Positions 1 through 64,000 of a stretch of 64,000 nt of DNA are shown here, piece after piece; positions within the stretch are counted from its first letter, which is position 1, and each line of letters opens with the position of its first letter. The notes under the pieces are model-generated. The model did not search any database and was not told the DNA's origin. It was given only the letters and a program-made list of their open reading frames with translations. Where the stretch lies: positions 496,001-560,000 of the forward strand of contig JAYWIR010000034.1 of NCBI GenBank assembly GCA_036172245.1, in the 5' to 3' direction. The DNA is from Raillietiella orientalis. Lineage: Eukaryota. Position numbers and translations under genes: made by a program.

Positions 1-3000
1 AAATCGAGGGATAAAATGAAATGTCAAATTGCATCAAAGGGGAACAAGTGAATTCTTCTTTTTGGTTTCGATCAGTGGACGAGGCATATCGGAAATAGGT
101 GGAGTCAAGAGATCAATAATTCAGGAAGCAGCGCCCGAGAAAGAGTTTCTCTTCTTGCGACTGTAACTGAAGTTTGTTGGGGATCTCCTCGAATTCTGTG
201 GGGATAAGGAACGCTTAGGAAATGCTGAAGTTATTACGTGGATGGCGAAACGTTTTCGTTAAGATTCGAAGCGGCGCACAGTCGTGGGCAACTCTCGGAC
301 TGCGCCTCAGATATCTGTAATTCGACAAGAAAGAAGGGGAATGGCATGTGCTATGCGATTCCGGAAACCTCATCTGAGCAAGGCATTAAGAATTGTCATT
401 CAGTGGTGCAATCCTCCCATTAAATTGCCAAGGAAAGGTTTCTATCTTTAGTCGGCGTGCTCAGCAATATCCTGAACCAAAGAATGAGAAGTTTTTGTAT
501 TTAGGCAATAACTTTTATAACGGTAGTGCGTTTCACTTCTATTTACTTAGCCGCATGCTAATCAGGACTGGAATGCATTTTTGAAGCTCCAGAGCATATT
601 CTGTAATCCTAAGAGAGCTGCCTATATATATTTTGTGATTAGTACATGATATCATAACGAGGAATTAATCATGTTGAAAATGCTAATGCTCGAACAGTGC
701 AAGTAGGAAACAAACCTTGTTTTCATGGGCACCCTTTTTCACGTGCTCTCCTACTATGTCTTTTTTTTTTTTTGTTTTACGAGAGAAAAAGGCGGAGGAT
801 TTTCCTGAGAACACCAACTTCCTAAACTCGAGATCCGCATTCCTGTCATCCTAATGAGTAGCCCGACTGTGGCAAGTCCATGCAATGAGCGCATGCCGTT
901 TTTCATTTGTCACTGTGGGTGAAGGTAACGTTATGCTGCTGATTTGGCACGAGCCTTCCAAGGATTCGACCCAGATCTCTAGCATGTCGCTGCCACAGAA
1001 ACATGTTTAGGGTTTCAAGTGGTAGACCCAAGCTCCTGAAACCACGTAAAGGGTGAAGGCGGTAACTTCTAATTTCTTGATGTCAGTCCAGAACAAACAC
1101 AAACTATCTAAATCGTTTATCTTAGAGGATCCTAAACCCTTTCGTTGCTTCCGAAAAATTAGGAGTCTCGTCGCCGTTGCGAGCAAAGTAAGAGCACAAT
1201 CATTCTTCTACGAATTCGAAGTCAAGGCTGTTTTGGAATCACAAGTAAAAGTCGCCTCCGGAGAAAAACTTTTAGCAGGTGATCTTGACTTGCATTTTCC
1301 GATTTAACATCCCAAGTACGCTGGGCTTTCTAATTCTTCCTTGACTAATTACACTTAAATAGAACGAAGACGCATCAAATGACTGTGCGATTACTCACTG
1401 ATTGCACAAATCCATGGCAGCTGGTTCCCCATGTGCGATGCACGCAGCAAATTTGTTTTCTAAGAATTCTGAACACTTCAGGACACAGATGCAGCTGTTC
1501 GCCGTCTCTTCCTGGTGGTGCTGTGTGGTTCTCCTGTTTCCGATGAAAGCTCTGAATGTGTGTAGTTTAGGTACAGACGAAAAGGCTTTCCTAATATAAC
1601 GGATGAATTTTCCCAACTTCTTGTCCGGAACCATCACAAAAAATCTCGCTCCCATTCTTAGGTACTAAAATCCTGTTTTATTATTTGAATGATTTTTTTT
1701 TTCTCCTCGTAATACTTCTTGAGACAATGCGACTTGCTTGGTATTTCAGTAGGGTCTGCAATCGAAATCCAGCATGTACCTCAAAAAGTTCCGGGTTCCT
1801 TGATTTTCAGAATGTTACACTTCAGGGTGCCATTTAGCTTCTATCTTTCAATTCACTTTATTTTATTTTGACTTCCAGAACGTTCGACATTATGTATTTC
1901 TTTTTTCGATTCGTCAGCTTTTCTTCATCACCTTTATCAAGGCTTCTTCTTTTCCTCATTTCACTATGGACCTATGCATATGATCCGTGCGTTGTAGCAA
2001 TAGGGATACTCTAAAAAGATCGGGCAAGGCATTTGATAGCTAACAAAGAAATGCTATTTTCCCATTGAACACGTTATAAGAATTTTTTAATGCAAAGACA
2101 TCGATTTCTCTCACGCAAATGAACTCGAAAGCCGAGCAAATCATCCATGTGAGTGGACAAAATACATTTCCGTACGGGTGATTCCTAAGAAATGTACAAA
2201 CTTTCTCCAAAGCACATAACTCAAGACGCAAGTGCTTACTCAAACAGGTAGTTGACTGAGCAGTACAGGATGGGAGAGAAGGAAACCCGCGAGGCGTGAT
2301 AGGAAAGCGTAGAGAAATCACCTGACCAGAGAAACAGAATTCAGAATCAATTAGGTCAAAACACCGAGGATGGTGCTTTGCTTGAATTTTCTTCTTAGAA
2401 AAGTGAGCTTTCCGTTCCTTAGCCTAATGAGGAGCACTTCGGAGATTCCGATAGCAAGGACTAAGAATCCTAAGATCAGGAATGCAGCCTGCAGATCTCT
2501 CTAATTATTTCCAAACGTCACTGACGTAAGCAAGCACCTGATAACAAAGTGGACTGTACACATCTCCCTCAAACAGGCTATGCTTTGAGTGAGCGAGAGT
2601 GATCTCCTTGTTCCAAATAGGAAAACTCCAAATAATTCGATGTAAAAGGAATGCAAGCAGACTGGAATGCACTACCCATTCATCTATCTCGAGCGCTTTT
2701 CCTTTTACACTCCATCATCAAAGTCATCCACTGGAAAATTCCTGCATCCTGGAAATCATATAGAATTCTCCTGATTCCATTGCATACTGTTGTACAGTCG
2801 ATACGATTTCGGGCAAGTCCACGCTTTGCCATTGAGAAGTGCATTCGGTACGTAACAGCGTGGAACTACAGGAACAACTGAATACAATCTTCGTAGGGGG
2901 TGAACTAAAAATCATTGCATTTGATGATGCCTTGAATTAACTGAGATGGAATTGCGTTCTGTAAGGAATTGATTTAAAGATGAGTTCATGTTTCGCTTGA

Positions 3001-4499
3001 GCACTAAATTCTTCGGTCTCGAATCTCCGTACTTACGGCACCATTCGGCTGTAAAGATTTTCCGTCTTTTCTTTTTTACCTGAAGATTATGGGCAAAACA
3101 CATGCCCTAGAAAAGGAAATCACCCTAGAAAAGAAAGATGAAAACTGTATTACGAGTTCTCTGAACGAGAATCGATAAGCATGCACTACTACATAAACAC
3201 ATCTTTCTGTTTGGCAGCAGCATCATGCATCTGAAGCCCGGGTAGGCATTCATTTTCCCTTTTCCTTTTGGAGTACTCTTGCTTTTGACGAACAGAGGTC
3301 TACAGACAAATCTGGACGATTCCGTGTCGAGAAAACTGAAGAAATGGAGCCCACTGATGCTGAAGAAAAGATATAAGAAACTGAGGAATCAGAAGTCATG
3401 TGCCATTTTCAGAGAACTGTGAGTTAGCATGCTGACCATGTAAAAATCTAATTATGAGTTCAGCGAGAACAGCGCCCAAGTTCACAAAAGAGATTCGAAA
3501 GAGGTAAAAGTCGTACGGTGATTTCAACCACTGATCATATTACTGGCATCAATGAGCTGAGAGCAGCTTTGGGAAAAGGCAGACAGAAGTTACGAACAGC
3601 CATTTAGAATGAGGAGGCACATCAACAAAGGGAGATTGTGAAGAAAAAGGAAAAGTAATCCTTTGTGTAACCTCTCACTTAGATATGCAAATGGTTTAAT
3701 TGCAGGTGTCAAAAACTAAGGGTTATCCAGCCTTCAATCTGCGCAGCTAAGATTATTGATTTCCATTAAAAGTCTTGTATCTCACACTTTCACTCTACAG
3801 AACAAAGCAAAGCAAAAAACTGTCCAAAAAAGCTATCCAGCATTCGTTCACTTATCAAGGATCTCTGCACCATCATCAGGAGACCACTCTCGCTGTGGTC
3901 CTCTATGAACTTTCTTCAATGGTCTTCCCAGTTTTAGCGGTTTTACTGGGTACAAAATGGAACGTTTGGAGACGTGTTGAAGAACCTATCCGAAAGGGTA
4001 TCCCGGCATCTTTGAATTTCCGAAAGACAATCACTTCAGGTAGGCAGCCAGGAAATGATAGACACTTCGACATCAACCCAGGTACGGAGCCTCGACAGTC
4101 CACAACTACGCAGTGACACAAGGACGATGTGACATCTTAACCAGCAACCAAGGAGCATGCGCTGCATCGTCGTAGTAACCTGAACTCGTCATCAAAAAAG
4201 GTACCTGTGACATCGCAACCACGGGAACTGCTCATATGAGAGCTCAGCAGCAGCGATCAAGAAGCCCACTGAAGGAAAAAAAACGAAATATTGAAAACAG
4301 ACACTTTCTTCACACCCTCAACAGAAACCAAGCGTGAGGATGTGCGCATCCAGTCGAGTGATTGGGACAAAAAGATGACAAGACGGCGATATTTCTTCAA
4401 TTCCAAAGGCGTAGGTCAAACAGCTCTTTCGTTCAACGCGCCGGCAAGCACATCTTACGAACAAGCGAACGAACGCAGAGCTATGCAAGTTGGTTATCA

Positions 4500-6763
4500 G
4501 AAGAAGACCACGGAGCTATGAACACGTGCGACACTCAAAATTCATTGAGCAGCCTCCGTGCCACAGCGGAAAAGTCCGATCCTCGAAAAGCGAATGCGTC
4601 CCACAAAACCTCCAAAGCTGCCTCAACAAGGTGGCGTCGGCCGCCTGCGCTGCAGACCGAGAATAGCTTCCCTCTTCCTTCAAGCGAAAAAAGCACTCAT
4701 CTCCCTTCTGACACCGCTGTCTCGGGATGGAAGCCGAGGAAGATACGTTAGGTGAGAACATCAGAGCGGAAATCTCGAACATGCGCAGCGGTCAACGCCG
4801 CTACCATGGCCTGTGCCACGGAAGACATCGCTCGCTCGCACGTCGCACCTCGAGCGTTCTGCAGTAAGCGCGCCGCGGGACGACCGTAACGACCAGCTGC
4901 AGCTACGGCGATCAGAAAAGGAACGACGACTCTGAAGACCTCGGCGCGAGCGAGGAATCCGCATCCCGTCTCCCGAACGCGTGATTCCCGACGTCGGGGA
5001 AGATCCAGAAGCAGCTTCCGAGGGATGCGAAACCACGCGGAACGGCGGAGCCGTCCTACTTCCGGGTGCAAAGCACCAAGACCAAAGACAAGCACCGGAA
5101 ACAAAACAAGAAGAGCAAAAAAGAAACGACCGGACAATCTAGAAGCGTTCAGCTGCTGCGCTCTCGGAGATTGGCACCGGACAGCGTCCGGAAGGTTAAG
5201 CCACCGCTAGGAGCACGGCGCTTCGTGGCAGGAGGCCGCGTCCGCTGCCTGCCAGGCGATCCGGCCTTTGCCTCGCACCTCCAGCAAGGAAGCGAGGATT
5301 CCGCTTCCTGCGCCGATCGCCAGCGAGGGGCTTTCAGCAGAGATCGGACGGACTGCAAACACGAAAGAGTCTTGCCAGAGGGAGCGCGCTCGTGCTCCCT
5401 ACCAGAACCCGTTCGTCTTCCTTCTGGGCTTTCCACGGCTGGGTGCCCAGGCTGTCAGTGAAGCTTCAAGCAACGTCATCGCCCGCTGGCGCGGCTGCGG
5501 CCGGTCTCGTCAGCGCGCCCTCTTTTCGGTGTCGCCTTCGGTGGACGAAACGGCGCGCCGGTTGCGTGACGCCTCGAGAGGGGACATGGAGCCTGGACGA
5601 GAGGAAGTGTGGAGTCTTCACGAAAGCCTGCCACCGGGCCGGGGAGGAAAAGACCGGAATCGGCATCGCTCGTCGAGTTGCCAAGAGATGCTGTGCAGCC
5701 AAGCTGCGAGAGAGCAGACGGGGCATGCGCTCCGGTGACGCTGGGTACAGGATGTCTCTGCCAGGTGTCGGGATCCAATGCAGCCACGGAAGCGGAGAAC
5801 TCGGAGGAGCGGCACGCCGCGAACGCAGCAGCTTCTTTTTGCACCAACGGGAGTCAGGAAGATCTCGACTTGCAACGAGGGGGACTCGGAGGTGGACGCA
5901 GGGCAAAGACGACTTCCGGACGAGATGTTGAGGAGCGAGCAGAAGACGGGAAGAAGTCGGCTGTAGAGAGAGGTGTTTACGGATGGAGGACACCCGGATT
6001 CACCGTCAGAAGGGTCGATCACTCGCTTCGCCCTACGGCTGAATTCCTCGCTGGCCCATCGCGCTCCCCGTAAAAACCTCTCCTGGGGTCACGCCGCCGC
6101 CTTCCGCACTCCGACGCGATGAAGTGACGCGGCTCGCATGCAGGCGGAGGAAAGTCGTGCGGCGGCCTCCGTCGAGCAGAGAAGCGGATGCCGGCATGAG
6201 CGGCGAGCCGGCGAGTCCTCTGGCAGGTCGCCTCTTCCAAGGCGGGATTCCCCCTTCTTGTTCCTTCCTTCCTTGTCGCAAAGGTCGCCTACTCGAGGAC
6301 GCCAGGAGTGCGAAGGGGAAAGGACGACGGGTGGCTGGCTTCCTTGGGGAATGGTTGACGCGTGCAGCGTGAGGGAAGTCTCTGAGACTCGGGAACGTTA
6401 GGACTGCTGCGGCACGTACCGGGACGAGATGCAAGCGAGGTTAGCGAGAACAAGGAAACCGACGCGTGGGGATCGTCTTGGAAACGGGCGGAGGCTTACC
6501 TCATCTGTTGGTTGTGTATGCGGCAAATGTCGTCGTAGTTGTGGTAGAACGCTTGGAAGAGGAGGAGGTTCTCCAGCCACTCGATGTGCACCTTGAAGTG
6601 CTTCCGGTCGTCCAGGTACAGACTTTCGTTCTTCATGAACTGCAATGCGAGCCATCTTTAGGGCGCTGCTGCCAGTCGACAGGATTCCGCCCCGAATGTT
6701 AGCCCGCCAGCGGATGCCGCGTTCCCCTTCGGCGCGACTTCGCGAGAGGATCGGAACGGGAAG
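4500..6763. repeat. Left arm of 2,264-bp inverted repeat (partner 59340-61603)
   Basis: All ORFs mirror those at 59.4-61.6 kb with coordinate sum 66103. Differences seen only at 4530, 5502, 5512, 5526 and 6756. Confidence 0.98.
6500..6639 (-). CDS. Coding exon 3 of the MATH-like gene FMKNESLYLDDRKHFKVHIEWLENLLLFQAFYHNYDDICRIHNQQM(R)
   Basis: Acceptor GCATTGCAG|TTC and donor ATGAG|GTAAGC. 140 nt, phase 0 in (matches exon 2), phase 2 out, no stops. YLDD..FKVHIEW resembles the last MATH strand. Strong codon bias (40/46 codons end in G/C). Not in the ORF track because it is short. Confidence 0.85.
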
Positions 6764-9220
6764 AGAACGTGTTCCGAGTCCCTGTAGGTGTTCATGCTGC
6801 CCCTCCTACTAGCCGCTCATCTCTCTCAAACTCGCATTTTCGTGACGCCTGGTCCACGCGAGTAGCTACTCGCATCGTTCTTTAACATGAAGCGGTGCCT
6901 GCAAGGCACCTCATGGAAGCTGAAGGCGGATATTCCCATGTTTAAGGGAATATGCGTCTTTCGTCTGCAGACGTAGAAGGTCAAGATAATCTGACACTTT
7001 TAGGTTTTCTGACGAGGCGAGTTTCGGAGGGTGTTCTGCTATTCGGACGAAACGAAATGAAAACTGACAGCATCACTCTCTCGCATCATCGGTTTCTGAT
7101 TCTTGCTCGGTCTTTTCGATTAACGCTCAACAGAGTCCAGAAAAGTTCTTTCTGAAGCAAATCCACCCTGCTACAAGGGAAACCCTTCACAGCTAGCACT
7201 TTTTCCGAGCATTGAGCAAGATTTCGTTCATTTTGGTTAACCGACGTCCATGGTGTAATCCTCACCGTTGTGTGAAAGTTTAAATTTTATATTCCTATTT
7301 ATATATTTCGTTTTTCACTGTGAGTCTCTAAAACCTTCAATGTGTTTTTTCCACGTAAGACTTCAAAACACGAACACGCACTTTTTTCCACATGTGCCTC
7401 AGCTGTGTTTTTCGCATCCCGAACGGATTAGCTGGACTTCATGTTGCTGTTCCCCTTCCTTTTTTCCTTTCAGATTGGCAGAAGCATCATCGGTTTTGTC
7501 ATTCTAAAAATAAAAAATTCTTTTCCTTCGAGCCCTTCCAGGTTTTGAAATTCATTCATCATCCTCCTACTAGCTGCATACTCCGAAAGGCGCGCGTTAA
7601 GATGCCTACTAGCTGACATTGATCCGAATGAAGGAAATTCGTACCGGTTCCCCAAGCGAAAGAGAGTATTGATCACTTCGGAGAATGGTGGAGCCGCAGC
7701 TTACAGAATACCGACTCCTGTAGCAGCATGGCATCAATACGAAGAGACTTTATTTCACTGAAGAAAAGAAAGACTCTCCCAACGCGTCCAAGCAACTTGT
7801 GCCTTTCCTCAGACAACTTTGATGCTACATCTCAAACACTAATAACGACTGGATTTCTGTACCGGTTCCTGCAAGATGCATGCACGCTGAGGCATCCCCA
7901 TGCATCCTGAATCTCTTCTCCAGTTCTGTCATCGAGATGCGAATGCCATGATCTCGTTGCCGATCAGCGCTCAGTGTGCGCTGTGAAAGACCTGGCGTCT
8001 CTTTGCAACCGCATCCTCTGCTGTTGCAAGGAGGCGCACAAAGAGCTGATGGTTCGTGTGTCGTCAAGGCAATCTTCGAAGCAGCGGGAAAGAAGAGCGA
8101 GAGTGACAGAAATCGGAAGGTTTGATCTCATCTCTCCACAGGTCGCACTCCTGGAACTTCCCGATCTTCCCGAATTTCCTTACTTTTGTAGACCAGCATC
8201 AAGCTCCAAAATTCCTATTGTTTCGACTTTACAAATCCCATGCAGCACTGTACGATACGGAAAAAGTTCACGGAGACATTGATTTTCTGCACTCAATGTG
8301 ATCCCATAGTAAAGTTGTTCTGCCCTCTCCTCCCTTCCTCTCTTCCTTTCTTTTCTCTTCGCGGAATTCCTGACTTCCTAGGAAGTTTACAACGTTTGGT
8401 TGTATAGACGCAATGTTTGGAGCAGGATGAATACAGAATTCCCAGGGTCATCGTTGACTTTCCAAGCTGAACTGACTCGAATTAACACAGATGGTTAGTT
8501 AACATCCTTCTTGTGGCTTCCGATTACTAAAAGGGTTCATTTTTATTGTGGTCTTTTTTTTACCAATGAGAAATGTTCGGGTCAGGGGCGGTTACCGGGA
8601 AATTTCCCATGCTGGTGTTTCCTACTTCTTCTCATGGCATCCTTTCAGCAAGCCTTTCTCCAAAAATTCCGCTAGCAGTCTTTCGCGTTGAGATAGGAGA
8701 AACTCCAGAGAGCACTTTGATCTCCTGGAATCATTAGGATGTGCATGTCTCACCATAATCCTGGTACCGGAGCCATGCATTAGAAGCGCGTTGAATACAA
8801 CAAATAAATTGATACGAGCACAATGGCGCACGCACATGCACGCGCAATGAGACGATTCCGAACGATCATTTCATGTGTTTTTCAAAATGCTTTTGACACC
8901 AAAGAAAACAAACTGAGATAAATCAATATGTACAGCTTTCCTCTTCCCCTCCCCCCCCCCCCCCTTCGAAAGGGAGTCCTCGTCGTTTCGGATATTTTCC
9001 CAGTTTGGCATTTCATTGGTTATTCAGACTGGTTTTTCTTCCAAATTCCCAGGTTCCCATAAATCTGATAAGAGATAAATAAACGAATACGAGAACATGC
9101 GTGATAAAGAGCGATCTATGAAACGAGTCACGCGCGACCACGTGTCCGCATAATGAAAACGGAGCTGCTGCACACTTGCGTCATGCAAATGATTTCATTC
9201 ATAACACAAATGGATTCTAC
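6640..9220 (-). other. Intron between coding exons 2 and 3 (2.6 kb, GT-AG, phase 0)
   Basis: GT at 9220-9219 and AG at 6641-6640 on the minus strand; junction reads SAE|FMK. Confidence 0.8.
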
Positions 9221-9374
9221 CTCTGCAGAGACAATGTCAGTTTCCATGATCACACCTTCGTCTACGTCATCCTGGGGATAGTACTTGCTGTAGCTAAGGT
9301 GCTTCGTCCTCACAGCATGCAGCCGGGAAGAATTCGGGTACCTCTTCAGTACGTATGCGTACCAATGTACGTGC
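9221..9374 (-). CDS. Coding exon 2 of the MATH-like gene (R)HVHWYAYVLKRYPNSSRLHAVRTKHLSYSKYYPQDDVDEGVIMETDIVSAE
   Basis: Acceptor TCTCGTTATTGCAG|G and donor GAG|GTAGAA. 154 nt = 1 nt completing the AG|G Arg codon of exon 1 plus 51 codons (phase 2 in, phase 0 out). Continues the third MATH-like repeat (PRNHLR-HVHWYAYVL). Confidence 0.85.
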
Positions 9375-11499
9375 CTGCAATAACGAGACACTAGATATTA
9401 AAGCACCACCGAATGACGTCCGCAGCTGCCGCTACTATAGTGCTCTAAGCGCGTTCTAAGGCTACAAGCTCTTCATGAAGCGGCCATGGGGATGTCTTGG
9501 AATGCAGGCTATGAACGAACCTCAAGTCTTGTAGAATCTCGCTGACCTTTGCAGAACATCTCGAGAAATATGAGGAAAACAGAACAAATCTTCTTCTGAA
9601 GGACATTCGCAGAAATGTGGATAGGCGAGTGAAGGAAAACACTTTCGGCACCAGAAGTCCGAATTAAAGAGACGTCAGGAAGATAAGGGATGAACTAAAG
9701 TCAAACTTTGGAAAGGAGCAGCGAGTCCTTTCTCTTACAGGAGAGGGAAAGGAATGACTGGAAACGAGGAAATCCTCAACACATCAAAGAAAAAATAAGG
9801 CGTAGCTCTTTTTTGATGGCCTCACCGAATGATGCCCACTCACGGACTCGAACCTGCGTTTCGATGCTGCGCTTATGCATTATTTGCATCGCATGGGATG
9901 TCACTGTACATCTCATCAAGCCGTCTGCTGGCCTCAATAACGTAAGTCAGTTTAACTTCTAGCAGTACCAGTTGAAAAAGCCGTCGTACATGGAGGCAGT
10001 TCCAGTTTTATCTCATGAGATCTAAAGTTTGTCTTGTGAACAAAAACTGCTCCAAAAATTGGCAATGCGTTCTACATTCTGCAGGTACTTTCTGGGAAAG
10101 CATTCCTTACACGTTTCTGTAGCTGCCACTCGACACATGCTTTGAATACAAATGCTGTGAGAGTTGCACGAATTTTCCTTGCAAACTCTTGCTGTTTGCA
10201 TCTCATGATTCATCATCCTGTCACTGCAGATTTCATGATCCAAAACACTGCAGATGGTGCAAGTAGGTTGATTGTACTTTACGTAGCATATGACACATTA
10301 TCAGGACATGTTTTAACGTAAGCAGGTACTCATTAAGCTGGAACATTCCAGATGCAGGACCACAACAGGATGTCAGCATCCTGGCACCTCTGTATCAAGA
10401 AAACATTCTTGCAGAGAAATCATCTTCTCTCAGTCCCTCGACTATGCCACACTTTGGCATCAGTTCCTTGAAATCCGCCAAAGATCGCCTGACATTCACC
10501 CTAACTGGAAATTTCCTTTTGAATTTTCTTGCAATAAAGAATCTGCAATCCTAAGGCTGATCTTGCACACCCAAAACTGAAGCTGTCTTTGCTGCATCTC
10601 AAGAGTCGGAGGTGAGTACCAATTTCTCTTCTTTTCGGTAGCATAGCATCCCGGATTGCAAGATTTCGTCCCCTACTAAGCAAGAGCTGTTCTTTCTTCA
10701 AAAAAAAAAAAAAGCGCATTTCTCTCATTTCCTGCATAGCATCTTTCCCCCCAGTGTCTTCCATATGTTGCCTCGTTAGATCGACAGCACCAATCACAAG
10801 CATCTGCGATGCAGAGCTGGGAGTACCGAGCCATGAGCAGCAGTCTTGAAAGGAAGCAGCTTTGCACTGCCTCCTGTCCTTTAAGGGAACTCAAACTCAT
10901 AGCCCTCGTCGACTCTTTGAGATCTTCGACCCTCTGCTGACTTGCAGCACGTCGTTTAAAACAAAGATTGTAAGACCGGGGGGAAGGACGGATTTGGTGA
11001 CTCCTTAATGCCCGCGTTTGGCGGGAAGTTTGGTAAGGTGGGCCAAGTTCCGAACAAAAAGTTCGAGTCTTCTAAAAGTATCGCGTTTTCTCGTTTTGAC
11101 GTTATTCTGTTTTTCCCTCAGGGGAAAAGAATCTTTTATCCTGATCCGTTTTCGAGATTCACTTCTTCAGCTGGAAGTAATCCTGCAGCCCTTCGTTCAT
11201 CAAGTAGTTCCCTTCCCTCTGTTTTCTGCAGCCTCTTGGGGACAAGAAAAGATCACCCGGACTCTTCCTCTCGGCCTTTCTCCGAAATCTCTATGGCGAC
11301 AACACCATCACAATCCCGTTGTTCATCACCATTTCAGATATGTTCTTTACTTCCCAGTGATCCATCTATTACATAGACAGGTGTTCAGATCTCATCTCAT
11401 CCAGCTTCGTCGTTTCTGGAAGAGGGCTGGTCTGCAACACCGCTTAAGAGCAGGGACGTTCCTTGTTGAGGTAGACGCTTTGTCAGGCGGCTCACCTCT

Positions 11500-11676
11500 T
11501 CCGAGTTCTGACTCTCCACAAAGTGCAAGAGGTTCTGGTTCTTCCAATCCACCTCGATAAGATTCAGTCTCTTCAAAGCTATGGACCTGGTATTGCCATC
11601 GTCCGTTTGGTGCTCGACGGTTCCAGTCGTAAATTCTCCTTACCAAATACAACGAAGAGGATTCAGGTTGAGAATC
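11500..11676 (-). pseudogene. Possible decayed chromodomain-coding fragment inside intron 1
   Basis: YLVRRIYDWNRRAPNGRWQYQVH..EEPEPLALC resembles the chromodomain pattern YxVExIxxxRxxxGxxxYxVKW..WEPEENLxC. Key Trp residues are missing in frame, and there are stops upstream. Confidence 0.3.
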
Positions 11677-13660
11677 CCAGTTCCTCTTTCAGTCTCTGAA
11701 AACGGGAGCTCCGAACGAAGAGACACAGATTGGGTCTGATGATGACTCAACGAATCGCTACTCCATCTGATTGTCCATTCTTGTTCTCGGACTTTTTTCT
11801 AATGTATCTGCGGAGTTTCAGAGTCTTCCTTCTAACCAAGAAGAAGGAGCTGCAGTCTATCCTCCGAGAACTGGCGTCGAATGTTCGGCACTGTTCAGGA
11901 CTGCCTCTCATCCTTCTCGCTCCCGGAGTGAACCGTGCAATGCAGTGGATTTCGGTGTCTTCCGGTGTTTTTTCCGCTTGTGTGCCGTAGCTTTGTTTCC
12001 GAAGGCTTGCAAAGTCTCGGGACGGACTTTTTCGGATTCACGGCGTTTGCATTCGCTGGTCCAAAACACCAGGAACACCTTCAGCCTCGCAAAGCAAAGC
12101 CGCAAAAACAATCAGCATGACACCGATCCGTCAGCCTATGAGGAATTGGGAGCCAATGGAACCAACCAAACAACTCGCTGCTTATCACTGGCTTCCTCCG
12201 CTCTTGACTTCCTTGACATCAAGCATTTGATGGATGGGTACCAATATCCCTTTCTCACTCGCCTTCTTGCATCAGAATTTGAGAAAAAAAATAAATAATT
12301 CGTCTGCCGTGGGTCTGATCAGAGATGCAAGTCCGACCTCTGCGTTTGTTTAATTAATTAATTCCTTAGATTAATTCCTTTTCCCTCCGCAATTCCGCTC
12401 TCACTCTCCTGCTGAGCTTTCCGTCTTTGTAATCAAGTGACCGACCTTGCCCTCGTGAAATCAGCACCTACAGAATTCCAAACTCCAATGTGGAAGCACC
12501 TTTTCCGGAGGGGGTGTAACCTGGATGTTTTTTTTTTTTTTTTGCTCTCGTAAAAAATCCGACCCAGTTTCGTTTTCGTAGGTTTCCTCTGAGTGAGATG
12601 TACGGAAGTAATCTCTTAGAGGTTTTCTTTTAGAAATCTTCTGCGAAGAACGCCTGATAATCTGTTGACCTGATTGACCGTGCGCATCGGCAATATCTGA
12701 TTCCTCTCCATACACGAAACTCCAACCTTGCATTCCTGATCGATGATGGCAAGTGGGACGACGACTTCTCGGATCTCGGATCTTCTACGGGAAGACAGCC
12801 TTCTTGGATCTGAATATTTCGCTTTTCTTATCTTTCCGAAACTGACGAAGCATCAGTGTTTTAATTTTCTCTTGCGGGAACATTTGCATCCTATCCGATG
12901 ATCTTTTTGCTCTCAGGATGCATCTTGGGCAAGGGAAGGAAGGATCCAAGGACTCTCTCTGGACAAACACGAATGGGTTACACTGTGGATCCCCATTGCA
13001 TTCAAGAACCTGCCGTCAGCACACTTGAAGAAATCTGGAAATTCAAGCTTCAAGCATGAAGAAACTTGCCTGTAGAATACTTCAGGCTACTTCCTGCTCA
13101 TGCGGCCTCACCGTGCCCCCTCATCCCGAGAAATACGTTAGAAAAAGGGATCAATATTGCAAGCATGCACCAAACTGAAACCAAACTCAGCATCCGTTCT
13201 GCTGACACGGGTGGCGATGCTAAATAAAATTTGGTTTCAAACTTGGATGCTGCTTGGATGGACCCTGAGAACCGGGGACCAGAGAGCACTGGTGACACAA
13301 GAAAGAGAGTGCAGTGAGCTGGACGGGTGTCAAGTTAAGATTTCGGGTTTGTTCATTGGTACTTTTGAATTTTTCTGGTGACTGTAGCCAGAGAAAAGTA
13401 GTCATAAAACAAATTATGTGGTTTCTGCACCTGTAACGGGTAAGTATGTGGCATTTACAAGTGTAGTCTTGTCTCCATGGGACTGAAGATTCTCGGGTCA
13501 CAAAGCAGATCCTACCGCAAGTCTAAAGCCTTCCCCCCACTCAGTTCTCTTTAATTGTCATCGTGATTTCAATTTTTGGCAATCCCCTGCACTGTCGCCC
13601 TACCTTAACGCTCCTATCCCCTCTCACACTCACTTTTCATACCTATTTCATCATTATGAT

Positions 13661-13695
13661 TGATCTTCTTCCTGATCTTAAGATCAAGAAGATCA
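13661..13695. repeat. Nested quasi-palindrome
   Basis: TGATCTTCT-tcc-TGATCTT|AAGATCA-AGAAGATCA: 16 pairs with one 3-nt bulge. Confidence 0.85.
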
Positions 13696-15343
13696 CCGGT
13701 TCGGAGTCATGAGTATTTTAACGAAACACAAAATGAATCACGTGGTTAACTTGGAGCTAACCATGCTCTGCCCCCTCCCTGCTTTTTTAATCCCCTTTCG
13801 AAGCCTCCTGACACTCTCGGAAATCCTAATGTGGTCCTCAGGATTCGTGTCCCCATATGCATACTAGGGAGAGGCACACATGCAGCACCTCCGACACACA
13901 TGCATGTGCGCAAATTCCTGAGGGAAAGGATGGACATCTGGGCACTCTTCTTGTACTTTCCTATTTGCATCAGGATTTGGAACTTCCACCTTATAGTGGA
14001 AAAGAGAATGCACCTTATGGGTGCATTCTCTTTTTCATGGGACCTTCCAAAGGCTTTATGAAAAAATTGGAGAACCGTTTCTACAACACGCACGGTTGAC
14101 CTTCCCTCTGGGAGAACAACAAGCTGCCGCCAATTCTGAAAAGCGGACCAAGACCAAAGAGACGAAAATAACAGCGGAACGAAAGAAGTCACGTGTTTCT
14201 GGCTGCTTGGGGAGTCTCGCACCAAACGGGACTGCAGCCCTCCTTCCAAAACGAAACTCTGGAAGCGGACTGCTCCCACCGAGTCGAAGACTTGGCAGGT
14301 TTCGGTTCGTATAGAGCAGATGAAACTTCCACCAGCTATCGAGCTTCTGGAGAGCAAGAAGGAAGAAAACATCCCAGCTTTCAAGCAAAATGAGGTAGTC
14401 GCTTTGTGCTGATGCAGCCCTCGCCAAGCAAAAGGAAAAGAACGGTTCGTTCAACTGACCCCTTGCGAGAAAGAATCTCTGCTCTTCGGCGTGACAAGCC
14501 TGAAACCGGAAAATTCCTCTTTTGTTATTCCACAGGCGCAGCAGTCGTTTGCCACAAGCAGAAATCGAAGCCCTGCGGTTCGAACTGGCCATCCGGTTTG
14601 CAGTCTGCAACCCTGGATCCACTGCATGCTTCTTTCGACAAATTAACGGTTCCTTCCTTGAATCCTTTGGCTTAAGCAACGGTGCTCAGGAGAATTCCGG
14701 GAAGGAATCGGTGTCAGCAAAAACCTAACGCGGATGGACCCCTTTTGGGTGCGACTTCAAAGAGCCTAGGAGACTACCGAGAGGATCGGAAAGAGAGTCT
14801 AAACTCCTTCTCCTTCTCCAAGAAAAGAAGTTTGGCGCTTCGCCTCTTTCCCTTCCACTCGCCTCTAAAAGTCGGTTCCTTGCTTTTTTCCTGTTTCTAC
14901 GCAATAGACAGTCCAAGGCCGGAACCAGCACCTCAGCGAAGATCTCTAAAAAATCTTTCTTGGGATCCAGGAAATGCTCGCCGCTTCATCCACCTGCCTT
15001 CCTCTTGAGGCGCACTCTGCAGTCTTCGTCTGGTTTTCCTCCGAAGGATTTGCTCTTCTGCTCCCGCGCTCCTTTTCCAGCTTCATAAATCCCAGCTCGA
15101 GGAGCTCCTTGTATCGGTCCAATACATGGGGCTGCTGTGGTCTATCGTAAAGCATCACAGGGAAAAGAAGAAATCATCGCAAGAACGAGTCAAAAGACAG
15201 AGCTGAGCTAGTCAGCAACAGAGTAGGTCGAGAGACTGGAGACTCGAAAGGAGCAAGGAAGTAGGCTGCTGAGAGGGAGCTCTTGGGTGGAGATTCGACG
15301 GAAAGAGAGAGAAAACTCTGCTGAGGCACGTGCAGAGTGCAGA

Positions 15344-15376
15344 GTTCATTGAGACACTCAAAGTGTCTCAATGAAC
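15344..15376. repeat. Perfect 15-bp inverted repeat with 3-nt loop
   Basis: GTTCATTGAGACACT-CAA-AGTGTCTCAATGAAC. Confidence 0.95.
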
Positions 15377-18300
15377 AGAAGTGGAGTGTAGAAGAAGGAA
15401 GCAGAGACCTAGGAGCAAGTGAAGAACTTCGTGAGGAGGGGGTCGGATGCAAAATCCCAAGCGGAAGGCTTTGTACGCGGAAGGAGAACTGACCACACGG
15501 TGGCCTCACAGGGGTGAAGTCGACAGCAAGCGTGGTACGGAAGAAAAGGCTCGTTGCCCGAGAGATGCGACCACACTTCGGTGTCCGATCCCGAGAGAAT
15601 GAAGGGACAGTTCGTCAATCTGCAATAAACAGGGTGGGATGGGAAACCCAGAATGAACCTACGCTCCCTCTTCCGTATGCTCCCTTGAGGGACCTCCGAT
15701 TGGCTACCAGCATGGCTTTGGAAGGAAAGCTCCAAACAGCCGAAGATGGGAAGCTTCCCGTCAAGGGCTTCCCATATAATGAGCAAAGGTACAAGAATAC
15801 GATGAATCTGCAAGCCTCCTTTCCCACTGCTTCATATCCTCTTTGTTTCTTCCGTGCATGGGAGTGCAGGTGACAAATCCCAAAGAGGCTGCACTCAAGA
15901 GATCCGGAGAAGATCACGAAGAGAGTCCTCCTGAAGTACGTTGGAAAAAGGGACGGGTACATGTGAAGCTCTCGAGATGGAAGGAGAGGTCCTCGCTCAG
16001 CTTGGCGGGAGTGAACTAGTTCTTTTTTCACCTGCACTCGGTGAACCCGGTTTCCAGGGCTCTTGCAGTTCACTGGGCCTTTCGCGTCCGCCTTCCATTC
16101 ACCTCTGCTGAGAAGCACCCATTCCCTTCGGGCTGAGAGCCTCTCAAAACTGGGATTCCTTCTGACAGACTCTCACAGCATGGGAACAGAATTAGCGTTT
16201 TCACAAATGCCATCCTTCTTTCTGTCTTGCTGCCACGCCCCCGGTTTGCCTTTTTCTCAATACGTCATGGATGCTATGGCAGTGCGAGGAGGATAAAGGT
16301 TACAAGGAGGGGACTGCTCTCCGTCCCCTCGTCAGCGTTCAGAAGACTTCGATTTCCTTGATGACAGTACCATCTCATACAGGGGTCATATGGAGTCAAT
16401 GGGGTTAGATGAATGGTAACGGCATTGAGAAGGAACTGTTTCTCGTGTCATTGCTTGACATGACAGTGACAAATCCCGACGAAGAGCCAAGCACTCCTCT
16501 AGGTTTCGGAGTATCTGTCTTTCAGATGAGTGAAAGAGACGGAAGGCTGCTGCCCTCGTGAGGAGAAAGGAGGCTCCAAAGACATGTTTCGTGCTTGCGA
16601 GTTTAGGAAGACTCGCCTCTCCGGCCTCTTTTGAGAAGGGTACCAATAGAGACCTAGGACGAAGGCAGCCTTCAGAAGCACCTCCTTGATCGTCGGAGGA
16701 AGTATCTTCCGACGCAGGATTCTTTAATGGGAAACTCCAGAAGTGTTCTTTGAGAGGAAGGTGGCCCTGGAGTTTCCCTGGGCAAGGAGTAAATAGACCT
16801 TTTATTTAAAAGGCTATGAGACTTCTCTGAATCTTGCAGAAGGGAGGTAAAAGAGAAAGGGGCTTTCGTGCCGTTTCAGAGAGAGCAGGTCTCTGAGAAA
16901 AGAGTGAGAACTAGAGAAACTGTAATCTAGAGAGAGTTCCCTGATATGTTCTGCGGTATCCCTTTGTTCTTCAGAGCATATCTTAGTTCCCTTGCTTGAG
17001 GTTCTGTCGCTCGTGGAGTAGCCTACTTGAAGACAACGGAAACCATGTCGACGGTTCTTTCAATCTTTTTTGTTTGGAAGCAATGCTTCCGTCATTTCTG
17101 CTACCTCTGTTCTTGAACACTGCTCACTATCTCTTTCTCTCTCTTTGCTTGGAGCTTTTCGCATCATGGAGCTCGTTGCTTCTAGCATCAGCAACTTTCT
17201 TGCTCAAGAGGAACGGCCGCAACCGCTGGGAAGGTCACTACATCGCCAGTGGTCCATTATTGCGAGCAAGGATGCCAGTATCAGAAACATCAAGAAAATT
17301 TTTCGTGTTAAGTGTTTTCTGTATTTGGAATATCCTGAGATGCTCCAGAGTCTCTCGTCAGAAAGAGCCAGGACTGAGCTCTTTGAAGAGAAGGATCCTC
17401 GGGAAAAAAAATGGAACTGAGTTCGTTCTGCAACTATCTCTCAAGGAGGAAGTTTCCTGGAAAGCATCTTGTGAAACCTCTCAGCTATCGATCTCCTCGT
17501 GTTTCCCCAAGATGTTGGCTTGGTTTGGATTGAGTGGGATTACAGAGTGAAACTTATTTCATCTTCCAGTTCAACTTTTACTTTCCAAAGATCGAATGCT
17601 AGCGGGGCAAGAGAGGCAGCCGAAAACGGGGCTTTCCAGCGTGCTGGCTTGAGGAGACGATGCGTGGGGACCGACTTTGGCCAGAGGGACATTCAGTGGC
17701 TCCAGTGCAAGCAGCCCTTCCTTTCGTTCTGAGAATCAGATTCTCTTCTCACTCTGAGTTCTCCGCAACAGCTTCCGAAGGAGTTTTCTTTCTTTTCGGT
17801 GTAGCTTGGCCGACGAAAAAGCACATTCGCGTACAGAGCATGCGGATGTCGATCGCATTCTTCGAACCGGAGCGAAAGGAAATGCTCATACGCTCAAGGA
17901 TGGAATCTCTTGAGACAAGCGAGCTTCTCCTTTTGATGAACGATATTTAGACAATCACAGCTTCCCCTGAGCAGCGTGGTTTTCGTTGCTTCACACACTT
18001 AAGGGAAAAAAAGTGGGGGAGAGGTGGCATCGGCAGCCATAAGGAGAACCGATCGATCCACTTTGCGAGTGAGAAACACCAGCCTCTCCTCTCCGTGAGA
18101 TTTCTATTTGATTCCGTGATTCGAAATTTACGAAGATTCCTCATTAGCGCTTCCCCCAGCGATGATGCGAGCGATTTCGATTTTCCATCGAACTGGAAGG
18201 AGCGGTCGGATAAAAGAACTCGCACAAAACGCGTTCAACTTGGAATCGAGAACACCGCAGACAAGAAGGACCGTTCTCTCTCCTTCTCGTCCAAGAAGAC

Positions 18301-21300
18301 CAGCAGGTCTTCACTCTCTCTGCTGGTGTGCTTTGTTTCCGGTACCGACGAGAGTACGTTCGCTCTGTTTCCAGTAGGGCATTCCGTATACAGGAAAGTC
18401 CACACTGCTTCGTCTGCAGCGCACTTTTGTCTGCACAAGGAAACACTCTAGCGGTAAGACCTGCAGGTAAGAGATGCAAAACTTCTCTCTCATTGCACAC
18501 GCTGCAAACTGCGTCACCAGTAGTTGTTAAGAAAGCGAGAGCTGCGGGGAAGGAAAGCCATGAGATTTAGAATTCGGCACATCAATGGAGAGAGTGCATG
18601 CAAGCATAGTACGATGATCCGTGACGATTGCATCACCTACACAGTTCACCTGGCAATTATCAAAAAGTACGAGGGGGACAGCTCTAAAAAGTAGGGAGGG
18701 GGGGAGATTCGTTCATTCCTAAGTTTCCTTAGAAAAGAGAATTCATCTCGATCCTGATCGAAAAGATTTAACACCATCTAAGATCTCCAAGCGGATCTCA
18801 CAACATCGCATATACGTTTAGCGTAAGTGCTTTTGAAAGCGTCGCACTCTCATCATGCTTCGTTGCCATAGAGATCCTCAATTTCTCACCTACTCCGATG
18901 AGAACGAGCAACCCACTGGCAGATTTGTGAGTGCAGCAGTTCTTCGGATGCATGCTGTCGGAAACCGGACATCATTTGTTGCGCCGTCTGACCTTAGACT
19001 TTGATCTTAGCCAAAAGCTGACCTTAGATGTCCACCCCAAGCTGACTTTAGCAGCTCCGGTGCACTTAGTTTTCAGAAATGGAGGCCATTTTCGAATGCT
19101 TTTGTCGCTCTTCCATTACAGAGCAGAAGAGCGTCGAAAATCAATAGCGATTTGCGATCAAAGGAGGCTTTCACGGGTCTACGCCGTACTGGTGCCGGTA
19201 TTCGCATCATCTTCAATTATCCACTCACTGCACTGTTTCTCAAAACATCCGAACCAGATCTGTAGTTACCCTCGGATCTATAGTGGCTTTAAAATGGCGA
19301 TCACTCGTGTTTTCTTCTCACACAAAGCGAGTGGAGAAATTATTTTGTTTCCATGGATCAGCGCTGGAGATATTTCATTCCCACTTACAGCATCCTGTGG
19401 CTCCACATCTGCGAAGCTAGGTTTTATGATGAGCATCCTCAGCTGCTGCTTACCATTCGCTAGTTGAGTGTTTCGTGCTAATACGGATTCATTCCTGCTC
19501 AGACTTATGCATCTCTACGAAAACTGCTTCAAGGTCTTTCGCCTCCGGTAATAGTAATCCTCACCTGTGTTATCGTGATTCGCAATGAACGAGCACTTTA
19601 ATATGACTGTCGCACACTTTTCTTCTTGTAATCTTGCTTGCAACCCTTCCTTCGAATCCATGCTGCGGACTTGCTTTCCTTTTGCACTGGAGCTCAGCAT
19701 TTATCCTCTCATCATTGACCGATTCGCATTGATCTTCCCATTTTCCTACTGAATTTCTTTTCTTCCCAGCTGGAGAGAAGCATTTGAGAGAAATCTGCTC
19801 CTAGAAACACGTGGTTACTTTTCCACCGTGCCAGGAACAAAGAGCATGGATTTATAGTGCATCGCTTCATGTTGCACAAATAAAATTCTGCTCACTGCAC
19901 TCTTATGCCTCATAACAACCTTTTGCACTTACAGGAAAGACTGTTCATTTATTCACGCCTTCGTTTTCATGTTTTGTTTCCATAGGATGCTTCATACCAT
20001 GAACAGAAAAGAAAACGATGTCAGAACGGCTGCGTTATGAAAGAAGACAAAATCATCTGATGGATATCAACAAAATGCACTCCTTTTGCATTGAGGATCT
20101 ATCCTCCTTTTTCCTTCCAGATCACAACAGAATATCGGAGATGAAAAGTTTTTCCTAATCAAGTTTTTCCTCGGGTCTTCCCAATCATTCGATTTTTTTT
20201 TCATATGGGAAATGGGCGAGGAAATTTGAAACTCCTGGGTTGACGAATCCAACCCAAGTTGCTGGCGTAAGGCGGGAGTATCTTCCAAGCGCGAATAAAG
20301 TGTGTTGAAGCTACCTTGGATGTAACGGTAAAGTTTCTTCTCGTAGCGACCAAGGGAGATGCGGGCATGTCTTCGAATTTATCTTTGACCCTTGATTAAC
20401 CTTTGTGGAAAAATCGAAAAGGAAAAATGCCTCGCTCGTTCTGATTTATTCAAACAACTACATGCTACGAGTAACTGTGAAGGCTTGTTGTACAAAGATT
20501 TTCAGCTGTTTATTCGATCACAGTTCGCGTAGGCAAAGCTCTTTGTAGCAAACACTGAATTTTAGAGGGAGAAGGAAGCAGACTATGCGCAGTGTTCTTC
20601 GCTGCAATGATTAACCATCCCTTGTCAACGATGCAGAATTTTCGTCAAGATAAACTATGTGGTCTGTTGGTATTCTGCATCGACCACAGTGCATGGTGAA
20701 GATAAAGATCGAGTCTTCAGACGTGCACTGGATGATGCCGATGCATGCTTCCGCTGAGTGTGCTCAGAAAAAAGAAATGTTATGCAATATTCCCATCAAA
20801 TCCCTTTCTTCTCACGTTGTCATCGGTGAAACATGGGTCAGCGATTTCTGAGCTTGGCGATGACATTCCCAAGATGTAGTACGACCACATAAGCTAGCTG
20901 TTATGTTCTTCCACATCAGACTATTCCGTAGACGCATATCTTTCACTGCTCAGCAGTTGTGAACATATCCAGTCGCATCACCAAGCAGAAGGAGATTTGA
21001 AGCTGACTTGACATAATGAACCATCTACCGCGCAGATAAGCTGGGCTACTCTGATTTGATGGAATCGAGTTTGCTCTCGAGTCCAATGGAAAATGCTGAG
21101 TCAGGGATGCATTTTTACAAATCTCTGATGAAGGTTTCAGAATAGAAATGGCCGCTGCAATGTGGAAAGATCCCGCACCCATCGTGAAAGGTGAACTGTA
21201 AACTTTGCTGCTGCCAAAAAAAATGAAAAATAAGTAACATCCCTTACGAGGTCTCACATTGCATATTGGAAAACTGCAATCTGCTTCAGTGTGTTACTTT

Positions 21301-24300
21301 GATTGCAGCGGCCGTAGATGGAGCCTCAGCACCTCTTTCACCTTTATCTGTCACGAGGTGTTCATTTAATCCCAAAAAGAATGAGGTGGATTAAATGTCG
21401 AACTCAAAAAATGTAATCTCTGTTCCTATGCTGTTCCTAAGCGGCAGTAAAAACTGATCGACAGATTGCTTGTCAGCAAATTCCATATGGTTATTATTTC
21501 TTGCTATTATTCCATATGCTAAAGTAAACTACCTTCCTGATATGAGGAAGCTATAATAGTTTATTGAGGTAGGGCCCATATCCCATTGTGAGTAGATGCA
21601 CAAGAGAACTTTAGTTTCTTAGGACAGCAAATTGATTCCTAGCACCACTTAAAATGGGCTCCATACCTTTGAACGTTATGACGATTCAAGCAGATGTCAA
21701 ACCGTGACTTCATAGAAGTGTGACCAAGATTGAATTTCCTCACTAGCAAGCTGAATCGAAACATCCCACAAAACATCTCAGCCTGTCATCATGCATCACG
21801 TGGGTGCGGAAAGGAGCTAAAATATTGCTTGAGATTGAGACTTTGATTAAAATAGTTGTTCCTTTAAATGTCCCTATCCTCTTCCGAGGATGGAGGGCTG
21901 AAATGCTCACTTGATGGTGAGAAAAGGACTTGTGTTTCAAGAGTCTGTCAACAGCGCCTTTGTTCTCACACCAGCATCTAACACCAGTGAATGCCGTAAG
22001 AGATCATGGAACTTTTCACACGGTTGACGCACTTTTCTTCACACCTCTTATAACTTGATCTTGAGCTTGCATCAGTCATCTTCGGAGTTAATTTTTCTGG
22101 TAACTATGACATTTTCATTCTGGAATAGAGACTTCCTCTTCTAAGGCTAGTAATGACCGCGCCACGCGCCAACTTTACTGCTACTGCTACCAAGGGTGAT
22201 CATTTGTGATCCATATGGATTTGCAAGTTTTGCCTGCCGGTCACTCACAGAATCTTTACAATAGTTGGAAACTCGGGAAGTAAACTCAGTCTTATTCTTC
22301 AAGAGCTGCTTTGAAATGCTCCTTTGAAATTCTGTACATGCTCTCAAGGGTACACTTATCTGATCGAGACACCGTGATCAAGGAAGTCCTAGGCAGATAA
22401 CGTCGCCAAGAAATACACGTGCATATGAAACAGTAAAATAAGAAGTAGCAAGCATTTTTAAATAAATAAAAATCCAATTTGCAGATGCAGGAATTCATGG
22501 AAGCAACGTGATCACTGATTCAAATTCAGCACTTTAAGCGTCCACGAAACAGAGCACCAACTTTCAAAAATACTTTTTCTTGTTTTCAATCTTCGATGGG
22601 AAGTAGAAGTGAGGTTGTTTTCTTCGACACAACTGCGATCAAAGCAAACACTGAGTAGAAATCCCAAAGCGTTTTCATGGCACCTACGACGAAGTTCGAG
22701 CTCTCAGCAGAAAATCAACAGAAAGGAACCAGAAAGGCACAAATACCAGAAAGAGGGAGATACTTGTCATGCCCCGTAATTCGCAAAGGCCATTGAAACA
22801 GGAGCAGGAAGTTTTTAGGAAGCAGTTCTTGCTTCCTGGAAACCTCCTGCAAGTTGAGAAAAGGTCACGACTCCGTGAGTGAAGTTGACATCCGTGAATA
22901 GGGGTCTTGCATTGATGCAGATCACTCTCTATGCGAAGTCGCTCGCCTGCAGGATCGAAGATGTTCAGGAACGATGGAAACAGGGAATGCATTTTGGAAT
23001 CGTTGCAAGCACGATCTTACGAGAGTTCATCAAGTGAGGAGGTTTGCGCACGGTCAAGCATCCCGGAGGTCGCGTTATCTTATCACTCACGCATTCGAGC
23101 AAAGAGGATTGTAAAGAGGCCAGTGTCAGTCGGGTCATCGGACTTGTTTTCTTCTGTTCAGGAAGAATTCTGCCTCCATTCCAACAGTCTGCGCAATTCG
23201 TAAGAGACAAATGAACGCACATCTTGATGGTTTGGAGACTGGCAGCAGCTTAGAATGGAACTCACGACAGCAAACATGTTTGGGCTTTTGGAAAGAATAT
23301 GACTCTCGTGAAATGGTGGAGCAAAAGGAAAGTGAAAACAACTCCAGCAAGATTTGTAGCTTTCCTATTTTTTGCCCGCGTGTCTCTGAGAGGCCAAAAT
23401 ATCTGTGATCACTTTAGGTACTCGGAGATCAACGCAGAGAGTAAGTTGCGAAAGTTTTCTCTCAAAAATCTGATCCGAAAGACGGAAGAGCGGGTTTTTG
23501 TTTTGATCAAAATGAAATAAAAAGTCAAATTCGAGTTTTCTGTTTTTTCGCCAATGTAATAGAGCAGAAAACCGTTAGAAGAGAATGAGAGCATCAGCAG
23601 CACCTCTCTCGTCCCACGAAACATTCAGTCTTAGATGTGGACCGAACGCAACAGAAGCAGAAATGTGATGGTTCGTTGCGCTGACATTGAGAAATGGAGG
23701 CTGCAGCACAAACGGTTTAAGAAGACCTTCTGTTGCAATCGTTAATTTCTACTCCAGGGACTCCGAAACTGCTGATTTCTTCTGCCAGGATGTTCTGATA
23801 ATGATTCCAGTCTCCCAGAGAAACAACTTTCCAGAATGCATTAACCATAGGAGGGGTTGACAGCAAGGTCACAAGAGCAACGTGGACAATACACAGGTTT
23901 TTTGTCCAGTTCCAAAGGTGGATGATGAGCTCGTCAGCTCGGATGCATCTCAGAGTAGATCAAAAGGGTGGAAATAGGAGGCATTCTGCCTTATTTATTG
24001 AACTCAATTGATTCCTATTCCAGGGCTTGATTGCAATCAATTGCCTTCTTGAATAAAGGATCGCCTTTGAAGACGATTCGAGTTATTAGAGAAACAAACA
24101 TTGCGGCCTTATGGAGTGTGGAGAACCGAATTAGCACTGTCTTTTAGCTCGAAAAACACTTTGCTATTTTTACAATGGGGTGAAAATGTGAAAGTTGGCG
24201 GAACTGTTTGGGGGAAAAATCCTGGTGAGTGTAAACCTCGAAGGAAAAGGAAGGAATCGAGCCCACAAATGCATTTCGTGGAACTGGGTCTACGGTGCCT

Positions 24301-26945
24301 CTTCTCGTTTTCGCCCTTGAACTCTGATGAAAGGGATCTCGTCCCATTTTCCCAATGAGGCCAGTAGTAGAGTACGCACTTCCAGAACAATCTGCCATTC
24401 CATAATCTAATTGGTTTGCAATCGCTGGCAAGTTAGAACTTGCTGGAATGTCACCGAAATATAAGAAATTGATTTCTCACCCCTTAATTATTTATCGAGT
24501 AAGCAGAAGAATAAATGACCCTCGTCGCAGCATGGCTGGGATAATGTAAAAGAGAAAAATGATTTCAGCGCTCGCAGCCACGGCACATCCAAGGAGAGAA
24601 GAAACTCATTTTCCCGTGGCTGAAAACTTTGCGCGACCACAACCTGGATGGCATGTGTTCTTCCAGATCCCGTTCCCAGTACTTTTGCACAACTGGATGC
24701 ATTTCAGCAAGAATTGGCGGCACCTGATCTTTGCGAATGAAAGCTTCCGTTTCCTGAACTAATCATCAGGTCAAGCGGATGCGCAGATGAATGGACTTGG
24801 AAAATGAACCCTCGAGCTAGCACAGACATTACACATGAACTGTACACTATTATATTTCATCATCACGATTTTCTAAATGTAACACTGAAAGTGTCGCTGT
24901 ATTCTGTATTTGTAATAAATGCATTGTCCATTTTTCACTGGTGATTTCCATGATTTACTCCTTCTGCCTATCTTGTAATTATTAAGCAGCCGTTTTCTTT
25001 ATTTAGGCTGTATAACTCTTTTCGGAGTTCCATTTGATTAGAGCCTCCAGATGATGGTTGCTGCAAGCCACCCATCCGATCTGTGCTCCCTACTGCAAAA
25101 TCATGAGTGAGTGCATCAATCTCACTGCTTACTGTTCCCGCTGCAGATGATTGACTTCTGGGGAGATTTTCTGGACTCTATAACATTCACCACATAGGAG
25201 TATTAGCAGTGAGGTGTCTTTTGAATAGTTTAGCAATGAATTCCTAAGAACGCAGCTACAAAAGATGACTTCTTGTTTTTTATTCAGAGGAATCTGTCTC
25301 ATTACCAGCTGACTTACTCTATGGCTTGTCTTCTTACAATCCCTCCAACTGATCCTAAAAACTGGAAGTGACTTCGTGGTCTTGAAAACTACAGCACATA
25401 AGGTGAAGTCTTCAAGAATTCTGTTACATCCATATTCAAGACGCCAGCAGCCTCATCTTGAGATTCTTTGCTCCACCCTTTTCCGATATGAAAGCTGCGA
25501 TCTCGCCAATCTGAACCATAAATGGAAGGGAATTGTTCATATTCTTACTCCACGAAGAAAACCTCTGTTTGGTATTACCCCAAGTACTTAATTAGTTTGC
25601 TGACCAAAACGAGATCACTGGTCAGCAAGCGCATTCAGCAGAAAAGGGGTTCCGCAGATGAACAAAATTATCTCTAAGGTATTTGCAGAGAAGGCTCAAC
25701 CGAGATACGGCCCGTGAGCTCATAACGAGAAAAGCAAAAAGCTATGAGAAAGAGGAATAATAATATGAGCAGAAAACTGCAGTAGCGGAATCGATTAGTA
25801 AGAAGTCAAGGAAGCAGGCAGACGCGACTCCGTCTGCAGTGGTACTCAACTCGTTCAGTATGTAGAATGGATTGGTGTATTTGAAAGCCATGAAGAGTGC
25901 TGATGGATTGGGTTGGTTTGTGCACTAGGAAGAGAGTTGAATTCCAAGACTTTCGTAATGCTCTGGACTCAGGAAACAGAAGCAAGGGGAAGGAAAGGAA
26001 TAGCTTGAGCCACCTCAACATCGTGAGTCTTAGCTTTCCTGAAGCGCATCGAAACACCGAAATTTTCATGACGACCGCAGAGCAAATTAGAACTCATAAA
26101 ATCTTTGAGCAAGCTACGATGTGTAGCTACGACTGCGCCATGTTCGAAACTCCACTCTTCTAAAAGGCAGTGCTTGGATATTATTGCCAACAAAAGAGCT
26201 TCTTCGATTCCATTGAAAAGGAAAATTACAGATCAAGCAGTCATCCCATCTCGTTCACTAAAGTACTGTCAATGTGAAAAAGCATCCGTAAGGCTTTGTA
26301 AACATGTTTTGCTCTTATTTCACAATGATAAAATGCGTGTGTGGTTTATCCAGGACTACACTAGAGAGGAAAGAAAAACTGCGCATCAAAAAAGTATCGT
26401 GAAGGCTGAATCAGTTTCCCAAAAGAATGAGCTGCAACCAATTCCGAAAGTAGCATGGCACTCTGGTTACAGATAACATCCTATTTCCGGATGCAAAAAC
26501 GAGAAAATGAGATACTTTCCTAGAGCTTACAGTAGAGAAACAAGAACATTCGCAGAACTTCTTTCTAAAGTAATGAGTTGATGCCCTCATTATTATAGAA
26601 GAGTTAAATGAGCATTAAAGAAAAACCAAGTTTTAGATGCCACTGAAAAAAAAAAAAAAAGTCAACTGACACAGTCTTGGGCAGGTCTAAATAAAATATA
26701 TATGGAGGCAACACGTATTCAAAACATTTGTAAGAAGAAATGAAAAAATGATCCCGAAAGCACAACCTGGGAATTTTGCAACGACCTAGAAAATCGCATT
26801 CATTCTGTGGCTCGTAATCTTGGACAATGGACAATCTTTGGTACGAAACGCGTCTGTTTCTATGGAAGCGAGCAACGAAAATACATCTTGATCAGTGCCT
26901 TAGGCCTGAAGACGAAAAAGATTTACAAATGCATTGCAAACATAC

Positions 26946-27907
26946 CTTAGGTGATTCCTGGGAACACTTCTTATGTCTTTGTAAATCAGCTGAAGGCGCA
27001 ACAAGTCTCCCTTCGTGTTGGGTTCCAGAGTCCATGTATGAGACTCCATATCCAAAAACTCTGTTCTGGAATCTGTATTTAGGGCACTGAGTGGTATAGG
27101 TACTTCACTGATCGGATTAGCTATAAGCATTTCTAACTGGACATGGAGGGTATTCTTGATCAGCAGTTCGGCAAGTCCTGTCTTTAAGCACCAGATATAG
27201 CCTTTTCCTTTGGAATCGGATATGTCATCAATCAAACCGGAATCCACCATTTTGTTCCCCTCTCCTATTAATAGGTAATATTTCACATGGCACTGGTGTT
27301 CTAGTCCCGTATTTCTGCGGAGTTTAATGTCTATTTTGTGATCCATGTGGATGTGCAGGACGATATTCCACTTGAAACCACCATAAAGAAAGGATTCCGT
27401 CTCGAACCTCCTAATTCGCTGGAAGGATGAGGACGAAACTTCTGCTAAACACTCAGGACGCATCGGCAGCTCGTAATCGAATACTGTGCATATATTGGAC
27501 ATCACCAGTTCCATCTGAAACTCCCCATTCACATCACTGAAGTTACCGTTGCACATGTCAGCGTAACTGATGAATCGCTTTATCCCCTGGGCAGGGACCT
27601 CCGTTGTAAACTTCACCTGCTTACCGATGAAACTCTCGTTGTAACTGAAGTGTTCGCAGTTGAGAAGAGTGAAGTTGAAGTCCAGAAAGACTTTCACTCC
27701 TCGGGAGGGATTTTTCCAGATAAGGTAGACACCTAGAAGCTTGTCCGTCCTTGTAAACGCAATGGACCACTTTTGACATCCGAACGTAAACTCTTTGGAT
27801 GTGATCTCTCTGTGCAGGTCTCTCGTCAAGGATTTTGTAACGATGAAGGTAAACACACTTGTCCCGGATTTGTCGTTGAGCTTCACGTAACGACATAATA
27901 AGGCCAT
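26946..27907 (-). CDS. Coding exon 1 (320 codons + 2 nt) of an uncharacterised protein with tandem MATH/TRAF-like domains
   Basis: Only long globular-looking ORF (335 aa). MATH-like patterns recur three times: SKEFTFGCQKWSIAF..LGVYL..FTLLN; ETESFLYGGFKWNIVL; EFLDMESHTWTLEP..LRLQLIY. ATG at 27907 is preceded by in-frame TGA TAG. Donor CTAAG|GTATG at 26946/26945 (phase 2). Domain assignment is by motif recognition, not a database search. Confidence 0.9.
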
Positions 27908-27950
27908 CTATCAGAGTGTAAGGCTTCTAGAACAAACAAAAGAAAATGCA
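27908..27950 (-). promoter_or_regulatory. Splice acceptor and short 5' UTR before the start codon, implying upstream non-coding exon(s)
   Basis: Minus strand TGCATTTTCTTTTGTTTGTTCTAG|AAGCCTTACACTCTGATAG-ATG: strong polypyrimidine tract, AG at 27928-27927. Confidence 0.7.
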
Positions 27951-30900
27951 GTTTTGCAAGTAGGGGTTTCCAAATTCTTTTGGAACAGCATTTCATCAAT
28001 ATGAATATTTAGTATCTCAAGTTCCCAAGTTAAAAGTTCTTCCTTACATGCTCATTATGAGATGACATGCTGCATCTTAGAGGAGCCAAAACAACCTTTG
28101 CTCCAACTTCTAAGATTAGCGACAAATTTCGTAACTCCCAAGATCCACAGAACCAGTTATGACTACTCCCTGTCTAAAGAATTCAAACACTTTGGCCCCC
28201 TTCCCCCTACTTCCCTCTTCTCGAATTTGCCATTGAAATACTTTCAAGATGAATACTGGAAATCGCCCTTTGCTGAATTCCAAATTATGGAGCTTCGGGG
28301 TCTAGCATCATAGTTTGTGCGGAACGAGACAATCACCTCTATGGACTTTAAAGGCGAGGCAATTCTAATCCCACCCTCATGGATTCCGAAGACATCTCGC
28401 AGTATCATTCAGAGCATTCATGCAATTTCCCACGGTTATCCTTATTATCGACAAATTGCAATCACTGAGTCAACAGTTTAATGCCCCTTTTGAACACCAC
28501 TGCGGACACAGTCATTGCAAGCTGCTGATATGGCCGGCGAGATCTTATGTCAAAGAGGTAGAGTCCTGGATTCACATCATCAGCTCCAGGATCCTCTATT
28601 CCAGAGCCACCCGCCCAAATTGCGGAACACTTCAGGTAGAAGAAGATCACCGAGGCTTTGACATATAACTGAGCGATTGGATACAAAACTCTTTATCCAC
28701 AGTGAGCTGAAACCATGGCCCATTTACGTGACAGTAATGATGCAAGGACATGAGCTTTTCGTTAACAGAAGGAGAGTCAAGTGTTCCCAGGCTAGGTCTG
28801 AAAGAAAAGAAGCTCTTGTGAGGATTCCTATCCCTTCGAACTGTTTCGAGCAGTTTTTTTCTTAAAAAAAATCTTTTCACAGAAGATTTTTGCAGCCTGT
28901 ATCGTTTTGCAAAGTAGTGGAAGCTTCAGAGATCTAAACACCTGGCCGATTCAGGAAGTACACATTGCTGTTTCTCTACAGCAAAGCTGAGCTGCAAGAC
29001 TTCACAAATGGACGAAGCGAGAGGAATGACCCTCTCTCAGTAAGTGTTCGAATCCAGAATCTTCCTGTGGTCCAAGGATTCAAAAAACTCTGTGACCCAT
29101 CTTTTTCCAGTGGTGGCAACCATCAGTTCTCTACTACTGCTTAGCTGGAAGAATCCTCAAAGTTCGTAACATATGAAAGAACGATAGACAGGCAACAACT
29201 GAAACGATTTTGATGTATATTTAGGAGAACTCCAGGAAGATCCAAGCCTTATAAGATGCATTCAAAAATGCTGGAAAAGTTTCGATCGGAAGAAATCAGG
29301 GAAGACAGAAAGTACTACGCCAATGTAGCAGCTCCACATAATGCTACTTTCTCGGCGTAAAAAGTGGTTTTATTCATTAATGGTGCTCTTAACAGTCGAT
29401 GGAAAGACAGCTCATGAATGAGAATCATCGTGAGCTCTCCCGACATTGTTAATTGATAAGAAACTCGCTGCAAACCTTCCAAATGAAATATCAAGAGATA
29501 AAGATTACTGCCGAGGGGTATCGAGGCACGTAAGTGGGCAGCATTCATCGTTATTCAGGAAGAGAAGAAGGAACAACTGGAAATGGGACGAAGTTCGTAG
29601 CGAGCAACGCGCAAGAGATGAGTCTAAGTACAAACGAAAGGAGCACTCTCTTGATACGGAAGAACTTTCAAAGACTCCATTTGCATGCGAATATTTGGCA
29701 TGGGATGGAGAATGGGAATTCAATCTCGCAACTACAACCCAATGAAGAAATCAGCAGCAGCGAGAACATTAAAGCAAATTTTGCAAATAATGGAATCGCA
29801 TCGTGGCGGTTAAACGAATGAATGGAGCAGTCGGATGCACACTCGAAGAGACGGCGGAAAACGATCGGAATCATGGAAAACTGGTTATCAGGGAACTCAC
29901 GGACTTGTGTCTGACAGGTCCACGGAACGTGCAATGTGGATTGATGAACTCTCCCGTGCTGCCTGACCCTTACCAATCGCATGCGTTCCCTTTGTCGTCG
30001 AACTCCCATTCGTTCTTCCTTACACCTTTTCAGAATTGCCATTCCCAGTAAGACTGATCTTGCCGAACCACTTCTTCATATCCCGAGGTGAGCCGTAAAC
30101 TTTGGAAACCCGTTCGTTACTTTTGCCTTTGTTTCCTCTCACGCTATCAGAGATTCCTGCTCTTTATCGGAATTCCCTTGGAGGTAGTGCTTTCTTATCT
30201 GCAGCCTCCGATGCTCACGATCTTCATCAAAACTTGGGAGCCTGCATTGTCGTTTGCACCTTGCCAAAATTCCCTGCAGAATTCCCGGGCATGTGCTTTC
30301 TAGTCGAGAATCTAATGAAACTGTTCCTGTTGATTCTGTTTCCATACCCCGCGAGCTTTCCCCCTCAAATGATCCCAAACCTCTTAGAAAAATCCTGACA
30401 GAAAGTCTAAACAGCAGGAAATTAAGGTATGCACTCTGGAAGCTTCAAGAGACACTGAGGATTTGGACCGAGAACTAGATATAGGAAGCAGGAGACGAAA
30501 TGACGATAGGAGGCTGTTTTCTGACGAGAAAGTTCTGAAATGAGGTGCTGCTGTTAGAAGCATAAGAGGGGAGTTCTCAAGTACGAAAGTGAACAAAAAT
30601 GAAGAGTGCACGAGAGATTTAAAAAAAAAAAATCATTTTCACAGTCAAAAATACTTGACAACAGGAGATGTCTTGGAAAATAGGGAGCACCTGCTTAGGG
30701 GGTACATTGGCTGCAATGTGAAGATGGAAACTCGAGACAAGCTCAGTGGAATGGGTCGTGATTACGAGACGTGCAAACATATGGAATATCGAGAATCTGT
30801 CACCGTACAAGTCGAACCTTCAGTTTGTACATCGCGCCAATGCCATCTTCGTAGGTCAACGAATGTCTCGGGAACTTTCTTCAAGGATGATGGATGGCAG

Positions 30901-33900
30901 AAATGGAATCATGTTTACAATGAACAAGGAAGAAGGTAGATCGGGATGTGGAACCCGAGTCGATCAATGTTCCGAATGAAAATCCGAAGAGCTCTTTGTT
31001 TTAGGTTCTCTATTTACAGTGCTGTCCTTAGAAATCCAGGACTGGCGAGGAACGAAATGATGAATCTTTTATTTAGTCGCGTATACGAAAGTGTGCTCGA
31101 ATTCCTCACAGAGGAGCTTGTTACTTTTTCTGCACTGTGGTTCCTCCTTCACACACGTGGTGGCCAACAATTTACTCCTTCTGAGCCCAGCCACGTGAGC
31201 GGGTGCATTTTTCCACAAGCAGTCGTGATGAGGCTTGAAAATGTCACTTCTCGATTTCCTCCCTGGAACCATTGATCTTTTGCGATTTTGACTAATGAGT
31301 TCAGGATTCCATGCAGCATCTTTCGCATTCGACATTCAATGGATAGGAAATTTCTCGATCAGTCACACAAAGCAATGAATAGTTGCCACGCCCGCCATGA
31401 CTCTGTGCCACTGTATCTTATTCTTTGAAATAAGATACCGACTCCACAAATTCTTGAAGAAAGACGGATCTTCTACGAATAAAGAAAAGTATGCAAAGAA
31501 AGCAGGGAGAATTACGACTCCGGAGGTCCAGTTTGATATTACTGAAAGAAATAAAAAGGGTGCAGTCTTAAAAGTGCAAACTTTCGCGCCATCATCTGTA
31601 TGATCGATTTGGAACAGTGCGAGGTAAATAGGAGATTTTACTGAGAATGAGTTGAAGGATACGAAAGATTCTCTCATCCTAGCAGACAGAGACTCAACCT
31701 TTCAGCTGAGATAAAAGTCGAAACCAGAAGCCCCAATTTGCTTCAGGTAGAAAGCCAGACACGGTCCTTTTGAGTGACTCCAAAAACACACAAACTTCTA
31801 GAATGTTCTGATGAACAAAACAGAGAGCTCACTTCGCGGCAACAAAAAGAATCCTAAATGCTGAGGTCACTGGAGTTTGAGACTGCGGACTATTCTTTCC
31901 GAAAGCTAAAGTTTCTTTGGGACTCGATTTCCTCCTGCAGGATCATTACTCAGTAGTAATCTCTTAGCACAGCAACGCAGCAGTCCTATTTAGAATCCCA
32001 AACCATCCTATCTTGCACCTTTCATGGAACAACGCTGTGAAAAGAAATGACCTTGAATGCGTATCTTAATTCCTAACATTATCCTTCAGACATATTGCTA
32101 GCATTCAAAGCACAGACGAAACAGCATATCATGGTTACAGCCCGCAGGGCAAAGAGTCAAACTTTCCAGATCAGCTTTGTTCCGTAGCAATAATTACTCT
32201 GGAGTTTAATGTGTGTACGGTATTCAGACGACAACAACTGAGGAGGGAAAATGTGTATAAGTCTTTTCCTTGTTTGCCGATCCAATCAGCGTTAAAGACA
32301 TTTTCAAGTGGGTCGATAAGATTTAAGGAACGCAATAGTGGTATTGTGTGAAAGAGACGCTGAATACTCACGATGAGGAGATGACCGACAAAGGTAGGAA
32401 CGCAAGGAAAACACCAGAAAAATATGAGACAAGTAAACGGGATCATGGAATTTCAGACGGCTCAGGCTTTTCTGTTTAAAATGCATGCCTCGTCAAAGAA
32501 TATGTTGTTCACAGGGAACCCAGCAGCAAATGTAGCTACACATTTCTGGATGCTCTGCATTCCGATCAAGATCTATTTCAAATTACCAGGATGCCTAGTT
32601 TGCATTCCTTTATATTTCAAGTCTCATGTTAATTTAGCCACAGATCTCTTGCTGTCTGAGTGACCCATGTTATTTGCTAACACACCGTTACTTCTTCCAA
32701 CGCAACAGAACTGATTACCATGCAGAATACCTCGGAGAACCATTCTATCCCCCACCAAAAATAATATGGAATATCACATGATGAGTACATAGCATGTTGA
32801 CATTTTCACACAACTATCAGTTTTTTTCATTTAGCTACTGAATGAAGAATATTTCATGTTTTTAAAGGTTCTGTCATAATAAGTACGTCTAATGAACTGT
32901 ACTTAATATCTAATTATTATTCTTTACAGTTTATATTACAGTTACGGTGAGATTACGATACACGACATCTGGAATTTTTACAAGAAATTCGCGGTGTGTA
33001 GATCAAACCCGTGGTTCTGGGAACACATTCCGGATACGTGTCTTCCAGGGAACAAGAAAGCATGCTCTCATCTCCGGTAAGCACTTTCTGTGAGATTTCG
33101 TTTCGCAAAAAGAAAAAGCATGTAGGTGTTCCTTGCAGCCTCATTTCCTTGTTAGCCTGGCATTCGTATGTATCTTTTCTATCTGTATGTCCCTCAGGAG
33201 ATATGAGGCAAAGTTTCGGTTTGTCTTCACAGCAAAAAATCCTTCTTTCGTAACTGGAGGTTCAAGAAAGGGTCAGCAGCTTCTCATTTCGACTTCCAAC
33301 TCTACCTATGGGAACGCCAGGGGGAAAACGAGTTCTCTCAACTGTGTGCACAGCTGGAAAGGTGGAACAGACAACTTAATGAACCAAAGCAAGTAACTCC
33401 TCTAGCTGCCACTTTGTCCCCAAGGGGATCAAAATGACCTGGAAAAGTCTCTCAGAAAAATGATTCAATTCACTCGTTTTGCATGTGCGTCTTACTTGAA
33501 GATGCATGCGCAGGGTGAGTGAATTTTGCACATCCATCTTTCTTACTTGAAGACTGTGCGAAAAGAGCATCGACAGATACCACGGCAGCAAATGCGGGTC
33601 TTCGCGAATGCACGCTTTGCTAATTATCGACTGCAAGAAATGATCTTCTGGAATCCCTAATTCTTCAAAGTTAGCAAAGTTCAACCGTTATCAACCATTG
33701 TTTTCAAAACGATCTCGAATGTAAAAAAGGGAACGTTAGTTATTCAAATAAGCACAGAAGCTACTGTTTTTTTTCTTGTATTTTTTTGGAAAAAAGTTGA
33801 ACCTGAATGTGAACAAACAGTTTCCGTGTAGAAAGATCGAAAAACATTAACTGAAGTTGGCACTTCAAAATCAACCATCACTTTCAGGTAAACTGGAAAG

Positions 33901-36900
33901 CACTTCGGGCTGGTTCCAGCGATCATTTTCATTCTCATCGAGGAGGAAAGGAAAGCCTTCTTTTCCCCTTGGTTTCTTTTGATTTCTTTGATCAAGGGTT
34001 CTTTTGTTATTGCTATTGAACTGAGAAGATGGTTTGTTGTTCGAGTCCAGTTGAAAAGCAGCACGAGATGCTGCGGGAAACGAGCGAAAGCTTTCAGGTG
34101 TAAAATTTGTGGAACGACTCCCGAGAGTGGCAAAGTGAACTCGAAAATCTGAAGTTATTCATACGCTTTATGGAATCTTTCTTTTGTTTTGTTTTTGGCT
34201 GAAAGCTTCCACCTCACTCACCAGAGCCGAAGATGCGCCACTTGCTTGGAATGAGGGTAAAGGATGAAATTCCTGTACCTGATGGCGGAATTTTTCCACT
34301 GACACTCACTACTGAATTTCGTCATAATGTGTTCCAGCAGCTGCTGGAAGCATAAGAACTGATTCTGAGAAACAAGAAGAAAGTCACCACTTTTTTAGAG
34401 GTTGCTCCAAGGTTTAGAAATAAGCAAAAAACATTTTCTATTTTTTAGAACGATTGATCGTTTCTCCACTTCCTTGCCGAAGTTCGGAAATCATTTCAAT
34501 ACGCATATGATCATTAGAAGCACTTCTAAAGCCTTCTAGGAAATGTTAAACAGTTGCAGATGGCTGCTTGTTTTGCTCATTAGAAATGTTAGATTATCCG
34601 AGAACACAAGTTCAACAGAAACCCATTTGGTACCTTCATCTGCGCGATGGGAGTGCGGCATGATTAAGAAAATTAAATTAAGTTATAAAGTTCCTCTCAT
34701 GCTGCCAAGAAACTTTACGACTCCGTCTGGGGTTGTGTCTTCGCCTCTTGTACCACTGTCTGTCGACGTGAGATAACTGCATCCGGTAAGCAAAGCTGCC
34801 AGTAAATGGATTCTGAGTAATGAACATTAGTAGGAGAAGCCAGAAATTCAAAGACGGCTTATTCAGCTTGTGCTCTGCTGCCTGCCACGCCACCTTCATG
34901 GTGAGAGTCGGCAACGCATGCAACACCTCAGCATGCCGTGAGACAACGCTAGATGGCTTGAATCGGACGGAGAGAGGAGCACCTGATACCTGTCAGTGGT
35001 CTCGAATGGAGCTGTTGCTGCGCGCATTTTGGTGCAAACTTCCTCATCGATCGCCTTATCACAATCGCAATGAATCGTTATTCACCTCTTCTGCATCCCC
35101 TCTTCTGCGAGTGTGAATGAATAACGGAAAGATGCTCTTGCCGCACGTGAAAAATACCATGGCTTTTCAGATAAGGTGCTAATCGCTTACAATCTGAGCG
35201 TTGCTGAAAAGACCGTCGGCACGATCATTGGGAACGGACGCGAAGTCATTCACGTCAGATGCTGAAGAATCGTAATCCGGTCGATTGGCGTTTGTTATCC
35301 CGATGTCGGAATCACAGAAGTCTCAAAAGATAAAAATGAAAGCGATGAATGAATGAAGTTGCTCCCACCATGAACTTTCCTCTCACAGTGGCGGCATCTC
35401 ATTGGCCGTTTCGTTAGCGATTTCCGTACCCGGAAAATGTTTTAAAGACACTTTAAAAAAGTGCACTGAATTTCAGTAAAATCCCCTCTCGACCAGCAGA
35501 AAAAGCGCTTCATTTTTCTTCTGAGAATGTTCCATGAAAATTGTTTCAAGAGGATCTCTCCCAAAATCTTTGGAAAGGGAATTTTCAAGGCAGTGTGATG
35601 CATACTTCTTGCGTTCTTTGCTTCCAAGCTGGAAGCAAATGGATTTCCCGTTGCTATAGTCACAAAGATCCGAATGATCCCAACTTTTTCGCACACAAGA
35701 GATCTGCCAGTTTTGAGAGAAGCGATGGACATCAAAGAACTGCTTAATCACAAACAAGCGTACGGTTTTCAAGGTTCCCTGAAGCCACCAGACTATCCAG
35801 TTCCCTATCACGATTCTCAGCAGGACGCTGTTACTTGGGTGCTTTCTTTTTGGAAGCACTGATGGATGCTTATTCTCCTGTGCCAAACTGAGCGCAGTTG
35901 ACTAAGATCGAGTGGTAACCGATGATGAATGCAGCTACGAATTGTGAATGATATAATGAGGATATACATTCATGAATGTTTGCCATATCTCAGAATGTTC
36001 ATCCTAACTCCGCTATCCACAAATGCATTTGATATTTTGAATGCTGTTGGAGCTCATGCATCTTTATTGTCTATAAAGAATGCCATCTGTTGCGGCAAAT
36101 CACCTGCTTGTCTTCATCGTGAAGCTCTCATTCGCTCGCCTGTCTGAACATATGCGAAAGAAAATGTTAAATCCACGAATCCTTGGAAGTGGGAAGAGCT
36201 CGTGCTCTTCTCTCGATGTGCAGGGAAACTTTGCCTCAGGCTCGCGCCCTTCATTTCCGTGGTAGCAAACACGTGCAGAGAAACTGCGACTTGCAAAGAA
36301 CGAGATAACTTCCGCAAAGTGAATTTCGCAGTTGAATGTCTTTCTCAGGACTGGTTTGAGGTCGTTGCTCGTTTGTTCACAAAGTTGCTTCCAATGCGTT
36401 TGGGTTTTCTAGGCTACCCTTCCGGTACATAATGCCATCAGGTCTTTAGGGAACGCTCTTCCAGTTCATCCAGTACTTTACTACTTGACCATCGTTTAGC
36501 ATCTTTCGGTGAAGTGCAGGACCGCATCCAAATGGTAAGCAAGGAGCAGCCTCTACGCCATGCTGTATCACTTTTTGTCATGATGGTTCTGTTGTTCAGT
36601 AGGTCATGAAATCACTTTTGCGGGAACATCCATAAACTTGTGGTCGTTCTCTAAGGCGAAGGTTTCCGATAAGCTTTGCCCATCGCTTACACATGAATCA
36701 GAGCTCATTAACAGGAGTGATGACGGCAGCGAAAATCCTGTAACCCAGTCCCAACGAGGATTCATCTTCATTTGTGGAATACAGATGGGAGCAAAATTTC
36801 TTTGCCAAGTAGATACAGCTTTTCCCCTTTTGTTTACCATCCTCAACACGAAACACTTGATTATCTTGATTAAGCGTGAGAGCCGATTGTGCTTTTATCC

Positions 36901-37605
36901 CGATATCCCTCATTTGATCCACAGATCTTCCTGAGATGAATCTTTAGGCATGAAGGCTCATGATAGAGAGCGACCAAGAACGTCCGCAACTGCAAACCGT
37001 GTTTTGTGATGCCGACAGCGTTCTATCCTTTCATTCAGCGACATCTTTCTCCATGGTGATAATCTGCCGATTCTGTTCTCAGAAACTTCGAACTTTTGTT
37101 TCCCAGGCCTCTCGCCTAACTCCAAGGAACAAAAACTCAAGTCAAATCTTTAGAACACATCCGGTGGAACACTTTCCACTCTTTCCTGATGTGATGAGAA
37201 CACTTCCTACGAGGCCCGTTTTCGGGCCTCATAAGAAGAACAGCTATCATTTGTTAACGTTGGAGCAGAGAACATCACTTCGAAGAAGGATGACGATGGG
37301 GATTCCTTGCAGGAAAGACGATGATACCTAACGGGGGATGGTGGTAATCGCGTACCTTCCAAGAAACATTGAGCATGATGCGTGCCAATCGTGACAGTCT
37401 GCTCTGGTTGAGAAACGGAATGAGATCTGTGTCCTCACGACAGCTTGGATGAATTACAAGAAACATGTGATTGGTGATAAAGTATGGAATGCTAGCTCCT
37501 TGTCCTCGGAACGTAACAAATTTTTCTCAGAAAACAATCGGCATCGAATTTTCGGAATTGGATATTCAAAGAAGGAACATGCAATTAAAAGCAGGGATGA
37601 ATTTT

Positions 37606-38128
37606 TTAACACTCTGGGTGCAGAGCACGTCAGATTTTACCTTTCCATGTTGACCGTACGCGAGCCGCAATTGCGATTTCTGTGGACGGAATGCTCTTCC
37701 ACGTACCTTTCACGGCTCTACCGAGGCTCTACCGATAGACTATACAAAGTGCTGATTAACGTTACTATTGTAATTGTTTATTTACACCACATCAGATAAA
37801 ATGTTTTCATTCTTCCCGAACGTGCATTATTCGTTGAAAAATCGCAATTCTAATTCGAACAAATCAATGACTCACTCGCATTTTTAAGAGATCTCAAAGA
37901 TGGAAAACAGTATAATCAATTCGATACGACACCGAGAATAGCGAGCCGATATACGTAGAATGTCGTTTACTGTCGCTGATAAGGGAATCGTAAAAGTGTT
38001 AGTGCATGTGTCCATCGATAGTGTTAACTTAAGGCAAAGGTAAAAAAACATTTGCCAGACACATCTATGCGTCCATAGCACATGCTGATCGTTTTCTCTC
38101 GACGCGTTCGTAGCACTCGAAGGGTTAA
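37606..38128. mobile_element. Non-autonomous piggyBac-like MITE (about 515 bp between TTAA sites)
   Basis: Left end TTAA|CACTCTGGGTGC..ACGTC; right end read inward TTAA|CCCTTCGAGTGC..GCGTC. Imperfect TIRs and TTAA duplication typical of piggyBac; AT-rich non-coding interior. Confidence 0.6.
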
Positions 38129-39671
38129 ATAAGCAAGTTGTTTAAATGCATCCTATAAATAAACAAATAAGGGAGGAAACAGTGTCCCGTCACAAGCAAG
38201 TCGTATTTTTCGATGGAGCTGGTAGTACTCGGTGATGTCTCTCAGGCACTGGATGCGCGTTATCTTCAGTTAGGGATCTCGCCGATTCGGTTTCCTTGCT
38301 TGAACTGCATCCCTCTGCAGGAGGGAGAAGTTTGGAATGTGAAATTTTAATGAACACTGAAAAGCAGCCCGCCGTAAATCCTGTGTCTTTCGAAACACAA
38401 GCGCCCAGTGTCGACTTCACAGCTGCACCAAATGCCTTTCTGATATAACACACACGCAGCACACAGAAATCGAAACTGCAAGTTGGTTCTCAGCTGCTTG
38501 GATTCTGTGAGATCATAGGAAATCCGGAGATGCATGCAGATCACTCTGATCAAGATCTTGAGGACTCTTCGAGATGGGAGGTTAGCACTTCCTCAGTCTT
38601 TTTAGCACTGGGATTTCACAGTACTTGTGTTTTCTGCAGACATAGATCCTGCTTCTAAACACTGCCACATTAAAAACCATGGGAAACCAATCTTCAGAGC
38701 AAAGGGCATTTTTGCTTGCGAGGTCTCACAACATTGGAGGGCAGGCATCTGCAGCAGCCGAGCTTCATTCCCTGATAAGAAGCAGGGAACGTGGACGTGA
38801 AAACAATAGAGATGAGAAGGATGCCAGGTACAAAATCAGCTTTCCAAGTTCAAACGAGGACGAAGTGTTGATCTTGAATTTCAATAAAAGTGTTTTCACA
38901 TATATCAACGTCACACCAAGTGACGAATTCTTTTTCCAATTAGCGCTGCCAAGAATTTAGAAGGCCACGAAAACTCGGAAAAGTCCTAAACGCAAGTGCA
39001 TACGGAAGGGAACACCCATCGTTCACAGTTTTGCTCATTTGCTCGGAGAGGGAGACGGAGTTTTGGAGTCGCACCAAATTTTGGAAATCGTTCGAGAAAA
39101 CACACGGATTTTACGCGTTCCGTCCGGGCACTTCTTTTTGTTTTCGCACGTTTCCTTGCAGACTGCATTTCGTAATCCAGTTGAAAGTCATCTTTTAGAG
39201 CTTATTCTTAGAGCGACGTTTTTTTTTTTTTTTTTTTACAAAGCATCATTCCTTTAAAGGAATATCTTCAAAGGAATGATGATGAATCAGCAAAATGATA
39301 AATTAGAGAAAGTAAATAGGTTAGGACATTATCTCCCTCCTGCAAACACGATGTTATTCGTTTGAAACTTTAGCAATCTGAGACCTGAGAGCGAGGAGCC
39401 CGCGTTTTCTCATGTGGACGAAAACCGATTCTCACTTTTCCATTAAACGCGCTCCAGGCATTATCCATGTCTTGGTCATATCACGGCACTGGCATTTTTA
39501 ATGTTGCCGATGGTATCGAGCGTGAAAGATTCTACGAAATAAGTCACTCGTTGGTAATCTAACCTATGGTCACTCGTTGCTGACCTCCAAATTTGAAAAT
39601 ACCTTCAGCAATTAAACACACTGCAGCTGCGGATGCGATCTGTGGAGAGCCAAACAGAAAATGAAAGTGCA

Positions 39672-39699
39672 AGTAGTAGTAGTAATAGTAGTAAAGTAG
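39672..39699. repeat. Short imperfect (AGT)n microsatellite
   Basis: AGTAGTAGTAGTAATAGTAGTAAAGTAG; source of the YYYYYY run in the 39559-39744 ORF. Confidence 0.85.
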
Positions 39700-42600
39700 C
39701 ATGACGTGAAAAATCTGCAGCCTAAGAGATCCGACTTTCCTCACTGCTTCTGTGCAGCTGTTTCCAAAGAATTATCAAATCGCCAGAAACGGTTCTCTAG
39801 ACGACAGTTGCTCGGAAATGCTAAAGACGCGATCTGGAATTCCATGTTCCATATAATACTTTGATCTTTCGATCAGATTCTGCACCCAAAGCGATCAAGT
39901 TATCACCACAGGCGTTCGGGTAAGGAAGACTGAGATGCAGTGACCTCAGATCTCGTGAAACACCACTCCTTCAATAGTGACTCTTTAGGAGTCAGCGTGC
40001 ATGGATTTCCTTACTCTCGCTTGGATTATTTAGCATTGATTTGCTCTCTTGAGCTTTCAGCAAGACGGATTTCATCAAAAGATGACCCCATGCGTTCATT
40101 TGGTTCATTTTCTTTCTTCCTTTCTTTCTTTTCTGAATTGACTTCGGACTGATTACGAAATTCGATGCAATTGGATATATTTCCTTATCATGTAATTCGG
40201 ATTCAGGAGGACATTCTTCCGAGAAGCTGCAAATTCGTTCTCACTCAAGCCTGCCTATCGCAAGATTGAGGGCTCATAGAAATTACACAAAGGGGCCTAA
40301 AAAACACCTCCGAAATGGAACGATTGGGTATGAGAAAATACGGGTGAATCGAAACTTTGTTTCAGCATCCACTTGTCAAATGCTCCCACTTTCCTGAGTT
40401 TCCCCGGTCTCTCTCTTCCCAGTGCACGATGGAAGTGTCGTGGGAACGAACACAGCAGATGCAAGTTTGGTAGGAAAAAAACAAAACCGAAATGCAGTTT
40501 TGCAAAAGCGGGCATCTGCGGAAAATCAAGGAGATACAGATCTCGAGATGCTTGCGGTGAGAGAACTTCAAATAAAGAACTTTGAAGGGATCAGCCGAAT
40601 TCGATTCTTTTGTGGCTCGCAGGGAAGCACTGCACTGGGATGCCAGCCATGTGTTCAATCCGCAATCCTGCATAAGTAATTTCAGGTGAAAAGATCGCCC
40701 TTCTTCGTAAAGGCATCCTCCTAAGCCAGGAGCACCATGTCCTCAGCCTGGAATTTCTTGGCATTCTTTTTGTGCGAACTCCGGCTGAGGTTGGACTCCG
40801 ACTTTTGCAAACTTAGAAACGTTGATGATGTAAGCACACCCAAAAGCCGAGTCTCTGGGTCTCAAATTGAAGTCTGAACAAATGATTTTCAGAAATTCAC
40901 AAATCCTGATGCTTCTCAAGGAAGACCTGGGAACTCTAACGTCAAAAGTGCATCCAAAGTATCCCAGCAAAGAGACAACGTCTTCATGAAAATTGAAACT
41001 TCTGGACCATGCAAAAAGCGTTATTATTGAATGAGGAAATGCGCAACGAACTTATATTGGATGTTGTATGCCGAAGAATTGATGCTACTGCCCCTGGAGT
41101 CATGAAAACTCGGTTGACAGTAATGAGACAGAAGCAACTGGATGTTAGAGCTGCTATGATAGGTCCTTGTTCTTGAAACAAGAGTTGAGAAAATTATCGG
41201 TAAAAGAAGGCCACAGAAGTAGCACGTTTGGTCTGGAAGAGTACGTACGTGTGATGTGTGCTGTGGACCAGCAAGGTACTTTTAGATTGAATCCGTTCTA
41301 CAGAAGACTCAACAAACTTCATGAGACCAAGAGTGTTCTCAAAGGCAGATCACTAGGAAGCTGAGGAGTTCGATCGGAGGCATCTTTGGAGTTGATTACG
41401 CGCGTACTTTCTCGATGCCAAAATCTGAAACCAGGCACTGCTTTCAAAGAATATGCGAAGGCGCATCAAAATGGAGGAAATACGCGCTAGCAGAGCGGAA
41501 ACGGGAGAAACGGAATCCCAAGGCGAGTCTCTGCAGAACTGCGTCTCGACATTCGGGATCTCCCCAAGATGAAACCACGGAACGCCTTCGAACAGCTGTC
41601 CTTGGAAATGCGCAAACGTAGTTTTCCTCGCGGCGGCGTCGCGTTCGAAATTCAACACAAAACTCAGACATCAGTCTGCAATGGCCAATCCTGACCACTT
41701 TGGTTGGACGGCTATCAAAAGCCAACATTCGGGAACCGACTCAGACTCCGTCACGATGTCCACGTTCGCGAATCTTTCCGTTGGTATCGCTGTAATGATA
41801 TCCCACAAGTACGACCGAATGATCCATTCATCGTTTCAATAGATCCAATGGTCTGCATGATGAGTGGAACTCATGAACCGAGTGGAAAAATTCAGTAGAA
41901 GATTTCGAGGATAGCTGGCTAAGAAGGTGGAGGGGAGAGGAGGACACTGACCTTCTTTCATCTCTCAGACTTCGCTAACTCTGAAGATTCATACAAGAAG
42001 CTTCTCATTCACGCGTGGCTACCTAGCTAAGGAACGGACGATAAAATTTGGGGGAACCGGGCGATGTCTTTCCCTCGCCAGCCTCTCGCACTGAACTGCA
42101 GCATCCTTTCTCAACTTCACTGCCATGACGCCAGGCAACCGAATATCGCTTTTGGCTCTATTTTTCGACCCGGGAGTGTGTGATGTACTTGGTCAATGGT
42201 CGTCTGGAGCTTAAACTCCTTACTTGAATGCGTGGGCTCACTGCAGTGTGCCATACGATCCCCCAGTAAAAGGGTAATGGAAACAGTGGAAGTACAACAG
42301 TTTACTGGACCAAGGGATGTTTTCATTCGTGAACTGATCTGATGAAGTTTTGCGCGCATGACAGAGGAGTTTTCCAGTGAAATCTTGGTGTCATCGGGTG
42401 AGCATCTCGTCTAAATGATGCTGAATTCACGGCAAATGCAAAAGGTGTCCTTTGTTTGGTTATTAGCGTTGTCATGGAGCTGTGACGTAAGGAGCCAGGA
42501 GTCAATACTACACAGCAGGCTTTTTGCTATCCACAATATCATTGAGGCGTGTTCTGCAGTGAAAGGCGGAATGAAGTGAGATTTCTCTGGGAGCCTAGCA

Positions 42601-45059
42601 TTACTGGAGTATTGCTCACTTTTCGAAGCGTGGGGATGCGTAACACCGCACCATCATCATGCGGACCTCAGACGGAAACACGAGGGTGCCGGTGGAGTGC
42701 AAAGAACGAACACAAACGAATAATGCATCTGTCCACGGCGCAACTTCATCTGCGCTGTCCTTCCGCACGCCTGCGATTGTTTTTAACATGAAATCCAGGA
42801 GTCACCATTGTCTCAACAAGATCTTCGTCCCGAGGTGCAAGCCAACTTCAAGCAGTCTCACTGCTGCGTGTGCGGGCGCTCTGATTCTAAAAGAGCATCG
42901 AGAAGAACGGGAATGAAAATGTTCTGCAGCTGCAGTTTTTGCTTTGGCTGGAGGGCACAGATGCTTGACAAAATGAGAGGGGGCGTTCGCTTCTCGCACG
43001 CTTCTTGCTCCTGCTCCACACGAAATGCGAGGTTCGAAGCGCCCTCTGCTTCCGTACGCAGCCATCAAAGGCAAAGAAGACGTAGTTTTCGTCCGCCTGA
43101 GAATGAAGACATTGCTCGCGTGGTTCATGGTGGATTTCGTGGCCAAAATGCCGCACAGGCGACAATAACTCAAGGATCTGCCAAGCCCAACCCCGGAGGC
43201 AGCGTGCTCATTCCACGCTTGAATTTACACCATGCAGGAGTGCAAAGTCGTTCGGGATTCTTTGGAAAACAATTCCAAGCAACATGAGTCGCAGAAAAGG
43301 AGAAGATGGTCTCTTGCATCTTGACAGCACGCCACTTCGTTCCCAACGTTAAGGAAAGAAATCCGACCGCTCTTCAGAATAAAATTTCGAAGATTTCCAG
43401 CGGAGCTAAGAGGTAGTGGAAGTACGGTAGGGATGGCACATATGTTCTGTCATCATTTCGTACCATTCTTGTCACCAACCCTTGCTTCTTGAAGAGCCGT
43501 TACACATAGTAGCCGGGAAGGTCACATAACACTGCAAGCATTTCCAAAGCATCGCTAGGGTCTTCCAACTGTTGCCAGGAAAGGAAATCTATAACCAACT
43601 GATACATTGCTCTCTCTCTCCCGTCAATTTTCTTGCAACTTCCTACCAAGAGGTGCGGCATCTGTGTCAATAGATGCTCACTGGAAATCTCACCGAAATG
43701 AAGTCAGCCAACGAGGAAGAAACCCTCGCTAACGATTCCATCTCCTAATAGAGAGTTCCTGGAGAAGGTTTCGGTCTTTCTCCGCTCTTGAAGTGACATT
43801 CGTTCGTAATCTGCCGACTACCTCGGAGCAGATGCTTTGCTCTCACTGCCCCCAATCAAAATATCACCCACGATGCCAGCAGCAGTCGAGGTCTTCTGAC
43901 TCTGCGGCTGGGCTTGCACTGGTGTCCGCCGCGCGACAGCCTCTTGGGAAACGCGTCCACGGCTGGATCTTCCCCAGCTCGCTCAGACGGATGCCAGAAC
44001 TCCTGCTGGTCCTCAGGAGGGACAGAGAGAAGGAGGAGGCGCGGATGTTAACAGTGGCTTCGGGGGATGGGTGGACGGGAATTCTTTCACGTATCCAGCT
44101 TCAGCAGCAGAGCTTCCCTTGGAAGTCGGACCTGGGGCGGCCCGCACGGGTCCGGAGAGCACGAAGGTTCTCACGGGAGACTATAGTGGTCTCTTAGGAG
44201 AAAGAACTCGCTCTTGAGAGAGAGTCTGAAACTTCTTCTGGAGGTGCTCCTCTCCGAGGAGGAGCCTGCTGAACGGATGTTGGGAGGAGCGAAACCTATT
44301 TCCCGACTCTTGATTGGCCTGAGTGGGGATGGTGTTGCACGGAATCCTGCTTCACTTCTTCTTCGTGCCATGAGCCTTCTTGACTGGTATCAGACTGCAT
44401 GGACGGGTGTCGAAGTCCACCCTGACCTGCACAGGAAATGCTTCCCTCTCCTGGAGGTAAGTGCTCGAAGCCGTGACGATTCAAACCGTCGGGCTAAGAA
44501 TGGCTAATACTCGATTCTTTGCAAAGAGCGGCGTTCCGTAGGAGAAAGGAAAGGAGGAGCAACCGGAGGGGTGGTCCTTCTTGTCCATTTCTTCTCTTAG
44601 GCAGAGCCAAGTGTCAACGGAACAAGTTGGGACCTTCGCCCATTTGAGAGCACTTCGTCCTTCCTCAGCCTAAACGGCTGGACTCTCCCTTCCCTGAATG
44701 GGGCGCACCCTAGAGACCCTTTGGGGACTCTTGAGATTCGAGGAGGAAGATCATCAGGGAGGAATTCGGCACGTATTGATCTCGCCACTGCTCGCATCGG
44801 ATGCTGCTGAGGAGCTCCTGCAAAAAATTTCCTGCAAGAAACCTGCAGGCCCCGTTCCCGGTCTCCTTCCTCCTACACGCTTCAGCTGTACATATACTAA
44901 AATTGGTCTGGGGCTCCTCGACGGCGACGGGCACAGGACAAGGAGGAATCCCATCTTCTCCCCCTTTTTTGCCTCTCGGTCAATGATCGAAAGGAGGTTT
45001 TCTGCACAGGCGGCTTCCGCTCGCCTTCCTGCGTGATTTACTGCTGCCGCCATCGACTG

Positions 45060-45231
45060 GGTAGAACCATTTTTTACACGCGATGGCACGGATTGTCAGG
45101 AGAATAGAAGCAGAGGAGGTGGAAAAAGAGGAAAAGTGGAAGAGCAAATGGAAAAGAAGGAAGGAAAGTAGAAAAGCGAGGGGAGGAAGGGAGGGAAGGT
45201 CTCATTCTTTGCTGGAAACTGCCAGGTGTAT
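45060..45231. repeat. About 170-bp purine-rich dispersed repeat, copy A
   Basis: GGTAGAACCATTTTTT..GGCACGGATTGTCAGGAGAATAGAAG..CTGCCAGGTGTAT; direct repeat of 47932-48100, roughly 85% identical by eye. Confidence 0.9.
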
Positions 45232-45656
45232 CGGTCTGGGATGCGCCCTCTGTTCCGTCCTTTTTTCAATTTCCGAAAAGGAAAGTTGAAACGTCTCAGG
45301 GAAGAAATGGGGTAGAGACGGGGTCTGCAGCGCTAGCCAGGAACTCAAGATCCAGCGCTAGAAATCGTCCCTCATCGTCATCGGCGGTGCTGAGTATATG
45401 TGAGTCGGAAGCTGTCTTCCAAAAACAGCAAGAAGGGAAAACGTGAAAGTGGGAGAGATGAGGTCACTTAAATGGTCATCTGGACTGTAGGACACCAAGA
45501 GCGAAGGGTGCTACAGCCTGCCGTCTCCGAACGTCTGGAGCGGCTGGCGAGTTCCCTGCACTTCGAGTGAAGCGGTGCATCGTCTTCCGGCTCTTCCGTC
45601 ACGCCTGGAGATGCGTTCCTTTAAAACAGGAGCGAAGAAGAGAGCATTTGCGAACA

Positions 45657-45704
45657 ATGCGCATCCAAGGGCTCGTCTATTCTCATGCGCCCTTGGATGC
45701 GCAT
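45657..45704. repeat. Perfect 16-bp inverted repeat with 16-nt loop
   Basis: ATGCGCATCCAAGGGC (45657-45672) / GCCCTTGGATGCGCAT (45689-45704). Confidence 0.95.
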
Positions 45705-47896
45705 CAGAACGCTGATGAGGGATCAGTGAGCCTCAGGGCCAGGGAATACTCCGATGGTTTCCGTCCTCTGGATACTACCTCACCAGCATTGCTCGTTCTA
45801 CTCCTGGAAGAGTAGCTCTCTCCTGCCCAGTCAGTGGGCATCGTTTCCCTCTACCGCGGAGGCGAGTCGTCCTCGGGGAGCGAAGAGTCTTCTGCAGTTG
45901 CACCTTTTTTTTTCTTCCTGGACTTCACCAACAGAAGAATAGATAATCGGAAGGAAAGCTTCCTGTTGGAAACGGCTCCTGTGTTTGTTTCCCTGCTTCT
46001 TTCTCGGTATCGCTCCCGAGTGCCCGCGGTGCCAGAGTCAGGACTCAGCTTCCCAAGGGCACTTCGTCAGATGCCATCCCAGCCGCCGAGGAACATAGGG
46101 CTGGTCTCTCTCCCAGCACTAGGTCCATTGTCATTAGGTCGCCTCAGGCCAACTTCCCGCCCCCGCTCCCAAGAAGTCCGTGGAATATGCGGGGACTGCA
46201 GGCGCGAGGGAGGAGAGAACCCGGAATCCGTAGAAGTCATTGTCTAGTTCAATGTATCCCTAGACCTCGAGGTGAAGGACCGGCCTCCGGAAGATCGCAT
46301 CATTCGAGAAATCTTATCTTGGTTGCAAATTTCTCCTTCTCGCTTTTCCTTTCCCTTCTTGCACTCCCCTCTGGAGTGGCTCGGTGGATCGCTCGGGTAT
46401 GTAGGCAAACCCGGTCGCCGGACCTCAGGAAACGCGGAATGCCTTCCCGCCTCTTCTTAAAGGTCTCCCTCTCGAGTGACTCCATTGTGCTTCCAGGAGC
46501 GGCTATCACTTTCGAAGGGATTCCCACTGGTAACGAGATTTCAGGAAGAGGGAGACGCATCTCGGATTCTTCCCAGCTCCAAGGTTTGACTCATCAACCG
46601 AACTGAGATCTCCTGCACCCAGTCACCCCTTTTGGGAAGGGCCAGTACCTTCTGTCTTGATTTCTGGATGGAAACATGCGACTGCTCCTTTCTTAGGACG
46701 TAGGAATCCGCTGCACATCTGGAGACTCACCAAGGAGATCGGCACAAGGAGGGGGAGCTTCGGGGTGGAAGAGGGGGAAAGGAATGCCTGGAAGGGTGAT
46801 CTGTTATTTTCTGAGACAGTGGCCTGTAGCGTGATCAGCTTCCCTATAGTTCCCCGCTCCGGAACTGCTCTCTTGGCCCCACGCGCTCTCCTGACTCTTC
46901 GCAGTTCCCGAACGGACTCTGTCCGCCTCCTTCCTCTCCCTCCAAATCTTCTCCGGAGAGCCCTCTTGCCCTCGAAATCTCTTTTTCTTGTGGCAAGAGG
47001 ACCCCTGTCACGTGGTTGTACTAGTGCCCTGGTGTTCTCCCTCCATCTCCCCTTTCCCCAGGCATTGTTTATGGGACCCGTGTTGCGTCTTCCTCTCTTT
47101 TTCTTGAAGGTTTTGAAAGACTCCTGCACACCCGCTGGCAGGCAGCGTTATGTAAAAAAGAAAGAGGAAGTCCGTGGGGACCGGCTCTGGAGGAGCTGCA
47201 CAAACCCAGGGACAGGCCGAACCTATTGAGGGACTCCGTTCTTTGCATTCAGGATTGCCACTACTCTATCAAGGAAGGGCATAGTGAGAGCACGTCCCTG
47301 CGAGAACCGTAAAGACGACGCGAGCTGCAAGAACCTTCTTGGTAGGTCTGAATAATCCAGGAGCATGCTCCTCCCACTTCTCCCTTCGGCTTCGGAGAAA
47401 GGAACATGGGAGTGGGGAAGGCATTCAACAAGATTTGGCGGACGAGTCCTGCGCTCGGTTACCTCCCGGCGTAGACAAGCAGCAAGCAAAACAGATTTTT
47501 CTTCCCCACCTTATTCTTCTTTGAAGACGGGCTCTAGCACTCAAGAACGGGAATCGTGAGAACTGACCTCGGGAGATGGTTACCCTGAGGAACGCCGCAG
47601 GGAATGTCGCTCCAGTGTCCTCCCGCGCTTCATACCGAACTGCCCTCTCTGGGAAGTCCAAAGCAAAGGTCCTTGTGTGGAAAGGGAAGCGAGACGCGGG
47701 AGAACAAGGAGAAGGAGAAGGTAGAAAAGAAGCAGAGAGAGCCGCTTTCTCGTCTGAAAGTCAGGAGTGGCGGGATCAAGCTTTACCGGGCTGCCTCCTG
47801 TCCACTCCCTTTCATGTGGCGTGGCTACCGCTTGCCACGGGCACGGCCGCTGGAACTTTCGGAGATGCCGAGTACCGAGTGCGTTCCCCGCCTCAG

Positions 47897-48142
47897 AAAC
47901 ACCCAAACAGGGAGCCCAGAAGGATCCGGAAGGTAGAACCATTTTTTGCACGTGGTGGCACGGATTGTCAGGAGAATAGAAGAAGAGGAGGTCGAAAAAG
48001 AGGAAAAGTGGAAGAACAAATGGAAGAGAAGGAAATAAAGAAGAGCGAGGGGAGGAAGGGGGGGAAAGTCTCGTTCTTTGCTGGAGACTGCCAGGTGTAT
48101 ACATCCACAAACACCCAAACAGGGAGCTCAGAAGGATCCGGA
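47897..48142. mobile_element. 178-bp insert (copy B of the 170-bp repeat) flanked by 34-bp direct repeats
   Basis: AAACACCCAAACAGGGAGC(C/T)CAGAAGGATCCGGA at 47897-47930 and 48109-48142 (one mismatch) bracket 47931-48108. Confidence 0.75.
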
Positions 48143-48790
48143 GGGCGCTTTTCCGGGAAAGGGGTTTCCCCTACGCCGCCTCACCCCGACGTGCATATCG
48201 CCCACTCCGCCGCTCACGCCACGCGCGAGCACCCGGGAGCTGCAGCGGCTGCAGAACTGGCCCGTCCCTAACATTCTTACCTCAAGAGGGCCGGGACGTT
48301 GCCCGTCCCTCCCTCACACACCCAGTCAGTGTACCGCGGCCTTCGCGAACTCGAGAGCAGTCGCGTCTTCCCACCTCTTTCCTCTCCGCTCCCTCTGGCG
48401 TCCTTCTCGCTCTCCCGTGAAGCGAATGGCAAAAGGGAGTGAGAGGCTGCGAGGTCTTCGGAAGGACAAGAACGCCTCTCTCTCGGGAGGGAGCGCGCCC
48501 CCTTCGGGAGCCCTCCGCTTACCTGGAGACGGCGGCGTGTTCCTGACGACGTTCCTGCTCCGCGAGTCCTCGCGCACACGACGGGATCCCATCGATAACT
48601 CGGGTACTACGGGAGCAGCCTGGATGCTTGACCCCCTCCCTCCTGCGAGCATGCGCCCGCGGTTCCAAGTCGGTTCGACCGGGAAGTATCCGAAGGAGGA
48701 CTCCCGACGGCTGAGCGGGCTCATTCCCGTCGTTTTCTTGGGAAATTTCCCGCCCTCTCGAAGGCTCGGGTGCTAATCGAGTTCGAGACT
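48140..48790. other. GC/CpG-rich island
   Basis: Line 48181-48240 is 44/60 G+C with dense CpG, far above the background; function unknown. Confidence 0.7.
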
Positions 48791-49541
48791 CCCTTTATTC
48801 CTCAATTCCCTCCCCTTCCTTCGAGCGGGAAGGAGGAAAAAAGGGGGAAATCAACCGCTTCTGCGTCCAGATTTCCAGAAACACAGATCCCTTTCAGTTC
48901 AGGCGGTGGATCCTGGGGAATAGGGAGACCCCTGGATCTGGGATTAGCCCGTGCATTCTTTCCTTTTTTGGTGGTCGAGAGAGAAGGATGGATGAGATGG
49001 TCATTTCTGACCCTTCTCCTTGTCCTTTATCCCCCATGAGTGAGTGTGCTGGAGAGGACCTAGAGTCCTGGATCGAGAGAAGGGCCGCTCTAGAGCTCCT
49101 CATGAGGGAGACCCAAAGGACAGCCGACTGTTAGGAAAAACAGGAATAATTTGCAGTTCTTCATGACGGACGGGGTTGCGAGGAAGGCGGAAGCAGAGGG
49201 GAAGGGCAGAGACTAGAATTCTTTGCCGGCTCCCGAAAGAGTGAGATCCGTGTTCAATGCTCCCTGAGGGAACGGAGGGAGAAGAAACTCCCCTGGAAAC
49301 CGGATTTGAGCTGACGAAGGATGGGGTTGCCACGTTCTTGTTGAACTGAACGTCCGGATTGCCATTGGGAACAGGCGCATGGTCAGCTGATCTAGTGGTC
49401 GTGGCCCGCTCCTTGTAAGAGCTTGCATGGTCAGCAAGGGGTACTGAGGGCGAGGGCAGCTTTCTGAGCAGCGGGGTTGCGCGCCCACTCGGGGACGTCA
49501 GAACGGATCACGGCCTGCTAAGGAGGAAGACGACCACTGAA

Positions 49542-50365
49542 GACCCGCGTTGGTGGCCTTGTGGCTGTAGTTTCCGCGCACTGAACCACACGTTGCGGGT
49601 TCGAATCTCTACATCAAGAATCAACGCCGGAGACATAGGTGCATCATGGGTACGAGTTTGCCCCGCAATATAACGCTGGTTGTCCCATATTCGGGTGCAG
49701 CACTGGTGAAAACTGGATGCCCTGTTGATTGTGCGGGATTTGGAAGTTGACTTTCTGGGATCCTTCCCGGAATCACGGAACCAGTTCCCTTCGGGGCTCC
49801 CTTCCTGTTATGAAAATAAAGTCGTGCTTCCCTTGGGGAGAAGACTCTTTCCATCGGGTATCATGGGGATGGTTGGTATCCCTCCCCAGGGGTTGCCTCT
49901 CCAAAGTTCGCTGCTCATTTTGGGAAGCACCCATCAGAGGAGCGGTTCCCTTGGGAGTTTCCTCCGGAAGAGAAATTCAGGAGTGCATCCTTTTTAGGTT
50001 CCTTTTGGAGAACAAATGAAGAATGACTCCCTCCGGAGGGTCTCTCCGGATAGAACAAGGAATAGGTTCCCTTCGTGGTTTCCTTCGGAGATAACCAGGG
50101 CGAAAGTTTCCCTGCCAGGAGTAGGTAGAACGGATTTCTTCCTCCACAGACTTCCTGGATTCATAGGGTGGTCCCTTCGGAGTTACCCCTTAAATTGAAG
50201 GGGCACACGCACCTTGGAGTGGTGTGGGCAGTATTGAAAAGATCTGTGAGTCTCGCTTTGCGAGGTGGTCGATTCTTCAGCACTTAGCGAACCAAAAAAG
50301 AAAGAAGCCGAAAAGAAAAAAAAGCTGGGAGGAAAATAGAAGAGTAGAAGAATCCAAAAGGATTT
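49542..50365 (+). mobile_element. Long tRNA-headed SINE-like element, copy 1
   Basis: A-box-like TGGCCTTGTGG, B-box GGTTCGAATC (49598-49607), tail ACTTAGCGAACC plus A-rich tract (50282-50323). Colinear homology to 52305-53106 (e.g. CCCCGCAA.AT.AC.CTGGT, AACTGGATGCCC, TTCATAGGGTGGTCC). Confidence 0.7.
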
Positions 50366-52304
50366 TTATCGTACTCTTCTAGGAATCCATTACTTTACGG
50401 GGAGCACGGGACAGCACGTTGAAGTCAACAAAGGGCACTCCATCCCGGATCGCCGTTACGGCTGCTGCTCACTCTTGCTTGAGGGCCAAATGAGGCGATC
50501 TTTCCTCTAAAGGAATAGTTGGAGTCTAAGCCTGAAGACAGCAAGGAGACCTTGTCCTTGCACTAGCTCTACAGACAGGCTCGTCATGACCTTGGTAAGC
50601 GGCACTGTGAGAGAGCCATCTGCAGGCGCCATTCGAGACTGCGCTCCTTTGCTCCCGTCGCCTCGCTTATGAGACTTTGGGCCTTCGTCGAGGCTTCATG
50701 GGATGGCAATGCATTTCTTTTGCGAAACAGAGCGTTTGCTTCTAGCACCCGTCCAGAGTCCGAGCGCCTTGTCCATTCTTCCACTGGGGAACTTTTGACG
50801 AACTAGCAGCAGAGATGAAGCACATGGCGCGAGAGTTGGTTCCTGACTCCTGCAAAGCCGATTGCTCGTGACTGCCTTGCCAAGATGTGTGAGTTTTTGT
50901 GTTTTTCTTGGTTGCGCATTCCCAAAACCATCGTCCGTTCTGCTTTTTGAGTATTTCGTCTATTTCACATGGAAATCTTCAGCTCCGACCGACTCCAGCT
51001 ATTCTTCCTATGCAACCTTAGGAACCATGAAATAAGATGGAGAAAGCACCATGGATCCATATCCCACGTTCCCTAGTTTGGATCAGGAGGAAGGAAAAGA
51101 ACGTCTGCGGTGACAAGAGAGCTGGTCATTCCTTTCTTCTCGAGAGCGCGAAGGAGTCTCTTGGAGCCCAGGTCAACCATGTGACTTCTCTCGTGGGAGA
51201 AACGGTAAAGCTCCCGCGCACCACAGCTATAACCATCAACCTCAGTACGTTGCCTAGCAACAGCCACGCAGGGTATCCGTGATCGCTCGTCCTTAGTTCA
51301 GGCGAATCGTTCGACTCGAATCAGCAGCCCAAACATTTCGATGGCTTGCACCACCACCACTACTACAAGTGGTTTTCATTTCCGAGGGCTGCAGCCAGCA
51401 TCACTTACGGGATTCGTCATTGGATACATCCTGAATTCGGTTCCATGCTATCTCCGAATAAGCTTGTAGTGCGTGTGTGTATAGTTCGTGCATTCGCTTT
51501 TTCGTTTCGATGCTTCTGCTAGTTTGACACAAGACACGGCACCTTTCAGTCCATGCCAGCTCAACTTGAAAATGGCTGACTTAGGGAAAGACACAACAGT
51601 AAGGAACCAATATCAAACAGTTTGATGGAGTGATGATGATTTCAATCAAACACGGCATTTCTTTTAAACGGTTTCATAATTTCATACGGCATCATCTCTT
51701 TGAGTTTCCTAGGATAGGCCAGTGCATCAATGCTTTCCGAATTCTACAAAAGTGGACTGCGTCTTATTTGTAGCATAACATCAAGCAATAAGCGTCATTG
51801 TGACTAGTAAAGGTCACAGGAAGTGAATCTCCTTCACTTCGAGTTTGTCTTTCGAAGCGCCCTGCAGGTTTCCAGAGATCAGCATCATCAGTCTAGGCTA
51901 CAAGGCGGAAAGTGGGCATTGGTGACGAGTAAGAACTATTGTGAACTGAAGCCATGGGAGATCTCAATAAAATGGTGGGCAGCCGGGAAGCTGAGATTTT
52001 CCTGCATTTGCAGACTTCATTCATACTCTTTCGGACTATTGCTTTGGAAGCAATTTCAATTGAGCCATCGGAAGAGTTTCCAGTTCATGACCACCAGTAC
52101 AAAACATTCCAAGTTGAGGATGCTGCTAGTGTTATATCTGTTTGCCTGTGAGTGGCACTGTGTTCAATTTGCAACGCTCATGAGAAGGTTCGATGCAGAA
52201 GTTCACTTAATTAGAAGATGGCCGCTTTCGTTTCTGGTTGTCATTGCCCATTAATTGGGTGGATTCGTTGCAAAAAAGGAATTATAAAAACAAGGTAGAG
52301 AAAA

Positions 52305-53106
52305 GGTCCACCTTGGATGCCCCGTGGCTGCGGTATCCACGCGTGGTACCAAGCGTTGCTGGTTCGAATCCCGCCCTTCGAAGGATCGACCCTGTAAAAT
52401 GGGTGCGTCGTGGGTTTCGCGTTCCCCCGCAAGATGACTCTGGTGACGGCAATGGAGGTAGCCCGGAACTGGATGCCCCTGCTGTGTGGCCGGGATGGGA
52501 ATTTAACTCTCCGGAGTCCTCCCGGGAATCAAGGAGCCGACCCCCTTCGGAGTTCCCTCCCGGTTGTGAAAATGGAGCCGTCAAGTACCTACGAAGCTGG
52601 CTCCAGGGCGTCAAGAAGCGCACTCCTCCTTTCTGGGAGCTTCAGAGAAATTTGGAAGGGTTCGGGTTCTCTTTAGTAGAATAAAAGCGCTTTCCTCCAA
52701 AAAAGACACTTCATGAACGGATCCTTTCGGGGTTCCCTTCGATGGAGAACTGTGGAGTCACCCCCTCCGGGAATCTCTCCGGTGAGGGTAAGAAAGAGAA
52801 GTCCCCTTCCAGGCTCCTTCCTACAAATCGTAAGAGGAACGAACCCCTTCCATCGGGGCCTTCCTAGATTCTTCATAGGGTGGTCCTCTCTCCGCGGTTA
52901 CCCCTAACTCTTCAGAATTACAAGCACCCTCGGGTGGCGTCGATGGTGTCAAAGAGGAACTTCGTGTCCCCCCCCCCCGTGTCCCCTCCCGCCCTTCGCC
53001 CCCCCCCTTCCTTCCCAAAGAGGCGAACGGTTTTTTCAATACTTAGCGAACCAAAAAAAAAAAAAAGCTGGAAGGCAAGCAGCGAGAACAGAACTCAAAA
53101 GGATTT
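52305..53106 (+). mobile_element. Long tRNA-headed SINE-like element, copy 2
   Basis: B-box GGTTCGAATCCC (52361-52372), tail ACTTAGCGAACC plus A14 (53041-53066), same internal blocks as copy 1. Diverged by eye to about 70% identity. Confidence 0.7.
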
Positions 53107-56100
53107 CCATCACCCTTCCACTTCACCCTAATGATAGATTGAGCAATTTATTATGCCAATCACATCGGACCCTGCAGCACTGTTGCTTGCGAGTTTGTTC
53201 TTAATGAAGATACCCAAGCGGCCGTTCATCAGCATTCAACTTCTGTCTGTTTTTGAGTATTTTTTGGGATAAAAAGGGATGCTGTCTTCCAGAAATGTCC
53301 TCATCTTCCTGGAATGTTCAGAAAATGCCGTTTGGGCAGAGGAGAATACTGGGGTGCATAACTGCCAAGATGATCCTCCTGTTGAACTTAATATCTACTC
53401 TTCCGAAGAGATCCGTTTCTTCCTTGCGTGCACTCGGCGCTCTCGCATTCTTCATCCTTTCCAGTACCATATCGCTGTCAACGTTAACCGCAGCATTACA
53501 AGAACCTTCTGCCTTCTTGTGATGGCGTTGTTGTAGGGTTCCTGGAAGTTGCTTTGCCATCGTGCGAGGAACGGAATCGGCTCACCGCCCCGTGAAGCAG
53601 GTCGATTCAATGGTCCTTGTGATTCATCCCGTAGTGATATGAAATCCTTGTGATGGACCGAGGAATAGGGAGAGTTCCCAGGAGTGAGCCGATGTTCCGT
53701 CTGAAAATAATCATCTACCTAAACACAGCAGCAGCGTTCCGATTTTCCGAAAAAGGAATTCATGAGCTGCTGCAGAGTATCTTCCCCTTCTTCTGAAAGT
53801 GCCTGATCTGGGAAATTTCATCACGTTATAAGAAAATTTTATACATCAGTGTTGTGACCTGATATTTTAGGTTCCGTTCAAATCCAACACGCTTCCTCCC
53901 TCGTTTTCGAGGCCTGCAAAACAATTCTTCGTTTATTACACTTCTTGCCTGATCCGTATTTAAGTTCTTGGGAGAGCATTTTGTGCGCGGAGATGGCTTT
54001 TCTATGACTGTTCACTCTTAAGTGCAGCGAGAGCCTCCCATGATGTTTGGATGCTTTTCCTTCCTTCACGTGCAAATGCGTTTATGTTAAAGGAAGAGCC
54101 TGCGGACCTCCGATTTTTTGTTTTGCTTTCTGAAGCATTCAGCAAGGAAAAAAGTAGGCGAGAACTGTCAGGAATCTTCGGCAAAAGGAATTGTTTTTTC
54201 AGCAAAAAGGGAAGCAGATGAAATGAGATGATCTCATTGTCGCAAAGTATGGACGAAAGCATCACATCTGCCGTTTTATATGAAACCAAACACTTTTAGT
54301 GACGGCCGGGTCATCTGCACGCTGATCTTTTCATTGCAGCTGGCCAGGGTCTTCGATGGTTTGGTTCGGTCGCTATGAAGGCCCCGGTGATTAACGATCA
54401 AATCAAGGAGTCACCCGATGGGAATCACTCAATCACTTCGGTTTCCGTTGCCGGTGAGCTACTCATTTTTGAATATATTCTTAGTTTAGGCTGAAAACTT
54501 GTCCTCCGAAATGCCTAAGGCAGACTCCGCAATTAAGACTGAATCTTTGGGAGGAACGGAATGGCTTGCATCGTTTATCCCAACGTTATAAAAATCCCTG
54601 TATTCGGATAAGGCCCCAAAAGACTTCATCTGTCCTCCTTGTGACCAAAAAGTGAAAGGAGCAGAAACGGATGTGTTCCAAGCGCACATCAAGACACGGC
54701 ATTCTGGAGATTCTACAAATGCAGAATGCTTTTCCGGAGAAGGAGAACCTGTTGCATGCTATTTACATATGCGAACAGCTGTCCCACCTTTGGAGGAACA
54801 TGAGGCGCATGAGCGGAAAGGAAAAATGCCTGCTACCTTTGAAAAAGAAGAGTATTGGAGAGGAACGTGAAAGCGCTTCCATTCTATCATAGTAAATACA
54901 GTAGTAGCATCTCAACAGTTCCCAGGATAGAATCGAGTAGTCGAAACAGATAATGGTCACAAGTGCTTGCATGCATTTCTCCAAACAGCATACTCAAGGA
55001 AGTGAATTGCGGGAATGCTTGCTTTGAACTGCGGGCTGTTAGACTTACCTAGAAACATAAGCAGTTCAAGGTGAGCAAAGAATGTGCTGGCATCGTTAAT
55101 TTCCATTTTAATATAAAGTTTACTGTAGTTTAGTTCATGTTATGTAAAAAAAAATCCAAAAGGTCTAAAGCTGATTCCTCACAAACTGAATACGTAATGT
55201 GCTAAGATGAGCCAGAGCCAAATGGAAGAAACAAACCAATTACATATGGTCATCAAGTGAATTGAGCACCAAGTGTGAAAATACAAATTCCGCCATTCAT
55301 CATCCTCATACAGCTTTAATGAGAGATGGTAGTTAATAGTTTAAATTGTCAACGGCTTCTTGAGAAGCCATTTGCAATTTCAGTGGGAATCTGCCAACAT
55401 CGACCAACGTTCTTGTACAAGATCAGTGCATCCAAGAACGAATCTCTCACAAAGATCAGTGTTTGAAATCATTGGTTTCTCATGTTTAGAAGCGAAAATG
55501 ATCATACCTCATGAATGAAGGATGTCAACTTGCAAAATAAGACTTGCGTTTTGTAAATCAGGTGGACTGAAATCAAATAACTTCTATACATTTGGGGGAA
55601 AAAAAAAAATGAACTTTTAGTCCACAGGAAGAGGAGCGACTTGAAGCTGTGAATGCAGGTGAGAAGGATGTGCATCCTCTGCTCATACCATCGTAGACTG
55701 AGTTATCGTTGATTCTGCTTGCAGCATAATGCAAAGAATGGTTCGGCAAATGTAATCCTTGTTCAAGTAGTCCCAAGCCACATTCTGACGGAGCATCTTG
55801 CCTAGTGTTCGATTGCAGAGGAGGCAATTAGCAGACGAGATCTGTCATCTCTTTGGACTGGTAGACACGTCACTGATCAGTCATCAAGCCAGGAAAACCA
55901 GCCACATGCTGTTCTAGCTACGCTCACATTGGGAACAATTTTGTGATTCATGCTTTCATGCATGAGCCATTTCACCTCCAAATTTTAAGTGTGTGCAAAG
56001 CAGTAAGTTCTTAATGAACAGTGATTATTTGGTCTTCCAAATCAAAGTGTCAGTGTCTAAGTGTCCTTCCGATTAGCTGTTTCATGCAGACTCAGGTGTC

Positions 56101-59100
56101 TGGAGATGAGTATTCTGGTAGCTCATGAAACGAATATAAAGCCCTGTACACGGACGCAACGGTTCCTGGTCATAGCAAAAGCATTTGGTAGATCCCATTA
56201 ATATTTCTTAACAGGGGAAGTTGCTTTGTAATTGGTGCGGATTGAAACTGATTCGTCTGACACAAGGAAGACCACATGTATCCCGGAAACCATAAGCAAA
56301 ACGGCAATGAGAAAGAGATGCAGCAGTGTCGAAAAAACTAATGTCAATGTCCTTAACTCGTCTAAAGTCATTTTACAAGTGTGGGTTTGACATTAGTATC
56401 CCATGAGTACTTGAGAATGTTTGGAGATAACTCGTTGTCTGAAGAAAGCAGCGAAGCTGTTTCATAGGTTTTCCTCTCCTGTGAGGGATCTCCTGGAAAC
56501 TTTCCATGGAAGCACAAAACCTGGAAGCGAGACCACAACCTTCAAACTTCAAATAATGCCCCGTGCTTGGTAAAACTATTGCTCCAGAATGCCATACATC
56601 CTTCAGCGATCGACAAACACTATCGACCATCCTCATCGAAGAATCGCATCTCTCAAGCGATTCAAGATTTCAGATTCCTCTTTAGTGGAAGCGAGTGACT
56701 CGCATCCTTTGTGAAGCAATCCGTTGCCACAGTTTGCAACGTTCATGCAGCCCACACTTGTAGGAATTTATCGCCGATTTTCCCACACCACAGGAAGAAG
56801 TGCTGGAAGCAGCAGAGAATAAGGAAGCTGGAATGGATGCTTTCTTCGTATTCCAAATTCAGAGAACGCAATCAGGTCTCAGAAATTCGGAAGGAATGCA
56901 AAGGGAGAATGTCAAAATCAAGGTGACAGCATCCTGAATATTCTGGACAGTCAGACTACGGCCGAGATCAAGAACCAACCAGTTTTTCCTCAGATGCCCT
57001 GTCAGTCATCAGAGGCTTAGCAACGACACTTGGAAAACGTGTTTCCAGACGAGTGCCGTATTCCATCCCAGCTTATTTGAGTTCTGTTATCTCGGTCCTA
57101 AGAAGATCGAGACGCACAGGGTAGAGCCCAACAAGATGTATTTATTCGAAAGGGCCTGTAACTTAAACTATGCGAGATAAGATTGAGGGGCATGAGCAGT
57201 GGCTCTTTAAGAACTGTAGAGTTTGACAGCTATGTGAAAACAAATGAGGCTGGTCCGAAGGTACGTTGCAGTTCCTATCCAAAAGGAGATGCTGATTTCT
57301 AATTACATCAGGTTGGAAGCAAACTTGGCTTTGTGAAATCTCCAGTATCTAAAAAAGAAGAAGAAAGATCGACTTCTTAGAGAACCCATTTATTCTAACA
57401 TAAAGGAAAAAAGTACAACTGGAGGAAGGAGCTTTCCTTTATGGATGACATTAAGAGAAACAAGTAGGACTCAAAAGTGATATTCATTGACTTTTCTCGT
57501 ACTTTCTGAATCCCATGAGGTACAACTGGATGTTTCTAATTTTCCCCGAATCCAGTTTTCTAAATCATCTTATGAGGATAAGGCTTAACTCAGAAAAGGA
57601 GAATCTGACGCTGTTTTTTTTTTTTTAGTGTGCCGAATGCTACTTAGTCCTTGCATCCCTTTTATATGAAAGTTTTTCTTCTTCTCCTTTTTTTTTTCAT
57701 AGCCCGAGATAATGATCGTGCAAGCGTTCGTGCGTTTGAAAAAGATTCTCTCCTTAGCACACGGTTCTTTTAACCTTTCCGAACATGTCCTTATACATCA
57801 TGCTGAGTCCTTGCAGCACACATTTTAAATGACGTGTGGACTGCAGGGACGGCGGAATGCATCTCGAATCGAGTGCTGTCTGAAAAGCCAAGTTTGTCAG
57901 AAGTTAGATGCTGTTAAAAGATGCCTTTTGTTAGATGCCAGAAGTCCATTTGCTAAAGGACTCGGTGTGAAGATGGCCGCAGCACTGCCAACAGAATTTC
58001 GATGCATATTTCATCAACAGAGAACGGTTCGTTGGGAAGAAGAATAAAAGCTGCCCAATCCGGAACGAGCAGGCTGCTTCTGTCTGGAAATCTTTGTAAA
58101 AAAACAAACCATTAGCATTCAGCGCGTGCCTTGCATTTTAGCCACGACTGGATAGGGGCCTACGAAGAAAGGGCGCCTCTGTAAACTAAACTTATAGATG
58201 AAATAGATCATTTTACCTCGAAACTGCAAAAAGTGATCAGCCATCTTCAGTTAGTTTAGGAGAATTTTTGTTGCGACCTTTAGATAGTAATCAACGAAGA
58301 AGAATTCGGTTTCCAGCTCCATTCCATGGTCTTTTGTTAGATGCCGGAATCCAACGCAGAAGATGCACTCTCTCGCATAGAAAATTCATCTTTCTCTTTA
58401 TGGCCGAAGCATTTCATACTGAGGTCTGTAGAAAACGCAGTTTGGGAGCATCGGAAACAGTGCTCACAAAATGCGGGAGTCTGTTCTCTCACGAGAACAC
58501 ATTCATGCGTCCCGTCGGAAGCTGTTAGTATCCCGGCATTTTGTCAACATGCAAAGTTGTGTGTGCCATGCACGGCAAGCAAAAGTCTCTTCTCTTTTTT
58601 TGCCTCATCATTAGGGCGTCTCAGTTTGTCCTTTGAGCTTGCTTTCCATGCTGCTTTTTGTGTCTCTCAGCATTCGCGAATCTCTTCCGATGCGTTCTCT
58701 CTTAGTGATGACAGATTCCGCTGCTACAAATTCAGCCGGTCTGTTTCAGGAAATTCTAGGAGAAATTCCATCAGAGGCGACTGCTGTTCACGACGGCCGC
58801 AGCACTGACGTGGAAAGATTCTTCTTCGATTCTATAGCCGGAAGCAATGGAATGGCTTGTGGTTGCACAGCTTGCCCCTAGGTTACAGGCCGGCTGTTGT
58901 CGACCGTTGAGACTGGTAAAAATCTTCAACACCAAGTCGCACTCACAATTCCTTCACAACTCTGTCAATCGAACGAGAAATCGTGAAAAAAACGAAAACG
59001 CCGTTTTATCATCGGTTGAGGAGACCTGAAGATTACCTCTTCCGCTCTCAAAAGGAGCAGCTCTGAAGAATCACCAGTACTCAAGAAAGGCAATTACACA

Positions 59101-59339
59101 AGTGCTGACAAACAAATTCTACAATGGAGCACTTGATATTTTGCAAGAACGGAGCTCATCTCCAGCTTCCGTATCACAACTTCTACCCATGATTTGGCAT
59201 GTCCAGTGCTATTGGAGAAGGGCAAGCTTGCAAAGGATCCTCCAGGACATCATTATGCCTTGTAGCAGCGATGACTACGTCGGCAGGGTTACTCTCCAGG
59301 ATGAACGTAAACAGACAACCGAAACTCGCAGCACCTTCG

Positions 59340-61603
59340 CTTCCCGATCCGATCCTCTCGCGAAGTCGCGCCGAAGGGGAACGCGGCATCCGCTGGCGGG
59401 CTAACATTCGGGGCGGAATCCTGTCGACTGGCAGCAGCGCCCTAAAGATGGCTCGCATTGCAGTTCATGAAGAACGAAAGTCTGTACCTGGACGACCGGA
59501 AGCACTTCAAGGTGCACATCGAGTGGCTGGAGAACCTCCTCCTCTTCCAAGCGTTCTACCACAACTACGACGACATTTGCCGCATACACAACCAACAGAT
59601 GAGGTAAGCCTCCGCCCGTTTCCAAGACGATCCCCACGCGTCGGTTTCCTTGTTCTCGCTAACCTCGCTTGCATCTCGTCCCGGTACGTGCCGCAGCAGT
59701 CCTAACGTTCCCGAGTCTCAGAGACTTCCCTCACGCTGCACGCGTCAACCATTCCCCAAGGAAGCCAGCCACCCGTCGTCCTTTCCCCTTCGCACTCCTG
59801 GCGTCCTCGAGTAGGCGACCTTTGCGACAAGGAAGGAAGGAACAAGAAGGGGGAATCCCGCCTTGGAAGAGGCGACCTGCCAGAGGACTCGCCGGCTCGC
59901 CGCTCATGCCGGCATCCGCTTCTCTGCTCGACGGAGGCCGCCGCACGACTTTCCTCCGCCTGCATGCGAGCCGCGTCACTTCATCGCGTCGGAGTGCGGA
60001 AGGCGGCGGCGTGACCCCAGGAGAGGTTTTTACGGGGAGCGCGATGGGCCAGCGAGGAATTCAGCCGTAGGGCGAAGCGAGTGATCGACCCTTCTGACGG
60101 TGAATCCGGGTGTCCTCCATCCGTAAACACCTCTCTCTACAGCCGACTTCTTCCCGTCTTCTGCTCGCTCCTCAACATCTCGTCCGGAAGTCGTCTTTGC
60201 CCTGCGTCCACCTCCGAGTCCCCCTCGTTGCAAGTCGAGATCTTCCTGACTCCCGTTGGTGCAAAAAGAAGCTGCTGCGTTCGCGGCGTGCCGCTCCTCC
60301 GAGTTCTCCGCTTCCGTGGCTGCATTGGATCCCGACACCTGGCAGAGACATCCTGTACCCAGCGTCACCGGAGCGCATGCCCCGTCTGCTCTCTCGCAGC
60401 TTGGCTGCACAGCATCTCTTGGCAACTCGACGAGCGATGCCGATTCCGGTCTTTTCCTCCCCGGCCCGGTGGCAGGCTTTCGTGAAGACTCCACACTTCC
60501 TCTCGTCCAGGCTCCATGTCCCCTCTCGAGGCGTCACGCAACCGGCGCGCCGTTTCGTCCACCGAAGGCGACACCGGAAAGAGGGCGCGCCGACGAGACC
60601 CGCCGCAGCCGCGCCAGCGGGCGATGACGTTGCTTGAAGCTTCACTGACAGCCTGGGCACCCAGCCGTGGAAAGCCCAGAAGGAAGACGAACGGGTTCTG
60701 GTAGGGAGCACGAGCGCGCTCCCTCTGGCAAGACTCTTTCGTGTTTGCAGTCCGTCCGATCTCTGCTGAAAGCCCCTCGCTGGCGATCGGCGCAGGAAGC
60801 GGAATCCTCGCTTCCTTGCTGGAGGTGCGAGGCAAAGGCCGGATCGCCTGGCAGGCAGCGGACGCGGCCTCCTGCCACGAAGCGCCGTGCTCCTAGCGGT
60901 GGCTTAACCTTCCGGACGCTGTCCGGTGCCAATCTCCGAGAGCGCAGCAGCTGAACGCTTCTAGATTGTCCGGTCGTTTCTTTTTTGCTCTTCTTGTTTT
61001 GTTTCCGGTGCTTGTCTTTGGTCTTGGTGCTTTGCACCCGGAAGTAGGACGGCTCCGCCGTTCCGCGTGGTTTCGCATCCCTCGGAAGCTGCTTCTGGAT
61101 CTTCCCCGACGTCGGGAATCACGCGTTCGGGAGACGGGATGCGGATTCCTCGCTCGCGCCGAGGTCTTCAGAGTCGTCGTTCCTTTTCTGATCGCCGTAG
61201 CTGCAGCTGGTCGTTACGGTCGTCCCGCGGCGCGCTTACTGCAGAACGCTCGAGGTGCGACGTGCGAGCGAGCGATGTCTTCCGTGGCACAGGCCATGGT
61301 AGCGGCGTTGACCGCTGCGCATGTTCGAGATTTCCGCTCTGATGTTCTCACCTAACGTATCTTCCTCGGCTTCCATCCCGAGACAGCGGTGTCAGAAGGG
61401 AGATGAGTGCTTTTTTCGCTTGAAGGAAGAGGGAAGCTATTCTCGGTCTGCAGCGCAGGCGGCCGACGCCACCTTGTTGAGGCAGCTTTGGAGGTTTTGT
61501 GGGACGCATTCGCTTTTCGAGGATCGGACTTTTCCGCTGTGGCACGGAGGCTGCTCAATGAATTTTGAGTGTTGCACGTGTTCATAGCTCCGTGGTCTTC
61601 TTC
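59340..61603. repeat. Right arm of 2,264-bp inverted repeat (partner 4500-6763)
   Basis: Reverse complement of the left arm; differences at 61573, 60601, 60591, 60577 and 59347. Confidence 0.98.
59464..59603 (+). other. Identical second copy of coding exon 3, opposite orientation, upstream of the gene; orphan in this arrangement
   Basis: Reverse complement of 6500-6639 with no differences seen; acceptor TTGCAG| at 59463 and donor |GTAAGC at 59604 intact. No + strand copy of exons 1-2 found upstream. Confidence 0.9.
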
Positions 61604-64000
61604 GTAAGATGTTCGTAAGATGTGCTTACCAGCGCTTGGGGTAGATGTTACCAGTTCCTTTGGATGCCGGAAGAATTTAACATCAGTGGAAGATTCCTCA
61701 TGATTCTTCCCATCTTTACTTCTAATTAATCTTCGAGTGTATTTCTTTTTCAAAGAAAGGATACCAAGCAATGCAGATGGGGACGGTGAATTGAAGGGAC
61801 AACGTATCAGTGAGATATGGTATCCCCTCCGCATACACAAAGAGATGGGTGTACTGGAAATGAAGTTGTCAATTGTAGAGACCCTACATATTTTGTTGCA
61901 TGGAATTCCTTCATTCACTTAATAAACAATCACTTTTCTGCCCATATTTTTCGAATTCCTCTCTTTCACAAAATATCGTTCCCATGATCCTGTTATCCCA
62001 AGGAACTGTCAGGAGAATGTCTCCCCTGCATGCTATCTGGAAAACGGGAGTTGCGCCGTTCTGTGGAAGTTAGATGGAGATATGGAAACGAAATGAAGAC
62101 CTGCTGTTCTATGAAAAGGATCAGGAAGAGGTTACGAATTCTGGTCTGAAGGAGCATGTCAGAAGAGTAAGCAAGCATGGTGCGGATTACCGATGATGTG
62201 CGCAACTGGAACAGGGAATGTAAGATCACTGAAAATTCACAAAAATTTCAAAGACTGCAAGTGCAGTTTCTAACGGCTTCTCATAGCCCAACTCTCACAG
62301 CTGCCGAGGGAAAAATGTACCAGCACTTCGAGGTAACCACCATCCAAGAGTTCGGATCATAGCTTCTCTCTCTCTTCTCTCTGTAGGTGGTAACTAGTCT
62401 TTCCTCTATCGATCTCTCGAAAGGAAGACAAAGGAGTTGTCAGTAAATGTGAACTATACAAAACCTTTAAAATCTCAAAGAAAGCTCAACGGTTATCGCA
62501 TTGACTGAGAGTTCTAGATACGTTAGCCAGATGTTTCAAGTATCAGTGCCCTTTCTGATACTCCTATCCTGGCTTGTATCTTCATAACTAGTAGGTTCTC
62601 TCTCCTTTTCTTGTCACATACTAATGCTAAAATCATACTCGTCATCTCTTCGTAATAGCCTCAAGATCAACTGGGCTTCTAGATGAATGGCATTCACAGT
62701 CCACTGGCTTGTGATAAATAAATAGAGGTTGAAAACTGGATGTCGTGAAACTCCGACCATCGCCTTAGCTGAACCGAATGATCATCTCAGACAGCTGAAT
62801 TGCAACGGAAGCACAAAAGAATGCTTATTGTTCTGAAACAAGACAATTTGATTTCCTAGGTGATCCCGGACGGTGGCACGTGAACGACGGCAAACAGACA
62901 AAACCAAACCAACTGTTGATTCTCCTCGGGAGGAACTGATAACGGATCCTGGCGTGTTCTCAGCGTCTCGAGGAGGCAAGTTTCCGGGATAGCGAGGCTT
63001 TACTCCCGTCTCGATTGCACACAACCTGCAACCAGTGAGAATTCTTTGAATTACTCTTCCGGGAACTCTTCCGAAAACACGTGGAAGCAGGATTTCTGCT
63101 AGCTAGGAAAGTTCTCGTAAAAGAAATTGGAATCAACAATCAACGAAAGAGAATGGATCTCAAAGACAGGGCATGCCTCCGCAGCGTGGAGGAAAGGTCA
63201 TTGAATCCTATGCAGCTCTCAAGGCGAGGACCCTTCTATTTTCATCTGGTCTTCATTAGGCAGGCTTAAGAGAGGTACGAATGGGAAAAAGTTTCCATTT
63301 GAAAGAATTTTCCGGTCTGGGTGGCAATCCCGTCTACCTGTACTCAACAAGAGGATGTGGTTCGCGGTGGGGGTCTCATGCTTTCGGGATATGTTTCCAA
63401 AGTTGTGGACGGCCCTACTTACCGAACAGGACGAAAATCTTCCGAATCCGGGATGCTGAGACCAAACTTCCTCTGGACATAATCGTTGCAAGGGTCCCAT
63501 TGCTCTTGAAGCATGATGGCGGCTACCATGAGTCTTTCTAATCACATCAGGGAACAACAAATTTGTCCCGTGCTCTTACAAGGGGCTTCTGCTTGCTGTC
63601 GAATGGGAAGATGATGTGATCGGTAATGGCTGCGTATGTGGAGAACGAGACTGCAATTGATGAATTCAGCAGATGAGTCGAAGGTTCCATCCGTAAGGAA
63701 GTGTTTCTTATTCCCGAGAGAAGAAAGGTGCGTTCAAGGCAGTTTATTGGATGTTCTAACGGAAAAGTTCCACAGAAGAAACAGGAAGAGGGACCTTTGC
63801 GAAAACACAAAGCTTGTACATGTACTTGTGGGCTCAGTGGAAGAAGTTCTGTTCTTCCTTGCTTTAACGAACGGGCCAGTAGGAGAAGTGTACGGCTTGC
63901 GGACGCATGTACTCTGTACCTGCAGATCCTCTCGATGCTACTTTCCTGCTAGTCGATAAAGCGGCAATCGAAAACAAGTAAGCAACAAGGAATGAATGAA

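Follow-up and report, generated by a model that had tools for sequence, protein, structure and literature searches.

In the 64-kb window (the whole stretch of DNA that was analysed, 64,000 nucleotides), a 2.3-kb piece of a MATH-domain gene is present twice in opposite orientations, once within the gene and once upstream of its start codon. We consider it moderately probable that this pair is a recent inverted segmental duplication, of which the left copy is native, and that it constitutes a passive substrate for recombination and not a regulated switch. A repeat search and self-blastn delineate one inverted pair, 4500-6779 and 59324-61603, with 2,280 nt per arm and a spacer of 52,544 nt between the arms. 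This is the sole repeat of more than 200 nt in the window: the further repeats are direct matches of 172 nt and 40 nt, at 45-48 kb, and neither search detects a third copy of the arm anywhere in the window. The features needed for the argument are as follows (a slash marks a splice junction):

4434..4463, no strand assigned: left half of the outer homology patch, 36 left-specific bases from the core
4500..6779, no strand assigned: left arm; read along the gene, it runs from 140 nt before the end of intron 2, through exon 3, to 2,000 nt into intron 3
5502..5526, no strand assigned: mismatch cluster, with 3 of the 4 core mismatches in 25 nt
6639-6500, minus strand: coding exon 3 in the left arm, 140 nt, collinear with exons 1-2; phase-2 donor ATGAG/gtaagc
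6780..59323, no strand assigned: spacer, 52,544 nt, with exons 1 and 2; the segment that a crossover between the arms would invert
9374-9221, minus strand: coding exon 2, 154 nt; acceptor ttattgcag/GCACGT, donor GCAGAG/gtagaa; located by tblastn with relatives
27907-26946, minus strand: coding exon 1, 962 nt; ATG at 27907, donor CTAAG/gtatgt
59324..61603, no strand assigned: right arm; matches the left arm in reverse complement, apart from 9 of its 2,280 nt
59464-59603, plus strand: exon 3 copy in the right arm, with identical splice sites, on the opposite strand to exons 1-2
61610..61638, no strand assigned: right half of the outer homology patch, 6 bases from the core

When the arms are compared base by base, 2,271 of 2,280 positions agree (99.6% identity), and the nine mismatches fall at left-arm positions 4530, 5502, 5512, 5526, 6756, 6764, 6768, 6772 and 6774. 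Only four of them lie in the core, 4500-6755 (99.8% identity), and the span 5527-6755 has none; it is for this reason that the exon 3 acceptor (ttgcag/TTCATG), its donor and the exon itself are letter-identical in both arms. The original prediction, which described two arms of 2,264 bp (4500-6763) that each carry a splice-competent and identical exon 3, is thus borne out with regard to the inverted repeat, to the presence of exon 3 in each arm and to the identity of the two exons. The arms as a whole are not fully identical: five mismatches are located inside the interval that it gave. The four core differences, taken together with the scarred outer edge that we describe below, argue for two real loci, not one sequence that has been placed twice.

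As to the age of the pair, gene conversion acting on a repeat of greater age could also account for a core identity of 99.8% with three of the four differences confined to 25 nt.

The original prediction had placed the start codon and exons 1-2 in the spacer, and that is where we locate them. The three exons sum to 1,256 nt without a stop, that is, 418 codons plus 2 bases; the exon 3 donor is therefore in phase 2, also as claimed. Without splicing at this donor, the reading frame would continue as AGG TAA and thus end one codon into the intron. Furthermore, an acceptor-like ttgttctag/ is situated 19 nt upstream of the ATG; it is suggestive of a non-coding exon ahead of exon 1, and thereby of a promoter located farther right. 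The exon-1 ORF passes the Pfam MATH family PF00917 (22.3 bits; cut-off 21.2) and stays under the cut-off of 32 for PF22486 (23.9 bits), a family that full-length relatives pass with two stretches each (P0011, 39.8 bits; P0007, 45.9 bits). Exon 1 is the sole Pfam-recognisable ORF in the spacer among the ORFs scanned; exon 3 alone has no Pfam family, and no solved structure was found by sequence search. The nearest Atlas clusters are arthropod MATH-domain proteins, and the protein relatives indicate that the gene is conserved from scorpions to insects: exon 1 shares 37-51% identity with 22 arthropod proteins, starting from residue 1, and the spliced model aligns over its whole length (residues 1-418), both junctions included, with P0011 and P0017. 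These two proteins, together with P0015, are our examples of the orthologue group, each being an arthropod 'uncharacterized MATH domain-containing protein'.

The arthropod relatives extend 56-72 residues beyond the end that exon 3 encodes, in a C-terminal tail with the conserved pattern REI.ALQ.ENYSLERQLFSYQKSI...TEYA. An exon 4 that would encode this tail was found on neither side of the window, either by tblastn with six relatives or with a tail profile (five C-terminal tails against all six window frames; best E 0.54). The searched sequence is the whole window, which includes 6.5 kb downstream of the left exon 3 and 4.4 kb downstream of the right exon 3, and the 2.4 kb to the right of the right arm contain neither a second terminal exon nor a homologue of the conserved tail. 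Since the conserved last exon is absent from both sides, further exon sequence probably lies outside the window. The arms themselves do not offer a polyadenylation signal, there being no AATAAA in 4500-6779 or 59324-61603.

The outer edges of the arms may bear on which copy is the native one. Beyond the core, homology resumes in a patch of 30 columns (27 matches, 2 mismatches and 1 gap) that scores 43, where none of 30 shuffles exceeded 27, the highest value among them. The 36 left-specific bases that precede this patch have a single 12-mer match elsewhere in the window; at the right outer edge there is an 11-nt local duplication where the left copy has unique sequence, and this duplication looks like a repair scar, typical of templated end-joining. 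The 500-nt flanks of the left copy both have 47.8% GC and 29 CpG, and those of the right copy have 41.4% GC and 13 CpG on the outer side, and 46.4% GC and 21 CpG on the inner side. These two weak signs, the composition of the flanks and the repair-like right edge, tilt us slightly towards the left copy as the native one.

We can then sketch how an inverted segmental duplication would have arisen and what it would do. A 2.3-kb piece of the gene, made up of exon 3 and the adjoining parts of introns 2 (its end) and 3 (its start), would have been copied in reverse, at a nuclear locus of an arthropod-type genome, to a site 31 kb upstream of the start codon (the inner edge of the right arm is 31.4 kb upstream of the ATG). 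The likely route is a template switch, either replicative or during repair synthesis, which would account for the small scar at the right copy's outer edge. The native left copy would retain its conserved last exon to the left of the window, on the minus strand, and the right copy would be an exon without upstream exons of its own; in the assembled orientation, 59464-59603 is an orphan. The unique spacer is bounded, as at loci of non-allelic homologous recombination, by two long and nearly identical inverted repeats; the arm pair would be a passive substrate for this process. We assume that the orientation of the spacer is stable: a rare germline crossover would invert the 52.5-kb spacer, detaching exons 1-3 from the last exon, and the product would be a truncating or fusion allele that is at most a low-frequency polymorphism. 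The geometry of such a flip had been predicted correctly: by coordinate arithmetic, it would rebuild a right-pointing exon 1-2-3 chain that runs into the DNA right of 61603. The flipped chain, now on the plus strand, keeps the intron 2 length of 2,581 nt because each arm includes, next to exon 3, the final 140 nt of that intron.

An inverted copy that is located exactly at the far end of the segment also fits an inversion with staggered breaks, in which the repeat is the consequence of the inversion. This alternative, which we regard as possible though unlikely, describes the repeat as the footprint of a past 52.5-kb event: one breakpoint passed across the exon-3 segment and fill-in duplicated it, so that the left arm stayed with exons 1-2, and the right arm with exon 4 and the remainder of intron 3. 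The gene would be split, with exon 4 to the right of the window on the plus strand. Inverted copies of otherwise unique sequence are indeed found at both ends of the segment; the junction of the left arm with exon 2 would be native here too, which fits the spliced alignment, and the 6.5 kb downstream of the left exon 3 lack an exon 4. A further likeness is to Drosophila breakpoints, at which, in the survey of Ranz et al. (2007, PMC1885836), inverted copies of ancestrally unique, often genic, sequence occupy the segment ends: 17 of 29 fixed inversions had inverted duplications, and in 12 of these only one breakpoint was duplicated. The copies reported in that survey, however, have an average identity of ~88% and a length of up to only ~1.9 kb (median 321 bp), as compared to 99.6% and 2.3 kb here. 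Moreover, such an inversion would break a gene that is conserved from scorpions to insects, and the 4.4 kb that follow the right exon 3 likewise show no exon 4. This model also predicts that the left outer junction is the new one, whereas the composition of the flanks and the repair-like edge favour the right one.

Inverted repeats leave the orientation of a spacer ambiguous in short-read assemblies, and the core divergence of ~0.2% is in the allelic range, so a haplotype copy could be mis-joined. An assembly artefact of this type, with either one arm misplaced or a spacer orientation that is arbitrary if reads failed to span 2.3 kb, nevertheless seems to us improbable. The window sequence has zero N and no gap; the right arm is placed between two unique stretches, and a false insertion would therefore need two mis-joins; the scarred, indel-bearing edge looks biological. 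Typical long-read fold-back artefacts, furthermore, have almost no spacer. We specifically set aside the possibility that a haplotype copy of the left region was mis-joined to form the right arm: the two outer flanks are not alleles of one another, being unalignable save for the 30-column patch and one weak match of 140 columns (see below).

We are decidedly sceptical that this is a recurrently flipping locus, in which gene conversion homogenises the arms and both orientations give usable transcripts that differ, in the population or between tissues, in the C-terminus or 3' end, or in an on/off state. The identical exon 3 copies and splice sites, and an intron 2 that keeps its length after a flip, are compatible with it, and the clustering of three of the four core mismatches, together with the weak homology of the outer flanks, fits conversion in an older repeat. 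Inverted repeats of such size and identity do drive recurrent inversions elsewhere (PMC3961182, PMC9731477); for human inverted-repeat inversions, recurrence was found in 11 of the 16 cases analysed (PMC3961182). On the other hand, the 2.4 kb to the right of the arm hold no second terminal exon or tail homologue, no recombinase was found among the ORFs scanned (see below), and the flipped form would most simply be a truncated allele.

The comparison with F8 is instructive: ~1-kb inverted copies, 140 kb apart, are described as the source of recurrent gene-breaking inversions in haemophilia A, with int1h-1 in an intron and int1h-2 outside the gene, and the inversion separates the first exon from the rest (PMC7098248). 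The present locus likewise has one arm in the gene and one upstream (2.3-kb arms, 52.5-kb spacer). Unlike the F8 repeat, which is purely intronic, that described here includes a coding exon and both splice sites, and whereas the F8 inversion has been observed in patients, only the assembled orientation is known here. Comparable too are human polymorphic inversions between inverted segmental duplications, often recurrent (PMC6748972, PMC3961182), such as HsInv0030 (CTRB1/CTRB2) and HsInv0241 (AQP12A/B), in which inverted duplicates overlap parts of genes and the inversion re-pairs promoters and first exons with other downstream exons; in HsInv0030, CTRB1 and CTRB2 exchange their first exon and promoter (PMC6748972). 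In those cases two complete paralogues face each other, whereas here the duplication takes in a single internal exon, and the window shows no second gene body.

In the flip/flop region of Saccharomyces chromosome XIV, as reported in PMC9731477, a 24-kb unique segment is bounded by almost identical 4-kb inverted repeats, which undergo concerted evolution while both orientations are re-created over evolutionary time. This arrangement resembles ours in that a unique segment lies between near-identical inverted repeats, but the yeast repeats hold whole genes and flipping leaves gene structure unchanged; in addition, both orientations and homogenisation have been demonstrated across strains and species, as opposed to the one assembled orientation at the present locus. 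On laboratory timescales, even this region is described as stable (PMC9731477). A segment between inverted repeats that could take two orientations, with different gene read-outs, is also common to Hin/Gin/Cin, fim, the shufflons and the plastid and herpesvirus isomers. The first three of these employ a dedicated recombinase and short sites, and the plastid and herpesvirus systems have very frequent recombination in multicopy genomes. Unlike programmed switches with inverted sites of tens of bp, the present arms are 2.3 kb of ordinary intron and exon in a nuclear animal gene, and no recombinase gene, in or next to the segment, was found among the 312 ORFs scanned against Pfam. These ORFs are all 129 of at least 100 aa plus 183 of the 367 of 60-99 aa; the other 184 of the latter class lie at 31.6-61.6 kb. 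The lone 'Recombinase' row (PF07508) is sub-threshold, at E 0.0092 and 16.6 bits against 21.1, with no stretch passing.

A more elaborate proposal, which we judge very improbable, is that the arms are the homogenised core of an older, larger inverted duplication, that a second terminal exon lies beyond the right edge, and that two isomers coexist in the population; recurrent crossovers would flip a 52.5-kb cassette of the promoter and exons 1-2, giving different C-termini. Least credible of all is a role at the RNA level. If the promoter were right of 61603 (the putative upstream non-coding exon would place it somewhere to the right of the ATG), both arms would be part of the pre-mRNA and could pair over 2.3 kb; the resulting duplex could hide exon 3, lead to RNA editing or silencing, or promote back-splicing of exons 1-2 (intronic inverted repeats promote circular RNA formation). 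Against this, 52.5 kb of transcript would separate the arms, and splicing would probably have excised the upstream intron by the time the left arm is transcribed.

Re-pairing inversions between inverted duplications have been described in humans and yeast, and the idea of an exon re-pairing inversion is consequently new only for this gene family, for which a literature search returned nothing that links the MATH domain with inverted repeats and inversion polymorphism. Either outcome leaves current understanding unchanged, since inverted duplications and their inversions are well documented. If the arms are real, they provide a ready substrate for inversions that would break or rewire a conserved, unstudied arthropod MATH-domain gene. 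As a natural test case they would also be convenient: both arms contain the same internal exon complete with its two splice sites, and any inversion would thus show up directly as a changed 3' exon partner. Should the repeat be the scar of a staggered break, it would be a very young example (99.6% identity) of a mechanism that is known mainly from old, decayed Drosophila cases; were two isomers to exist, the locus would parallel the yeast flip/flop in an animal, with the difference that here the flip alters the protein. For annotation, the orphan copy at 59464-59603 should not be called part of a gene unless transcripts support it.

Rfam, tRNA and tandem-repeat scans of the window gave nothing relevant, and an exact 50-nt word from the arm had 0 matches in a metagenome scan. 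Further out in the flanks, there is a weak inverted match between 531-661 and 62602-62734 (140 columns, 66% identity) that beats 100 of 100 shuffles and 40 of 40 real-sequence controls; the duplicated region may once have been larger. We considered this match as a duplicated exon and rejected it, as there are stops in all frames and no protein-level similarity that stands out. Finally, the arms have a GC content of 60.8%, against 42-46% in the comparison. GC-biased gene conversion was set aside as the source of this composition, in view of unrepeated GC-rich blocks at ~14-17 kb and, within the spacer, at ~42-50 kb. Because such blocks exist, and because the GC content of the left copy has graded shoulders, the GC richness of the arms is probably older than the duplication.

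A repeat search over the whole window returned a single inverted pair of at least 100 nt, with arms of 2,280 nt each (4500-6779 and 59324-61603) lying 52,544 nt apart, and a self-blastn of the window recovered the same pair at 99.605% identity. No other repeat longer than 200 nt was found in the window by self-blastn, which added only direct matches of 172 and 40 nt between 45 and 48 kb. The match between the arms cannot be due to chance, and the window contains no N. Base-by-base comparison places nine mismatches between the arms, at left-arm positions 4530, 5502, 5512, 5526, 6756, 6764, 6768, 6772 and 6774; the core (4500-6755) holds four of them, three within 25 nt, and there are none in 5527-6755, a stretch that includes exon 3 and both of its splice sites. 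The arms had been described as identical over 2,264 bp: they are near-identical, with five mismatches inside that span. At the outer edge, a gap is followed by a further patch of homology, with 27 matches in 30 columns (score 43; the highest among 30 shuffles was 27), and this patch is 90% identical, versus 99.8% for the core. The gap itself is occupied by 36 unique bases in the left copy and by an 11-nt copy of adjacent sequence in the right copy. The arms have a GC content of 60.8%, versus 42-46% in their surroundings; the left copy has graded shoulders (47.8% GC and 29 CpG per 500 nt in each flank), whereas the right outer flank falls immediately to 41.4% GC and 13 CpG per 500 nt.

All 129 stop-to-stop ORFs of at least 100 aa in the window were scanned against Pfam, and one gave a genuine match: a MATH domain in the minus-strand ORF at 26903-27907. 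This ORF matches 22 proteins (E 2e-105 to 3e-60, 37-51% identity); the named ones are arthropod 'uncharacterized' or 'MATH domain-containing' proteins (Hemiptera, thrips, an orthopteran, a mayfly, a springtail and a scorpion), with which the nearest Atlas clusters are consistent. Since these matches are to arthropods, the window is apparently nuclear DNA from an arthropod or a close ally; no sequence from the same species turned up in the collections searched. Six relatives aligned to the window by tblastn gave three collinear pieces on the minus strand, the third of which is repeated on the plus strand. Following this placement, the exon model was obtained by reading the DNA and by scripted splicing.

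Exons of the MATH-domain gene (a slash marks each splice boundary)
27907-26946, minus strand: exon 1, 962 nt; in-frame stops before the ATG; donor CTAAG/gtatgt
9374-9221, minus strand: exon 2, 154 nt; acceptor ttattgcag/GCACGT; donor GCAGAG/gtagaa
6639-6500, minus strand: exon 3, 140 nt; acceptor ttgcag/TTCATG; donor ATGAG/gtaagc
59464-59603, plus strand: second copy of exon 3, in the right arm

Exons 1-3 sum to 1,256 nt, that is, 418 codons and two bases without a stop, and the spliced model aligns over both junctions to two related proteins, P0011 and P0017. The end of exon 3, at ...CAACAGATGAG, is the point where further transcript sequence would join. This model bears out the original prediction on three counts: the start codon and exons 1-2 lie within the spacer, each arm holds an exon 3, and the exon 3 donor is in phase 2.

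Intron 1 (26945-9375) measures 17,571 nt, and intron 3 at least 4.4-6.5 kb; it is unusual, given such long introns, that no transposon-like Pfam matches or dispersed repeats were detected in the window. GC3 climbs along the gene (0.55 in exon 1, 0.63 in exon 2 and 0.87 in exon 3), a gradient that follows local composition (60.8% GC in the arms, about 42% in the exon 1 region). As an explanation for the high GC of the arms and the GC3 of exon 3, GC-biased conversion was set aside, because there are unrepeated GC-rich blocks elsewhere in the window and because the left copy has shoulders. At 27908-27940 on the minus strand, 19 nt ahead of the ATG, is an acceptor-like ttgttctag/, a hint of a non-coding exon further upstream; in that case the promoter would be further to the right, in the spacer or past it.

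What should follow exon 3? In the full-length relatives another 56-72 residues come next, forming a tail that is strongly conserved. This tail was absent from the window both by tblastn with six relatives and by a five-tail profile run in all six frames with filters off (best E 0.54), and the last exon (exon 4) must therefore lie outside it, over 6.5 kb downstream of exon 3 if it belongs to the left copy and over 4.4 kb if it belongs to the right. On the other hand, reading through the exon 3 donor (AG/GTAA; 6497-6501 and 59602-59606) gives AGG TAA, so that the frame closes one codon on, and the protein annotated in one relative (P0009, 466 aa) stops at exactly the homologous ...QMR. Together, these two features make a short form that ends at exon 3, without the tail, conceivable in either orientation. 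This softens the earlier view that more exons must follow.

Crossover between the arms maps each position x to 66103-x. By this arithmetic, a flip brings exon 1 to 38196-39157 and exon 2 to 56729-56882, both on the plus strand; intron 2 is still 2,581 nt with the same last 140 nt, which belong to the arm, and the exon chain enters the exon 3 copy at 59464. The predicted rebuilding of an exon 1-2-3 chain that points right is therefore geometrically sound; the left exon 3, and anything after it, would be without a promoter in the flipped state. As to an invertible gene switch, the window holds nothing to suggest one, and we give such behavior a low prior. The arms consist of ordinary intron and exon sequence. 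No recombinase exceeded threshold among 312 ORFs scanned with Pfam (the 129 of at least 100 aa, and 183 of the 367 of 60-99 aa: 33 from the outer flanks or close to them and 150 at 4.4-31.6 kb, with the other 184 lying at 31.6-61.6 kb): a single 'Recombinase' row scored 16.6 bits, versus a cut-off of 21.1. Scans of the window gave no Rfam or tRNA features, and the right flank (61604-64000) had no coding sequence recognizable by tblastn, the tail profile or Pfam on ORFs.

Inverted duplicates able to flip a gene and so rewire it are an established class, as three cases indicate. In F8 (int1h), a 1,041-bp intronic sequence recombines with an inverted extragenic copy 140 kb away, breaking the gene (PMC7098248). 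Human inversions of 5.1-226 kb between inverted repeats are often recurrent, as was found in 11 of the 16 analyzed (PMC3961182). A 24-kb yeast region between homogenized 4-kb repeats has flipped recurrently over evolutionary time, and a section heading calls this flip/flop stable on laboratory timescales (PMC9731477). Unlike these cases, the present locus has one internal exon, complete with its two splice sites, in both arms. Our literature search found no paper on such an arrangement in MATH-domain genes; this gap reflects an unstudied gene family, and is no sign of a new mechanism.

Our best reading of the locus is a recent inverted segmental duplication, which left one exon copy orphaned and which offers non-allelic homologous recombination a passive substrate. 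That it occurred without inversion is, by a modest balance of probability, the origin we favor; the left copy would then be native on both sides and exon 4 would lie to its left; the right copy would have two new junctions. A less probable origin, to which we give perhaps a minor share of belief, is an inversion with staggered breaks, which would leave each copy one native neighbor and the gene split in this genome. Bearing in mind that the left arm is natively joined to exon 2, the right arm would in that event be natively joined to the remainder of intron 3, and exon 4 would lie to the right; the two origins thus predict exon 4 on opposite sides. Among the 29 Drosophila inversions of Ranz et al., 17 carry inverted duplications of unique sequence at their breakpoints, 12 of the 17 with only one breakpoint duplicated, and the duplications reach about 1.9 kb (PMC1885836). 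Two weak signs at our locus lean towards duplication without inversion: the graded GC and CpG shoulders of the left copy against the abrupt drop at the right outer flank, and the 11-nt local copy at the right outer edge, which has the look of a scar left there by templated repair.

An assembly artefact we judge quite unlikely. A haplotype copy wrongly joined in reverse would account for the 0.2% divergence, but the right arm sits between two unique stretches, the outer flanks of the arms are not allelic to each other, and the outer edge bears a scar of biological appearance. The assembly may, separately, have given the spacer an arbitrary orientation.

The outer flanks also contain a weak, non-coding inverted match (531-661 and 62602-62734; 140 columns, 66% identity, 36.8 bits) that, at 3.8 kb from the left arm and 1.0 kb from the right arm, is collinear with both. 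None of 100 block shuffles and none of 40 real-sequence controls reached its score, their maxima being 31.1 and 29.7 respectively. It could represent an old repeat, or else what is left of a larger duplication. Taken with the clustered core mismatches and the outer patch, it keeps alive a reading of recurrent flipping between two functional C-termini, which we nonetheless consider very improbable. These three signs could reflect a larger, older duplication whose core is being homogenized, and could equally combine clustered mutations left by error-prone repair with an old, unrelated repeat.

Elsewhere in the spacer, 42000-50000 is rich in GC (54%; CpG observed/expected 0.78) and contains many long ORFs, none of which has a Pfam match; this block could be a promoter/5'UTR region or an old mobile element. 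Within it, 47932-48100 repeats 45060-45231 directly (172 nt, 90% identity, about 2.9 kb apart), alongside the 40-nt repeat. At 52963-53007 there is a short C-rich tandem repeat (15-nt unit CGTGTCCCCCCCCCC, 3.1 copies), the sole tandem array that the tandem-repeat finder reported in the 64 kb.

What the first reader, a model, noticed from the sequence alone, without database searches (positions are those of the whole stretch)
4500..6763. Arms are GC-enriched exactly where they are identical: signature of GC-biased arm-to-arm gene conversion
Seen: sampled 60-nt lines inside the arm are 53-72% GC (4561: 32/60, 4861: 38/60, 5461: 43/60, 6001: 37/60, 6541: 33/60), peaking mid-arm. Flanking lines are 27-40% (3661: 21/60, 7261: 16/60, 59101: 24/60, 61681: 22/60). 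Exon 3 has GC3 of 40/46 (87%), against 32/51 (63%) for exon 2 and 30/50 (60%) for the first 50 codons of exon 1. Most of the arm is intron, so protein selection does not explain this. Established: ectopic gene conversion in palindromes is often GC-biased. Inference: long-running recombination between the arms, not a fresh duplication.
Basis: partly seen in the sequence, partly recalled or inferred. Interest (0 to 1): 0.8.

Follow-up and report, generated by a model that had tools for sequence, protein, structure and literature searches.

The report
GC-rich inverted repeat holding an exon
A 2.3-kb piece of an arthropod gene (one exon plus intron) is present twice in opposite orientation 52 kb apart, and both near-identical copies are far richer in G and C than everything around them, which fits copy-to-copy repair that favours G and C, though no close relative was available to prove it.

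Summary
Two inverted arms (4500-6779 and 59324-61603) differ at 9 of 2280 positions. Five of the nine lie in the last 24 nt, so the near-identical core is 4500-6755 (4 differences). The arms are 61% GC and their flanks 44%. A blind change-point fit puts the GC block within 7-151 nt of all four arm ends.

Arm A carries exon 3 (6500-6639, minus strand) of an arthropod MATH-domain gene with very long introns. Arm B is an orphan inverted copy 31 kb upstream of exon 1. Ninety-four percent of the arm is intron.

No transposon hallmark was found. Distant relatives show no GC island at this exon and no exon-3 GC3 excess. The arm edges are far more diverged than the core.

These results fit an old duplication kept uniform by GC-biased arm-to-arm conversion. 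But the 17-point shift is 3-10 times larger than in primate palindromes. A simple model needs 0.2-0.9 neutral substitutions per site of continuous conversion.

No genome, close relative or population data could be obtained, so substitutions could not be polarised. A segment that was already GC-rich when it was duplicated remains a serious rival.

The parts
4500..6779 (.). Arm A of the inverted repeat. The near-identical core is 4500-6755. GC is 0.608. It consists of the last 140 nt of intron 2, exon 3, and the first 2000 nt of intron 3 of the MATH-domain gene.
59324..61603 (.). Arm B, the reverse complement of arm A. GC is 0.609. It lies about 31 kb upstream of exon 1, and no other exon of the gene lies beside it.
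6500..6639 (-). Exon 3 (46 codons plus 2 nt), with acceptor cag| and donor |gtaagc. GC1/GC2/GC3 are 0.52/0.13/0.87. It is the only strongly periodic ORF in the arm.
59464..59603 (+). Orphan inverted copy of exon 3 in arm B. It is identical to exon 3, since none of the 9 mismatches falls inside it.
9221..9374 (-). Exon 2 (1 nt plus 51 codons), single copy, GC3 32/51.
26946..27907 (-). Exon 1 (320 codons plus 2 nt) with the MATH domain, single copy, GC3 176/320.
6780..59323 (.). Spacer of 52,544 nt, GC 0.460. It contains exons 1 and 2 and presumably the gene's promoter.
4402..4499 (.). Outer margin of arm A. It keeps decayed homology to 61610-61664. The robust part is 4438-4463 against 61635-61610 (24/26 identical). 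It is separated from the core by 36 nt in A and 6 nt in B.
61604..61664 (.). Outer margin of arm B, the partner of 4402-4463. It includes a tandem duplication of an 11-nt unit next to the core.
6756..6779 (.). Inner diverged edge: 5 mismatches in 24 nt against 59324-59347. Any homology beyond it is borderline (3 of 300 shuffles reach the score).
5502..5526 (.). Cluster of 3 of the 4 core differences (C/G, A/G, T/C; arm A base first).

Best explanation
An internal 2.3-kb piece of an arthropod MATH-domain gene was duplicated in inverted orientation to a site about 52 kb away, upstream of the gene. The piece holds the end of intron 2, exon 3 and the first 2 kb of intron 3. Since then the two copies have exchanged sequence by non-crossover (gene-conversion) repair. 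This keeps the core 99.8% identical while the edges, which conversion tracts reach less often, have drifted apart.

Heteroduplex repair favours G:C over A:T. Each new A/T-to-G/C change is therefore more likely to be copied to the other arm than erased, and each G/C-to-A/T change more likely to be erased. Over a long time this raised GC in intron and synonymous sites alike, and only within the arms.

Shown: the repeat, its identity profile, the co-extension of the GC block with the arms, the gene model, the absence of transposon hallmarks, and the absence of the island in distant relatives. Inferred: that conversion rather than recent copying explains the identity, that the conversion is GC-biased in this lineage, and that the bias rather than the prior composition produced the GC block.
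For: 1. The GC block coincides with the arms at all four ends (offsets 51, 151, 7 and 53 nt) in a fit that did not use the repeat. Arms are 0.608/0.609 and flanks 0.442/0.440. None of 2630 non-arm windows is as GC-rich.

2. The enrichment is regional and not driven by coding. Ninety-four percent of the arm is intron: the arm parts of introns 3 and 2 are 0.614 and 0.629, while the same introns outside the arm are 0.42-0.45. Exon 3 shares the enrichment only at silent sites: GC3 is 40/46, GC2 is 0.13, and fourfold sites are 10/10 against 77/144.

3. Divergence is very uneven. The core has 4/2256 differences, the inner edge 5/24 (P = 1e-8), and the outer margin 2/26 (P = 0.002) plus an indel and about 60 nt of decayed homology that 0 of 300 shuffles reach. 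A homogenised core with escaping edges would give this pattern.

4. Arm A cannot be a transposon insertion. Its exon is the gene's own exon 3, in order and in phase between exon 2 and the missing exon 4. No TE domain was found in 16 arm ORFs, and no terminal repeats were found.

5. In the 14 of 20 relatives' loci with at least 40 upstream codons, exon-3 GC3 minus upstream GC3 ranges from -0.22 to +0.16. Here it is +0.31. No locus with an intron after exon 3 has a comparable GC island there.

6. A two-arm model with the human-like bias of 0.70 on a 0.44 background predicts an equilibrium GC of 0.647, close to the arm's middle value of 0.625. Primate X palindromes have an estimated equilibrium of 60.9% (PMC8981503, passages).

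7. CpG observed/expected is 1.05-1.21 in the arms against 0.84 for the window, as expected if G/C-to-A/T changes are disfavoured.
Against: No substitution could be polarised. No genome, no close relative and no population data were available. The relatives used are distant, so they say little about the state just before the duplication.

The shift of 17 points compares with 1.8 points in human Y palindrome P6 and about 5 points in primate X palindromes. In the X palindromes, simulated biased conversion over 29 million years added only 0.7-0.9 points, and the authors allow for arms that were GC-rich at formation.

The model needs 0.2 neutral substitutions per site under complete bias and 0.86 under a bias of 0.70. 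That is a long life for 2.3-kb arms 52 kb apart.

Exon-3 GC3 of 0.87 (95% CI 0.74-0.95) needs a bias of at least about 0.84 at equilibrium. That is more than the introns suggest.

The mid-arm peak is weak (P = 0.06-0.09 without the exon). Mutations clustered at the edges can also arise during error-prone replicative duplication (PMC4352052, passages). A single-copy stretch at 42-53 kb is also GC-raised.
Confidence: 0.5

Rival explanations
1. The segment around exon 3 was already GC-rich before it was copied, for example because it was a stable allelic recombination hotspot or for some other local cause. Arm B is a fairly recent inverted copy of that island, dropped into ordinary 44% GC DNA. 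The high identity then reflects youth or a single recent conversion event, and the GC block owes nothing to arm-to-arm exchange.
For: The core differs at only 4 of 2256 sites, which a young copy explains without further assumptions. For arm B, the match between the GC block and the arm is automatic under this view. Arm A's outer flank declines gradually over about 600 nt (0.49, 0.47, 0.46, 0.48, 0.49, 0.43 in 100-nt bins), while arm B's drops at once (0.44, 0.38, 0.42, 0.35). On the inner side, arm A's GC block runs 151 nt past the arm end. Both suggest a native shoulder at the source copy. The gBGC model needs a very long time. The X-palindrome paper itself allows for arms that were GC-rich at formation. 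Edge mutations can be made during error-prone replicative duplication. GC-raised single-copy DNA exists in this window.
Against: At arm A, both duplication breakpoints would have to fall within 51 and 151 nt of the edges of a pre-existing island. The shoulder is within about one sd of the background. The edges show real but strongly diverged homology, which a clean young copy does not predict. No GC island and no exon-3 GC3 excess is seen at this exon in any of the relatives fetched, though these are distant.
Confidence: 0.28
2. Both arms are copies of, or were overwritten by, a third GC-rich sequence elsewhere in the genome. This could be a paralogous gene fragment in a GC-rich region or a multi-copy element that captured exon 3. 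The arms would then be GC-rich because the donor is.
For: The arm is compositionally foreign to the window: GC 0.61, CpG observed/expected 1.05-1.21. Its exon is the window's most strongly periodic, GC3-rich ORF. The three clustered differences at 5502-5526 could be a short patch copied from another copy. The MATH-domain family has several members in some arthropods, for example several Hyalella records on one 188-kb contig. Copy number in the genome could not be checked.
Against: Exon 3 in arm A sits in order and in phase in its own gene. The arm has no terminal inverted or direct repeats. The printed junctions show no evident target-site duplication; this was by inspection only and was not tested. 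No TE protein domain was found. No third partial copy exists in the 64-kb window. Replacing 2 kb of intron from a paralogue would need intron homology that old paralogues lack (inference).
Confidence: 0.12
3. One arm is an assembly artefact, for example a mis-join of haplotypes at an inversion breakpoint, so the genome carries only one copy.
For: No reads could be laid on the junctions. The one run found holds only a few identical 151-nt pieces and none in the arm.
Against: The arms differ at 9 sites. They have four distinct unique flanks and diverged edges with an indel. An artefact would not by itself make the copied segment GC-rich.
Confidence: 0.04

Closest known systems
Primate X-chromosome palindromes with GC-biased arm-to-arm conversion (Jackson et al. 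2021, PMC8981503; passages read)
   Same: Both have inverted arms more than 99% identical around a unique spacer. In both, arms are more GC-rich than flanks even after genes are masked. The estimated equilibrium GC in those arms (60.9%) is close to the level seen here (61%).
   Different: Those arms are large, lie on a sex chromosome and carry whole genes. Their shift is about 5 points (46.3% vs 41.2%) and was proven with six-way alignments across species. Here the arms are 2.3 kb and hold one exon plus intron of an arthropod gene, the spacer is 52 kb, the shift is 17 points, and no outgroup was available.
Human Y palindrome P6 (Hallast et al. 2013, PMC3723533; passages read)
   Same: Conversion between arms is GC-biased. 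Conversion tracts have a mean minimum length of about 2 kb, similar to the whole arm here. Rare crossovers invert the spacer.
   Different: GC in the P6 arms is 38.8% against 37.0% in the spacer (1.8 points). The arms are about 110 kb. The evidence came from 378 chromosomes and ape outgroups.
Elevated GC in other conversion-homogenised multi-copy sequences: ribosomal arrays, histone families and human segmental duplications. Known here only as cited in the Discussion of PMC8981503; the original papers were not read.
   Same: Copies kept alike by ectopic conversion become GC-rich, including at silent sites.
   Different: Those are multi-copy families or large duplications. Here there are two small copies, one of which is an orphan gene fragment.

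Membership tests
Inverted repeat (palindrome) homogenised by arm-to-arm gene conversion | Two inverted arms with more than 99% identity around a unique spacer | tested here: met
   2280-nt arms, 99.6% identical overall and 99.8% in the core 4500-6755, with a 52,544-nt spacer that shows no other self-similarity to the arms.
Inverted repeat (palindrome) homogenised by arm-to-arm gene conversion | Duplication older than the arm-to-arm divergence (orthologous repeat in other species, or unconverted parts much more diverged) | tested here: inconclusive
   The edges are far more diverged than the core: 5/24 and 2/26 plus an indel, against 4/2256. But the edges are short and could be junction-associated mutations. 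No orthologous locus from a close relative could be obtained.
GC-biased gene conversion between arms | GC higher in arms than in flanks, not explained by coding sequence | tested here: met
   Arms 0.608/0.609 against flanks 0.442/0.440. The intron-only part of the arm is 0.614.
GC-biased gene conversion between arms | Excess of A/T-to-G/C over G/C-to-A/T replacements in arms relative to flanks, polarised with an outgroup or seen in pedigrees or populations | not testable with these tools
   No genome is held. One run holds 0.06 of the sampled words and nothing in the arm. Relatives' loci are too distant for intron alignment.
Transposable element | Terminal inverted or long terminal repeats and target-site duplication at the ends of the copy | tested here: not met
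   No terminal repeats were found in 4300-7000; the longest internal pairs are 16-20 nt. The four junctions printed show no evident shared short duplication; this was by inspection only.
Transposable element | Encodes transposase, reverse transcriptase or another TE protein | tested here: not met
   None of 16 arm ORFs reaches a Pfam cut-off. One chance-level match (UL135) scored 16.6 bits against a cut-off of 27.
Transposable element | Many copies in the genome | not testable with these tools
   No genome is held. There are only two copies in the 64-kb window.
Arthropod MATH-domain protein family (the gene that holds exon 3) | N-terminal MATH domain and the conserved C-terminal block containing EW, LLFQ and YDD (invariant or near-invariant columns of alignment A1) | tested here: met
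   Exon 1 scores 22.3 bits on PF00917 (cut-off 21.2) and 23.9 bits on PF22486 (below its cut-off of 32). BLASTP of exon 1 to a 609-aa damselfly protein gives E = 2e-82. Exon 3 has 53 hits at E <= 1e-3, best 2e-10, with E20, W21, L27, F28, Y32, Y35, D36, D37, R40, Q45 and M46 invariant in 21 sequences.

The most novel reading that the evidence does not exclude
The two 2.3-kb arms have been exchanging sequence for at least 0.3-0.9 neutral substitutions per site and now sit at or near the equilibrium set by biased repair. This would be the largest palindrome-linked GC shift on record (17 points), in an arthropod and in arms that are 94% intron. The locus would then measure the conversion bias of this lineage directly (about 0.66-0.75). 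It would also imply that the orphan copy of exon 3 is kept by selection, for example as a repair template for the exon, since a crossover between the arms would invert exons 1-2 away from the 3' end of the gene.
Probability: 0.2. Interest if true: 0.6.

Novelty: new member of a known kind. Interest (0 to 1): 0.4.

Why it matters
GC-biased conversion is usually inferred from genome-wide correlations. Small, clean cases, where a sharply bounded duplicated segment can be compared with its own flanks inside one gene, are rare outside primate sex chromosomes. If confirmed with a close relative, this locus would show how far the process can push base composition: intron from 44% to 61% and silent sites to 87%. 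It would also give a direct estimate of the bias in an arthropod lineage, a group in which, from my own recollection and no call, the strength of the bias differs between lineages. If instead the segment was GC-rich before duplication, the finding is an ordinary partial gene duplication.

Tried and rejected
- Whole genome of the window: none is held, so copy number and paralogues could not be checked.
- Sequencing runs: one run was listed, with a 0.06 share of words and no RNA holder. When laid at 80% likeness it gave a few identical 151-nt pieces outside the arm and short unlike pieces, and nothing on 4003-6670. It supports neither presence, depth, variants nor expression.
- Word-indexed protein search with exon 3, longer proteins: no candidate. 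The exhaustive HMMER search then found the family.
- PDB sequence search with exon 3: only chance-level rows, E = 1.7. Pfam on exon 3: RLL at E = 0.13, below the cut-off; rejected.
- Exon 4 (the conserved coiled segment that follows exon 3 in relatives): no convincing hit on the minus strand at 1-6499 (downstream of exon 3) or on the plus strand beyond arm B. The best window hits, E = 0.02 and weaker, lie elsewhere or look like chance.
- Rfam: 0 matches in the window. Tandem repeats: one 15-nt array at 52963-53007 and none in the arms.
- Pfam on 147 stop-to-stop ORFs of the window (25 + 31 + 91): only the MATH domain of exon 1 passes.
- The outer margin as a dispersed repeat: the 18-nt core occurs only at the two margins, plus an overlapping 3-mismatch match that reflects the 11-nt tandem duplication in B. 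The 200-nt margins find nothing else in the window. Rejected within this window.
- Vertebrate-type CpG island: the window is not CpG-depleted overall (observed/expected 0.84), so retention of CpG alone cannot give a 17-point GC rise (inference).
- Earlier notes of this scan: none for this genome or for look-alike sequence.
Full report
**What is there**

The window holds a single long repeat, an inverted pair at 4500-6779 and 59324-61603 with 52,544 nt between the arms. The tool prints '100%', but blastn gives 99.605%. A base-by-base comparison gives 9 mismatches and no indel, at 4530; 5502, 5512, 5526; and 6756, 6764, 6768, 6772, 6774.

Five of the nine mismatches lie in the last 24 nt. The near-identical core is therefore 4500-6755, with 4 differences in 2256 nt.

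Beyond the outer end the two flanks still resemble each other. A 26-nt stretch (4438-4463 against 61635-61610) is 24/26 identical (E = 2e-4). It is embedded in about 60 nt of weaker similarity; the local alignment scores 24, against a shuffle mean of 10.8 and maximum of 15.5, and 0 of 300 shuffles reach it. This margin is separated from the core by 36 nt in A and 6 nt in B. Its 18-nt core occurs nowhere else in the window.

On the inner side, similarity beyond 6779 is borderline (3 of 300 shuffles reach the score). Apart from the arms, the window's only other self-similarity is a 172-nt direct pair (90% identical) and a 37-nt pair, all within 45-48 kb.

**The composition claim**

Arm A is 0.608 GC against 0.442 in 2280 nt on each side. 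Arm B is 0.609 against 0.440 (P = 5e-38 and 1e-39).

None of 2630 non-arm windows of arm length reaches the arm's GC; their mean is 0.459, sd 0.043 and maximum 0.575. A two-change-point likelihood fit that ignores the repeat places the GC block at 4551-6930 and 59331-61550. That is 51, 151, 7 and 53 nt from the arm ends. 'GC-enriched exactly where identical' is therefore a fair description.

Two qualifications apply. First, the mid-arm peak is weak. The quarters are 0.591, 0.623, 0.628 and 0.589 (P = 0.09). The outer 300+300 nt against the middle give 0.560 vs 0.625 (P = 0.006), or 0.576 vs 0.625 (P = 0.06) without the exon. Second, single-copy DNA at 42-53 kb is also GC-raised (0.528), though with a lower CpG observed/expected of 0.68-0.91 against 1.05-1.21 in the arms.

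**The gene**

The only strongly periodic ORF in the arm, and the most periodic in the whole window, lies at 6499-6657 on the minus strand (GC1/2/3 = 0.51/0.19/0.85). An exhaustive HMMER search gave 53 hits at E <= 1e-3, the best at 2e-10. The longer hits carry an N-terminal MATH domain. The named ones are arthropod proteins: an ostracod, a damselfly, house-dust mites, the salmon louse, amphipods and a lac insect.

The window's one long ORF (26903-27907, minus strand, 335 aa) is the N-terminal part of the same family. It matches a 609-aa damselfly protein at BLASTP E = 2e-82 and scores 22.3 bits on PF00917 against a cut-off of 21.2.

tblastn and the splice sites give this model:
- exon 1: 26946-27907
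- exon 2: 9221-9374
- exon 3: 6500-6639, all on the minus strand.

Exon 3 is 40/46, exon 2 is 32/51, and the first 50 codons of exon 1 are 30/50. The whole of exon 1 is 176/320. Exon 3 against exons 1+2 gives Fisher P = 2.6e-5, and fourfold sites are 10/10 against 77/144.

The next exon, conserved in relatives, is not in the window, so intron 3 exceeds 6.5 kb. Arm A thus consists of the last 140 nt of intron 2, exon 3 and the first 2000 nt of intron 3. Arm B is an orphan inverted copy about 31 kb upstream of exon 1, with no other exon of the family near it.

The best database identity to exon 1 is 51%, so no close relative is on record. No other Pfam family passes in 147 ORFs scanned.

Transposon. 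Arm A's exon is the gene's own exon 3, in order and in phase, so arm A is not an insertion. Sixteen arm ORFs have no TE domain, and the arm has no terminal inverted or direct repeats. Copy number in the genome could not be tested because no genome is held.

Relatives. A scan of metagenome contigs returned 20 loci that encode the exon at 43-62% identity. In the 14 loci with at least 40 aligned upstream codons, exon-3 GC3 minus upstream GC3 ranges from -0.22 to +0.16; here it is +0.31. In the loci where an intron follows the exon, the next 1 kb or less is 0.35-0.49 GC against locus averages of 0.29-0.50, with the largest excess +0.10.

The island is therefore not a general property of this gene. 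But these relatives are far too distant to give the ancestral state in this lineage.

**Identity profile**

Divergence is 4/2256 in the core, 5/24 at the inner edge (Fisher P = 1e-8) and 2/26 plus an indel at the outer margin (P = 0.002). Nineteen identities in 24 is not chance (P about 1e-6 at 30% background identity). This is what a homogenised core with escaping edges looks like, and it argues against a clean fresh copy. Replicative duplication mechanisms are, however, reported to be error-prone (PMC4352052, passages), so the short edges are not conclusive.

**Magnitude and time**

Published benchmarks are much smaller. Human Y palindrome P6 has 38.8% GC in the arms and 37.0% in the spacer (PMC3723533, passages). 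Primate X palindromes have 46.3% against 41.2%, with an estimated equilibrium of 60.9%. Simulations there add only 0.7-0.9 points in 29 million years, and the authors allow for arms that were GC-rich at formation (PMC8981503, passages).

I used a simple two-arm model in which each new difference is resolved toward G/C with probability b. On a 0.44 background, b = 0.70 gives an equilibrium of 0.647, close to the arm's middle value of 0.625. Reaching 0.608 takes 0.86 neutral substitutions per site at b = 0.70, 0.32 at b = 0.85, and 0.20 even with complete bias.

Exon-3 GC3 of 0.87 (95% CI 0.74-0.95) needs b of about 0.84 at equilibrium. That is more than the introns suggest, unless this exon started above the gene's mean.

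The reading therefore requires an old, continuously converting repeat. This is possible in a fast-evolving arthropod, but it is demanding for 2.3-kb arms 52 kb apart.

**Verdict**

The main rival (about 0.28) is that the segment was GC-rich before it was copied. For this rival speak a slight GC shoulder on arm A's flanks only and the time problem. Against it speaks the need for both breakpoints at arm A to fall within 51-151 nt of the edges of an existing island. A third GC-rich donor copy (about 0.12) and an assembly error (about 0.04) cannot be excluded without the genome.

By inference only, a crossover between the arms would invert exons 1-2 and leave them facing arm B. The gene's 3' end would then be on the wrong side, so only non-crossover exchange should be tolerated.

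It is a lead, not support, and was not tested here.

Noticed in passing
window 42000-53000: This single-copy stretch has raised GC (0.528 overall, up to 0.596 per kb) but a lower CpG observed/expected (0.68-0.91) and GpC observed/expected than the arms. It holds a 172-nt direct repeat pair at 45060-45231 and 47932-48100 (90% identical, 2.9 kb apart). No Pfam family was found in its ORFs. Its nature is unknown; it may be an old element.
   Followed up: partly
window 1-27907, minus strand: The MATH-domain gene has very long introns here: intron 1 is about 17.6 kb, intron 2 about 2.6 kb and intron 3 more than 6.5 kb. In the relatives' loci fetched, the corresponding introns are tens of bases to about 3 kb (for example L017-L020 and L012).
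   Followed up: partly
window 61604-61627: Next to the outer end of arm B an 11-nt unit is tandemly duplicated. Arm A has 36 unrelated bases at the same place. This indel separates the identical core from the diverged margin and may mark where conversion tracts stop.
   Followed up: partly
window 52963-53007 and 8950-8965: There is a short 15-nt tandem array rich in C runs (3.1 copies) and a run of about 14 G on the minus strand in intron 2. These are the only low-complexity features noted.
   Followed up: no
loci L002-L005 and L015: In some relatives the block that corresponds to exon 3 is continuous with the following coding sequence. In L003/L004, which are genomic contigs with an upstream intron, it is also continuous with exon 2. 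The introns flanking exon 3 are therefore not universal in the family.
   Followed up: no
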